Shown: piece after piece, positions 1 to 64,000 of the stretch
Numbering within the stretch: position 1 is the first letter of the stretch
How the letters are laid out: each line of letters begins with the position of its first letter
Source: Rhynchobatus australiae
Taxonomy: Eukaryota
DNA length: 64,000 nucleotides
Assembly (NCBI GenBank): GCA_034780895.1
Contig: JAUZTB010000057.1
Location: forward strand, 25,377,040 to 25,441,039
Reading direction: 5' to 3'
Position numbers and translations under genes: made by a program
Notes under the pieces: model-generated
Databases searched by the model: none
The model's input: only the letters and a program-made list of their open reading frames with translations
What the model was told of the DNA's origin: nothing

Positions 1-120
1 GAGGAAACCCACGCAGACACACAAGAACATACAAACTCCTTACAGACAGTGATGGGAATCGAACCCCGATCGCTGGCACTGTAATAGCGTCACGCTAACC
101 GCTGTGCTACTGTACCACCC
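1..120 (-). mobile_element. tRNA-derived V-SINE (HE1-like) 5' head
   Basis: Minus strand reads TAGCACAGCGG (A box) ... GGTTCGATTCC (B box) ... GTGGGTTTCCTC (V domain). Confidence 0.8.
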
Positions 121-164
121 CTAAAAGGGAGCCGGCTGGCTGGCCAGCGAGCAGCAACCCATCG

Positions 165-317
165 AGGCTGGGCCAAATGGCCTAATTCTGCTCCTATGTC
201 TTATGGTCTTATGTATTTTTGTCAGTTATAGTAATTTTATATCTTTGCACTGCACTGCTGCCACAAAGCAACAAATTTCATGTCATTTTAGTCAGTGAAA
301 ATAAATCTGATTCTGAT
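165..317 (+). mobile_element. Adjacent LINE 3' tails (CR1-type then Rex1-type)
   Basis: GGGCCAAATGGCCTAATTCTGCTCCTATGTCTTATGGTCTTATG, then ...CTGCTGCCACAAAGCAACAAATTTCATG...AATAAATCTGATTCTGA. Confidence 0.6.
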
Positions 318-1989
318 ATTTACAACCTGCATCACTCCGTAAATTATTTAGTGTTCTAAGTCTTCCCTCCCTCATCAGGAAATGCTGTCAGTTTAATGGT
401 TCAAAATTTAAACCGTGCGATTCACATCTCCACCGCTTGTGTTTTCATTGAAATTACATCACAAAGTAACATTGCTGCATTATAATTAATTTTAATCCAG
501 TTTTCTTATTTCTAAAAAAATAACTTCAACTGTACATACTGTGCTGGCCAGTGGAACAATGATTTATATCCCTTTGACAACTTGTTTACAACAATTTGAT
601 AAATATCAGGTCAGCCCACTTGTGGGATACAAGTCACACATCATTATTCTTTAAAATTTATTTCTAATCATCTTGGTATTCAATAGGTTTGCAGTACAGG
701 TTTACTATAGTAACAGAACAAGCAATGAATCCTATCGAGAAACATAATTTTTATTGGATCTCTCATTATATCAACTCAATCAATGGTGATATTCACTTGA
801 TATATTAGTGTGCCTAACCTACTGGGATATTATCATCAGCATTGCTACAAAACAAAATACAACTAAATATGAAAAGATTAAAATTTGAACTCCTTCAAGT
901 AGCAATGAATTTTATTTNNNNNNNNNNNNNNNNNNNNNNNNNNNNNNNNNNNNNNACACAATTAATAATAGCTATGAGCAAAATCCAAATGCAGGTGAAA
1001 GCCCTTCTCCACTCATTCAACTGAGTTTAGCATTATAAATCTATTTGGATTTTTTAATACTGTTTAAGGATACAAGACCCATCCAAAGGGCTCTGTTTGT
1101 TCTGCATTTCACACCTGGGCCAACTATATGCTAAACTATCACATTGTCTTTCACTGACTGTTTGCTGACTGTTCAAACCAGGATCAGTTCAATGCAATAG
1201 TGTTCAATAAACCATTCTAGAAAGAAAAGCCCTCAACATATAGATATCTTGCAAGGGAGGAGGTATCAACTATACTGTAATTATGAAGTCAAAGACCATA
1301 ACAATATTAGAAGGGTACTCTTGCTGGAGTGTACCCACTTTACTGCAGCTGATCTGGGTAAAATATAATTTGTCAGAGTAAATCTGTCTGAACACTGCTC
1401 AGTAAAATCACTCCTACTGGAATTTGGGAGGGGGTCTGGGGGTAATATTTTTATACTTTTATCAAACCTCCATCAAATTGGCTGAAGTCAAACTGTACTA
1501 GCTTACAGTACGTCTGGTATTTTCAAACCTGGTGTTCCAATCTCAAGGTTTTCTAATTATTCAAACATCTTTTCAAAAGTTCACTAAGTCTCAGATTAAA
1601 GTAAAAACATTAATATTCACAAAAATGTTTCTCATTATATATTTTCAAAACAAAACCAAATAGACAAAAGGCATTTCTCCACCATGTATTGATTCTAACT
1701 CAAGTACTGAAGGCAACAAAAACATTTCCACACTTAAATCAGTCAAGGGCAGCCCATCAGGACATCCACTAACAAAGGAATTACATTCAACTCCAGTCAC
1801 ACAACTCAATGTTATAAATGGATTTTTGCTTCTTTCCACTCCCACCAGCGGCAAAAATCAGCAGAGGTCGGTGAGATTGGTGAGATGTGACAAGTGGCAC
1901 TCTACACCAAATAGAGTAATTATATGGATGATGGAATGGTGAGCTCCAACATTGCACATGAAACCATGGGGGAGGCACAGCTAGTTGCG

Positions 1990-2310
1990 CGAATGGGGCA
2001 AGAAATTACAAAGGGACATAGACCGACTAATTAAGTGGGCAAATTGAACCCAGTCTCAGGAAGGTCAAGATCCCCCACTGAAACAGGACAGCTGAGTCAA
2101 AATGTTTTCCAATGGTGACAGATGAGGGCCTGTTGAAGAGCTCAGAGTTAGGATATCTATGTCATAAACCAACAGAAGTCAGTGCTTAGAAAGTAAACCA
2201 GAAAAGCTAATGGCCTTTATCTCAGAGCTTAGAACACAAAATATGTAGTGATGCTTCAATTATACAAAACCTGCAACAGTCCACATCTGAAGTCATGCAT
2301 TTTGGTGTGT
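1990..2310 (+). mobile_element. Decayed CR1-type LINE RT fragment
   Basis: LQRDIDRLIKWA-like translation, plus decayed ...CCACATCTGAAGTCATGC motif. Confidence 0.5.
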
Positions 2311-3319
2311 CCCATCTGGCATATTCCTTGATATAAAAGTTTGAGACAGTGAATTAATAATGTTGTTAAAATTACATGAAGAATTTGATGGGGAATACAT
2401 TGTCTAAAATCTGGGTTCAGGCCTAAGTTATAATTTTCATTTTCAATCCAGAACTACTAAAGTTGGAAACAGCCAACAGGAACATCTGTTTTTAGTTAAA
2501 AATGTAATTTAATATATTTTCTATTTGTAGCAACAATATGTTCGTATTCTGTGGCTAGTTTATTTTATGAACACAACTCAAATTGGTTAAATCCACTTTG
2601 GAATATGGTTCTGAGAATATTTTTCTTCAGTATCCCAGGTTGTCAATAGTCTTAATGACTCAACCATACTCAGCAAACAAGAAACCAACACATCTGCACA
2701 AATTGAGGAAATTAGACAATGTTCCAATTGGACAAGGTTGCACAAAGTTCTAACTGAAAGACTCATTGAGTGGGCAAATTGAGCCCAGCCTAGGGAAGAG
2801 CAAGATCCCTAACTGTATCAAGTTCACATTTATTTGTTTCTTAAGAATGGTTGTCATTGGCTTAACACATCAAGCCACTCTTTGGGTGAAAAGGTTATAG
2901 AGAAAAGTAACAAGGGAGATGTTTTCCCTTCCAATGTTACAGTGCTATCAAGGGTATCAAGCCCACACAAGCCTATGGGTCAGTCCATCAGCTATAGCAA
3001 CTCATGCACAAATCTAAACAGGTTGGTTTCTTGCCAGTCTTCCTTTGGTTCAATGAAATATTCAGTTTTCCTTCAAGATGTAGAAGCCTCTATCTCAACC
3101 ACTCACAGTCACAAACTATTCAAAGTCTCAACATTCATGGAAGAAAGAAAACTGCCCTCAGCCTTCTCTTCATTGATTATTTTAGATTGACAACATCTCA
3201 GCACCTACTAATCGATCAGAGATTTCCAAATATTCAGCCTGTTCTGCACTAGTGAAGCCAGCTCCATTACCTTAGTTTTTTCCTTATTACCATAATCGCT
3301 ATCGCTGCCGTTCTCATAA

Positions 3320-3663
3320 AACAGCACAGGAACAGGCCCTTTGGCTCACAATGTTGTGCTGAACTAATTAAGCTAATGAATGCCTTCTGCCTGCACACGG
3401 TTCATATCTTTCCATTCTCCACATCTTCATGTGCCTATTGAAGAGCCTCTTGAACACCTCTATCGTATTTGCCTCCACCACCACCCTTGGCAGTGCATTC
3501 TAGGCACCCACCCCTCTCAGTGGTTGTCCAACCTTTCCTTATAGCATCTGCCCTCTAATTCAGACAGCATCCTGGTGAACATCTTCTGCACACGCTCCAA
3601 GACCTCCTCATTCTTCCTATAATGGGGCGACCAGAATTGAAGGCAATACTCCAGATGCTGCCT
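3320..3663 (-). mobile_element. CR1/HER1 LINE 3' fragment
   Basis: RQHLEYCLQFWSPHYRKNEEVLERVQKMFTRML plus CR1 3' tail. Confidence 0.85.
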
Positions 3664-4329
3664 NNNNNNNNNNNNNNNNNNNNNNNNNNNNNNNNNNNNN
3701 NNNNNNNNNNNNNNNNNNNNNNNNNNNNNNNNNNNNNNNNNNNNNNNNNNNNNNNNNNNNNNNNNNNNNNNNNNNNNNNNNNNNNNNNNNNNNNNNNNNN
3801 NNNNNNNNNNNNNNNNNNNNNNNNNNNNNNNNNNNNNNNNNNNNNNNNNNNNNNNNNNNNNNNNNNNNNNNNNNNNNNNNNNNNNNNNNNNNNNNNNNNN
3901 NNNNNNNNNNNNNNNNNNNNNNNNNNNNNNNNNNNNNNNNNNNNNNNNNNNNNNNNNNNNNNNNNNNNNNNNNNNNNNNNNNNNNNNNNNNNNNNNNNNN
4001 NNNNNNNNNNNNNNNNNNNNNNNNNNNNNNNNNNNNNNNNNNNNNNNNNNNNNNNNNNNNNNNNNNNNNNNNNNNNNNNNNNNNNNNNNNNNNNNNNNNN
4101 NNNNNNNNNNNNNNNNNNNNNNNNNNNNNNNNNNNNNNNNNNNNNNNNNNNNATAGGTAGAAATTTGAAACAAAATTGCTATACTAACTTATTCTAATAC
4201 ATATGCTAACATATCATTTCATTGTTGTTTTATAATTAAGAATGTGCAATGAATGATAATTTATTTATTTATCATACAAATGATTGAGGCAATGCAAGAA
4301 AACAGAAGTCATTATCTTAGGGAAGAAGC

Positions 4330-4797
4330 TAATTCTTCACAGTGTAGGAAGAGAAGTGGGCAAAGTCTCTCTTCAGAGGGTGGTGGGTATATGGAAAGAG
4401 CTGCCAAAGATAGTAACACACGGGATGCTGGAGGGGTCTGGCAGGTCGGGCGGCGTGTGTGGTGGGAAATGGACAGTCATCTACAGTCCAGATGAAGGGT
4501 GTCGACCCGAAACGTTGGCTGTCCATTTCCCTCCGCGAGCGCTGCCTGGCCCACTGAGTTCCTCCAGCATCTTGTGTGTCACTCCAGATTCCAGCATCTG
4601 CAGTCTCTTGTGTCTGCCAAAGAAGGTAGTTGAGGCAGGTACAATAACAACATTTAGAAGACATTTGGATAAATACATGGAGAGGATATGTTTGGAGGGA
4701 GATGGGCCAAACACAGGCAAATGGGACTAGCTTAGGTCAGCATGGATGAGTTGGGCCAAAGGGCCTGTTTCTGTGCTGCGTTACTCTATGACTCCAT
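4330..4797 (+). mobile_element. CR1 LINE 3' end interrupted by a Penelope-derived element
   Basis: QRVVGIWKELP...KVVEAGTITTFRRHLDKYM plus tail GGGCCAAAGGGCCTGTTTCTGTGCTG...ACTCTATGACTC. Confidence 0.85.
4411..4613 (+). mobile_element. Fold-back Penelope-derived element with hammerhead-like core
   Basis: Inverted arms GATGCTGGAGG / CCTCCAGCATC; 10-bp TSD CTGCCAAAGA at 4401-4410 and 4614-4623. Confidence 0.75.
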
Positions 4798-4899
4798 AAA
4801 AATTCAAAAAGCTGCAAAGATGCAGCAAGTCAGGCAGCATCTGTAGAGAGAGAATGGAGTTTCAAATCAATTACTTTTCATTAGAAAAAAATTGGTTAT

Positions 4900-5155
4900 C
4901 CCTCATCACTACTTCAATATTACAACACTATGACCACGTTGATCACTTTGTACTACAATGGACTTTGCTTTTTTTTTGTTCTAATTGTTTCTTGTCAAAA
5001 TTGTGTATAATTTAGTTTTAATTTATGTTTTCCTGGTGAATACTGCTTATCGGATATTATGTGCCTGTGATGCTGCCGCAAGTAAGTTTTTCATTACACC
5101 TGTGCTTACGCGTAATTGTGCATATGACAATGAACTTGACATTGACTCTGACTTA
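4900..5155 (+). mobile_element. Rex1-type LINE 3' tail
   Basis: Similar to the tail at 46950-47175 (GATGCTGC.GCAAG.AAGTTTTTCAT...GTGCATATGACAAT). Confidence 0.65.
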
Positions 5156-6074
5156 TTATCACTTTGACTTATTATCTAACAGAACTGCCATATATAGAAC
5201 TTTATACTCCCTCATTCCCAACCAGCTACTGTACTCTACTTCTTTTGCCCTGCTGAAATAAAGCATAAAAACTTTTGCGATGATATGTTGTTGCAAGCAC
5301 ACATCATTTATTCACATTGATCAATGAGCAAATGAAAGATCTTGCGCAGATAAATCAAAATGCAGCAAATCTCTGCTGATGTGCCTGCACAGCATCGGCT
5401 GCATATGTCTGTAAGGATATGAGTATTGCTGAACCTCAGTAGATTTAACTACAATCCTTCCAGACAGCTCCTCTTCCCCCTACCCCAATGCTGTCTTTGC
5501 AATGCCTAAACTCATTGAGTCTGTGCAGCACAATGATCAATCCGAACAAATCTGAAACAAATGTTATTTTTGTCATGATGGTTGTGTACTTTAAATATTC
5601 TCTGCTTCCTGAATGTTTGCTCTGAATAGAAAAAAAGATCTGCCCATTTCTCCCTGTCTTGCCAAAACTGTTCAGTGCCCAGTTTCAACTGTGAATCATC
5701 ACATCACAGGCGAGATGTGTGCACAGTCTCTTGTGTATGTTTAGTAGAAGTGCAGTTCTGTTAGCAATTAGAATTGCACACATTTATATTCAGAAGAGTT
5801 TGCAATAAGTCTTGCCAGTGCCAAATCGTTTGCTTTACCCGTTTTGTACCATTCTCTGGAGAAACATTTTATTCCAGAGCACTTGCAGATCTCTCAGCAC
5901 ATACTCATCACTCCCATTTGTCCCAAAAACACAAATGGGAGAACATAATCCTACTTCTCCAAAAGGAAAAGCCTACAACCTTCTTCACACCACCAAATCT
6001 CACAATAATAAATGACCTTTATTACATTCACTAGAATAGTCCATGAAACTGACATCACTCAATATCAGTGCTTG

Positions 6075-6462
6075 ATGGTTGGCGCAGAGGATGTGGAGCG
6101 TTGGCAGAGAGTTATAGATAGGTTAAGTGAGTGGACAAGGATCTGGCAGATGGAGTACAATGTTGGTGAATGTGAGGTCATCCACTTTAGAAGGAAAAAT
6201 AGGAGATCAGATTACTATTTAAATAGTGAAAGACTGCAGCATGCAGTTGTGCAGAGGGACATGGGAGTGCTTGTGCATGAATCCCAAAAGGTTGGTTTGT
6301 AGGTGCAACAGGTTATCAAGAAGGTAAATGGAATGTTGGCCTTCATTGCTGGAGGGATTTAATTTAAGAGCAGGGAGGTTATGCTGCAACTGTACACGGT
6401 ACTGGTGAGGCTGCACCTGGAGTTCTGGTCTCCTTACTTGAGGAAACATATACTGGCTTTGG
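6075..6462 (+). mobile_element. CR1 LINE RT C-terminal fragment
   Basis: DRLSEWTRIWQMEYNVGECEVIHF...QRDMGVLVHES. Confidence 0.88.
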
Positions 6463-6799
6463 ACTCAAATGCTAAACTAAGTCCTAGTCACCTTCCTGGT
6501 ACTCTCCTGGAGTGCTCCCTCAACTACCAGTGCATAAAATGGATGACCTGGTGATTCACCTCTGGTATGCCTGCAACCCTCATTTACAAAAAGTCAGAGC
6601 CAAGTTGGCTTTACTGAAAACCAAAAACGCTGGGAAAACTCAGCGGGTCAGGCTTCATCTGTAGAGAAAGTGAGGTGAACTTGATGGCTCAGGTCATTGG
6701 AAATGGAAAATGTTACAGATGCAACCAGTTTTAAACAAACACAGACTGAGAAAGCAAGAACAAAAGAAAAGTCTGTGAAAGGTCAGAAAGAGCAAATAA

Positions 6800-7462
6800 T
6801 GGATGCACCCCCGGGTTCTGAAGGAGGTGGCTTTAGAGATTGCAGAGGCATTGGTGATAATTTTCCAGGAGTCAGCAGACTTCGGCATGGTTCCGGAGGA
6901 CTGGAGGGTCGCAAATGTAGTTCTGCTGTATAAGAAAGGCAGCATAAAGGAAATTATAGACCTATTAGTCTGACATCGGTGGAAGGAAAGTTATTGGAAT
7001 CGATCCTCAAGGATGAGGTTATGGAATAGCCAGAGGTGCAAGGCAAGATAGGTCCAAGCCAGCATGGTTTCCTGAAGGGAAGATCCTGCCTGACCAAACT
7101 ACTGGAGTTTTTTGAGGAAATCTCAGGTAGNNNNNNNNNNNNNNNNNNNNNNNNNNNNNNNNNNNNNNNNNNNNNNNNNNNNNNNNNNNNNNNNNNNNNN
7201 NNNNNNNNNNNNNNNNNNNNNNNNNNNNNNTAGCCAGAGGGTAGTGAAATTATGGAATTCTTTGCCACATACAGCTGTGGAGGCTCAATCATTGGGGGCG
7301 TTTAAGGGGGAGATAGATAGGTATCTAATAAGTCATGGTATCAAGGGATATGGGAATAAGGCCAGAATTTGGGGCTAGATAGGAATAGTTTTTAGTTTAG
7401 CTCATGGAGCAGGCTCGATGGGCAGAATGGACCACTTCTGCTCCTTTGTCTTGTGATCTTGT
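6800..7462 (+). mobile_element. CR1 LINE fragments (RT N-terminal part and 3' end, gap between)
   Basis: NYRPISLTSV.GKLLE, SQHGFLKGRSCLTKLLEFFE, QRVVKLWNSLP. Confidence 0.88.
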
Positions 7463-9424
7463 GAATAATGTTACAAGGCAAAAGTGGAAAGTTCCTGATC
7501 AAGTAGAGAAAGAAAACAGTTTGGTCAAGTTATAAAGATGACAGTGGAACCTGCAGCCATTGTCCAAGAAATGGGAGCACCAGTTAAGATGAGGAATTAT
7601 TGAACTAAAGATTGTTAGGAGCTTTATTAGAGAAATGTAGGAGGCCATGGTAAAGTAGCTCAGACTGGGAGTGAAATAGGGAATTAAACCAGCAAGCAAC
7701 GTGATAGTCAGGGGCATACTTCTGGGCTGAATGGAAGTGTATACCAATCTGCACTGGTTCAACAGTGGAGGAGACTGCAGTGAGCATTGCAAACAACACA
7801 CTAAATTGAAAGAAGAACAAAAAAAATCCTGTTTCACTGCAATGCCACATTTGCTCATTGCATTTATTGATTTATTGTACATGAAGTGCTTAGAAATGTT
7901 TTCCTCAGCCTTTCAGTTACAGAGAAGTCACTTTGCCAATAAAGGAAGTTTTATATCGAGAACCTGTCTTCAGCTGCAGGTTGGTGACATCCCAGCCAGA
8001 ATACTTTAAAGGCCACAACAGTTTAGATCCAACTTCTACTGGGTGTCAGGAGGAAAGTGCTCAAAAAATGTAACAGTGCTATAAGGTGTGCAAAGCACTG
8101 GAAATTGTCCATGAAGAGTGTCAGCCCAGCATCTCAGTTAATTGGCTCCACAGAAGAAAGCACCTCAACCAGCAATGAAAAGTTAGAACCAAGCTGCCAG
8201 AGCCCCCTTCTGTTACAGTGAAAACCAAAAGTGGTGAGGTTGGGGTATTGAGTGTGCAGCAACTGATTTGCAAATAAAGTACACGACTGCAGGACACACG
8301 AGGGAACCTTACCCCGATATGTAACAGGAAAACTAGAGCTGTCAAAGCTACGTACTCCACCATTATTAGCTTCAATGTCTTTAACCTGATTAGCGTAAGA
8401 GAATCTGGAATTCACCCACTAACCAGAATGGATGTACTCCCACAGGAACTTTTATTTCCATCAGATTGCTCATAATTTATACTTGGAACACATACAGATG
8501 TCTACAGTATCTGAAGCACTCATTATCAACATTTGAGGGCTTACTAATACCTTTGTAGAACATCAACATATTTGCACGACTTCCTCTTGGATAGAATCCA
8601 AGCACCTTTGACAATTTTAGTTATACCACAAATTCAGTTTAAAACATGCAAATGTTTTCTCATTGAAGGAATTACGTAGGGAACATTGGATCATCATAAA
8701 CTTTAGCACAAACTTCAAAAAAAAGACAGTGACCTCGGGGAGCCCTTTCAATTGTTTGCTGAATGAAACAAGTCCAAGCAATGGCAAGATTCCCAGATTT
8801 ATTACCTTTAAGATGGACAAGCATACACAAACCAGTCAATAACAGAACAACAATCAGCAAATAAATAACAGAAGTAGGACAAGGCCTGAACCCACCTCCA
8901 CTTTGTCATCCAATTCCCAGATCCTCTTATTCCCTTCATGTATAACAATTTATGAAACGTAACCTTGAATATATTCAGCATCCGAGCATCCCAACCCTTT
9001 GAGGGAGAGGATTCCAAGGGAATATAGCCCTCTGCCTCAAGAAGTTTCCAGAAAGTAGGTTCAGTGCAAAGTTAGGAATAGTTAGGGAAGTGTGAAAAGA
9101 AGAGAATCGTTTCCTCATAGGGATAATGAATTTCCATACAAATCAGTGTAATATTAGTCATATCAAGCGGCCAGGTTTAGCCAATGTTTCAGTTGTAAAA
9201 GTGAAGCTAGGCTTCAGTTTGTTTTCTAAATGATCAAGCCTCCTGATTTGCATCCAGCATTGCAAACATCAAATACAGCCAGTCCTGCAGCTCAGCTAAG
9301 GTATGAGACAAAACTTACCTTTGTTCACCAGCACTAAAAGGGTGCCTGAGTATCAGTTGAATGGACCTCCACATGTCTGATTTCAAGGAATCAAATGGAT
9401 GGAAGCCAGTTCAACAAGACAGAA

Positions 9425-9782
9425 ATGGACAGTCCGTAGGGGAATGCTGCCGACTGGCACATTCCAGGCTGCAGGAGTACGTGCTGAGGGACGCCCTGAA
9501 GCTGGTGCAGCCAACGCAAGGGATCAGTGGGGAAGAACAACAGTCAAGGGTTCTTCTGCCACAGGAGAGGGAGGGGTGGGTCAGGCAAGGAAGCCCCTCA
9601 AACATTGTAAATATGGGATTGGGGTATCACCCCAGGGTGCCACACGAATGGCATTGGTGCTGTGGTTTTTATAAAAAGTAACACCAAGAATTGATCTGTA
9701 CACGAATGTAAAGGTTTGCACAGTTTCATTATTGTATATAGTTTCTTTTATTATGAATAAAGTTTATTATGTTTAAAAAAAA
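9425..9782 (+). mobile_element. L1/Tx1-like LINE 3' end
   Basis: ECCRLAHSRLQEYVLRDALKL ORF2 C-terminus-like peptide; AATAAA at 9756 and A-tail at 9775-9782. Confidence 0.65.
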
Positions 9783-10050
9783 GGACAACCAAAAGAAGGC
9801 CAAAAGAAGTTCAAACAAGTCAATCCATGCAAAATGCCAATTTTGGGAAGACTTCAGATCTTTCAAACTGTTGAAAAGCAACTGATAAATGTTAAAGATT
9901 CCGATTTACACATTAGGGCATCTTATTTCAGAAGTGAGTTCAAAACATCATCAACCATGCCAGCAACATCAATGACATCCAGCTTCAGGGTAGATTATTT
10001 CACTACCTAAGATAATAGAGCGCCAGAAATGCATTTGGCTTTCCTAACCA

Positions 10051-10605
10051 CAGTTAAACTCTGTTAATCCGGCACATTCAGGTCTTTGGGGGCCAGATTT
10101 TCTGGACTACTTAATGTTATCCCAATTAATACTCCAATACACTTTTAGGTCACTTATTTTGTAGCGGTAACACTATCATAATAAAATTTTCGTAAACCCA
10201 CTCAGTTTTAAGAGAACACAGGAAATATGGCACTAGTGTGTTTAAGGTAGTATGGAGGAACAGGGCACTGATAGGCTGAAGGAAGCTCAAGGAACGGGTT
10301 ATCGATGTGTTAAAGTGAGTGCAAGAAACAGGGCACTGGTGTGCTAAATAGAACACAAGAATGGGGCACCTGTGTGTTCAGGGGAACACGGAAACCAGGG
10401 CATCAGTGTGTTAAAGAGAACTCGAGAAACGGGATACTGGTGTGTTAAAGAGAACACAAGAAATGGGGTATCGGTGTTTTAAAGGGAGCATGGGAACCTG
10501 GGCACAGGTGTTTCAATGGGAACATGGGATCAACATCCGGTGAGCACAATGCTGAACAATTCCGATTTCCAACAATCGGATAGCAGGTTATTGGAATTTT
10601 CACTG
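10051..10605. mobile_element. Tigger/pogo-like non-autonomous DNA transposon (MITE)
   Basis: Imperfect terminal inverted repeats CAGTTAAACTCTGTTAATCCGG ... GCAGGTTATTGGAATTTTCACTG followed by TA. Confidence 0.6.
10210..10530. repeat. Minisatellite, ~33-35-bp unit, about 9 diverged copies
   Basis: Recurrent GGGCACTGGTGTGTTAAAGAGAACACAAGAAAT-like unit. Confidence 0.85.
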
Positions 10606-11079
10606 TACACCATACCCATTCATCGGTAGTACAAGATAGATAAAGGTACAGTAGCCAGCAGCCATTTAGAGTTCCAAAATGACCAAATAAGAGGTCATAA
10701 TGAGCAGTTTAGGGCCCTTCCTGGAGCTTGGTGTGTAATTGCTTCACAGATCACCACAATGAACCAGGCAGAGTTAACTATGAGGGGGCGGGGAGAATTG
10801 GCATTTGATATTTACTTTTTTTTAAGTTAAAATAACTACATTTATGGACAAATAGATTTTGGAATTGTCTCTCCAAATAAGCTTTCTTTTTTGGTTGGGG
10901 CAGTGCAACTTTAAATTTCACATGACTGTATATTCACAGTAGGGTCAAAGAGCCCATAGGTTAAATAAAACGGAACAGAGATCTAGGCTTGGCATCCTCT
11001 TCTGCACTTTTCCCACAATGCACCAGCACAAAGATTCTTTTCCTCACCCCTTTGAATTAAACAAGACTTAGAAGATTTA

Positions 11080-11850
11080 GCCAAAACCACGGCCCAGGAC
11101 TTGTGGTCTTCATAAAGCGATGACATTGGCCATTAATCTTAAAGAAAGCGGCCTACAAAGACACCACCCTCAAATAATGAAAATTCATGATGAGGCCTTG
11201 GAAAATGTCAACGATATCTCAGAAACTAGTTCTGAATCTAGGCAATCATCAGTAATGACATTCACCATCACCTTCAATGTGCCAGCAGAACACTTGGTTG
11301 ATTGTGCAAAATGGTACAAAACTCATGATCTACCAAGCAGCTGTGATCCCTGCCTCCATGTTTACTTCTGAAACTTGGACTGCTTATAGCAGATACCAAG
11401 CACTGGAGAGATATCACCAATATTGTCTCTGAAAAGTCCCCCAGATCCATTGGCAAGATATACAGGCCAACGCCAACTTCCTCTCCCATGCCAGGATCCC
11501 GACTATTAAGGCCTAATTGCACTTAGTTATCTCTGCTGGGCAGACCACATTCTTCACGTGCCCAACAATAAACGGCCAAACCAGGCATCTATTCCAAATT
11601 CTGTTACATGAAAACATTACTGGGTGGAGAGAGGAAAAGATTTAAAGTTATTCTCAAAGCCTCCTTGAAGAGTGGGGAAGAAGCATCTCGGATGGCACTG
11701 AGTCAGGGCCCAGAAACGCCCAGAGTAAATTTTGGCTGGAATACACCACCTCCAAAACTACCCTCCTGTCTGCCCCACCAAGCAAAATCTGTGCATCCCA
11801 GATTGGCCTCATCACCCACCTCAGAGCCCACAAGTCATCCATAATCCCAA
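11080..11850 (+). mobile_element. Decayed RTE-clade LINE 3' part
   Basis: LENV..., K.MIYQA.VIP.L, SETWT, L.WA.H motifs and terminal ATTGGCCTCATCA..CACCTCAGA motif. Confidence 0.6.
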
Positions 11851-12639
11851 GGGAAACAGAACGGCCAAATCAACTTTAGAAGGTAGCTAGGAATTTCAAA
11901 TTTTAACAAATGTCTTTCCAACTTTAAGCTTCATTTCAGATTTTTCAATTCACACCGGAACGTTCGTCCATTCCACCACCATTATGATTGTCCAATCATT
12001 TCAGTATTGTGCATCTGGTGTGAGGCAATTCATCCACTTGAATTGGTTTTAATGAGTTAAATGATATCAATTTTACATTCACTAGATTAACAGGTTAAAC
12101 TGACCCATAATGTCAATGCTGATAAAATAGGTTAGCGCTCAGAGCTAGAGCATTGAACCCCTAGCGCCATTTCTGTCAAGCAAGGTGGCTCCAATTTTTA
12201 TTATTAAATTTGGAATTCCTGCCTTTCTCCAAATTCCTCAATAAACATATTTTCTGTCTATCCAGCTCCCTTTTAACCACTTGCTGTTATTCTGCATCTC
12301 AAGTGGTACTGCATTATCTTTATGGGATTCTTCAGCAATTCCAAGATCAAATCTCGTGCTTGCTATGACTACTTCTCACTGCTCTTATCACTCCTACTTT
12401 GTTACTATCACAACCATTTCACTCTTAAGATACCTACTGGGTGTAAAAATGACATAGATTTAGAAATGGAAAGTATGGAATTAGAACTGACTACCAAAAG
12501 CCAGAGGGAAGATCAGATGTAAAAAAATGAAGACAGTGAGCTGCAACAGCCCAAAATGAGGTGGTAAAAAAAACACCAAAGACTTGGCAAGTAAAAGCAA
12601 TTGAAGGGAAAAGGAAGGCAAACCAAAAGCAAAGTAGTG

Positions 12640-12704
12640 CAGTTGCTGGAAATCTGTAATAAAAACAAAAAATGCTGCAAATACTCAGCAAGTTATTATC
12701 TGTG

Positions 12705-12738
<34 letters not shown>

Positions 12739-12740
12739 GT
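12640..12740. repeat. Penelope-derived arm ending in a (GA)/(GACA) microsatellite
   Basis: GCTGGAAATCTG.AATAAAAACA.AAAATGCTG...ACTCAGCA followed by GAGAGA/GACA run. Confidence 0.55.
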
Positions 12741-14237
12741 GAGCTCTTCAGATTGTTGGATGAATTAGGGTGAGGATGAAGGCTCAACCCTTCCATGCTT
12801 CAGGCAAGGAAACTGAAACCACTGGTACCAAATCAGGGCAAATGGAAAGTATTTACAGAGGCCAACAGTCTGGAGACTTCAGGATTCAAAGCTGCAAGAA
12901 GCTGCAGGGATGGGATGGTTGTGAATGGATTAAGAATTTAAGACGAGTATCCCAATGCCTGATTTCACTGTGCTTAATCTTTTATGGCTAGTAACATATA
13001 AATGTTCTCTTTTACCCTTGATTTGCGTAAATCCAGCCCGTGCTCACTGCATACTGTAAATGCAACTCATAACCAAAACTGAACTTCAAGAAATCAAATC
13101 ACTAAATTGATTTTAGTATTCCTCAAGAGGGAGCTAACAAGTCGAGGACACATCACTCAGTTATTTCTTGATGCTTAATGCTCAGCCCCTTGTGCAAATC
13201 GCAGCAAGAATTTCCAAACTGGAGAAAGCTCAGCCTTACCACAACTAATTCAACAACATATTTTATAAATATCTGCAAACTGAAATGAAAAGGAATTAGG
13301 GGTAACAGTTACGAGACGAGATGAAAATCTTGTCAATCTTTCAGTGAGGATCTCAATTGACTGGCAGTTTTTCAGCTACAGTAACATTGCCTAGAATGGA
13401 GGGATAGGGGTAGGAGAAAGAGATGTATTTTACAAGCTCTGTTTACCTGCAGAGATATCTCTTTCCATATGGGTGCCTATGGATTCACATCCTATCAGTG
13501 TGACATGGAGAAAACACAAGGATATTTAGAAACAAACTACATAATTCATGAATACTCAAAACCAATAACCATTACCTATAAATTCAAAATGAAGTCTTCT
13601 AATTAATGGAAACTTACCCAGGCTTGGGCTGCCAAACAATTCCTGGAATGAACAATAAAATAAGCATTTGTGTTTGCACTGTTGCATTCTTATCTCGTGA
13701 TAGTTCTGCTTACCCCAAATCAGCTTTATTACTTTGCGATTCCTTGACATTCTTTCCCCCCTCCCCACCCCCCCACTCCAAAGAAAGAGGTGGAACTAAA
13801 CTACCGTTAAATGTTGAGCTTCTAAAATGAAGTGCAGTCAGTCAAGTTTAGGTAGGGAAGTAAAGTACTGTATCAAAATGTGGTTAAAATGCTAATTAGT
13901 TTGCCATTGAATTTGTTTCTGCAAAGACCAATAAGCAATTTGTCAATCTGTCTCATTAATTGATGAAATGTAAGAGCTATCACTGAAGGAGAAATATTTA
14001 AAGCCAGCCTTGGCAGCAGACTTATCCAGCTCTACGATCGCCCATGAGGTTTAGAAAGCTTTAGTTCTGGGCTTTAGGCATGATTGCCTGGAATTGGCCC
14101 TGTCTACACGTGGCAGTATACACATAAGAGAAACACCAACTGACTATCAAGTTTTTCAAAGCCAATCTGCTGACCCAGACTCAAATTAGGATGCAGAAAG
14201 CTTGCATTTTTTAAAATTATAGCAGGACAACTTGTGG

Positions 14238-14453
14238 AAAAACAGAAAATGCTGGAAAAACTCAGCAGGTCAGGTGGCACCTGGAAAAAGAAACAGTTAA
14301 CATTTCAGGCCTGGAACCTTTCATCAGATCTGTGAAAGAGAGAAAACAAGTTAGTTTTCGGTAGCAGAGAAGGTAGAGGAAGGGAAATAGGTGGAACAAA
14401 GTGAATATCTCTGATTGGGAGAGACTGCATGAAAATATTGGATTAAAAGTTGC
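14238..14453 (-). mobile_element. Penelope-derived element with hammerhead-like core (runs into gap)
   Basis: Minus strand CTGATGA A AGGTT CCA GGCCT GAAATGTT AAC at ~14296-14327. Confidence 0.65.
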
Positions 14454-14921
14454 NNNNNNNNNNNNNNNNNNNNNNNNNNNNNNNNNNNNNNNNNNNNNNN
14501 NNNNNNNNNNNNNNNNNNNNNNNNNNNNNNNNNNNNNNNNNNNNNNNNNNNNNNNNNNNNNNNNNNNNNNNNNNNNNNNNNNNNNNNNNNNNNNNNNNNN
14601 NNNNNNNNNNNNNNNNNNNNNNNNNNNNNNNNNNNNNNNNNNNNNNNNNNNNNNNNNNNNNNNNNNNNNNNNNNNNNNNNNNNNNNNNNNNNNNNNNNNN
14701 NNNNNNNNNNNNNNNNNNNNNNNNNNNNNNNNNNNNNNNNNNNNNNNNNNNNNNNNNNNNNNNNNNNNNNNNNNNNNNNNNNNNNNNNNNNNNNNNNNNN
14801 NNNNNNNNNNNNNNNNNNNNNNNNNNNNNNNNNNNNNNNNNNNNNNNNNNNNNNNNNNNNNNNNNNNNNNNNNNNNNNNNNNNNNNNNNNNNNNNNNNNN
14901 NNNNNNNNNNNNNNNNNNNNN

Positions 14922-15110
14922 GTCTACCTGCACTGCACTTCCTCTGTAGCTGTGACACTTTACTCTGTACTGTTATTGTTTTTACCTGTACTACCTCATT
15001 GCACTCAATGTAACTGCACTGTGTGATGAATTGACCTCAATGATTGGCATGCATGACCGTTTTCACGGTACCTTGGTACAAGTGACAATAATAAACCGAT
15101 ACCAATACCA
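14922..15110 (+). mobile_element. Dispersed LINE-type 3' tail ending AATAAACC(AATACC)n
   Basis: Same sequence recurs at 51323-51545(-), 55780-55975(+), 61125-61200(+) and 62262-62415(-). Confidence 0.75.
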
Positions 15111-17754
15111 AATTCTGGTTTCTGAGCAGATCAGAAAACAATTATCTGCCCTCTTTACAAAGCACAGCCACTTTTCTGATTTATGTGCCATATCGGTTCC
15201 ACATGTGTACTGTTACACTACCAATCTCCTCCCAAACTAGAGATTGATTTAGGGAGTGAGAATGATATGTTGATTTCAATAAATCTATTCTGCTGTAGTT
15301 CACAAGACTGATAGGAGTTCTGGGCCATGCTGTTTTGTAGGAGGCATCACTGAAGGTCGGATAATCAAAGCCAGCTCAATAGCAGTCTCTATAATCTGCT
15401 CTTCATGTGTCTTTTGGTGAGTAATGTCCGATTCTGCTGATGTTCAATACACATCTGGTGCCACCAGGTTCATATTCTGCATTCAACTTCTGGAATAAAC
15501 TCTTGAGGAAGCCCATTGGTCAATGCCAGAATCTGCAGAATGACAGACACAGCCAAGGTCGGTATAAGTGTAACTTGGCACTGCCTGCTTGTACCAGACT
15601 GACAACTGAACTGATATCAACCACACGAGTAGGCAAACAGGCTATTTTATAAGACTGTATCTTATATTGTGAATCAAAATGAGGATTCTTTGTGCACAGT
15701 AAGATTCCACAGAACCAGTGACATGGAATGAACTGATCAATTCAGCAGGGACATTCTGTTCTTATATCTTTCAGTAATCAGCCAAAGAGAATATAGAGGC
15801 TGCATCATCTTGGCTTTAGTGCCAGCTGAAAGGGAGTCAAGTTGATATACAGTATAAGATTAAAGGACTTTTTAATTATACTTTCACAGACATGGAATCA
15901 CTAACAACACCTGTATTTATTGACAATCCCCAACAGCCCTGTGGTATTATTGTCATATGTACTGAGATACAGTGAAAAGCATGCCATCCAGAGAGACCAT
16001 TCCATACACCTGTGGAGGAAAACAGGTGGTTGGTGTGAACGGCCATGGCACGGATGCTCTAGNNNNNNNNNNNNNNNNNNNNNNNNNNNNNNNNNNNNNN
16101 NNNNNNNNNNNNNNNNNNNNNNNNNNNNNNNNNNNNNNNNNNNNNNNNNNNNNNNNNNNNNNGTCAGCACTGTTAAGTCTGCCTTGCATAAAGTGTCTTG
16201 ATCACCTTCGTCAGTTCTTCCGAAAATTCGTCCTAAGCAGTTTGTCAGGTGTGAAGCAAATCAAAAGGTACCCATTAAAATGTGTCTGCTGTAAAAAATA
16301 CTGAGATATGTACATATAAATAAACCATAAAAAGAAAGAGAATGGGTTTTAGACAACCAGCTCATTCAAATAAAATCAGATATATACAAGTTTACAAGTT
16401 CTTTTTATTATCTACAATCTAGAACTTCAAGGTTTTCACTGAAGTTCTACTCAGCATTGCTTAGTAGGAAACAGCCTGACTTTTCTACTTGTATGTGATT
16501 AATAAAGTCAAAAAAAAAGGCAAAAAAAATCTTAACATCTTAGTGTCAACCATAATTAATTTGCATAAAGTGTTTAATTTACGGGGGTATTTCTTTTTCC
16601 GGTTTGCATAGGGAAAAGTAAATCTTAAATTGGATCAGAAGACAAGTTCTGCACCCTTGGAAATGTTGTGAATTGCCTTAGAAGTTGCAATGATTAAACA
16701 GATGTATGACAGTAATGGTAGAGGAAGTTATTAGGTCAAAAATTATCCACTGACAACACCAGCTCAGAAACCTGAACCCTGAAATACAAACTACAGCCCT
16801 GGGCTCACTGACAAAATCCCTAAACCTGAAACGTTAAGTCGTGCTTTCTCTCTGAGATGCTGACATACTTGCAGTGCATTTCTTGTATCTTGTGTTTATT
16901 ACAGTTGCTAACATTTACAGAGCTTGTTTTTGTCAAATGGCGAGCATGCAACTTCCAGCTGTGAATTAAATTGATTAAAGCCAGAAGAGGTGTGACTGAA
17001 GCTTGGATCGCCTGCTTTCCAGAGCATGAAAATCACTAAATCAATCAGCGCCTTTCGTTAGGAAGGAAGCAACTGGGTTCTCCACTAAGTGCAACCATAA
17101 TTAATATTAAAAATAGAATCTATGAATGCGCATTCCCTCATTAGAGGTGCTTGATGTGATCTACGACCATTTCACAGGTCTTCAAGGCTTCAAATATCAG
17201 TAGCTAAACTACTGATCAGGTAAGTTTCATCCTGCACCACACTTTAGCAAAGGATAATATTTCAAATCACTATTTACTCTTAAAATGTACTTGCCTCTGA
17301 GTTCAACCATCACTCTTCCTGTCACTGCCCCACACTACCATCCAGTTCCCAAATATACAGGATTGCCTGGATCCAGGAAAGCTCATCACATTGTTACCCG
17401 AATAGACACTGAACAAGGCTGCAATTACACTGCAATTACTGATTTGAGATTGATCAATGGGTTATGCTGCAGTCTGACCTCTATGTGACTGTTACAAAGG
17501 TACTCTCAATGGAGCTCTCTGTGAATGCTTCAGAGCACTGCTCTATACACGAGCAAATTATTTTTTTAAGCCTGGAATGACTGGTGTGAGCGCCTCTTGG
17601 TTCCAACATGAAAGGGTTTGTACACAGAATTTTGTAGCTTCACGTTGGATTAGAGGTAGATTGAAGCTGTTGCAATTGGTTAGGAGATGATCTCCGGCTT
17701 TGTCTTGTTTAATACCAAATTCGAGCCTTGTTCTAGAGTTCTACTCAAAACAAA

Positions 17755-18160
17755 AAACTGCATTCAGTGCAAATCTGAAATAAGGACAGAAAGTGCTTTA
17801 GATATTCAGCAAGTCAGATGGCATGTGTGGAAGGACAAATGGGGGTAACCAACAATCTGCTGGAGGAACACCGGGGTCAAGCAGCATCCGTGGGAGGAAA
17901 GAAATTGTCAACATTTTGGGTCAAAACCAGAATCCAGCAAACGATCCTCCAGAAGATCGTTTGCTGCTCCAGATTCCAGCTTCTGCAGTCTCTTGTATCT
18001 CCATTAACCTTTTGGGTTTACAACCTTCTGTCAGCACCTCATGGTTCTAACATCAAAGTTCAACATTAAGTTCTGACGAAAGGTCATCGACCGAGAAAGT
18101 TAACCCTGTTTCTTTCTCCACAGATGCTGTCTGACTTGAGCATCTCCAGTTTTTATTCTG
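17755..18160. mobile_element. Two nested fold-back Penelope-derived elements
   Basis: Outer arms 17755-17845 and 18010-18160 (CTGACGAAAGGTCATCGACC); inner element 17851-18004 from the second subfamily. Confidence 0.6.
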
Positions 18161-20161
18161 ATTGGTGTTTAAGTTATTGCCTGAATGACCTTGTTTTCCA
18201 ATGCGAGGAAAAGCCAAGTCTAAGCGCACACTGACATTCCCGGAGCGGACTTGAAAAAGATTCTTCAGGAACTGGAAAAATGCAAGTGTGACTAATTTTA
18301 GCTGGGATTACTCAAATTCCAAAACAGCTTTGAGGCCAGTTTGAGCTCATATTTCTGAAAGTATTGTTATTGTTAGGTGTAAATTTAGGCTGTAACAAGT
18401 CATGATGCATCCTGGGCAATGTGACAGCACCTCTCAAGTGCTGGCATTTCATGAGGACTCAGAGAAATACTTCTAGGTTGTCCAGAGTATCATAGGTACA
18501 GTGAAATAAAGCTGCAAGTTCCATCTGAAACCCTTATAGAAATGTACAGAATGATTGGTGTGTTTGCCAATTGTAAAGAACCACAGGTTTGGACTAAGTA
18601 CAAGGAAGCATCTCATTCTATGCACATGAAGTTCTCTTATAATCTAAGCTTCCAACAACATTCATAAAAAGCCCCCCAAAAAAACGCTGAAGAACGCTGT
18701 CTTCAATCATCATTGCAGCTCTATAATATAAGTGACTCAAGCACAGAGTTATGACTGAAAAATGATCCCTGATCAGAAATGAAAGGGTGGAACTGCTTTC
18801 AAAGTATGCTCAGGGCAGGAATCATTTAGCAGGCTGGAATCATGTATCATCACCCAAACACATTATTCACAAGAGGTTTGAAAACATGCCCCCTGCTACT
18901 CTACAGCAGAACCAAAATCATGGATAGGAAGAGATCGTCTGAATTAACTCAAGCTGTTATCTGCATAAGGTGCAAGCTCCATGAGCTGTCTCTACTCTGT
19001 AATTTACATAAATGTATAAAACAATACATTTTTCCTAGTTAAAAAGGTTGTGTAAACTGTCACTGGCTTAATGTCAGTTTTCCAAACTTTTGTTTGCACA
19101 CATGGGAAAAATATATCCACAATTTAAACACTTGTAATGTATTCAGTAAGTGAACATCCCATTAAAAAAAAGTTTTCTTAGGGTTTGACTTTAAGATATG
19201 GGATTTAGTTCAACATTAACATTTAGGATTGGTTCATCCAGATACGTAAATAGGGGAATCAAATGGAGAATGTTGGATTCGAGTTCAGGAAACATTGATA
19301 CACTGAGAGTATCAATGCACCCTCACTGAAAATTCCCCTGGAATGTCACAGCAGAGCAAAGGAAGCTTGGATTAAACCACCATATCTATTATACGATTCA
19401 GTATCTTACTTCGTCAGTAAGATAAACATCCTGTACTTATGATTTTACAGCTGTGCACAGGTTCTGGTTCAACTGAGTGCCAGGGTTCCCAAGGACATGG
19501 CTTTCAGGTCTGTGTGCAAGGATAAGCAGATGAGCTCCAGGTCTGCACTCACAGCCGAGCATATCATTTTCAGGCCTGTGTCCTGGGATGAGTGTGCAGC
19601 CACTGGTCATTGTGTTGGTTTGAGCACATGGGCTCCAGGTCTCCATGTGGTGCTGAATACAGAGACTCCAGATCTCCCTGCACATCTAAGTACCCTGATT
19701 CCTGGTATGATTTCATCACTAGGCTCTGCAAGTCCATTAGTTGCACATACTTTACTGTTGTGGCAAGTTCCCTGAATGCATGCAACTCTGAATTTGACCA
19801 TTTCTAATCTGAGAACAGGGGCTCTGAATCTGGTCGATCCAACTATATGTGGAGCCAGGATCTGTAAATATAACTGAATTATAGCTTCAGGCCATCATTT
19901 GGAAAAGCAACAGTTCTTACATCAACTGATCCAAGGACTAAAAAACAGATTTAACCCCACTTGATACTCTGTGAAGTCATACGAGATGCTATTATGGGCA
20001 AACAAGAATATTCATTTCAGAAATAAAACTCAAGAAAGTCATGTACATCGTCTAACAGAACGTGGGGCTTGATGAGAAATATGGAAGAGCTAGCAAAAAC
20101 AGTAAATATAAAGCAATTCATGCCTCCACTAAAATAATTTGTCATAAAGTACAGTCCTCTA

Positions 20162-20167
20162 TTTATT
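20162..20167 (-). terminator. Candidate distal polyadenylation signal AATAAA of TTC28
   Basis: AATAAA on the minus strand with a CA ~20 nt downstream and U-rich sequence; motif evidence only. Confidence 0.25.
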
Positions 20168-21214
20168 TAAACACACAAAAGAATAAGGAGGAGGACTGTG
20201 GATGACAGCAGCATCTGCCAACATGCGGATGAATTACTTTTGATGTCTTTGTTGTTAGGAAAGTAAATAAGGCACCCAGTTTGTGCACAGCATGGTCTTA
20301 CAAACAAGCATGGGTTAAATGTTAGCCGGAACATCAGGATGATTTTCCAAGGATCTTTTACATCCATCTGTCAAAATGGCAGTGCCTTGTCTGGATGAAA
20401 ACTCCAGCAAATCCTCAGAGCAAACACATGTGGTTAAGTTCTGCAGTCACCTTGAATACATAACGTTCCAAGGTAAGAAATGTGCATATCAAGTCGGAAC
20501 TGTTTACAGGGCATTTGAATGGAGCTGAACAACGTGTAGCATCTCACCACGTTCCAGCAATCATGCTTCCAATTTAATGAAAATTGGAGTGACAGCTGGT
20601 AAAGTGATTTGTTTCTCGTTATGTGACCTGTCTTGAAATGTTAATATGGTTACTTATTAACATTTCAAGATAAGTCACATAGGAGAAACAAATTTTCCTT
20701 CCACACTGAAAACCAATAACTGTTTACAATTCTGACACTGAAAGCTGTTTTCCTGCCTACAGTCGGTATTTTACCCCAAGTAGTGAACCTTGGAAAAGCA
20801 CACAGGCTCAGAACAGGAGATGAATACAGGTCTTACAACTATGTCTATTGGTAGAGAGAGAGGAAATGGATTGGCATGTAGAACGTTCTCACTGAATCCA
20901 GTCATTGAACAGAAAACACAAAAGAATCATTTACATTCCTCTTCATTGCACTGAGAGTCCTGGAAGAGCAATGCCCAAAGGATCTTCTATTGCTGATCTC
21001 CTATGAATCAATTTGACCCATAGAAGAGGTAGTTTCAACAACAAATCCGAAACCCCATGATCTGCCTCTGGAAAAGGGAGTTTGAATGATTTATACTGGG
21101 AACTGCTATCAATGCAATATAATACAATAGTACAAAAACACTTCTGAATGGAATTTTGTCCTAAAAAGATATTTCTCATTATTTAAAAATCCAGTAACAA
21201 AGGCAGTTAACGCT

Positions 21215-21860
21215 TAAGATAGCACCTATAATGTAATAAAATGTCCCAAGGCACTTCAGAAATGGCAGGGCATGGAGTTGGCTGTTAGTGGCAGGAAGAG
21301 AAATAGATACGTCGGAGATGCACGTTAGTTTTGGAAGGTGATCGAATGCATGATTAAAGAGGTAGATTTTCAGGAGTCACGTGAAGATGCAGCAAAGGAG
21401 AATGATTTTATGTGAAGAATAGGCATGTAACTGTAGGGCTCTGCCACCAATGGTGAAGGAAAAAGGGACACACTGTCAGAAGAAGTGTGATACCTGAGGC
21501 CTAGGACTGCAGAGATGGGGAGGACCATCCTGGGATTTTGAAACTGGGCACCGTGTGGGCAGTGGATGCCACAGAGAATTGGAGGTGGGGCTGGTGGTAA
21601 TGGACATCTGAGATTTTGTACCAGACAAGATTTAGGTGCTAGAATTTCAGATGATTGAGTCAGGTAGAAATCAGGAGGCTGATGAACATTTTAGAGAAGT
21701 TAACTCTGGAGATATGGACACGAGTTTCAGAGATGAAAGCGAGTTCATGATAGAGCCAAACATTGTCATGGAGATGTAATGTTGCAATATAAGTGACTGA
21801 CATCATGCGGTCTTTAAAACTCAGCTCAGGGTCAGAAGGACATTGGTGATGCTCACTGAG
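21215..21860 (-). mobile_element. Old L2-like LINE fragment
   Basis: AGCACCTATAATGTAATAAAATGTCCCAAGGCACTTC tail and decayed purine-rich body. Confidence 0.4.
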
Positions 21861-23280
21861 GTTGTGCACATAAAGCTTACATAGAATATAAATAACAAGT
21901 GTGTCAACTAGAAATTTTACAAAAGAAATTTTAAAAAGAGGGGAACAAAGAAAATATCATTAACATTGCAAACCACTGAAACGACAACTCACTGAAGAAG
22001 CATCAAGTGTAGTGGATTGGTGTTGGAATGATGAGATAAGCTGACAAAAATACTGCATTGCCGCCCTCTGGTGTACAGTACACAAGATACAGCTGCATGG
22101 AAAGGCTCTGGTAATACTACTGAACACACAATAAAACAGTAAACTGCCACAACATGGAATAAGCACAGCAGTAACTCTCTGGTTGCCACACCCATCAGTT
22201 TTTTTTCATTACTTACTTCAGAATTCATATAATGACATGTTCTTTCCCTAGAATTCTATGCAACAACCATAAAGAGCATATTTAACAGACACACTAATAC
22301 TTTTAGGCTTGAAAGTTTTAGGTAACCTTATTCTTTCTTCCCTCCCTGATCTGATTAAATGCAATCTCACACATGTTCTCTAAAATTTCTCATCAATCTG
22401 ATGGAAATTTCTCCAAATGGGAAGTAGTAGTAATCTTCTGAGGCAATCGGCAAATCAGAACAGAGTTTCTAAATTTGCTAATTTGCTTTAAATCCACGTC
22501 GGTGGAAGGACAAAGTATGAAATACCTCAGGGCAAATGGGCCAGATCATCAGTGGGATCCTGAGTTTTGCTTGGATCTTAAAAATAATTCATGGAAATCC
22601 TTCTTCAATAATGCCATCATTTCAGATCACATAAAAATCCATTTATGATTTTAAGTACAGGCTATTCTATTAGAAGACTGGATGGCCCCTTTCTGGTTTA
22701 TATCTCAGCCCAGTGTGGACAACTGACAATCAGCTTGGAATGTCAGTCTGAAATAATGGTCACACTTAGGTAGTCCAAGTCTCAATAACACACGTGAAAC
22801 AAAACAGCCTCAAACAACCCTCTCCCAAGCCAACAATCTGCAGTAAAGAAGGCTTGTATAATGCATTCATATTAACACAATGAAATCTACATGAATGGAT
22901 GAATTATTGAGGGGTGATTAACTTGAAGGTGGAGACTAGAGGGAGGCTGTTATTATTAATACATGAAGAATCCTTCTGCAAATAATCAAATGCAGAGTGA
23001 GGCAATCCAATTTGGGTTGATCCTTTTGCAATGACTTAAAGGCTCACTTGTGCTCCCTGCTGGCCGAGATACAGAGTGGTCGAGCAATTGTGTTTTGAAG
23101 CTTTCAGAGGAAATTCTCTAATCCGGATGGGATTTATAACTGTCCAGCCTTCCTGGTGCAAGATAGCAAAAATCATCAGCACCTCTGAAATGCACCAAAA
23201 ATATTGCATAATATGCACCAATTTTAAAAAGAGATCACTATCAATAAAAAATGTGTGCAACCTAAAACTGCCAAGCCTAG

Positions 23281-23286
23281 TTTATT
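23281..23286 (-). terminator. Candidate proximal polyadenylation signal AATAAA of TTC28
   Basis: AATAAA ~320 nt after the stop, followed by CA dinucleotides and a U-rich tract on the minus strand. Confidence 0.4.
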
Positions 23287-23602
23287 TTGTATTTCCAACA
23301 AATACTATGACTGTGGATGACATTCCAATGTGATTTTTGACATTTATAAACCAATATCAACCATTAAATGACTAAGAAACAAGGCAAAATGCCATTCTGG
23401 ATTCAATAAAAATATGACATTTGTACACAGTAGTTTTTTTTTGCTTTTTCTTTCTTTAACAGTATAAAAAATTTAGTACTGTTCACGCAACACAGAAGTT
23501 CAGTTTACAAACGGTGCCTGTGCGACACAATTGGCTTGTACATGCTCGTCCCACAAGGTCACATGGCAATCAAAAAAAATTGGATGGCTGGTTCAGGTTA
23601 TT

Positions 23603-25257
23603 TCAGCACTTTGAGGTGGGAAGAAACTTTCGAGGAGACAAGAATTTATAACCATTCCCAGATGGAAGTCTCAACGGACGCACTTCCCTCTGAACGTTGT
23701 TTGCTGGTTGTATTGTTTCCGCAGGTTTACTGGTCTCTTGGCAACCGCCGCTTCCATTCTGGGGTTTCTTGTCTGTGCAGGGAATCTTGGAAAATTCCTT
23801 AAGTTCAAACTTATCCTCCTTCCCTTCCTTCTTGGCGCGCCTGGCTGGTGAGAGATTCAAATAACTTAGAGCATCAGCTTTGGAACCCGCAAGAGCAGGA
23901 TTGGAGCGCAGAGCTCTAACAGGCCTGGATGAAGATTGGGTAGCACTAGTCCAGAAAGTTTTGAGGTTATGGACAGCCTTAACCTTTTCGTCGATGGCGG
24001 TCATTTTCAATCTGCTCAGGTCTGGGATGTCAGCCGGGCTTGAGCGTGCTGAGCCCGCTGATGAGTAAGAGAGGGCAGGAGAAGGGTTACTCCCAGCTGG
24101 AGACTGCTGGCCTGAACTTGGTGATCTGGAAATGTGGGCACTGTATGGGGAGCTGGGATATTTGATCTTGATCGGAGATTGATCAGTTGAGGAACCGGGT
24201 GACTGACGTAAATCCACAACAGGCGAAGACGGCGCCGTGGTTTGTCTACTATCACTCCCTTTAGAGTAGCAGTCTCCTGCTGACAGACCTACCTCAGTGA
24301 TATCACTGGTAGGTGTGTTGTTTCCTGAGTTCACTTTCTGCAGTGATGAGCTCCGTGTTGGAGGCTTTGGTTTTGTGGTAACTGGAGAAGACTGCTTTTT
24401 TTGCCCAATGCTATTCAGTGGTTTGCTGAATGCACTTGTATCTGAAGATTTAAAGACAGAAGTGCCATGATGCCCGGTTACACCACTGTCGACATCAGCA
24501 GAGCCCAGCGGGTTGGCTGGCCCACTACTTTGATAAAGTCGCTCAACAGCGAGCAAGTGGCTTTGAGTTTCTTCCAAGATTTTCTGCGCCAGCTCCTGAG
24601 GATTAAGTTTGGTCACCTTCTCCTCTTGGGACTTCACCGTGCTATCTGTCTCAGTGCTGGATTGATCGGATTCTCCAGTATCTGAACTTGGAAGTTTACT
24701 TCTAGATTCCACTTTCTGAAATGGTGAGTTTGGACTTGGAATGAGGGTCATTTTTGCTGGAGAGCTGGAAGCACTTGCATTACCTTTGAGTGTGTGCCTA
24801 TCTCCAAGATTATGGCTGTGTTCTGTAGTCCTCTCTTTGTCTGGTGAGGCAGATACCTTAAGAGTATCAGCGTAAACACTCAATGGCTCACTGCTAATAA
24901 TAGAGAATCCATCATACTCTTCCTCATCTCTGCTTGTGTTGCTTGTCTGTGGAGAAGATCTACTTGGTAACATTGTGGCCTTGTGAGGGTAAACATTCTT
25001 AGGCCTCTCATAGTCCTGTCGCGCCCTTTGAAACATTCCTTCACCTGTGATGTCTGTTTTGGAAGCAAAGCTCATGGAGGAGGCAATGGAACTGAGGCTG
25101 TACACAGAGATGGCATCTGAAGCCATTGAATCTCCATATGTGGGAGAAAATGGAGGATTCATCTGTCCTGTTGGATTAGAAACCGATTGAGAAGAAGAGA
25201 GAGATTCCAACGATGAAGAGCTGTCAAGACTGAGTCTTTTAGGCAGTTCTGTGGAAT
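23603..25257 (-). CDS. TTC28: TTC28 last coding exon, Ser/Pro-rich low-complexity C-terminus ending ...GNGYKFLSPRKFLPTSKC*
   Basis: Acceptor CTAG|AT completing Asp (DSTELPKRLSLDSSSSLES...); contains the 535-aa ORF; TGA at 23605-23603. Confidence 0.95.
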
Positions 25258-26059
25258 CTAGAATAGAGTAACAGAATCTAGGTTATTCATAACTTTATCA
25301 ATAAAAACATTTGTGAGCGTCTATGCTCCTTCAACACTCTCGTCCTGTGCAATCCCCTATTTGCCCTACCTTTGGGAGTGTATCTCCAGCCATTAAGGAA
25401 GGATGTCTCCTATCTCTCTCTCCCCTCCTTCAAGACATTCTTTAGAGTTTAGACCACTGACAGAGTGTTTGTTGCTCCACCAAACATGGGTTCATAATCC
25501 ATTGTTTTCCCTACATCCCTGTGATGAGCCTTGGATATTTTTCTACTTTAAAGGTGGTATATGAATGGAATGCTGTTTGGTCAGGGTGAGCAGCCTCATC
25601 TTGTGACACTGACCAGTGGCAACAGCTTCCAAGGACAAAGCAGTTGTACAAAGTTACTGCCAGTAATTATTCTGGGAATGACTGCTAATTATTCTAATGC
25701 TCTGACATGGCAAATGGGGATCTATACTTTCATCTGGAAACCAGCAATCTCCAGAACTGATTTTATTGGAAGCATAAAATTTGGAACCAAAATGTAATCT
25801 GACAGCACATTGTAAGCCTTTTGCTTAGTTCAAATGGAGAAGTATTTCACAATTCATATGGCAAATCACATTCTGGAGGAGAGGAAGTTCCCCTGAAATG
25901 AATTATTTATTTGACTCGTCAAGAAAGGCCACTTAAACTTTGTCCCATATTGAAAACTCAGTCTCAAAAGGACCACCGGATCTCAGAAGATGGTAGATAG
26001 ATAGAATTGGTAAGTCGGCAGATACGCAAAACATTCCTTCTTTGACTGAGACATGGAAT

Positions 26060-27690
26060 AAGACGGTAGGAAGGTTATGCCATAACATAATAAACCACTA
26101 GTTAGGCCACAGCAGAGTAAGGATATGATTATACTGGAAATGGAACAGAGGGAATTTACAAGAATGTTCCCAAGATTAGAACACTTCATTTCTTGATCCC
26201 TCGCATTGTAGATATGTCTGGACTGGAGTTGAAGCTAAGGAAGCTGAGAGGAAAATGAGATAACACAAGAAAATAGGAGGAGGCCAGTCAGCCCCTCAAG
26301 CCTGCCCCACCATTCAATACGATCATGGCTGATCTCTGCTGGCCTCTTCAGTACTGGTTCTCCATAACCCTCCATTCCTCCATCTTTCTATCTATCTCCA
26401 CCTTAAGAACATCTAGTGATCTGACCACCCCCATCCTCTGGGGCAGAGAATTCCACAGATTCACTGCCCACTGAGAGAAGAAATTTTTTACACAAGAGCT
26501 TTAGTTAAGGTGTTTGAAATAACAAGCGGCCTAGATAGAGTGAATAGGAGGTTCCTGTCGAAGAGAGCAATAACCAGTGGGAACTGATTTAAGTTAATAG
26601 ACGGAAGATTCAGGAGAAGCTGAGTAAAAATGTTTCACCGAGAGTTGTGATGAGACTCTGGCACTCAAGTGATCGAAAGAACAGTGGAAGCACCTGATTG
26701 TCTCTTCAATCAATGCAACCTCTGGCCCTCAATAGCCTCTCCACTTGTTCCTGGCCCAATATGCTCATTGACCGATCCTGTATGGACCCCTATTCAAATC
26801 TCCCCTCCTCACTCAGCCCTAATGTTCTGCCTCCCCTGATTGTGTTGATCAGGTTTATTGTTCAGAAGAGAAATAAAGGACTGTAGATGCTGGAATCTAG
26901 ATGAAAAACATGATGATACTGGAGGAACTCAGCAGGCCAGGCAGCATCCATGGAGAAAAGCAGGCNNNNNNNNNNNNNNNNNNNNNNNNNNNNNNNNNNN
27001 NNNNNNNNNNNNNNNNNNNNNNNNNNNNNNNNNNNNNNNNNNNNNNNNNNNNNNNNNNNNNNNNNNNNNNNNNNNNNNNNNNNNNNNNNNNNNNNNNNNN
27101 NNNNNNNNNNNNNNNNNNNNNNNNNNNNNNNNNNNNNNNNNNNNNNNNNNNNNNNNNNNNNNNNNNNNNNNNNNNNNNNNNNNNNNNNNNNNNNNNNNNN
27201 NNNNNNNNNNNNNNNNNNNNNNNNNNNNNNNNNNNNNNNNNNNNNNNNNNNNNNNNNNNNNNNNNNNNNNNNNNNNNNNNNNNNNNNNNNNNNNNNNNNN
27301 NNNNNNNNNNNNNNNNNNNNNNNNNNNNNNNNNNNNNNNNNNNNNNNNNNNNNNNNNNNNNNNNNNNNNNNNNNNNNNNNNNNNNNNNNNNNNNNNNNNN
27401 NNNNNNNAAGGGTCCTGACCCGAAACGTTGACCGCCTGCTTTTCTCCACGGGTGCTGCCTGGCCTGCTGAGTTCCTCCAGCATCATAGTGTTTTTTATTG
27501 ATCGGAGTTTAGTAAGATTATCTGCACTTGAAAAGTACTTGATTAAGCACATTAAGCACTGTACACCACAAGGCAAAGGACCAAGAACTGGAAAGTGGGA
27601 CTCAGCTGGAGAGACATTTCTTGTCTGGCAAAGATATGATGGGCTGAAGAGTGTCTCCATTTCATAAGTTTCCATGATCCTGTAATACAC
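26060..27690 (+). mobile_element. Old CR1 3' region broken by several nested insertions
   Basis: YNKPLVRPQ.E...EFTRMFPRL at 26085-26190; resumes at 26500-26692 and 27525-27680; an inverted CR1 tail lies at 26270-26495. Confidence 0.6.
26861..27493. mobile_element. Fold-back Penelope-derived element (centre in gap)
   Basis: Arms CTGGAGGAACTCAGCAGGCCAGGCAGCA / TGCTGCCTGGCCTGCTGAGTTCCTCCAG; GGGTCCTGACCCGAAACGTT; TSD TTTATTG at 26854-26860 and 27494-27500. Confidence 0.8.
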
Positions 27691-28766
27691 GCTGAAAATG
27701 GCAGAGCACTTTCAGGAAAAAAAGGGAAGAAGGATTGCTCGGAGTATTCTCCACTGAGCCTTTGACATGCAAACCATAGCTGCAGATTTGCACCTAGCTG
27801 CTTTACTGTGCCCCTGGCAGAGGACACTCAATCTCTGGGTGCTCTGGGCGAGAGGGAAGGAATGCCAAAAATTCTGAAAAAATAATAACCGGAAAAAAAA
27901 ACAAACAACAGTAAATAAATTTATGTCAAACTAAAGCAGATGAACAATCTATTACAAGCATCAGGAACAGCCACACACATTAATAAACAAAATGACAAAA
28001 TAAATTATAATATTTCTGGTGGATACCCAAGAAGACATTTCAAATATAAAATTGGAATATGCAATGTCGCCTTATCTAATTATGCAGACACCTTCTTATT
28101 TATCTGGGGGCTGGTTACTCATCTGTTACAGCACTGAATGAACTGTACACAACAAATCTGGAGTTGATAATGTACTATGTATCCCACTCCTCATCCCATT
28201 CCGTTGCTTAGAGAAATCAGATTGTAAATAAAACAGAATAAATAAATAAGATCCCTCCATGCATGCATACTTTTCCGATTAGTATTATGAATCATTTTTG
28301 CTGAGTGTAATTGCATTAAAACGAATGCTGCTTCTGCATGACAATCTCCATTGAAAGGTCAAGTGATCCTTAGACAAAAATAACTAAATTATTAATCGAT
28401 TTAAAAAAACCTTTTGACGCCTTTAGGTCAAACTTCTTTTGCATATCAAGCAGACAATCTTGCTAAACTCCAATCAATAAACGTCATTGACACAATCCAG
28501 GGAAAAAGAATATCAGGGCTAAGTGGAGAGGAGAAAATTGAATAGGGGTCTATACAGGATTGGTCAATGAGCAGACTGGGCCAGGAACAAGTGGAGTGGC
28601 TTTTGGGGGCCAGAGGCTGGGCTGGATGGAGAGCCAATCAGGTAACCTGAGAACAGTCGGCCAACAACGGTCTCAGTTGGGTGCTGGGGGCATAGAAAAG
28701 AAATGAGAGCAAACCCTAAGAAAATTATTTAAAGGAGAATCTAATTGGAAGATAGTGGATGTCTTG

Positions 28767-28814
28767 GACCAACCAGCAGTGAACAGGTAAGACCAACCAG
28801 CAGTGAACAGGTAA
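28767..28814. repeat. Perfect 24-bp tandem duplication
   Basis: GACCAACCAGCAGTGAACAGGTAA x2. Confidence 0.9.
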
Positions 28815-29114
28815 GATCAGTCTCCTACTGATGAACACTGAGGCTCAACACTCCGCTTAAGGCGGTCTTCCATCTTGTGTGCACAAGTCCCGCACACGTT
28901 CTGTGGCCAGGTGAGTATGCATGTCATATACATGGTGCACAACAATAATTTCTGGTTCAGTGTTATAATAGTGGAACAAGTGTTTCGTGAAGTGTGCTAT
29001 TATACAAAAAATAATTGTTTTGTTTCACATAACAAACACAGCAAATGTGCCTTGAAGATTTTTCATGTCTATTTAAATACTGGAACAAGTAGTGAGTGCC
29101 TCCTTTAAATTCCG

Positions 29115-29262
29115 TTCAATAGGCAGCACCTGAAACAATGCAGCATTCCATCAGTACTGCAGTCGATTGACAGCCTGGATTACATGCTCACACATCAGAC
29201 TGAGCATTACTACAACTTTCTCACTTGGAGTGAGGAATGTGACGAACTGAGCTAAGCTGATA
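29115..29262 (-). mobile_element. DeuSINE/LF-SINE-like 5' fragment
   Basis: GGCAGCACC...TGCAGCATTCCATCAGTACTGCA...CAGCCTGGATTA; reverse of the motif in 59535-59950. Confidence 0.5.
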
Positions 29263-29922
29263 CTTTTAAAACAGTTATTTTCAATACCGAACACATGGGA
29301 GAGTTTATGCCTTTTGTACGGGAGCCAGAAGCTGTCAGAATCTTTTTTACGGTGCTGTTTGGGAATATTAGAGAAGGAATACGGACCATTAGGCCCAATC
29401 TTTCATGTTATTGGTCATGGCAGCTTATTATTTTCTGAATCAAATTTGCCTGCACTTTCTCCACATACGTATATTTTAACACACTTCCCTTTCCGAGACC
29501 ATGTTACTTTGCATTTATACAGGACGAAATTCCTTCAGGCCTACTTTGCGGTTGAAATGGGATACACGCAAAAGGGCATTTTTTTGTGCCCCTCATTAGC
29601 TAGTTTAATTTTAAGCAGCTCAATACCAAATAGACCCAGTGGAAGCTGGAGCAACAGTGGGGGAAAGGAGGCAGTTTGGTACTGTGGAACTGGGAGAACC
29701 TCCTGGCTCCACAGAAATAAATGCTGTGATGTTCTTAAGCTGTGTAAGCAGCATCTGCTCTTTGTAGCAACTGCTGCTTCAACAGTAATGATGCTGAAGG
29801 ATCCATTCATTACAAAGTTCAGTTGGATTGTACTGTATTGATCTAGATCAATAGAGAATAGTTCACAGCATCTGCTTTTCATGCAACATGATTCAGTTGT
29901 ACCAGTGTAATTCAAAACTTAC

Positions 29923-30030
29923 CAAACAAAGCAAGCAGAGACTGGAGAGCAAAGTGCATGGTCTTTCTGTTTGCCTGCTTCCCGGTTTTCAGCACCACTT
30001 CCTCTTGGCCCACCTCACACAGATCAAAGC
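29923..30030 (-). CDS. TTC28: TTC28 exon, 108 nt (G)FDLCEVGQEEVVLKTGKQANRKTMHFALQSLLALF(D)
   Basis: Not in the ORF track; read by hand: acceptor CCAG|GC, donor TTTG|GTAAGT; phase 1 to 1. Confidence 0.92.
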
Positions 30031-33000
30031 CTGGACAAGAGTTTGCATAAAGAAATGTTAGCCTGAGACAGGTACACATTTGGCATCACTTTCCATCCCC
30101 CCTTGTTCCACAGCATAATTTATCCAACAATGCAGATGATCATCCTGACAATGATGCTTGTGATCACATTACAACGAACTGCAACTTCTAAGAATGATTT
30201 CATTCTGTGCCTCACCATGTGATGCAGCATATTTACACTGACTAAATGCAACCCATTCGGAAACAAAGTTCTCAAAACCTACGAATCTCCAGACCTTTCG
30301 TCAATGAGGACTGGNNNNNNNNNNCAAGGACAAACCAGTGTACTTTTGTTCTTGGCTCTTTTTTTCCATTTCTGTGCAGAGAACTTTCCCACAGGACTGT
30401 TATAGATCGATGGATTAAAAGGAGATAATTCAGAGTTATTCACGCTTCTCCTCTATCAACACGTATCTTGCTGAAATATTAATTTATTTTGTATGAAAGA
30501 GAAATGAGCACTAACTTGAGCTTATAACTTCAGTGTGGTATTCTTGTAAATATCCCTGTGATGTCAGTAACTTTTGAAACAGTACCTCTTTTGTGAAAGT
30601 TACAGTTGCTTACTATTTGAGTAAAGTTGGAGCACTAGCATGGCAAATGGGTGTGAGGAAAGAGGAGACAAAACTTTGTTCAGCTTCAAGATTCCTTTAG
30701 ATTGAAATTTGCCTGCTATATTTGCATTGCACTGGTTAATAATCTCATGTGAAATTTAGCTGCTTGGTACTTGTGCCAATAACCATTAAAATAAGGAGAA
30801 GAATTTTATGAAAATACATTAATCAACGCCTGCCAAGGATCACTGCTGATTTTCAAAACATCATCATGATTTACATACACATCAATGTTCTCACTAAGAA
30901 GGGGGTGATAGCGAGGAAATTGGAAGCTTTGTATGTATGCTGATTAAAATACAATGGATTAAGGGGTACTTTAGGGTTTAAATGGACTAGACAGGCAAGG
31001 CTAATTGGATGGGGTGTCTGATGTAGGCATGAAATTAATTCATAAAAAAGCACAAGATATGTTGAAAGACGAACAGTCACTGCTGGTGGGGATTAGGTTG
31101 CAATTGGGCATAGAAACAGCACATTGGAAAGTCACACAGAAGAAAATCATGTAAAGTTGTTAAGGGCTGGAATTCCAAGCCGCAAGTTCCAGCTTACTTT
31201 AACTGCTATTGCCACCAGAATAGTTATACTGCAATATCATCAGCATGAAGACTTTTCTTAAGCATTATGACAAGTGATATCTTGAAGAATATTCAATACT
31301 CTCCCTCATCCTGAAGAAAAAAATACTTCACTCTCTGGAAGATCGCCCAACGTAACACTGGAATTTCTGGGTTTTTTTACTCTGGCGATTCCACCAATCT
31401 CCTGCTAAAGTTACGGTCAGAGATTTTGAGAAAAGTAGTTGAAGTTCAAGCCCAGAAAGTTCTGGAGCTGCAGATATGACCTCACCAAGCTACTGTTTTG
31501 ACACTTCTCCCAATTTAGACTCCAATCTCTAGATACTCAAGAACACCACAAGTTCAATTGACTTTGCAGTCACTGTCATCTCAGGTCATCATAGGGTGGT
31601 TCATTAGATTTGGTCAATATTCAGTTTTAGTGTCGTGGTCATGATGCAACTGAACGTCCTGCTCAGCATTTCAGAGAGAAGTTAAGAATCAACCATATTG
31701 CTGTGGGTTAGGGTCACAAAGCTGGCAAGGACAGCAAATTTCCTCCCTTGAAGCACATTAGTGAACCAGATGGGTTCCTATGAGAATCTGACAGTTTCAC
31801 TGTCTCCATTAATAATACGAGTTGTTTTTCACCCAATTTAAACTGTCTGATTCAGCAGCTTTCCTAAATTTAATCCACAGCTCTATTGACCTTCAGTGAA
31901 AAACTTCTACTTGACTTCTCTTCAATCTTTTGATTACTTCTTTTAAAATGAAACCTTTATCCCCAGTTCTGTACCATCATTAAAAATAAATGCCATTATC
32001 ATTCACTCCCCCACCTAATTTTCGTAATTGTATGCCTGAATCACACTAAAAAAAATGAGCATAACTTCATTGGTGCTGGTCACAGAAAAAGATGATGACA
32101 TACGGTCTCATATTGCTGGCATCATTGTACTACTTAAGTGCTCAATTCATTATCCTACAGAACCATGTTTAAATTGGTGTTTCCTTATTAAGACAGAGTC
32201 CAATTACCAACATTGAGTGGTCAGTGTGAATCTTTGTGTTTGGATTGTTAAATTTTTGTCTGAATATAGTCATTTTTTGCATGAATGTTTTTTTTTCTTA
32301 TCAGATCTTGTTACATTAACGATGGGAACTGAAGCAACTGCTGAACTGGGCTCCGGCCCATCAGCAGAGCAGCTGAATGTCAGCATGCTTAATGATGCAC
32401 CATTGTGATTTCAGCCATTCCTCAATCCTACCATAGGATAGTCCCACTGGATATTCTCACACTCTCCAACAGTGAACTTGCTAACTTATTAGTGTTACAC
32501 TCAGTGCTATCCAATCTCATTTTAATATGACATCTACCTACAGATTTCTGAGCTAGATTTGAGCACAAATCCCAGAAGTGAATGACCCTTGTGTAATCCG
32601 CTGCATTTCCCTTACCCTCTCAGTCTTCCACCTAACCTTTTGTCCATTGTTAATATTTCCTTCAAATTGCTAAACAGTTGTTAAAGGTTAAACAAATGTT
32701 AAATGTTGAGGAGAATTTTTAAAAGGTTTTTTTTGCAGAACCATTCGTGGTACTTCTGGATCTGCCCAACAGTTAAACAGATGCAGTCAAATTTATATTT
32801 ATCTTGACTATCATTTATTCCAGATAAATCAGGAAAGTTATGATTGGCTGTGTTAGGTAGGAAATCTCCAAAAATAGCTTAAAGTTATCCCATTGCAGAA
32901 ACTTCTCAAAATTCTTTGCACTGAATCTTGTTTAACTTTGACTCAGAACCTTATATTTATTCTCTGGCCATTTGGAAGTGGTTTAAACTGATGGATTGAT

Positions 33001-35350
33001 TACTGACCACAATTCAGAGAGAGGAGGAATCAGGTTCCCTAAGATCAATGCCCAATTGAAATTAAAAGTAAAATCTAAAGGAATGGGCTGAAAATCATAA
33101 ACACACCATTAATGATGTTGGAGAAATATGGTGAGAAAAATTAAACCACCAAACTAATACACTGATAAAGCTTTGCTTCTTTCATGTATTTTCTTACTCT
33201 CTCGGGTGCTGTCAAAAGGACATACAGTGTTACGGTGATACAGTCAAAATCAAACTCAAGGAAGTATCGTGGCAGATGTAAATCTGTAACCCTTGTCAAG
33301 AGTTGGTGTCTCCAGGGGTAGCAAAGGTGAGAGGAGAGGAAAGGACAATTGAGGAGGGCATATAGGTGCTTGGCTCTCAGATCCTTTAAACAGTGTTAAA
33401 ATTAACAATCCATTACTTGCAACAGCAGTATGACTCTCTCACATAAGGCATGGAATGATCAATCAATTTACATTAATTTAATTGTTCTTACTTCAAGTAA
33501 ATAAAGCCAAGGTTCCAAAATGAGGTCTATTACCTGTCATCACAATGAAACTAGAAATTTGTAATATTGTTTCCCTCAAAGCAGCAATCTTTCATTCATT
33601 TATTACTGTCACAAACTAAACCAGTGCTCAAGCCAATAGGAGAAATGTATCATTTGCTACTAATTTAGATTCAGGAGCCCACCCTTAGAAATCTGACGAC
33701 TAACCAGCCTTTGCTTGTGCCGCTGATAAGACAAAAGCATGTCAGTGAAGAAAAGTGAAGGATGACAAAACTAATTCCCTGTCCTGTCAGGAGTGATATG
33801 GGATCTGATAAGTTTATTTAGAAAGGGTCTATTCAAATAACTTTCTTGAGAATTTGGATTTTCTGCAGACTGATATTTTGATACAGTGCATTTGAAAGCA
33901 TAGCAAATTAAACAGAATAAATGCATCACTCCCAGGAAGGTAACTGCACAGAAGATAATTTTTTCAAAGTCATTTTAACAAAATGGTTCTAATGATTAAG
34001 AGCAGAGAAGTAATCAACCAGGCCCGACTCCTAGTCACTCACACATTTAAAAGGTAATTTTAAAATAGTGGAAGACTTTTCAACTTTCTACATCTTCCTC
34101 TGAATTAAAGAGGCAGTGAGTGTCATTTTGATGTCTATTTAAAGCAAATAATTACAATTTTCTTGTTAAAAAGACATTCTTAAAATATTCTGTTTTAAAC
34201 CTCAGACTTCTGACATGATTTGATGATTAGAGCAAGCCATGTTGTCACTTCAAGAATGAAAATGTTTTTATAAGTTACACAAGGTGGTTAAATTAATGCA
34301 TTTCTATGTATCTACATTCTCATTTTCCCCCCATGGTCCCAATAATAAGGAGGCACAAAGTATTGTTGGAACATTATATCATGGTATACATCATTGCCAA
34401 ACCAATTATGTCAGTAGTCGTGATATTGGGAAATGATTTTCCCTTGCGGTAGGGATAAGCACAAAGGCCAACAGTAAAATCCAACTACTGGCCTGTTTGG
34501 TATCAGCTAACAGGCAGGAAGTTAATCCTGGAACCTAAATGATCTTTGTAATACAATATCATATTAGAACAGTTAATTTACCAATTCAGTTAGTGAAGAT
34601 GTTTAGTAAATAGACTGCAACATTTATTGATGACCTCAACAAAAGTTTACCACCAAGATCTAGCAAGTAACAAGTAAAGATTTATAATTTGTAGCTATAA
34701 ATCAAAAAGATTGGGGCATGCACATCTTTAAAATTAGAAGCTCAGCATCATAAATTTTAAACAATGAAAAAGTATTTATTCTAAAACTTCATGGAGTTTT
34801 CAATATGAAATGGTGAGAATGACATGCCACACATGTCACTAGCTTCATGGCGATGGAGAGGTCATTCAGCAGTGGTTCTTACCAATACCCAATATAAAGC
34901 TCATTTGCAATTGATTAAACAAACACTTTGGGGTTACTACAATGAAAATAGTGCATAAAACATTGAAGTTAGGGTTGTATTACAGATTGCATTGTTCTTG
35001 CAAGGCTGCAGATGTGGCACCTGTGGAGGAGAAGGGCATCACTGACTGTAGTTTCTGGATTTCCAGGTTTAACTACCAGAAGTTACTACAAATTCTGCTG
35101 CGTGCTGACAGTGAGAATTGAGTTTTACAATCATCGCACCTGCAAATTCCAGGCTTATTACTTCAACATTAGGCTTCAAAAGTATCGAATTTAGGCTGGA
35201 AGATGGGAAAGGAAATGGCTTCAGGAAGCCACAGAGGCTTCATAATGCAAGAAATCAGGGGAAGAATCTGAGAATGATTGGAAACGGAGGGAATAAAGAG
35301 AGCAAATCTCCAATCAATTGCTAAAAATCAAATATTCATTCACATCATAC

Positions 35351-35480
35351 CTAATGCAGCCAGGAACTCATGACATCCAGGCAGTCGCCAGAGCTGTACA
35401 CTTATGGACAGTTGAATAGGTGCTGAAGAAAAATCTTGTTCTTTCTCCCCAGTCTGAAGTTGAACAAGGACTTGATGGAG
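35351..35480 (-). CDS. TTC28: TTC28 exon, 130 nt LHQVLVQLQTGEKEQ...GCHEFLAAL(G)
   Basis: Acceptor ACAG|CTC, donor TTAG|GTATGA; 43 codons + 1 nt. Confidence 0.93.
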
Positions 35481-35829
35481 CTGTGCAAAGAAAAAGTAAA
35501 ATAATCTAAAGTAAAGTATAGAAGACAAGTAAGACTGAAGTGGATTATGTGCTAAATGGTATTAGAATAATCCTGATGTTTTAGTGGATGGATCACTGAA
35601 GTATTTAGCATACTGTTTTCAAGTTGTTAAAGTAAACTGAACACATAGACATNNNNNNNNNNNNNNNNNNNNNNNNNNNNNNNNNNNNNNNNNNNNNNNN
35701 NNNNNNNNNNNNNNNNNNNNNNNNNNNNNNNNNNNNNNNNNNNNNNNNNNNNATAGACATGCAGCAATTTTAGAAATATGCTGGTGCTCAACATAATATT
35801 GAAACGTGATGTGATTACTTTAACATGGT

Positions 35830-36720
35830 CAGTTCAATGGGTCAAGGGATAGTTTTGCTGTTTGGTTTTCCAGGACCAATTGTCTGCTACTTTTTCAACC
35901 ACATCACCCTCATTGAAGTTCATGTTAACTGCATCTAAAGCTAAGGTAAAATGAATTGAGGAAGCTGTGCCCTTAACAATGCTGGATGTTACTTTTTCTT
36001 TATTTGGTGTGCAGATCCCATATTGCCCACTAGGACATATGGTCCAATTCTTAGACAAGGACTTCTTCAAAAGACAAAGCCTGTACCATTTTAATGTTCC
36101 TGATGTGGAAGGAGCTGTTTACACAAGTTGTACAGTTGATGAAATCTTTGTCAATCAGGACCAATATCTTGAGGATAAGGAACACAGAGTAATTTCCTGA
36201 TTCTAAAGTAGCTTTAGCAAAGGGATGCCCAGCTATTCTTGGCTTGATATTCAGCATCCTACTGTGCATAACTCATAGGCATCATGCGCAATAGAACAGA
36301 CCCTTCTTTTGGGATATCCTTTTGCCATGAGTGACAAGATGATGTGGAGAGTGAGAAGGAGAATGAGTAGGACTGAGGAAATGATTACAGAATGGCAAGT
36401 GTCAAATGGTTGACTGGAAACATGTCAGATAGATGTTGGGAGGGGGTTTGGGTCAGATCGTTCATTGGTGGAGAGACGAGCAGATACCGAGGGCAGAGTT
36501 TGGGTGAATCTGAGAATACGGGCAGCAAGGGGCAGGTATGTAGGTGAGGGGGCAACAGTAATGAAGTAAGGAAGGCACCTGGAGGAAGATGTGGTTTATG
36601 TCAGAAGGAGCCCTTTAATTAATGCTAAGGCAGGAGCGATGGCCGACTTCAGTGTTTTCAAAGAAATCAGAGAATTCTGCACTGTATTTTAGAAAGTGAC
36701 ATCAAACAAACACTGTGTGC
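35830..36720 (-). mobile_element. Possible decayed PIF/Harbinger transposon relic
   Basis: Fragments resembling ARIAGFP (RIAGHP), FIN..FH..N and GYPL (NYPL) in the expected order across frames; weak. Confidence 0.3.
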
Positions 36721-37114
36721 CACTTGACATCATTGTGAACGCCGAACAACTTCCATGTTCAAAACCCCTGATTTAAACAGTTAAATCATTGAGCTGTACT
36801 GGTTTCTATAAACTTGAAGGTACACTTCCTCATCTCTACTTATGTTGTTCAAAGAGTAAATAGGGACACGGAGAAAAATCAATCAGGAATTTTGCTTCTA
36901 ATTATTAGCCAGTGAATTTGCTGGATAGGGTATGAGTCAGTATCCCAAGGAATGCAAAGGGTGTTATGTAAATACTGAAGAACCACGATCATTATCATAA
37001 CCATTATAAACATTGCAGGAGAAGAGAATTTTATGAATAATAGATCTCTCAATCTGCAAAAAATACTAAAGCAGCAGAAGAATACAGTAGAGGTGAAAAT
37101 AAATAATTCCTTGG

Positions 37115-37956
37115 GCAAAAAAATCAAATTGTTGGAGGAACTCAGTGGGTTGAACAGCATCTGTGGGGGTAAAGGAATTGTGAACATTAAGGGTTGAGAC
37201 CCTGCATCAGGACTGNNNNNNNNNNNNNNNNNNNNNNNNNNNNNNNNNNNNNNNNNNNNNNNNNNNNNNNNNNNNNNNNNNNNNNNNNNNNNNNNNNNNN
37301 NNNNNNNNNNNNNNNNNNNNNNNNNNNNNNNNNNNNNNTCCTTCCAATCTACCTCCAATTTTTGTTCCCTTTCCCATACCCACCCCCTTTCACCCGTTTT
37401 TTATCCCTGTCCCTCTCCTGGTTCCATCCAGGTACTATCCACAGATTTCACCCATTGGATGCCCTTCCCCATCCGGATCCTTCTGTCCTTCATTGCTTCC
37501 TTAAATGGTTCCTATCACCACCTTTCTTAAGTATCAGATTCCAGCATCTGCAGCCTTTGTGTTCCCACTTAACATCCTCCAGCCTCTGTATCCACCTTTG
37601 CCTTCCTTTCCCACCCCCCACCTGGTTCCATCTGCCTCTTCTCTTTCCCTTGTCTGCTTCCACCTCTCACCCACCTTCTTCTGTGTTTCAACTCTACCCC
37701 ACCTGACTCCTTCTGCTCATCATCTTCTTTTACCTCTCCTCGGTCCACCTATCATCTACTGAGCCCCGTCGCACCCCTTCCCCTCCCCTAGACTGTCAAC
37801 GTTCCCTCTCCACCCTCAGTCCTGATGCAGGGTCTCAACCCGAAATGTCAACAATTCCTCCCCTCCCCCTCAACGGATGCTGCTTGACCCAATGAGTTCC
37901 TCCAGCAATTTGTTTATTGCTCTAGATTCTGTCATCTGCAGTCCTGAGTCTCTCCT
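37115..37956. mobile_element. Penelope-derived element with inverted terminal arms and pyrimidine-rich body
   Basis: CAGTCCTGATGCAGGGTCTCAACCC present in both orientations (37191-37215 and 37817-37841); TSD AATAATTC(C/T)TTGG at 37102-37114 and 37957-37969. Confidence 0.8.
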
Positions 37957-40303
37957 AATAATTCTTTGGTCTCCCTCAGAAAGACCACACCAGTAAAGCT
38001 TTGTAAGACAGGATAGATAAATAAGAAATACTTTATGGAATGATGTTCACATTTTTAAAGGTTTTAATGAGACAATATTTTGCTTTATAAAAATTAAAGG
38101 AAGATTTGGCTCTGCTGGATGTTACTCAACTCATTTACATTTTTGTGACTTGGCTGAAATTGGCAGATTGCTCATCAGAAGGAGGAACACAAAATTAATA
38201 TTATAATCCCATCTGCTCGCTCTTGTTATACAGGGGCTCCNNNNNNNNNNNNNNNNNNNNNNNNNNNNNNNNNNNNNNNNNNNNNNNNNNNNNNNNNNNN
38301 NNNNNNNNNNNNNNNNNNNNNNNNNNNNNNNNNNNNNNNNTTATACAGGGGCTCCCTCTTCTGGTAGCAACACAGACCCAAGTGCTGGCCTCTGCCCTCA
38401 GTAAACATGCACAGCTTTTCCAGAGTCCCACAAGAAAAAGAATTTAAAAAAAAAATCATTAACAAAGAGATGCAAGATACAACATGGTTTTTTTTTGTGA
38501 GTTGGTGGAGTGGGAAAACAATGAAAAAAAAGCAGAGGAGGAAGAACATTTAAATGAGAAAAGAGCAAGAAATGGGGGAAATAAGTAAGGGGTTCATAAA
38601 TGCTAGATTGATAATGAGGGCTTTTTGTGTTATTATAAGAAAGAAAAAAAACGTGAAAAGGAACTCTATCGAGTGCATGAGTGATAATAGGGTTTCAAGT
38701 GATATCAAAATTCAATCTCATGACAGGTTATTCAAATTTGTTGTGTAATGGGTTGTTTACCACGCAAGGTCACACTTCAGAATTATTGCTTCAGACTGTT
38801 TAGTTAATTAAGAGAAACTAAAAGCAATATGGGAAGAGTCAAGCAGTTGGGGATAGTCTTCAAAATCTAAATGCAAAGAATATAAAGATAGTTTTTTGAA
38901 AGACAGTGGCTTTCAGAATATAATCCTAGTATAATCCAGTTCTCCAAACCTGAATACTCCTCATTGCATCTCTGCATGGTTGTCTCACAAGCTGTAATGG
39001 CAATCCAGTTGGATTTTACCAGTTTTCCAAAATGCCCATTCAGGAAGGGCAATAAACGCTAGCAAAAGCAGCAATACATGTATCCTATGAATGACTAAAT
39101 GAAGAAGAATGATGCTGGGAGCAAGCAGCTAGCAGTTTTAATAGTCAGCATATGAACATGCCACACAGACCACAGAAAAACAAAAAAAGTCGTAAGTACA
39201 AGAAATACTCAGTTAACGTATTCGTGCGTCTGTGGTTGTTTAACTTTAGGGATGTACAGCACCTCAAGAGCTGAATTAAAAAGAACAGATTTGTATACAT
39301 AGATATTTTGAAGGCATATTCATAAACATAATTATAGAGACAATTGTGGAGAACTGGAATCTGAAATTCATTTATGCACACTTTGCAACAAGTGCCCGTT
39401 AGTTTGTGATTTACAACCTCATTTCTGTTTATTTCACTCAGTAATAAGCAGACAGTTCATAACAAAAAAAGATGGAGCTAAAAGTANNNNNNNNNNNNNN
39501 NNNNNNNNNNNNNNNNNNNNNNNNNNNNNNNNNNNNNNNNNNNNNNNNNNNNNNNNNNNNNNNNNNNNNNNNNNNNNNNNNNNNNNGTAAGAAGGCACAG
39601 AAAATGCTAAATTCACAGAATGTGTGAAGGGAAAACTAAATGGGTTAATATTTCAGATCCTGCTTTGGAACAGCCAATGAGATTATGCCTGAAATATTAA
39701 GTTCTATCCTATGCTCATGGATCTGTTTAGCTCCTGCACTTCCCAATATCAAAATGTGTTTCACTGTAGAAAAATTATGGAAGTTGGTGCTGGAAGCTGG
39801 GGGTCTTGAAATCAGTTTCATTGAGATGCTGGGACCATAGGGCATAGAACTACAGAGTGGCAATTGCTTACCACATGGATGGACTGTCAGGAAATGGGGG
39901 AGGAAAGTAGAAACTGGAAGTTGAACATTGTTTTTCCAGAGAGGAGCAAACTAAAGGAGATTTTATATATCACCAAGAAACCAGCTACATAGTCATTGTC
40001 AACAGCCACTAAATCATTTCTTCTCATTTGTGTGAATAGGAACAGAGCCTGGGTTGGAAATGCTTCAGATGATATGATGAAACTAACTAAGAACAGAGGA
40101 AAGAGTAAGTAATAAAAAGCACACATTTGTAACTAAATGGATGTTTCTACAATGCAGTTGATCAGCACAAAGAATGTGAATTTCAGTGGGAACAATGCAA
40201 AAATAAAGACAATCTGTGAAATATCTCTATGGATCAAAGAGTTAACACTGTTCACTGCAAATTCCAATGTTTTAACTACATTAATCCAGTTCGATGCACT
40301 TAC

Positions 40304-40327
40304 CATTCCAACCATATTTTTTACAGC
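40304..40327 (-). CDS. TTC28: TTC28 24-nt microexon AVKNMVGM
   Basis: Strong pyrimidine tract, GAAG|GCT GTA AAA AAT ATG GTT GGA ATG|GTAAGT; fills the peptide between ...QLINR and LHQVLVQ... as recalled for vertebrate TTC28. Confidence 0.88.
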
Positions 40328-43300
40328 CTTCAAAGAGGAAATCAGGAGAAAGAAAAACAAGCTTTAGATTCATGCATAGGTGATATTCAAGTGCAGTAAA
40401 TTGAAACAGCAAGTCGTCAAACAGTAAAGCTTAAATAAATATCTGTATAGAGAAACACTAAGCAGGAGGAGTTTGGCACAACACTGTTAACTTGCATTAA
40501 ACACATATCTGTTTAATTAGTTTAATTGAGAGTAACGATGCCAGCTGCATTAGAGAAATATTATGGGAAGCAGATGGTTCAGATTTTTAGGAAGAGTGTG
40601 TTCTATTGCGTTTATCGTCTTTTTGGTAAGTGACTTTCTCAATTTTTTCCCTCTAGCCATGAAGCGAGTTTGCAGACCTGTTCCAGTGTCCCCAGATGCT
40701 ATACTTCATAATGCATGGAAGTGACACAGGGCAACTAAGTAACTGATCTCCCCTCACTTTCTCTGGGAACACGATTGGTCAACGTTTCAGGGTCAGGGAC
40801 AAGCCTTCTATCTGAACATTCTATGTTTGAACACACAACCAAAGGATGGCAGGAGAAAGTGGAAGAAAGTTATCAAAATCTAAATGTCCTTTGAAGAATG
40901 GATGCAGGAGGTTTCGATCAGCACTAGGTGATTCCACTAATTTAGTGCACCAATTACATCCAGTAGCAGCCTTGTACTAGTTAGCTCATTAAAAGAACAT
41001 CTGGAAATTATGCTGTTGGATATTAGCTTATGAACATTTATCACATTTGTTTTAAAATCTTTTGTCCACTAATTTAATGAGGATATTAAAGTGCTACACT
41101 ATTGTAAAGGAATTTGATATAAACATATTGCACTTAGTATTATTGAATAGCATAATTTCCAAATTTAATTATCACAATCATATATTTGCCAGTATTTAAT
41201 TTGTTTTTGAATCTTAAATGACGTATCTGCATTACTTTGGAAGGTAACCTTAACTCTTGTTTCACTTCAGGACCTTTTTGCACTGCATTCACTATTCAGT
41301 GCCATGGCAGGCTGTTTGGGGATAGGTGACCAGATTGAAGTCTCTCCAGATCTCTGTATCATCTGTGTTCAAAGCCAAGGTGAGATCAGAAACCATAAGA
41401 CCATTAGATATAAGAGCAGAATTAGGTCATTTGGCCCAACAAACTATTGTTGTGAGATGAAATTTGGTTAGCTTGTTAAGTATTGAATTCTTCACCAGGA
41501 AACAAGGGAGTGGTTGTAACCTAGGTTTATATTCCAATGCCGGTATAAGCTACATAATCCCAGGAGCAACGTTGCATTCATATACTTTCCAAACAATAAT
41601 GTATGAAGAGTTCATTACTCTGTGAAGCAATTCAGGATTAACAAAAATAAAAGTATTTTATTTTTAATTTCAAACTAAAAGTGTTGGAAATGTGACAATG
41701 TGGGTACTGTAGAAAGGAAAGGGTCAGTTAAGGCAAGTGGCAGAGTGTCCCATCCAGGTTCATGCTTGAAGTATAGTCACTAAGAAGGAAGGTATTCAAC
41801 AAAATTAGATGAAAATATAGCAACCGATTCTGACATGAGCTAAAGCTTTTAGAGGAGGAATAGAGGCAATTGCATGAGGGATCAGGCATTGTTGTATCTA
41901 CATTCTGTGACACACATAATTTACAAACTCAATTTTGGCTGACTCTGGAATCCTTGTTTTGAGTGTCATAACAGTTGCATATATCATCAACATTGCAATA
42001 AACAATGTAATACAGTTGTTACTGTTCAAAAATCTTTCTTAACCTCAAATTTTAAAACTGAGTATTTCTTGAACTACACTTTTTTGGTGAAGTAACTTAA
42101 GCATCGCTGTTGATTTGCCACGGTAAATACTTCAGGAATCTGCAGCAGATAATGTTTACAAAGTTTCCCCATTTCTTTGAGAAAACAAGATGATGAGTGC
42201 AGGAACTCTTTGCACTTTTATAACCTTTTTATTAGACTACATTCTTTTAAGGAGATGTATGCTACAGCTGATTCTTTAATGGGCAAGTTCCACTTCAATG
42301 ATGTTCTTTAAAAAGCAGCCCTTAGAGACTGTTCGATCTCCAACTTCCACTTCTCAACTACTGAAGGCAATACCCTTCAATAACCTTCCCAAAGCTTGTG
42401 CAGAGTGTGCTGAGACCCCGTTGTTGGTAGGGGTTACCAAGCCTGAGCCTGAGATTGTCCTCACCTGAAGTTTGCAAAGATGTACCTTTCTTCCAGTCTT
42501 ACTGGGTGGATCAAAACTTAACTGAAGCACAGATAACTTTGGCTGATCTATTTCATTTCCACTGGAGCAGGTGGATTATATTCATGTGATTTTTTTCCAC
42601 CCTTACCAAGAGTCTTGCAAATGACATTGCCAGATAATAATAGCTCTTTGGAGAGAAAGGAACAATGTTGTCTTAGTTGCTGATTTTCTTAAATTGGTTA
42701 TGATTATTCTTACTATGTTTCTCCCCACTTAACAAATTAACTAGAATTAATTTAAGAAAACTTATTTGTATTAAAATTTGGTGCTTTAAAATTTGGTGTC
42801 CATTTTCTTCTATTTGCTTCTTTTTTTCTCCTGGAAACACTCATGGAATTCCCACCCCCACTCCCCAGGCCCAGCCCACCTCCGCGGTACNNNNNNNNNN
42901 NNNNNNNNNNNNNNNNNNNNNNNNNNNNNNNNNNNNNNNNNNNNNNNNNNNNNNNNNNNNNNNNNNNNNNNNNNNNNNNNNNNNNNNNNNNNNNNNTCTG
43001 TTGAAACAGACTATCTGCTCATCTTGCAATGTTACATTGTTCAGAGGTCAGAGCTTCTGGCATTTTGCCATCAACTCATATGACTGCTTCTATTTAGCCC
43101 TCATGTTAATCATTTTTTAAAAATCTTAGCTTTATTATGTTTTCCTTCTGTAGAACATTACACATTCCTTTAAACAGAAGAATCATGAGTTTTTAAATTT
43201 CTTTACATAAAGAACCATGAGTTTTTAATTGCTCACAGTCGGCATCTATGTCATTTTGGAGCTGTTCCATCACTGTTCCAGTCACTCTTTAAGCCGTCAT

Positions 43301-43817
43301 GACCTTCCCATTGTTTGCAAGGCCAGTGACGATTGAGCGGAGGCTGGTGACACCAACTCACCTCTTCCTTTGGTGAGAATCGAGTGCCATCACTGGGATT
43401 TGTACATAGGTCTCCTGGGTAGCATTCTTCAGTCTAATAGCAGAGCCAACAGGATGTTCACCTGCCTTGAACCTTTTCATCATGCCCATCACTTTTGTTT
43501 TATACACTTTACAATTTCCCAACCAATGATTTATCCATAGACAATTTTTGGCAAAATGTTTTGAGAATAAAAATAAATCAAATAGTCATTTAGTCTGTTA
43601 TTTCAATATTTAGTCTGTTATTCCCTTCTCAAAAAGCTTAAATTAGTTATACTGTGTATTTAATTAAGAGGTAATAACTTAAATCAACACCACCATCTGA
43701 AATTCAAAGCACATTTCTGTGCCCTGGAGAACTGAAATGACTTGACATGGAGTGCAGCATTATAACATACTTTCAGCAGTGAAGAATGAACTCAGAAAAG
43801 TCCAAATTTGTACTCAC

Positions 43818-43894
43818 CCGATTAATAAGCTGTTCTCCTGTCTCTGAAGCTGAGATAAGTTTGCAGAGAGCCTGGAGTGCAGCATGGGGCAACC
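43818..43894 (-). CDS. TTC28: TTC28 exon, 77 nt (G)LPHAALQALCKLISASETGEQLINR
   Basis: Acceptor AAAG|GG, donor CGG|GTGAGT; phase 1 to 0. Confidence 0.92.
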
Positions 43895-44569
43895 CTTTAA
43901 CACAAGAAACAGTGTTATAAGGAATATAGTACATAGCATACAGCATGTAAGTACCATTGTATATAAATATAAGTGACACATACATGTCCTATAAACAGAA
44001 GAACCTATTAAAACAACACAATACACAGATACATATTAACACACTAAATTAAACAACCTTAGAGTAATATTCAAACCTTCCNNNNNNNNNNNNNNNNNNN
44101 NNNNNNNNNNNNNNNNNNNNNNNNNNNNNNNNNNNNNNNNNNNNNNNNNNNNNNNNNNNNNNNNNNNNNNNNNNNNNNNNNATTCAAACCTTCCTAATGC
44201 AAGTATTTTAAGCATTTCATGCTAGATATGCCACAATATTTTATGTCACATTAAGGCATTCATTTATTTGCAGTATACAGGAAAAAAAACTATCCAGAAA
44301 TAAAAATAACAGAGCCACAATGTCTTCAGGCTATTAATTGACTTTCCCTCAAACAAAACCAGGGTTTTGATCTCCAGTCTGAGTAGCAATTAACCTTCAA
44401 ATGAACTCACTCTATGTTAAATTAATATTAATTAGACATCATAGCCTTAAAGGTACACATGCCTACACTTTAGCAGCAGAATATGCATTGAATCTTCCTT
44501 CATACAATATTCCTATTCTTAAAAACACTAGTCATTGTGAAAGCACAAGTAGCTCAGGAGGAGGTTTGC

Positions 44570-44570
44570 T

Positions 44571-44598
<28 letters not shown>
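44570..44598. repeat. (TA)n microsatellite
   Basis: Seen directly. Confidence 0.9.
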
Positions 44599-44604
<6 letters not shown>

Positions 44605-45155
44605 GCCATTGCAGATAATGGACTGTTAATGTACATAAGTACAGTCAATAAGCACAGTGAAATAAGCAGAGGGACATATACGGATACTCTCTGTATAATC
44701 TGGGCAATATATATATAGGCAGACCATGGAGTGTATATATCAAGGCTGGCTGTCAAAGGCCGTGATCAACAGTTCCACAACTGCGCATAATGNNNNNNNN
44801 NNGCCAAACCTCCAGTTGTGAAACACAAGGTCTCAAGAAGTTCAGCGTTCCTACCAGGAGAACGATGGCCAAAACCATTACAATGTGGGAAAGCTGGGCC
44901 AATGCTGGTGCTGTCACTGCAGAGACCCACCATTTAGTCAAGGCCAAGGCTTGAAAACAGTGCACTCTCCAAACTCCTCCTTGTGAATGGACGTGAAGCC
45001 ACTGTGAGATGACAGTTTGTCATTCATTTATCAGGCTCCTCTCCCACACCGCTGTCTGATACAACTGACTGACTATGTTATATTTCCCTCCTTCTGTCAT
45101 GGTATTGAATATCCTTCTGCATATGATGCATATATATATAGTTTCTGTATTACTC

Positions 45156-45180
45156 TGTGTGTGTGTGTGTGTGTGTGTGT
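45156..45180. repeat. (TG)n microsatellite
   Basis: Seen directly. Confidence 0.9.
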
Positions 45181-46444
45181 ATTATTGTGGGCACATACAT
45201 TAGCATGTTGGCCATAGTCCTGCAGGACAACTGCTGGCATTTCCCTGCATAAGTGCCAGCATGTTTGGGATTTCCTTGAATGTGTGTGCACAAACATGCA
45301 CCTCTCCACCAAGGAATCTCTGACTGTTGCCGTGATGCCCCAACATTTGGGGAAATGAAACAACCCATGCCAACTTAGACTTGCTGCAAGAGAAGCTTTT
45401 CCATTCATCTGAAAGGGAGAAGAACTTCAGAAAGGTTAATTATTTTATTTTTTAAAAAGTCAGATTGTTTAAATTTTTTAACTGGTTATGTGTTAAGTGT
45501 ATTGATATGCATTTNNNNNNNNNNACAACTTCTTTTAAAATTAATTGAAAATTGTTAGATGTTTTCTGAATGTTTCTGCACATCAGAATCATTCAAGACT
45601 TATGACAGCATTGACAGACAGCCAAGCCTTGCAGAAGGCCCTGCCACAGAACAGGCCTGATCCCCATGCACAAATTCTGGCCATAGGTACATGAAATTAT
45701 GAACAACTACAAAAACTGTGTGACAAACAAAAGTTCAACATATTTCAAAATATGATGCACTGATGTAAAAAGACAGGGATATTACACCATACAACACATT
45801 GTGTTTATGGAGCAGCTGCATCTCTTAAGGCCACAGGGTTTAATTTTTAGCTAACCAGAACCTTAGCACATCCAGATTTTAATTATTGCTTGGTTAAACA
45901 ACAGTGCAAATTAAAATACACTCATGGGTTGCAGGCTCTCTGTGAAAAACAATAGCAGTTGGAAAGTATTTTGCATTGTACAGTGGTTCAGTGCTTGTGT
46001 ACTTAGATGTATTGTTTGTGAAATGAAATTAGCAAACCTTTCATGACACATATTCCAGGAACTCGGACTATGTTGGCTGATAAAGAATATAGTGCTTTAT
46101 GATGTAATGAAGGATAAGGGATGAGATTGTGCTCAATTTAGCCTACCACCCACATATACTCCTCATGATTTTCCTGCCATATTTGCTTTTTGTGTCCCCT
46201 GTCGGATGATGTGGTCCCTTGAGGTGGAATGATCCGTAATTGTGACTCCCTGCAGGCAGTGTTTCCTGAGGCCCTACTCCCAAACCGCCTGAGATTGAAA
46301 CTACCCCCAGCCCCGATGCTGTCAAAGGATTTTGAATGGGTTTTAGAGTCTATGATAATCCGAGGAATTTAAAATGACCTAATAAGTTAAAAAATATAAT
46401 TATTAAAACAAATTTGAAAAAGCAAAGTGGTGAGTACACATGGG

Positions 46445-47175
46445 CCAGAGAATGTGGTTCAGAGGTGGAGAGAGTCAGCAGCTTCAAATTTCTGGGCGTT
46501 AACATCATGGATCACCTGTCCTGGGCCCAGCACATAGATACAATCATGAAGAAGGCACGATAGCACCTCCACTTTCTTCGAAGCTCAAGGAGATTCGGCA
46601 TGTCACCATCTGCAGATGCGCCATTGAAAGTATCCTGACTGGTTGCATCACAGCCTGATAAGGCAATTCCAATGCACGAGAACAAAAGAGGCTGCAGAGA
46701 GTTGTGCACACAGCCAGTCCATCAGAGGCACAGCCCTCCCCATCACTGACAGCATCTACAGGAAGTGCTGCCTCAAGAAGGTGTCATCTATCATCAAGGA
46801 TCCCCACCATCCAGATCATGCCCTCTTCTCGCTGTTACTGTCAGGCAGGAGGTACAGAGGCGTGAAGTCCCACACCACCAGGTTCAGGAACAGCTACTTT
46901 CTTACGACCATCAGGTTCTTGGACCTACCAGCACAACCCTAACCCTACCACAGCAATGGAACACTACAGACCACCCCTTGCACTATCATGGACTTGTCAT
47001 CAATTATGTCTTTGTTTTTTGTTTCACACTGTGGTATAATTGTTTGCACAATTTATGTACAATTTGTATTCTCTATGTTGTCTGTACCTATCCCCTTGAT
47101 GCTGCTGCGAGCAAGTTTTTCATCACATCTGTATCTGACCATACTTGTGCATATGACAATAAACTCAACTTGATT
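46445..47175 (+). mobile_element. Rex1/Babar LINE 3' fragment
   Basis: VERVSSFKFLGVNI, IESILTGCITA, IIKDPHHPDHALFSLLLSGRRYR, TTRFRNSYF plus 3' tail. Confidence 0.88.
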
Positions 47176-50100
47176 TGGCTTGAATTGTGTGGGAGAGAGA
47201 AGGTGTTAGAGCAGCTATGAAGAGCATGGTGAAGAAAAAGATGGAAAGGAAGTGCATAAACAGGAGGAAAGTGGTTCTGGGGTTTGGCAGCTTGCTAAGC
47301 AAGTTATGGTATGTAACCCTTTCAGAAAAAGTGGCTATAGTGTCTGCAAACAGTGTGGAACTGATCCCACACGAGTTCTTGGGTCGTATGGGCAGATGTC
47401 ATGCGTTTGGGAGTGTGGTGCTGGGTGTGGCAACAATGGAAGTCAGATTCTGGGAATACTGATGGGACTGACAAGACCTTTGAACACTAGAGGGAATGAA
47501 CCAGACGATGGTAGATGTCACATTATGATAGCCGCAGATTCAGATGTCTGGATCCAAACCTCTTCACTCATTCTCCACCTTTAACATGCTCCTTAAAACC
47601 TAACAGTTCAATTAAAATTAAAGCCACATCCTGGTTTTTCATGCTGTGGCTAGGCACCAATTTTTGGCTAATTGCTCTCTATTTGGAACATTTTACTACT
47701 ACAATAAAATCTCTATATAAACTAAAGTTGTTGCTGTAAAGGTAGGGCTTGCTCTAATTAGGAAGCCAAAGGTCGCAGCATAGCTGATGCTTTGAGTTCA
47801 GTAAAATATAGTCCAATGGTGGCTACCTGTCTCCGGCAGAATAACACACAGGCCACCTAATGAGAACCAACAGTACTGTAAGCTGACCAGACAGGAGTTG
47901 GAGTTTTGAGCATGTGGAATTGGAGAGTGGTATTGAGCATAGAGCAGCAAAAGAACAAGAGTTTCTGGTAAGTTTGGATGAAGTTCACGTTGATGTAGGA
48001 ATAGCCTATGGAATGTTCCATGAAAAGTGCACTGGCAACTTGGAGGCATTTTCCAAGTTGACATGTAGTTCTATGCTATTGAAATATTGTTGAGGGACCA
48101 AGGTTGATTGAAGATAATAAGCTTTGGTCTGTGCATGACCAAGCCATGGTCATTAGTGATTCAACGATTCACCAGAAGTTAGGCAAGTGGAGGAAGGGTT
48201 GTTGAGACATCTGAAGAAACAAAAAAGGATAGGCCAACATCTGGGAGCTCTGTAAAAGAGACATCTGAGGACAGGAATTCCAGGGACTGAGACCAGAGCA
48301 AAGAGTCCTGGGGATCTGGGAACAGTAGATGCTGATCACAAGGTGTCGGGATACTTCAAAGCAGTGATCAATTCAGATAAGCTACCAAGGAGAAAAAAGG
48401 ACTGGGGCTGGTGGTGGGGTTGGAGGATGGTGTTGAGGCAAAAGGCTATTGAATTTAAAGTTCTCATAACAGTGCCTCTGAAAGATGGGTAGTTGATGGA
48501 AAACAGCAGTGGCATGTCACATGGGAAGAATACACAATCATAGGTTCATAGGTTAAGTAAATTAAATGCAGCTAAAAGAATAGTGGGTTAGAAATTCTAA
48601 AGCACATAGAAACACATTAAAATGACAGAAAGATACTCAAACCAGTTTCCTCTGGGGAGACGGAGGAGCAAATTTCCTCCGCAGATGAAATGCAGTCATA
48701 TGCCGAGGTGATGCAAATCCTAAGTCTCCTGAGCTCTGTGACTCTGTGTCTCTTGCGACTGTGCTAATTTCAGGAGCTGCATGAGAGGATCGAACATACA
48801 CATATGGTCTCCTATGGTGCTGGGAGCATGAAAAGTAGCCGTTTCAATGGGAACCATTGTGTACGGAAGTGGGCTTGAACTGAATGACCTTTCACGAGGA
48901 GCGGTGGGATATGCACAGAAGTGGGCACCCAGCGTCTTCCACTGATATTAAGACATCCTGATATTAGAGGTGACCACTTGGGAGAAATATTAGTGCGGTT
49001 GAAATACTTCCACCTAACCTCACCCAAAAATTAAACAGTAAAGCTTCACCTCAAATATCAGAGATGTCTGGTCAACTGGGGAAGATTCCATGTTGGTCAC
49101 CAGTGGAGAACTCCCTAACCGTGGTCAGTAAAGGTCTGTCCCTTTAGTTCTGCTTGAGCTTGCTATCATCCTTCCATTAAAGCCCGCTTTTCTAGACAAG
49201 GTCCATGCTGTTTTTACACTCCAATGGTGCACCAGTGATGCCAGTCACACATTGCACACTGATTAATGTCACTGCTGCAGAACCAGTGACTTCCATTTGT
49301 ACAGTAATCACACATACGGCAGCCAGGGATTTGAATTTTACTTTATGCGCTTGTGCACTGGTGGAAATGCTAATTGTATTTTGTGATCGATCTTGCATTT
49401 CCATTAAGTAGTGTAGAGCCTAAAAAGCAAGCACGATAAGATGGAATTTCGAGGCCATGAAGGTTAAGCGTTGTGAAGGAGTGCGGCAGAACAATGTTGG
49501 AAGAATAGTGTTATACTTTCAAGAAATACAACATGACAGCACATAGAAATGGATGGAAGAGAGCAAAATATGTATGAGAAAGATCCAGAAGCACAGTGAC
49601 ATTATAAACACTGTAATACATCTGAAGATGGCGGCATACAGAAACAGCCAAGTGCAGAAACAGTGACAAATTACAGTGTAAGAAAACACAGCATCACAGA
49701 CATTAACACCGTGACATAGCAAAACAGCACTTTAAACAATGATTCGTGGAAATATGGCAAAAATAAAAAAAGCAGCATGCAGAAAAAATAATATATAAAC
49801 TCAATAGGATAAACAATGACCTTAGAAACAGAGCAACATGTACATAAAGATGTATAAGAACAGTCTGCTTGCTTTTATCATTCATCTTTTTGTTACATCA
49901 GCTTGCTTTCCCTCTCCCTCGGGGTATGGATGAGATACTTCTGTCTCTCACAGTCTTATTTGGCTATAAGAGTGATAGTTCGATCTCCAGACTATTCAAT
50001 AACTGTCAGCACTGCTACGCTGGCAAGACACAGCAGGCAAAACGAACAGCTCTAACATAAAATCTTATTTAGCCAGCTGATTTTTTTTGCACAAGTGTTG

Positions 50101-51322
50101 GAAATAAAAAGGTTAAAAAAGACAATTTCTCTAAAAGTTTTATGCATATATGTTAAATACAAATGTGATTTTGCAGATGTTCTCCAAAAGGCATTAATAA
50201 TGAAGTGTTCTGTATTATTGACTGAGATCTCTGCACACATCTCATTATTACCTATACTGTGACCTCTAAGGAATCCACCACTGATGTAAATTTAAAGCTG
50301 CATGTATTGTTTTCAAACTAAAGCACGTTTTGAAAGCAAACGCAATGAGAGGAAGCAACTGTCAGGAATGTCGCAGCACAAGACAGCTCGATGCATTTAT
50401 AAATGTATAATACCACTGGGAGCATAATAACTTCACCAACTATCACAAAGGTTGGGATTTATTTTAACATATTATAATTAAAATTAAGTAATTCCATCAC
50501 AGAGCTCATTGGGAAATGCTATATACTAGATCAGTCACAACTGTATGCCATCCCACAGAGAGACTCCAGATCCCTTTATGCTACCTGCTGTTCCTCAATT
50601 AAGGTCCCTCTGCAAAACCTAACAATGTGGCTTTTTGATTATATTCAGCTACAGTAATACAAACATCAATGCTGCTCCTATGTTTGTTGAGTTTGCTGCA
50701 GTAATGAGAGCTTGACGTGACACCTTGCCATCAGTGACTAAAATTTTAGTACATAAGCTCCTCTGATGGGTCGGCTTAGTAAACTAGTGCAGAGCTTAAG
50801 GTATAAATACTTGGAGGGACTCAGCTTTGATCATTGGTTTTTACTAAGTTAACTTGATTTCACCAAGGATCTGAGAAGCATTACAATTTATCCAGAGCAC
50901 ACTTGCATTAGTGAAGGAAAATATCATCCTATTCCTGGTACTTAGCTGAGTTCAGCTACAAAACGTACATGAATGGACACCATTGGTGACAAGAACAGGT
51001 TCCTGGTGAAACCTGAGCCCCTCCTCCCCAGTGTTCAATTCGTTGACTGGCCCTGACCCTAAAGAATACCTGCTCGGGTAAGGTCCCATTTGGTGTCTGT
51101 GGACCGGCACTCCACCAAGAACTTGATGACTTTCAGGAAGATGGAGAGAAGAGGGAAGTTGGTGGAAGAAGGAAAAGGAAAAGATAACCGTGCCAACCTG
51201 ACAGATTTTGCTTCCAGATATAGCATAGAAAGAGTTTTTTTCTGAATTTGCCATTGATATCACCCTCCTACCTGAACAGCCTACCAACACAGGAATAATT
51301 TGTCATCCAATCATGCACGACT

Positions 51323-51545
51323 GGTATTGGTTTATTATTGTCACTTGTACCGAGGTACACTGAAAAACTTGTCTTGCGTACCAATTGTACATGTCAATTC
51401 AGTAGACAGTGCAGTTACATTGAATTAGTACAGACTGCATTGAGGTAGTACAGGTAAAAACAATAACAGTAAAGTGTCACAGCTACAGAGGAAGTGCATT
51501 GCAGGTAGACAATAAGGTGCAAGGTCACAACAAGGTAAATTGTGA
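51323..51545 (-). mobile_element. LINE-type 3' tail (same family as 14922-15110)
   Basis: Reverse-complement match. Confidence 0.75.
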
Positions 51546-52019
51546 CACACAATGTAGATTACACACAAAGAACGACATTTTGTCATAAAAGGGGAATTGG
51601 CACAAAAATAGACCACCTTTTCATGGTAGCACTGTGAGATATTTGACTAATATCACTTTCTTCAGTGCTTAACGGTTAGATGCTGGAGAAGAAAAGCAGC
51701 TCTAATTCAACACCCTCGTGTAAAAGCTGCATTTTGCAGATGGGAGTTAAGTGAGGAACAGTGATTAGCATAAAGGGAGTGGGAGTTTTTTCTTTGAGGA
51801 ATGCCACACATCCTTTTCACCTGGCTACAAATCAAACAAATTTTATGCCATCAGGAGGAAGGTGGAGATAAATGAATGATTTATGTCCTCTGACACCCAT
51901 CAGTCACTGGGAGGTTACCCTAAATGTCTTTCCAGTTGCTGTACCAGAGTTCATATTGAGCCCAGCCCAGACCAACAGATGTAATTTTCCTTTCTTAAAA
52001 TGAAGCTATTTTGGGGCAA

Positions 52020-53095
52020 TGTCCACCAATGTCTTATACAACTTCAACATAACATGCCAACTCCTGTACTCAATGCCCTGATTTATGAAGACCAATGTGC
52101 CAAAAGCTCTCTTTACGACCCTATCTACCTGCGATGTCACTTTCAAGGAATTATGGACCAGGTCCCTTTGTTCCACCACACACCTCAGTGCCCTACCATT
52201 CACTGTGCAGGTCTTACCCTGGTTTGTCCTCCCAAATTGCATCACCTCACACTCATCTGCATTAAATTCCATCTACCATTTTCCCATCTGGTCCAAATCA
52301 CTTTGCAAGCTTTGATAGCCTTCTTCACTGTCCACTATGCCCCCAATCTTGGTGTCATCTGCAAATTTGCTGATCCAGTTTACCACATTTAAATCACTAA
52401 CAACAACTAGATGACAAACAACAACAGACCCAGCATCAATCCCTGCAGTATATCACTAGTCACAGGCCTCCAATCAGAGAGACAACCATCTACTGTCAAT
52501 CTCTGGCTTCTCCCGCTAAGCCAACATTGAATCCAATTGACTACTTCATCCTTAATGCCAAGCGACTTAACCTTCCGGAGCAGCCTCCCATGGGGGACTT
52601 TGTCAAAGGCCTTGTTAAAGTCCTCGTAGACAACGTCCAGCACCTTCCCTTCATCAACATTCCTGGTAACCTCCCTCTATTAGATTGGTTAGACATGATC
52701 TGCCATGCACAAAGCCATGTTAACTATCCCTAATCAGGCTCTGTCTATCCAAATACTTATATATCCTGTCCCTCAGATTACCTTCCAATAATTTACCCAC
52801 AACTGATGTCAGGGTCTCCAGTCTATAATTTCCTGGCTTATTCTTAGAGCCTTTCTTAAACAATGGAACAACATGAGCTACCCTCCAGTCCTCCAGCTCC
52901 TCACCCGTGGCTAAGGATACTTTAAATATCTCTGCCAGGGCCCATGCAATTTCTGTACTAGCTTCCCACAAGGACCGAGGGGACACCTTGTCAGGCCCTG
53001 GGGATTTATCCCCCCTGATTCACCTCAAGACAGCAAGCTCGTCCTCTTCTGTAATCTGGATACGGTCCATGACCTCACTACTCTGTCTCCTCAGT
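52020..53095 (-). mobile_element. CR1/HER1 LINE RT fragment, disrupted
   Basis: PGPD...PR, EDWRVAHVVPLFKKG, PGNYR, DFNKAFDKVPH, FADDTK, MEFNADECEV. Confidence 0.9.
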
Positions 53096-53261
53096 TCTAC
53101 AGACGTTGTGCTGCACTGTTGCTCTTTATCTTTCATTGTTTTAAAAAGCTAGATACTTGAAACGGAAAGAGAAAATGTTAGAAATGCACAGATGAACTGC
53201 AGCTGAAACGAAGAGAAGGTCAACATTCAAGGTGAAAACCCAATGTAAAATGCTATTTTAC

Positions 53262-53493
53262 CTAGAAGTGACTGGAGTGTGGTGCTGCACTGTTGAAGCC
53301 GATCTCCAGGATCCGAGACTGGAAAGAAGACAGCTGCAGGAAGCCCGCTGGCTGGAGGATCAAGCCGGAAACCTACTGCAGTGAGAAGCGACTGCCAACC
53401 TGGCACACCGCCCACTTTGTTCTCCACACTGTGCTGGGAGGTGTACATGGAATTCCGTTGACCATTCTGTATCCGCTGGAGTGACTTCTCCAC
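53262..53493 (-). CDS. TTC28: TTC28 exon, 232 nt VEKSLQRIQNGQ...TTLQSLL(G)
   Basis: Acceptor TTAG|GTG, donor CTAG|GTAAAA; 77 codons + 1 nt; peptide matches TTC28 as recalled. Confidence 0.93.
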
Positions 53494-53880
53494 CTAAGAT
53501 AGTAAAATTATAATTGATCTTCCATTTCGCATGAGTCCAGCCTGTTACTTATTGCCAGAAGAAAAGGCCATATGATGCAAAAACCCTGGTTTGAAATTGT
53601 GCTGTGGAATAATAGGGTCAATTACAATGGGTCCAGATGTCAGATGGTATTAGAAGTTTGCACTTTAATATCACATAGCATAATTTCAATGCAACATTAT
53701 ATTTTTAATTATTTGAAGTTTGTGGAGTAACGTCCCACTGCCAACAGAATAAAGTAGATATAAATGGGTGAAGCTGAACTGAAGTGGGTAGACTGACAGG
53801 GAAATAATTTCCTTTGTCTACTCTGTACCAAAATGTAAATAACAAATTTCAGAATCAAGATTGACTTGTTTCCTCTATGG

Positions 53881-53946
53881 TTCTGTGGGTCCTGAAGTAG
53901 CTAATGAGGCCGATTCTGTGGGTCCTGAGGTAGCTAATGAGGCTGA
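53881..53946. repeat. 33-bp tandem duplication
   Basis: TTCTGTGGGTCCTGA(A/G)GTAGCTAATGAGGC(C/T)GA x2. Confidence 0.85.
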
Positions 53947-54479
53947 TATGGAAACCATGGACTCTTCCACCAATGGGGCAGGGAGTGGCTGACGGGCCAG
54001 GGGAGTGGCTGGGTTATTTGCTGTAATCAGGTTTGTTGCTTCAACTGCTTTAATAGAAATTGGGACTCCACCAACAGTTCATAGAAGATGAAAAACTAAT
54101 TATATACATAGAGTTTACTTGCAGTAGGATAACCAGATATTGTACAAATTATACTCAAGTGCAAAAAGTAATTTAAAATTAAGGTTTCCTCAGTTGTTCA
54201 TTAAACATGATTTCATAACTGTAAGCATTTTATATCAGCTTCAGGTCTAGGTAGTGTATAGCCATTTATTACAATCATGCTAACAATAATTAGAATGATT
54301 TAACAATCTATCAGTTCCAATTATGCCTCTCTATCTTACTGTAGTTCCACATAATTTCCTTCTTTCAAATACAACAACAACTTGTACTTGTAATGAAACA
54401 AGTCCAGATGATTTACAATTGTTTGAAGGACGGGAAAAAAAACAGAAGCAAGACTAACGAGAGGTGATGATCAAAGGCA

Positions 54480-54955
54480 AGGGCAAAATGTTTACAATTT
54501 ATATAAGTGACTTGGATGACGGGACTGGATGTCAAGTGGCTAAATTTGCTGATGATACAAAGGTTGAAGCAAAGCAATTTGTGAAGAAGACACAAAGAAG
54601 ACTGCATAGGGATACAGATAGGTTAAGTGAATGAACAAATATCTGGCAAATGGAACATAATATAGGAAATTATCCACTTTGGTGGGTAAATAAAATATTC
54701 TTTAAATGTGAAAGACTGCAGATCCATGAGATGCAAAGGGATCTGGGTGTTCTAGTACATAATTTGCAAAAGATCAATATGTTAATGATAACATGTTATC
54801 ATTTATTGCTTGGGAAATTGAATATAAAAGTAGGGAGGTTATGCTTCGATTCTATCAGCCATTGGTGAGAACACAGCTTTAGACAGTGTGCTGTATTGGT
54901 CTCGTTGCTTAAGCAAGGATAGCCATGTGTTGGAAGTGGTTAAGAGAAGGTTTGT
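54480..54955 (+). mobile_element. CR1 LINE RT fragment
   Basis: FTIYISDLD...KFADDT...QRDLGVLVH. Confidence 0.85.
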
Positions 54956-55779
54956 GGCTAATCCAAATGAGTTTCTGGTCAAGGTTGACCCCAGAATATT
55001 GATGATGGGGCACTTGGTGACAACGTCAAGGCTAGGTGGTTAGACTCTTTCTTGATAGTTACTGACTAGCACTACTGTGGTGAAAATGTTACTTGCCTCT
55101 TATCATCCCATGCCCAAATCTTGCCTTCTTCACATTAGGAGTCCAGAATTGTTTGCAGTACACCATTATGATGGAACATTACTCCTGATTTTTTTTTCAG
55201 GAAGCACAGTGTGGTTCAGCTGGCCTACAGTCCAGATTCATCTTCCAAACAACAGGTCAGACCCTGACCACACTTCCTGCATACTCAAGTGAACCCCTAA
55301 GTCTTTCAAAATATCCACATCTTTCAGAATTGCTTCCTTGTTTCTAGGCTTTAAGTGTAGTATTTGTTATCATTTCCATGTAAATGACTACCTCATGTGG
55401 CAAAAGTTCCCTGGAATAGTTTGGAAAGATGTGGTTGCATGCAAATTTCAAACTATGGTCATTTTTTACTTGCTGAGTTACAGATATCACTAAATAGTCA
55501 GTGTAGAGAAGACAGATTTGCCTAACTGCCCTCGTGCACAGGAGATGCACAGGTTCTAGACTAGGTAGGTGAGGGCAAAGAACTTTAGGATTCTACTTCA
55601 GGTGCCCCTCTTGAGCTTACCCTCCTCATCTCAAACATAAAGGCCTTTACAAACCCAATAGATATTCTCATTTTTCCACCTGTCATGGTGGTTTTCAAAT
55701 ATCATCAACAACCAAGAATAACAAGCAAAGATATGGTTAGAAAAAAATGCAGAAAAATGCAGATGGACTCTTGTTCTCA

Positions 55780-55975
55780 CAATCTATCTCATTATGACCG
55801 TGCACCTTATTGTCTACCTGCACTACACTTTCTCTGTAGCTGCTACATTTCATTCTGCATTCTGTTATTGTTTTACTCTGATGCACTACCTGGATGCACT
55901 GTGTAATGAATTGAATAACATGCAAGACAAGTTTTTCACTGTATCTCAGTACATGTGACAAATAAACCAATTCCA
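55780..55975 (+). mobile_element. LINE-type 3' tail (same family as 14922-15110)
   Basis: Sequence similarity within the window. Confidence 0.7.
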
Positions 55976-56199
55976 GCTCTAAGAAAAGATGGCCTAACCA
56001 GAAAAGAAACTAACATATGAAGCAGATGTTGCTACAAACATAAAATGAATAGCTCAAAAGGACCTTGACTTAATGATTTTCTTTCACGAAGAGTTCTTGA
56101 ACAGACCAGGTCCCACAGTTACAGTCTACTTTAGAAACAATGGGATGTCCTTCAGTCCAAATTCAGTGAAATTCATTTTCTCACAGCATACAAGGCCTT

Positions 56200-56493
56200 T
56201 CAGCCCATTGAGTCTATGCCAGCTCTTGAAACAATCCCATCAATCCTATTCCCCTATTCATATTCCCTGCAACCCATTCTCACATGCCCATCAACTTCCA
56301 CTCATCTACACTAAGTATACTATACAGTAACGAATTAACCAACTAGCCAGCAAATCCTTAGGATGTGAAAGGCCATGCAGTTACAGGCAGAATGTACAAA
56401 TTTCACCTAGACAACACTATAAAGATCAGGATTGAACCTGGGTCACTGGAGATGTGAGGCAGCAGCACCAACTGCTGCCCCACCATGCTGCCC
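56200..56493 (-). mobile_element. V-SINE (HE1-like), near full length
   Basis: Minus strand GGGCAGCATGGTGG...CCCAGGTTCAATCC head and CR1-derived tail. Confidence 0.7.
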
Positions 56494-58507
56494 ATAAGTC
56501 AAGCCCATTTCAATGAGGCTTTCACTTGTTTGCCCCAGAACTGAACTCTGTCTTTTGTATTCCAACATTGCAAAGATCTGTGTTTATGTTCCAAAGGCTC
56601 CGATGTTCTGGGTTATGGAATACAAATATGTTTATTCTACAGNNNNNNNNNNNNNNNNNNNNNNNNNNNNNNNNNNNNNNNNNNNNNNNNNNNNNNNNNN
56701 NNNNNNNNNNNNNNNNNNNNNNNNNNNNNNNNNNNNNNNNNNTCCGATGTTCTGGGTTATGGAATACAAATATGTTTATTCTACAGTAAACCACATAGGT
56801 GGTGTATTACTTCAGTATGAAAACAGGAGCTTGTTCAGTGGGATATATGTGTGTGTAGCTGGGGAAAAGTTCTTTGAAGAAGTCTCAGCTGTGTATTGAT
56901 TTTGGCTAGGAATTTCCACCTTATTTCTGGTGTAACAATAGCATTAAGAGCCAGTTTGTGCTGTCCTTTTCAAAAAATGGCATACAAACTGAAGTTCCAC
57001 CAGAACTTCACTATATCAAAATTTCCTTGGAAAAATTTGACATTGGGGTGGAGATCCCCATTGTTCCTGGGAATGAGGAAGACAGTGTTGAATGGGTGGG
57101 GGAGCAGGAAGATGATAGGGTGGGGGAAGGAGACGGAGGTTTACAGGGAAACTTTGTCAGGTGGAAATGTCCCTGCTCTTCCTGTTCATGTCATAAATTT
57201 AGGTGCCTAATTCAGTACAACTGAGAGTATTGGAGTTTAAAAGCTATTTCTTTGTGATATTTAAAAGCTTTTCGTATTGAGCTTTGTACTAAACTTAACC
57301 AAAGTGCTCTCGCTCTCTCAACTGTTGTTCGTTTTTAGACTCTATCCACCCCACCTACTTCATAAGGCTGAAGCTACTGGAATGGCTCTCCAAATGGGTA
57401 TACCACTGCTCCTCATGATAAGTGAAATATAACAGCAGGAACAAGGCACATGGAGAGTGAGGCAAGGTTACTAGTTCTGGTTTGATATCTCCCTAGAGAT
57501 TTTATGATGAAGCATTTGATCACCTGGCACTCAAAGATCCGATGTGCTCATATGACTTAAATGACATGACATTCCATCTTAAGAAATTTGCCTACAATTT
57601 GCATTTGTTAGAGTACATGTAGCTGCATTTACCTCTGTTGAGTGTCTTATTGTCATAAAGCATCAAATAAAATGTTTTATAATATGAAAAAATAACAAAT
57701 TAGAAATTGAATAATAATTTAAAAAGAATGAAATGATTTAAAATATTTTTAAGTGCTGCTTGATGATTCTACAATATCAACAACAAAATGAAAAAAAAGC
57801 ACTGATGCATTAAAAAAATTGTCAGTCTATGTTTGTGTTGTCCTCTTCTCTGTTGTGCTCTCTCTCCCGGTTTGTGTCCTTCTCCTTCATTCCCCAGTTT
57901 CTCAGTGTTGCGCTTTCTGACTCAATCACACACACACCAACCACCCTCCTTCATCCTCCCAGTTTGTGCTATTCACTCTCTCTTCCTTAAGCAGCTGTCC
58001 CAGAATTTGAGTGTTTCTCGGTGATTTTCTTTGGTCCCAATACCATCATCCACAACCAGTAAAAAAGCCATGTATCCCAACTTCTGAGCTGGAGCAGCAG
58101 TAATTCTGGGATTGCACAGACACAAATCATACACATAAAAACCTCTCTTAAACTTCTCCCCAAGTGACCTTCAGCAGCAGTACCAGTCACCCACTCAAGT
58201 CAATTCTCGCTGATTTTATTGGCAGGATTGGGAACCTTAGACTGAGTTGCTTTGGCAGGAAACAGCATTTTATACTCAGATGATTATTAGTGGCCCAGCA
58301 TTCGGGCTTATTTTATGTTGGACTTTATGTCTCATCCTAGGCAAATGAGTTTATTAGGAAATTTAGGGCACATTATGGTCAGTGAACTAGGCATAGACAT
58401 GGGATCAAGCAAACTGCAAGCCTTAGTTAGCTCTTTATATGATCACCATAGGTTTAGAAACCATTACACCCATGTATCCCCTGCTGATCGTCAATAGTTA
58501 ACACTTT

Positions 58508-58730
58508 AGAGTCATAGAGTATACAGCACAGAAACAGGCCATTTGTCCTACCGCATTTATGCCAACCATTGCGTCCATCTATACTAATCCCACTTGACTG
58601 CATGAATTGCATATCCCTCTATGCCCTGCTTGTTGAAGTTCCTGTCCAGATACCTCTTACTTGTTTCTGTTCCTGTCTCCACCACATCTGGCAGTTCATT
58701 CCAGATACCAACCACCCTCTGTGTGAAAAA
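58508..58730 (-). mobile_element. CR1 LINE 3' end
   Basis: FFTQRVVGIWNELP plus tail. Confidence 0.85.
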
Positions 58731-58971
58731 GAGCAGTGTGCTTTGGCTAATTTCAGTTGCATTTTTCAAGGCGACTGTGGAATTTATGATCATAAATTGG
58801 ATATTTTGCTTCTTTTGTTTGAACAGATAACTACATTTTGTGGCTTCTCAACATGGACAATGTTGTCACCTGTAGCAATATTTTAATTTCACAGAAAGCC
58901 CTCCTTTCTCTCTGCTCCCACCCCTGAATTGCCCTCGAACAGAAGAGTATTTTAGAAATTATTCAACATAC

Positions 58972-59096
58972 CAAGTGCAGCAGAACACGCAAAGCGTCTC
59001 GGGCACGATCAGGATGCTGAAGGATTTCAGACAGAGCCTGACCAATGAGAGATGAGGGACTGTTCAATTTAACGTCATTTCCAATCAACGTGAATC
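58972..59096 (-). CDS. TTC28: TTC28 exon, 125 nt (G)FTLIGNDVKLNSPSSLIGQALSEILQHPDRARDALRVLLHL
   Basis: Pyrimidine tract and acceptor GCAG|GA completing Gly; donor TTG|GTATGT; phases match both neighbours. Confidence 0.93.
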
Positions 59097-59534
59097 CTGC
59101 AAAAGAAGAACAGTTTTGAAACAGACTTAATAAATAACTACCAATACTCAAATGCTTTATGTAAGTATGGACTGGCATTACTAACCAGGCTGCAAGGAAA
59201 GTAAGTGGAAAATCAGTGCACATAGTGATTGTGTCATATAGGACAACTCTAAACCATGAATGGCCAATGGCTGAAACCCAGTATAATTTATAATAACTAT
59301 AATCCCTGTAATCTTAAAATAAGCTTCACCAGTAATTTCTGTATGACAGTGACTATGCCACAACTGCAATCACCACATAAAACAGTAATCTTTGTATTAA
59401 TACCCTTGCTGCAAGAATCTATGCATAGTGACTGTAATCTGTTGTTACATTCCCTATACAACACGCGTTGAAAGTGATCTCTGTATCAAAATAACTATAC
59501 TCCCTTTATATCATGATGCAGTGGCAGGTGTGGC

Positions 59535-59952
59535 AGCCATGGCTACATGGTAGCACCATTTCACCTCTGAGAGAAAACATTATTCAAGCTCGATTTCAGA
59601 GGCCTGAGTGCAATCCTAGGTCGACACACCAGTGCAGTGCTGATGGAGTGTCGCACTGTCAGTGCTGTTGCCTTTTGGAAGATTGTTAAACTAAGCCACC
59701 TCCTACACTCTCAGATAAACATGAAAGGTTCCTTGCAGAGAAGAGCAGGGGAGCTATCTCCTGGGTCCTAGACAACTGTTAGCACTCAATCAAAGCACTA
59801 AAACAGATTGTCTCGTCATTATCAGATTATATTTTTGTAGGAACTCACTGTGCTGAAACTGTTGTGTTTTCTACAACAGTGCCTACTTGATATTTAATTG
59901 CCTCCAAACCAATTTGTATGCCTTAAAGTTGTAAAAGGCACTATGTAAACAC
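59535..59952 (+). mobile_element. DeuSINE (SacSINE1-like) copy
   Basis: tRNA-like head, CAGTGCAGTGCTGATGGAGTG core, AGAGCAGGGGAG...AAAACAGATT Deu-like domain, L2-type tail AAAGGCACTAT. Confidence 0.65.
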
Positions 59953-62261
59953 ATGTCATTCTTGCTTTTTTGAAGAGGGCATGTAATGCCTAACTACTGA
60001 ATTATGGATAATGAATGCATATTGCCCTGGAATTTTGCCCACAATTACATTCTTTGCAGCAGGATCTACGTGGGCTGGGTGTGGGGTGATGAGAGTATTT
60101 TGAGATTCGGTGCATGGGAGGACAGCTTTTCCAAACATGCTGTGTTTTTTTTGTCCGTGGTAGATCAGGAAGAATTGACCTCATCACGTACGTGGAGAGA
60201 GTGAGAGATGTTCGATTACTTACAAGCTGGATAATGCCACCTACAGAGGGATGGGGTGTGATAGCTGACTTCATGCTGTGAAGGGGAAATCTGAGATCCC
60301 CATTGTTCCTGGGACGAGGAAGACAGTGTTGGACAGGTGGGGGAGCAGGAAGATGATAGGGTGGGGGAAGGATACGGAGGCTTACAGGGAAACTTTCTGT
60401 CAGGAGGAAATGTCCCTGCTCTTCCTGTTCCACAAGCAGGACTGTAAAGGGAATTATTTTGTCCATTTTCCACCCTCCTTTCACCCATCCTGTTTCCTGA
60501 AACCCAGATATTATGATTCAGCCAATAGGAGTTAAAAAAAAATGGAATGACTGTTATGATGAAGACAGGTAACTTCATTACACAACTTAAAAAATCTACC
60601 AGCCTCCTATGAATGAGATGATAGCATGCCCTTTGACTTTCTTATGTTAGAGCTGGAACTGGGTGGGTTCAAGACAGGTAGTTTGTAAGGATTTTCAAAA
60701 AATTTTTCTTTCTGTTTTATCCTAAATCCGCACTTCATTTTACACAATTTTGAGGGCAACTTAGGTTTTAATCACCAAGTACACCAAAATCAATAACTGT
60801 GGGCAAACTGAAAACTTAGCACGAGCGATTATTATTTTTTTGCATGAAATACAAGCAAGGGTGAAACTGGCTTCAACAATACTCTGCAACATGGTGGAGC
60901 AGCAGCTTCAATTAAGCTCCAAGTTAATTGAAAGGAAAATGAGTAATGGTGCAACACTAACTANNNNNNNNNNNNNNNNNNNNNNNNNNNNNNNNNNNNN
61001 NNNNNNNNNNNNNNNNNNNNNNNNNNNNNNNNNNNNNNNNNNNNNNNNNNNNNNNNNNNNNNNNNNNNNNNNNNNNNNNNNNNNNNNNNNNNNNNNNNNN
61101 NNNNNNNNNNNNNNNNNNNNNNNNTGATCTGTATGAACAGTATGCAAGACAAGTTTTTCACTGTACCTCAGTACAAGTGACAATAATAAACCAATTCCAA
61201 TTCTTCTCAAGCACTTCCTGCTTGTCTATTACCTCCAGCAGAGTATCCACCACTTCTGATTGGGATCGGGATTGATGGTTTCATGTCCCTTTCCCCACCA
61301 TTAATCAATTTGATTTTCCAGCAACAAAATGACCTGATGTACATTTCCTATTGTCCCTTATCAGTGGAATCTCAATCACTTTTCACAGTGGTGGGCACAT
61401 TTACCCCCACCCCAAGCTGGTAATAGAAAATGATGAATAATCAAGGCTCCACTGGGACAAGGAGCACACTAATCAGTTGCCCATTTCCATCACTTTTCTT
61501 ACTAGCTGATTCTTTTCAATCTCAGTGAAGGATTTGAAAAGAAAATATTCATGAGGAGACCAATTTCCTCCAGTACACTGGAGATCATTATTCAATTCCT
61601 TTCTTCAATTGCTCCCTACTGTAATGTCTGAGGAGTTTGTTGATTAGTTATAAAAAAATACAAGAAGTTGGACAATGGGAATGGGAGTTTATTTATACTG
61701 TCCACCTGATTGAATTTGGTGATCTCAACAAATTCTGCATTTAATCTAATCACCTAAGATTTAATTGTAGATCTGCAACTAGAAATTAATCCACAAAAGC
61801 TGGCAATGCTTTGTAGAAAATCAGCTTAACCTGGTGCAGAACAATATTATGCCCATTTCTGGCTGCCTTAATGCCCACCTGAAAATTTCACTCCAGACCT
61901 CTTGGCAGGGTTTCCAACCTCCCAAGCCACATTATTTTTGAGCAGAAAATTCCCCCAAATGATGTTAGTACTGATGCATCACACAAATAAAATCTCCAGT
62001 GAGACTGTCAATCTTACCTCTGAAAAATTACTGTTCTTATTTACTCACCAAACAACCCTGTTTTCCCTCCTGAGCTACTTAAAGGGCCAACACGCAAACT
62101 TTATGCTCATTGAGACTTTTGATGTTCTACATCTCAAATAAAGGCTAACACATTTTCCTTAACTTCTTAGTTCACGGAGGTCAAGATCACAGTCAGTCTC
62201 TTCCATGCCTCACAATCACTGCATGCTGCTCCAACTGATCTCTGACGTAGCACAGAGTTTT

Positions 62262-62415
62262 GGTATTGGTATATTATTGTCACTTGTACTGAGGTATTGC
62301 ATACCGATCTTGTATTGCACATTGCAAACTTGTATTGCATACCGATCATACAGGTCAATTCATTACATAGTGCAGTTACATTGAGTTAGTACAGAGTGCA
62401 TTGAGGGTGCACAGG
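62262..62415 (-). mobile_element. LINE-type 3' tail (same family as 14922-15110)
   Basis: Reverse-complement match with local internal duplications. Confidence 0.7.
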
Positions 62416-63027
62416 TACATAGAATTTAAGTTTAAAAGTGTAGAATGATTATAGTGAGGGTAATGAGTAGATCTGTAGAGAGCAGCTTGCAACGAGTCCC
62501 CACGCTCCGGTTTGCCGCTCACGCTACACGATTAAGATCATCTGAATTCCACACTCAAGAAGAAGAAACTTCATCCATTTATCTTTCAACCTAAAGCAGC
62601 AGGCAGAGGGAGAACAGGCGCTCACCTACATCATAAGCTTCCCCAAGTGTCAGACATTCATTGACAATGCTCACATCCTTTGAGATTTCCCGAGTAACTG
62701 CGCACTATGGCTGCCTGACTATAGTCAGTCCCGTGTGCTACCCAGCCCTCCACCCACTCCACACAAAGAACCACCTAGTCCAGGTCCCTCTCCTATCCCT
62801 CATTCTAGCCCCTGTTCATTCAGTCGCAACTCACCCTCTGGTTGATGGGCTGGCAGTGTGTCTCTTTAAAAGCTGGCTGCAAAGGATGCATGTGCTGGGC
62901 CACAAGCTTAAACAGCGAGAACCTGCGGCACGTCAATAGGGAATGCCGCACAGAGACCGATATTGTCAGCGCAGCATTTCACAGGCAAACCCAACAACAT
63001 CATTCTGTCAGCCTCACAACTGAAGTT

Positions 63028-63250
63028 GTAAATCAAAAATGCTGGAAATCTGAAATAAAAACAAAAAGTGCTGGAAACACTCAGCAAGTTATGCAGCATC
63101 TGTGAAAAGAGGTACAAAGTCAATGTTTCAGGTCAAAGACCCTTCATCAGTTCTGACCACAGAGTCTTCAACCTGAAATGTTAACTCTGTTTCTCTTTCC
63201 ACAGATATTGCCTGACTTGCTGAGTTTCTCCAGCATTTTCTATTTCTATT
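63028..63250. mobile_element. Fold-back Penelope-derived element with hammerhead-like core
   Basis: Arms invert around ~63151; TSD TCACAA(C/T)TGAAGTT at 63014-63027 and 63251-63264. Confidence 0.8.
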
Positions 63251-63417
63251 TCACAATTGAAGTTCTCAGTCTTTATATAAGTTTCACAAACAACACTGAG
63301 GTGACTCACACCAAAATAAAATGCATGGAACAACTTCTAAGCCCTATCTTTTAGACTCCCTTTCTCCCAGATCCTTTCAATCCTCAATGCCATAGAGCTC
63401 AATAGATTTGAACAAAC

Positions 63418-64000
63418 CTGCCCAGTTTGAAGGATGCGCAAATTGCTTGCTGCTCTGGACAATCTTCATGGCTTCTCCAAGTGCCGCGCTAGATTTCATT
63501 CCATTGAGCAGAGAGGAGTAGAAGGTGTGCACAAACATCTTGGATGCAGCCACAGGCACGGGCCAAAGAGAGACCAAAACACATTGTGCTCCAGCAGCTA
63601 GAAAAGCTCGTGTCAGGCCAATAATACCATCTGCTGTTACTTTATTGTTAGATTCCTGGTAGGAACCAAGAACGACAAGCTTAACAGGGAGATGCAAGTC
63701 CAATATGTCAGCAGCTGTCAATAAGAACTCTTGCAGGGGAGGACTATCAGTTATGCTCTCCACATCACTCGCATCATCCGGCATCCTCAGCGATTCTGGA
63801 ATGGTGTAACTGTTTCCCAGAGAGCTCTTCCCACTAATGGAGTTTCCTTCATTATTTGGTGTAAGGACCAAGGCAGCAAGTTTCCAGGAGATGTGGGTTG
63901 CGAAATGGATGCACTCTGCCTGACTGAGCATGCTCATCACTCTCTCCTTGGTAGCAGCACTGTTAACCAGGGGCTGGCAGCCAAGCAGCTCTGAAACCAT
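63418..64000 (-). CDS. TTC28: TTC28 internal exon (5'-truncated by window edge), CHAT domain
   Basis: ORF ...AECIHFATHISWKL...LVVLGSYQES...GLTRAFLAAGAQCVLVSLWPV...HPSNWAG is recognisable as the TTC28 CHAT domain; donor GCAG|GTTTGT at 63417-63416, phase 1. Confidence 0.95.

Follow-up and report, generated by a model that had tools for sequence, protein, structure and literature searches.

Fold-back insertions in and beyond TTC28

The window, a stretch of 64,000 nucleotides of which 61 kb is called sequence, contains the 3' part of TTC28 on the minus strand (23606..64000, seven coding matches). It also holds four units, E1 to E4, each made of two inverted arms and bounded by candidate or significant target-site duplications (TSDs). 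E2, E3 and E4 are intronic in TTC28, E2 lying in its last intron, and E1 and the copies found at 4.8-18 kb sit past the stop codon of the gene. E1 comprises a short inverted pLTR arm devoid of tail (4411..4479, minus strand) and a long arm (4480..4613, plus strand) with a hammerhead remnant (C3 at 4489, U4 mutated), a pyrimidine tract, an ORF-start-like segment and a tail. It is inserted inside another repeat, a paralogue of which (58505-58740) has the target site once and no insert. E2 consists of a tailed arm (26861..26965, minus strand) and a short arm retaining helix II and GAAACGTT (27408..27493, plus strand), which are 91% alike and are separated by an assembly gap (26966..27407) that covers the junction and the 5' hammerhead core. 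In E3, a short inverted arm with a decayed hammerhead (37115..37215, minus strand) stops at an N gap and is followed by a CT-rich interior (37339..37816, plus strand), repetitive and much rarer than the arms, and by a long arm with a hammerhead remnant (C3 at 37822) and a tail (37817..37956, plus strand). Of all copies, E4 has the best-preserved hammerhead, in its tailed arm (63028..63150, minus strand; C3 at 63150, mutated at position 16.2). The short arm of E4 (63149..63250, plus strand), in which the catalytic core is destroyed, overlaps the tailed one by 2-3 nt and begins at stem I. The sequence-only reading had described these four insertions as complete. Inverted arms are indeed present at 4/4 loci, but the length and junction of E2 and E3 are undefined because of the 442 N (26966-27407) and 123 N (37216-37338) that they contain.

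Other copies are scattered over the window. Solo arms were found on the minus strand at 4796..4854 (a fragment absent from the earlier reading, E=2e-10), 6614..6682 (hammerhead mostly lost, E=5e-9) and 12625..12717 (with a tail, hammerhead region unrecognisable), and on the plus strand at 16819..16902 (degraded, E=6.5e-5). An arm with a near-intact minimal hammerhead (14229..14453, minus strand, C3 at 14327) has CT-rich upstream sequence that enters an N gap. What had been taken for a partial copy near 17755 is in fact a fifth, full fold-back of the AGTT subfamily (17750..18165, boundaries set by eye); its tailed minus arm is split by a nested insert and its plus arm has a hammerhead (C3 at 18073). 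The insert is itself a CAGTC-type fold-back (17850..18003), closest to E3. No convincing TSD was found for either of them, the nested one showing only a possible repeat of 5 bp. The partial copy reported near 40780 is a weak remnant on the minus strand (40768..40803, GAAACGTT and helix II side only), matched by the profile at no better than E=0.25.

An nhmmer profile of the arms gave 16 matches at E<1e-4 in the called sequence, 13 of which were seeds, the independent ones being those at 4796, 6614 and 16819. With the reversed window as a control, the best match was not below E=3.6. The arms of E1 and E2 are similar at E=4e-14, and E4 and 12644-12711 at E=7e-18, in agreement with the single repeat family that had been proposed. 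The fold-back insertions are real. Matching contigs number tens of thousands per elasmobranch run, and the family is very abundant in elasmobranchs. Pattern scans of metagenome contigs and viral contigs gave 0 matches. A literature search, most subscription journals being outside its reach, found no fold-back hammerhead elements described for sharks or rays.

Target-site duplications

TSDs were compared with a null of 400 random boundary pairs. Those of E1 (4401..4410 and 4614..4623, 10/10 bp), E3 (37102..37114 and 37957-37969, 13 bp with one mismatch) and E4 (63014..63027 and 63251-63264, 14 bp with one mismatch) were each equalled by 0/400. The candidate of E2 (26854..26863 and 27494-27503), with 7 bp exact or 10 bp with one mismatch, was equalled by 19/400. 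The duplications claimed for all four insertions are therefore significant at three of them but marginal at E2, and their variable length is confirmed by the significant cases. A fixed length, as used to recognise MITEs, was considered and dropped, 10, 13 and 14 bp being seen.

Anatomy of the arms

The arms are head-to-head in 4/4 TSD-bounded units, as expected from the inverted pLTR proposed earlier. Relative to the position of an ATG, they end at +43/+75, +42/+87, +46/+80 and +46/+72 in E1 to E4, respectively, so that a tail is present on one arm only in 4/4 units, with a length difference of 32, 45, 34 and 26 nt. A pyrimidine tract is followed by AG in 8/14 arms and by ATG in 9/14, which opens a short frame. 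Homology begins ≤1 nt from the predicted scissile bond of the hammerhead in the short arm of E1, and at C3 or stem I in other arms. The junction positions differ among the window copies, none being common to two. Gap-free copies measure about 200-400 bp and contain little beyond two pLTR ends, and E3 and the 14327 copy have extra upstream sequence (about 480 nt in E3) resembling that of 5'-truncated copies.

In the available parts of PMC3846280 and PMC8557442, complex insertions of EN+ Penelope-like elements (PLEs) are described with an inverted, 5'-truncated pLTR and a 30-40 bp tail on one end; the pLTR contains the ORF start, and the TSDs measure 8-10 bp. The one-sided tail and head-to-head arms observed here are this published 'inverted pLTR plus tail' signature. 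The pLTR of such an element would also hold the end of a 5'-UTR intron, and neither splicing nor an ORF further downstream was observed for the arms. The window copies share with Penelope/Poseidon and Neptune complex insertions the head-to-head inverted pLTRs, the tail at one end, a variable TSD of about 10 bp, an ORF-start-like frame and a hammerhead in the pLTR, and an apparent 5' truncation. They differ in being barely more than two pLTR ends, with no ORF seen. In the case of the Poseidon of Anolis carolinensis (PAc), both strands are cut and extended in vitro, and two start sites of reverse transcription delimit the tail (PMC11167929). Both PAc and the window copies have a hammerhead in the pLTR and two fixed 3' end points with a tail between them. 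In contrast, stem II is where the ORF of PAc begins, and its reverse transcription starts at about +111-118 (PMC11167929). In the window copies an acceptor-like tract precedes the ATG, which lies some 30 nt beyond the hammerhead, and the arms end at +42-46 and +72-87. That the PAc ORF starts upstream of the ATG seen here counts against reading the copies as PLE stubs.

The same anatomy bears on a class II MITE or foldback DNA transposon, in which the inverted arms would be terminal inverted repeats. Such an element would be short, would have inverted arms and no ORF, and could be as abundant as this family, but its termini would not be expected to be asymmetric, with a one-sided tail in 4/4 units, nor its TSDs to vary between 10, 13 and 14 bp. 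Solo arms, a one-sided interior, the hammerhead layout and the acceptor-ATG arrangement also speak against it, and we consider this origin very improbable.

Search for a parent protein

Pfam was run on 248 of the 333 stop-free frames of the window, those of at least 62 aa. No GIY-YIG domain was found in them, and the sole reverse transcriptase (RT) match (52410-52676) does not adjoin an arm. The arm-frame peptide is present in gene models of two sharks, and the 5 proteins matching it contained no RT or nuclease domain. Word searches for a protein linking the arms to RT or GIY-YIG returned nothing, and the supplement of PMC8557442 gave 0 matches for the arm peptide, the DNA motifs or Callorhinchus. 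Because no arm is linked to an RT/GIY-YIG ORF, membership in the PLEs rests on anatomy; since the window copies are truncated, they are expected to lack this ORF. The window has no full-length copy, in which direct or partial-tandem pLTRs would be expected.

A hammerhead-bearing SINE-like element or other retroposon, mobilised by a non-PLE enzyme and inverted by LINE-type twin priming, would be compatible with arms for which no link to a PLE ORF was shown. It would also fit a window rich in fragments that we take to be of CR1/L2 type, with the RT match at 52410-52676. However, the 3' ends of the copies show neither poly(A) nor simple repeats, each outer end is a 3'-side end of one and the same repeat, and the pair of fixed end points fits the tail signature of PLEs. 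This makes a SINE-like origin hard to credit. PLEs are expanded in the whale shark, according to the accessible part of 10.1101/443036.

The hammerhead motif

The copies had been said to carry the core CTGAYGA-A-stem-loop-GAAACGTY. This was found to be exact in 0/15 window stretches examined, but to be right as a family consensus, with its 3' core recovered intact: the majorities among loose-end contigs read GAAACGTC/GACTG in 3/4 public runs and a CpG-decayed form of it in the fourth. Variants of the core are CAGATGA in the right arm of E1, CTGATGC in E3, GAAACATT in the left arm of E4 and GAAATGTT in the 14327 copy; the core is destroyed in the right arm of E4, and the 5' core of E2 falls inside the gap. 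Helix cells were paired in 47/64 cases in register, as compared with 14-28/64 when slid, a test that leans in favour of pairing, its register having been taken from the consensus. The two subfamilies previously distinguished by stem I (CAGTC/GACTG and AGTT/AACT) are borne out by compensatory pairs at 2.1-1.1 and 10.1-11.1.

Rfam hammerhead models describe canonical forms. The finding of no hammerhead in an Rfam search of the window to E=5 weighs little for that reason. As a family layout, a minimal type I hammerhead is present in the pLTR when compared with the consensus CUGANGAH, helix II, GAAA-C-G-U-H given in the available part of PMC4209133. Hammerhead pairs on opposite strands, 100-700 bp apart, are also described there for Schistosoma, and one for a PLE of a Cotesia bracovirus. 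The copies share this layout and the opposite-strand pairs, but differ in that every one in the window is mutated. No cartilaginous fish was among the rows examined of Fig. S3 or Table S1 of PMC4209133.

The elements had also been called retrozyme-like. Non-LTR retrozymes, in which hammerhead-excised circular RNAs would be reverse-transcribed into tandem copies, are likewise short, non-coding, PLE-related and endowed with a type I hammerhead (PMC7229834; 10.64898/2026.07.22.740005). They are reported as derivatives of PLE pLTRs, with one chondrichthyan included (10.64898/2026.07.22.740005). Yet retrozymes are same-strand tandem repeats with, in PMC7229834, canonical hammerheads, whereas the motif is here minimal and the two hammerheads of each unit are on opposite strands. 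The closest same-strand pair, from separate units, is 1,253 bp apart, and none of the tandem arrays of the window contains the motif. Furthermore, when the E1 and E4 fold-backs are folded as transcripts, stem I has a predicted pairing probability of 0.0, so that the fold-back is predicted to sequester it. The description as retrozyme-like was therefore abandoned, a retrozyme origin being scarcely credible.

Contigs from public sequencing runs

The mean contig depth in run X1 was 7,305 in bin 37428-37828 and 50,808 in bin 37829-38200, as compared with about 4-18 in most unique bins; depth does not equate with copy number. Depth thus drops between the arm and the interior of E3, the latter being likely upstream (3'UTR-like) sequence of its parent element. 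The loose ends that extend beyond the hammerhead on its upstream side are CT-rich (median 186 nt in X1 and 255 nt in X7). Homology among the upstream regions of the 6625 copy, the 14327 copy and the E3 interior was dropped, since their alignments were insignificant (113, 258 and 418 of 500 shuffles scored equal or as good). In run X7, contigs connect unique flanking sequence with each of the two E2 arms and with the left E3 arm, and the E2 and E3 insertions are therefore common to the X7 organism. No empty E2 or E3 site of relatives was among the joints listed, and none of the pieces listed spans the E2 or E3 gap. No RNA data set containing 62000-64000 was among those listed.

Same-strand arm joints of E2 were found in X1 (26935->27438, depth 133, side 57) and, at C3, in X7 (26949->27408, depth 133, side 24, sides below 30 letters being unreliable). 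Unique depths are near 10-14, and among the 15 joints listed of 1,407, some fold-back joints reach about 10 times this value. Such deep joints would be explained if the fold-backs were unit-length, non-autonomous PLE derivatives, a few masters being transcribed and re-mobilised whole by a PLE protein in trans. Either strand of a fold-back would finish in a pLTR 3' end. In the available parts of the sources, rotifer pLTRs suffice in trans (PMC3846280) and non-autonomous Chlamys elements are known (PMC8557442). Against this, no junction is common to two window copies, E3 and the 14327 copy have extra upstream sequence, and recurrent microhomology joining could yield the same junction independently; the limits on depth and short sides apply as well. 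Fold-backs as non-autonomous unit-length families are unproven, and we consider this explanation of the window copies unlikely.

Discussion

The analysis supports the RNA-based origin that had been proposed and the PLE-type pLTR with a minimal type I hammerhead. We think it probable that the fold-backs are heavily 5'-truncated insertions left by autonomous EN+ Penelope-like retrotransposons. They are most likely ordinary cut-short PLE ends rather than a new class of mobile RNA. If it acted like the Poseidon protein of Anolis, a PLE protein would nick both target strands 7-14 bp apart, which would account for the variable TSD. Reverse transcription would proceed from both nicks and start at two internal sites a short way into the ORF, leaving a tail on one arm and none on the other. 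Both cDNAs would end early, mostly around the hammerhead, and would then be joined head-to-head via short microhomology, the hammerhead being a passenger of the parent pLTR. If the copies are PLE stubs, we lean slightly towards such two-ended priming rather than self-priming of the cDNA. The window copies were likely dead on arrival, because their hammerheads are decayed and are predicted to be inactive in the fold-back.

Several observations count against the PLE-stub reading: no RT/GIY-YIG ORF is linked to the arms, gaps conceal the junctions of both E2 and E3, the fold-back joints of about 10-fold depth fit amplification of a unit, and the upstream regions do not align significantly. One may also speculate, with considerable doubt, that the fold-backs record PLE integration, two-ended reverse transcription from the two internal start sites stopping where RNA ends had been defined by the hammerhead, and some junctions being then amplified as MITE-like, non-autonomous retroelements. 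Should this be so, junction statistics could test hammerhead cleavage in vivo, which was unseen by RNA-seq in Anolis.

An abundant, MITE-looking repeat of elasmobranchs would thus be better filed as debris of PLE ends with minimal hammerheads. The family supplies a large set of junction data on the formation of inverted pLTRs by PLEs and on the in vivo role of the hammerhead. The intronic fold-backs offer long double-stranded RNA hairpins (z between -9 and -13) and, on either strand, acceptor-like sites.

Fold-back repeats in and beyond TTC28

The window is elasmobranch DNA. Protein comparison identified a 559-aa frame at 23606-25282 (-) as TTC28, with best matches to Narcine bancroftii (90%), Scyliorhinus (87%) and Leucoraja (85%). 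The 3' part of the gene, with its CHAT domain, gave seven coding matches from 64000 to 23606 (-), the last being a 554-codon exon. Three fold-back insertions, E2 (26861-27493), E3 (37115-37956) and E4 (63028-63250), lie within TTC28 introns; a fourth, E1 (4411-4613), lies past the stop codon, as do the copies at 4.8-18 kb. The window contains 2,557 N, spread over 17 gaps.

Blastn linked the four insertions and the partial copies to one another as one family of arms, an arm being one copy of the repeat end (pLTR). A profile of 13 arms gave 16 window matches with E<1e-4, three of them non-seed, covering 1,444 of the 61,443 called bases, while the reversed window gave nothing below E=3.6. This bore out the single-family claim of the sequence-only reading; the family is real and very abundant. 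We also noted a weak arm remnant at 53165-53241 (-) (E=0.046), about 20 nt into the intron following a TTC28 exon.

All four insertions had been described as complete and TSD-flanked. The TSDs of E1 (10 bp, exact), E3 (13 bp, one mismatch) and E4 (14 bp, one mismatch) were each equalled by 0 of 400 random boundary pairs, but the E2 candidate, equalled by 19 of 400, was weaker. E1 was inserted inside another repeat, a paralogue of which (58505-58740) has the target site once. E2 and E3 span assembly gaps of 442 and 123 N, and their completeness is therefore not established. The locus at ~17755, previously listed as partial, proved to be a whole fold-back (~17750-18165) with a second nested within it (~17850-18003), without convincing TSDs.

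Arm anatomy and relation to Penelope-like elements

In each unit, both outer ends are 3'-side ends of the repeat. A pyrimidine tract follows about 30 nt beyond the hammerhead; 8 of 14 arms have AG there and 9 of 14 have ATG, where a short frame opens. Counted from the ATG position, the two arms of each of the four TSD-bounded units ended at different points, one at +42 to +46 and its partner at +72 to +87. Published insertions of EN+ Penelope-like elements (PLEs) have inverted pLTRs placed head-to-head, a tail of 30-40 bp at one end, the ORF start within the pLTR and TSDs of 8-10 bp (PMC3846280, PMC8557442, PMC8969392). The fold-back units share the inverted pLTR pair and the one-sided tail, carry a putative ORF-start frame, and are best read as truncated PLE ends of this known pattern. 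The E3 interior was repetitive, yet rarer than the arms by contig depth, and upstream of the hammerhead most contigs ran on into CT-rich sequence, both as expected if copies are 5'-truncated. Minimal hammerheads on opposite strands, 100-700 bp apart, were already reported in 2014 (PMC4209133), and an expansion of PLEs has been reported in whale shark (10.1101/443036).

A DNA MITE, which the units recall in shape, is argued against by the varying TSD length and the asymmetric ends. The label 'retrozyme-like' had to be dropped: non-LTR retrozymes, as described in PMC7229834 and 10.64898/2026.07.22.740005, are same-strand tandem repeats, whereas the hammerheads within a unit are here on opposite strands, and the window held no tandem array with the motif.

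Gene models from Scyliorhinus torazame and, twice, Heterodontus francisci also include the acceptor-ATG frame of the pLTR, through either exonisation or gene-prediction error.

Hammerhead motif

The motif CTGAYGA-A-stem-loop-GAAACGTY, previously attributed to the family, was exact in none of 15 window stretches, and an Rfam search of the window returned no hammerhead. Several of the changes are of the type that CpG decay would give (window CpG o/e 0.24). Judged from sequence, the family layout is nevertheless that of a minimal type I hammerhead. In a small sample of eight copies, with the register taken from the consensus, 47 of 64 cells in helices I and II were paired, against 14-28 of 64 when slid. 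Compensatory pairs distinguished the subfamilies (stem I CAGTC/GACTG versus AGTT/AACT): G-C versus A-U at 10.1-11.1 and C-G versus U-A at 2.1-1.1. E1 and E4 were predicted to fold whole into long hairpins (z -8.8 and -13.4, respectively), with a stem I pairing probability of 0.0.

Contigs from four public sequencing runs (X1, X7, X14 and X23) were placed on 26200-38200 (46,413, 67,890, 26,455 and 40,832 records). In all four, depth piled up on the arms, though contig depth is not copy number and X1, possibly the window's own source, is not independent. In X1, X7 and one X23 row, the loose-end majority behind the left arm of E2 was GAAACGTC and then GACTG; X14 showed a CpG-decayed form of GAAACGTC. 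Ahead of the right arm the majority was CAGTC-CTGAAG (X1, X7, X14). The majority core agrees with the published metazoan PLE hammerhead consensus (PMC4209133, Fig. S3).

In X1 and X7, a few fold-back joints were about 10 times as deep as unique sequence (among 15 of 1,407 joints listed), and secondary amplification of some units is therefore possible, but most of the listed joints have short sides. Depth was also raised in all four runs at two more repeats, the 26335 region and bin 31413-31813.

Junctions and insertion mechanism

No two visible junctions were alike, and all lay near the hammerhead. The short arm of E1 begins where cleavage is predicted, and its long arm just ahead of stem I. 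The tailed arm of E4 begins at hammerhead core position C3; the short one begins at stem I, and the two overlap by 2-3 nt. The arms of the outer fold-back at ~17755 are about 40 nt apart. A perfect 12-bp hairpin at the nested unit's junction (17933-17964) resembles a second local fold-back.

In Anolis, the Poseidon protein, a predicted dimer, cleaves both strands and extends them, and it begins reverse transcription at two internal sites that bound the tail; the Poseidon hammerhead cleaves only with added protein and is dispensable for insertion in vitro (PMC11167929). By this parallel, we tentatively infer two-ended priming for the present units: each of the two staggered nicks would prime a short cDNA, one tailed and one tailless, and the pair would then be joined head-to-head. 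Self-priming of cDNA on an antisense template is a published alternative (PMC3846280), and two-ended priming is only slightly the more probable of the two.

Search for a linked ORF and other repeats

Ends like these arms presumably flank GIY-YIG ORFs in elasmobranch assemblies. No arm-linked RT or GIY-YIG ORF was found with Pfam on 248 of 333 window frames, and an arm-peptide profile against 1.84 billion proteins gave five matches, none with either domain. Word searches for proteins tying arms to RT or GIY-YIG, and three pattern scans for such a link in metagenome and viral contigs, gave nothing; upstream regions from different copies did not align with each other. LINE-like RT fragments at 52410-52676 (-) and ~6830-7130, which we take to be CR1/L2, match each other at 64% and adjoin no intact arm.

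Another dispersed repeat forms inverted pairs about 1 kb apart (15060-15978 and 61164-62296) and recurs near 4940-5150 and 46937-47181. A degenerate tandem array of about six copies of a 34-bp unit occupies 10288-10512, and a weak U2 snRNA-like match (Rfam, 21.5 bits, E=3.9) at 55329-55499 (+) is possibly a decayed pseudogene.
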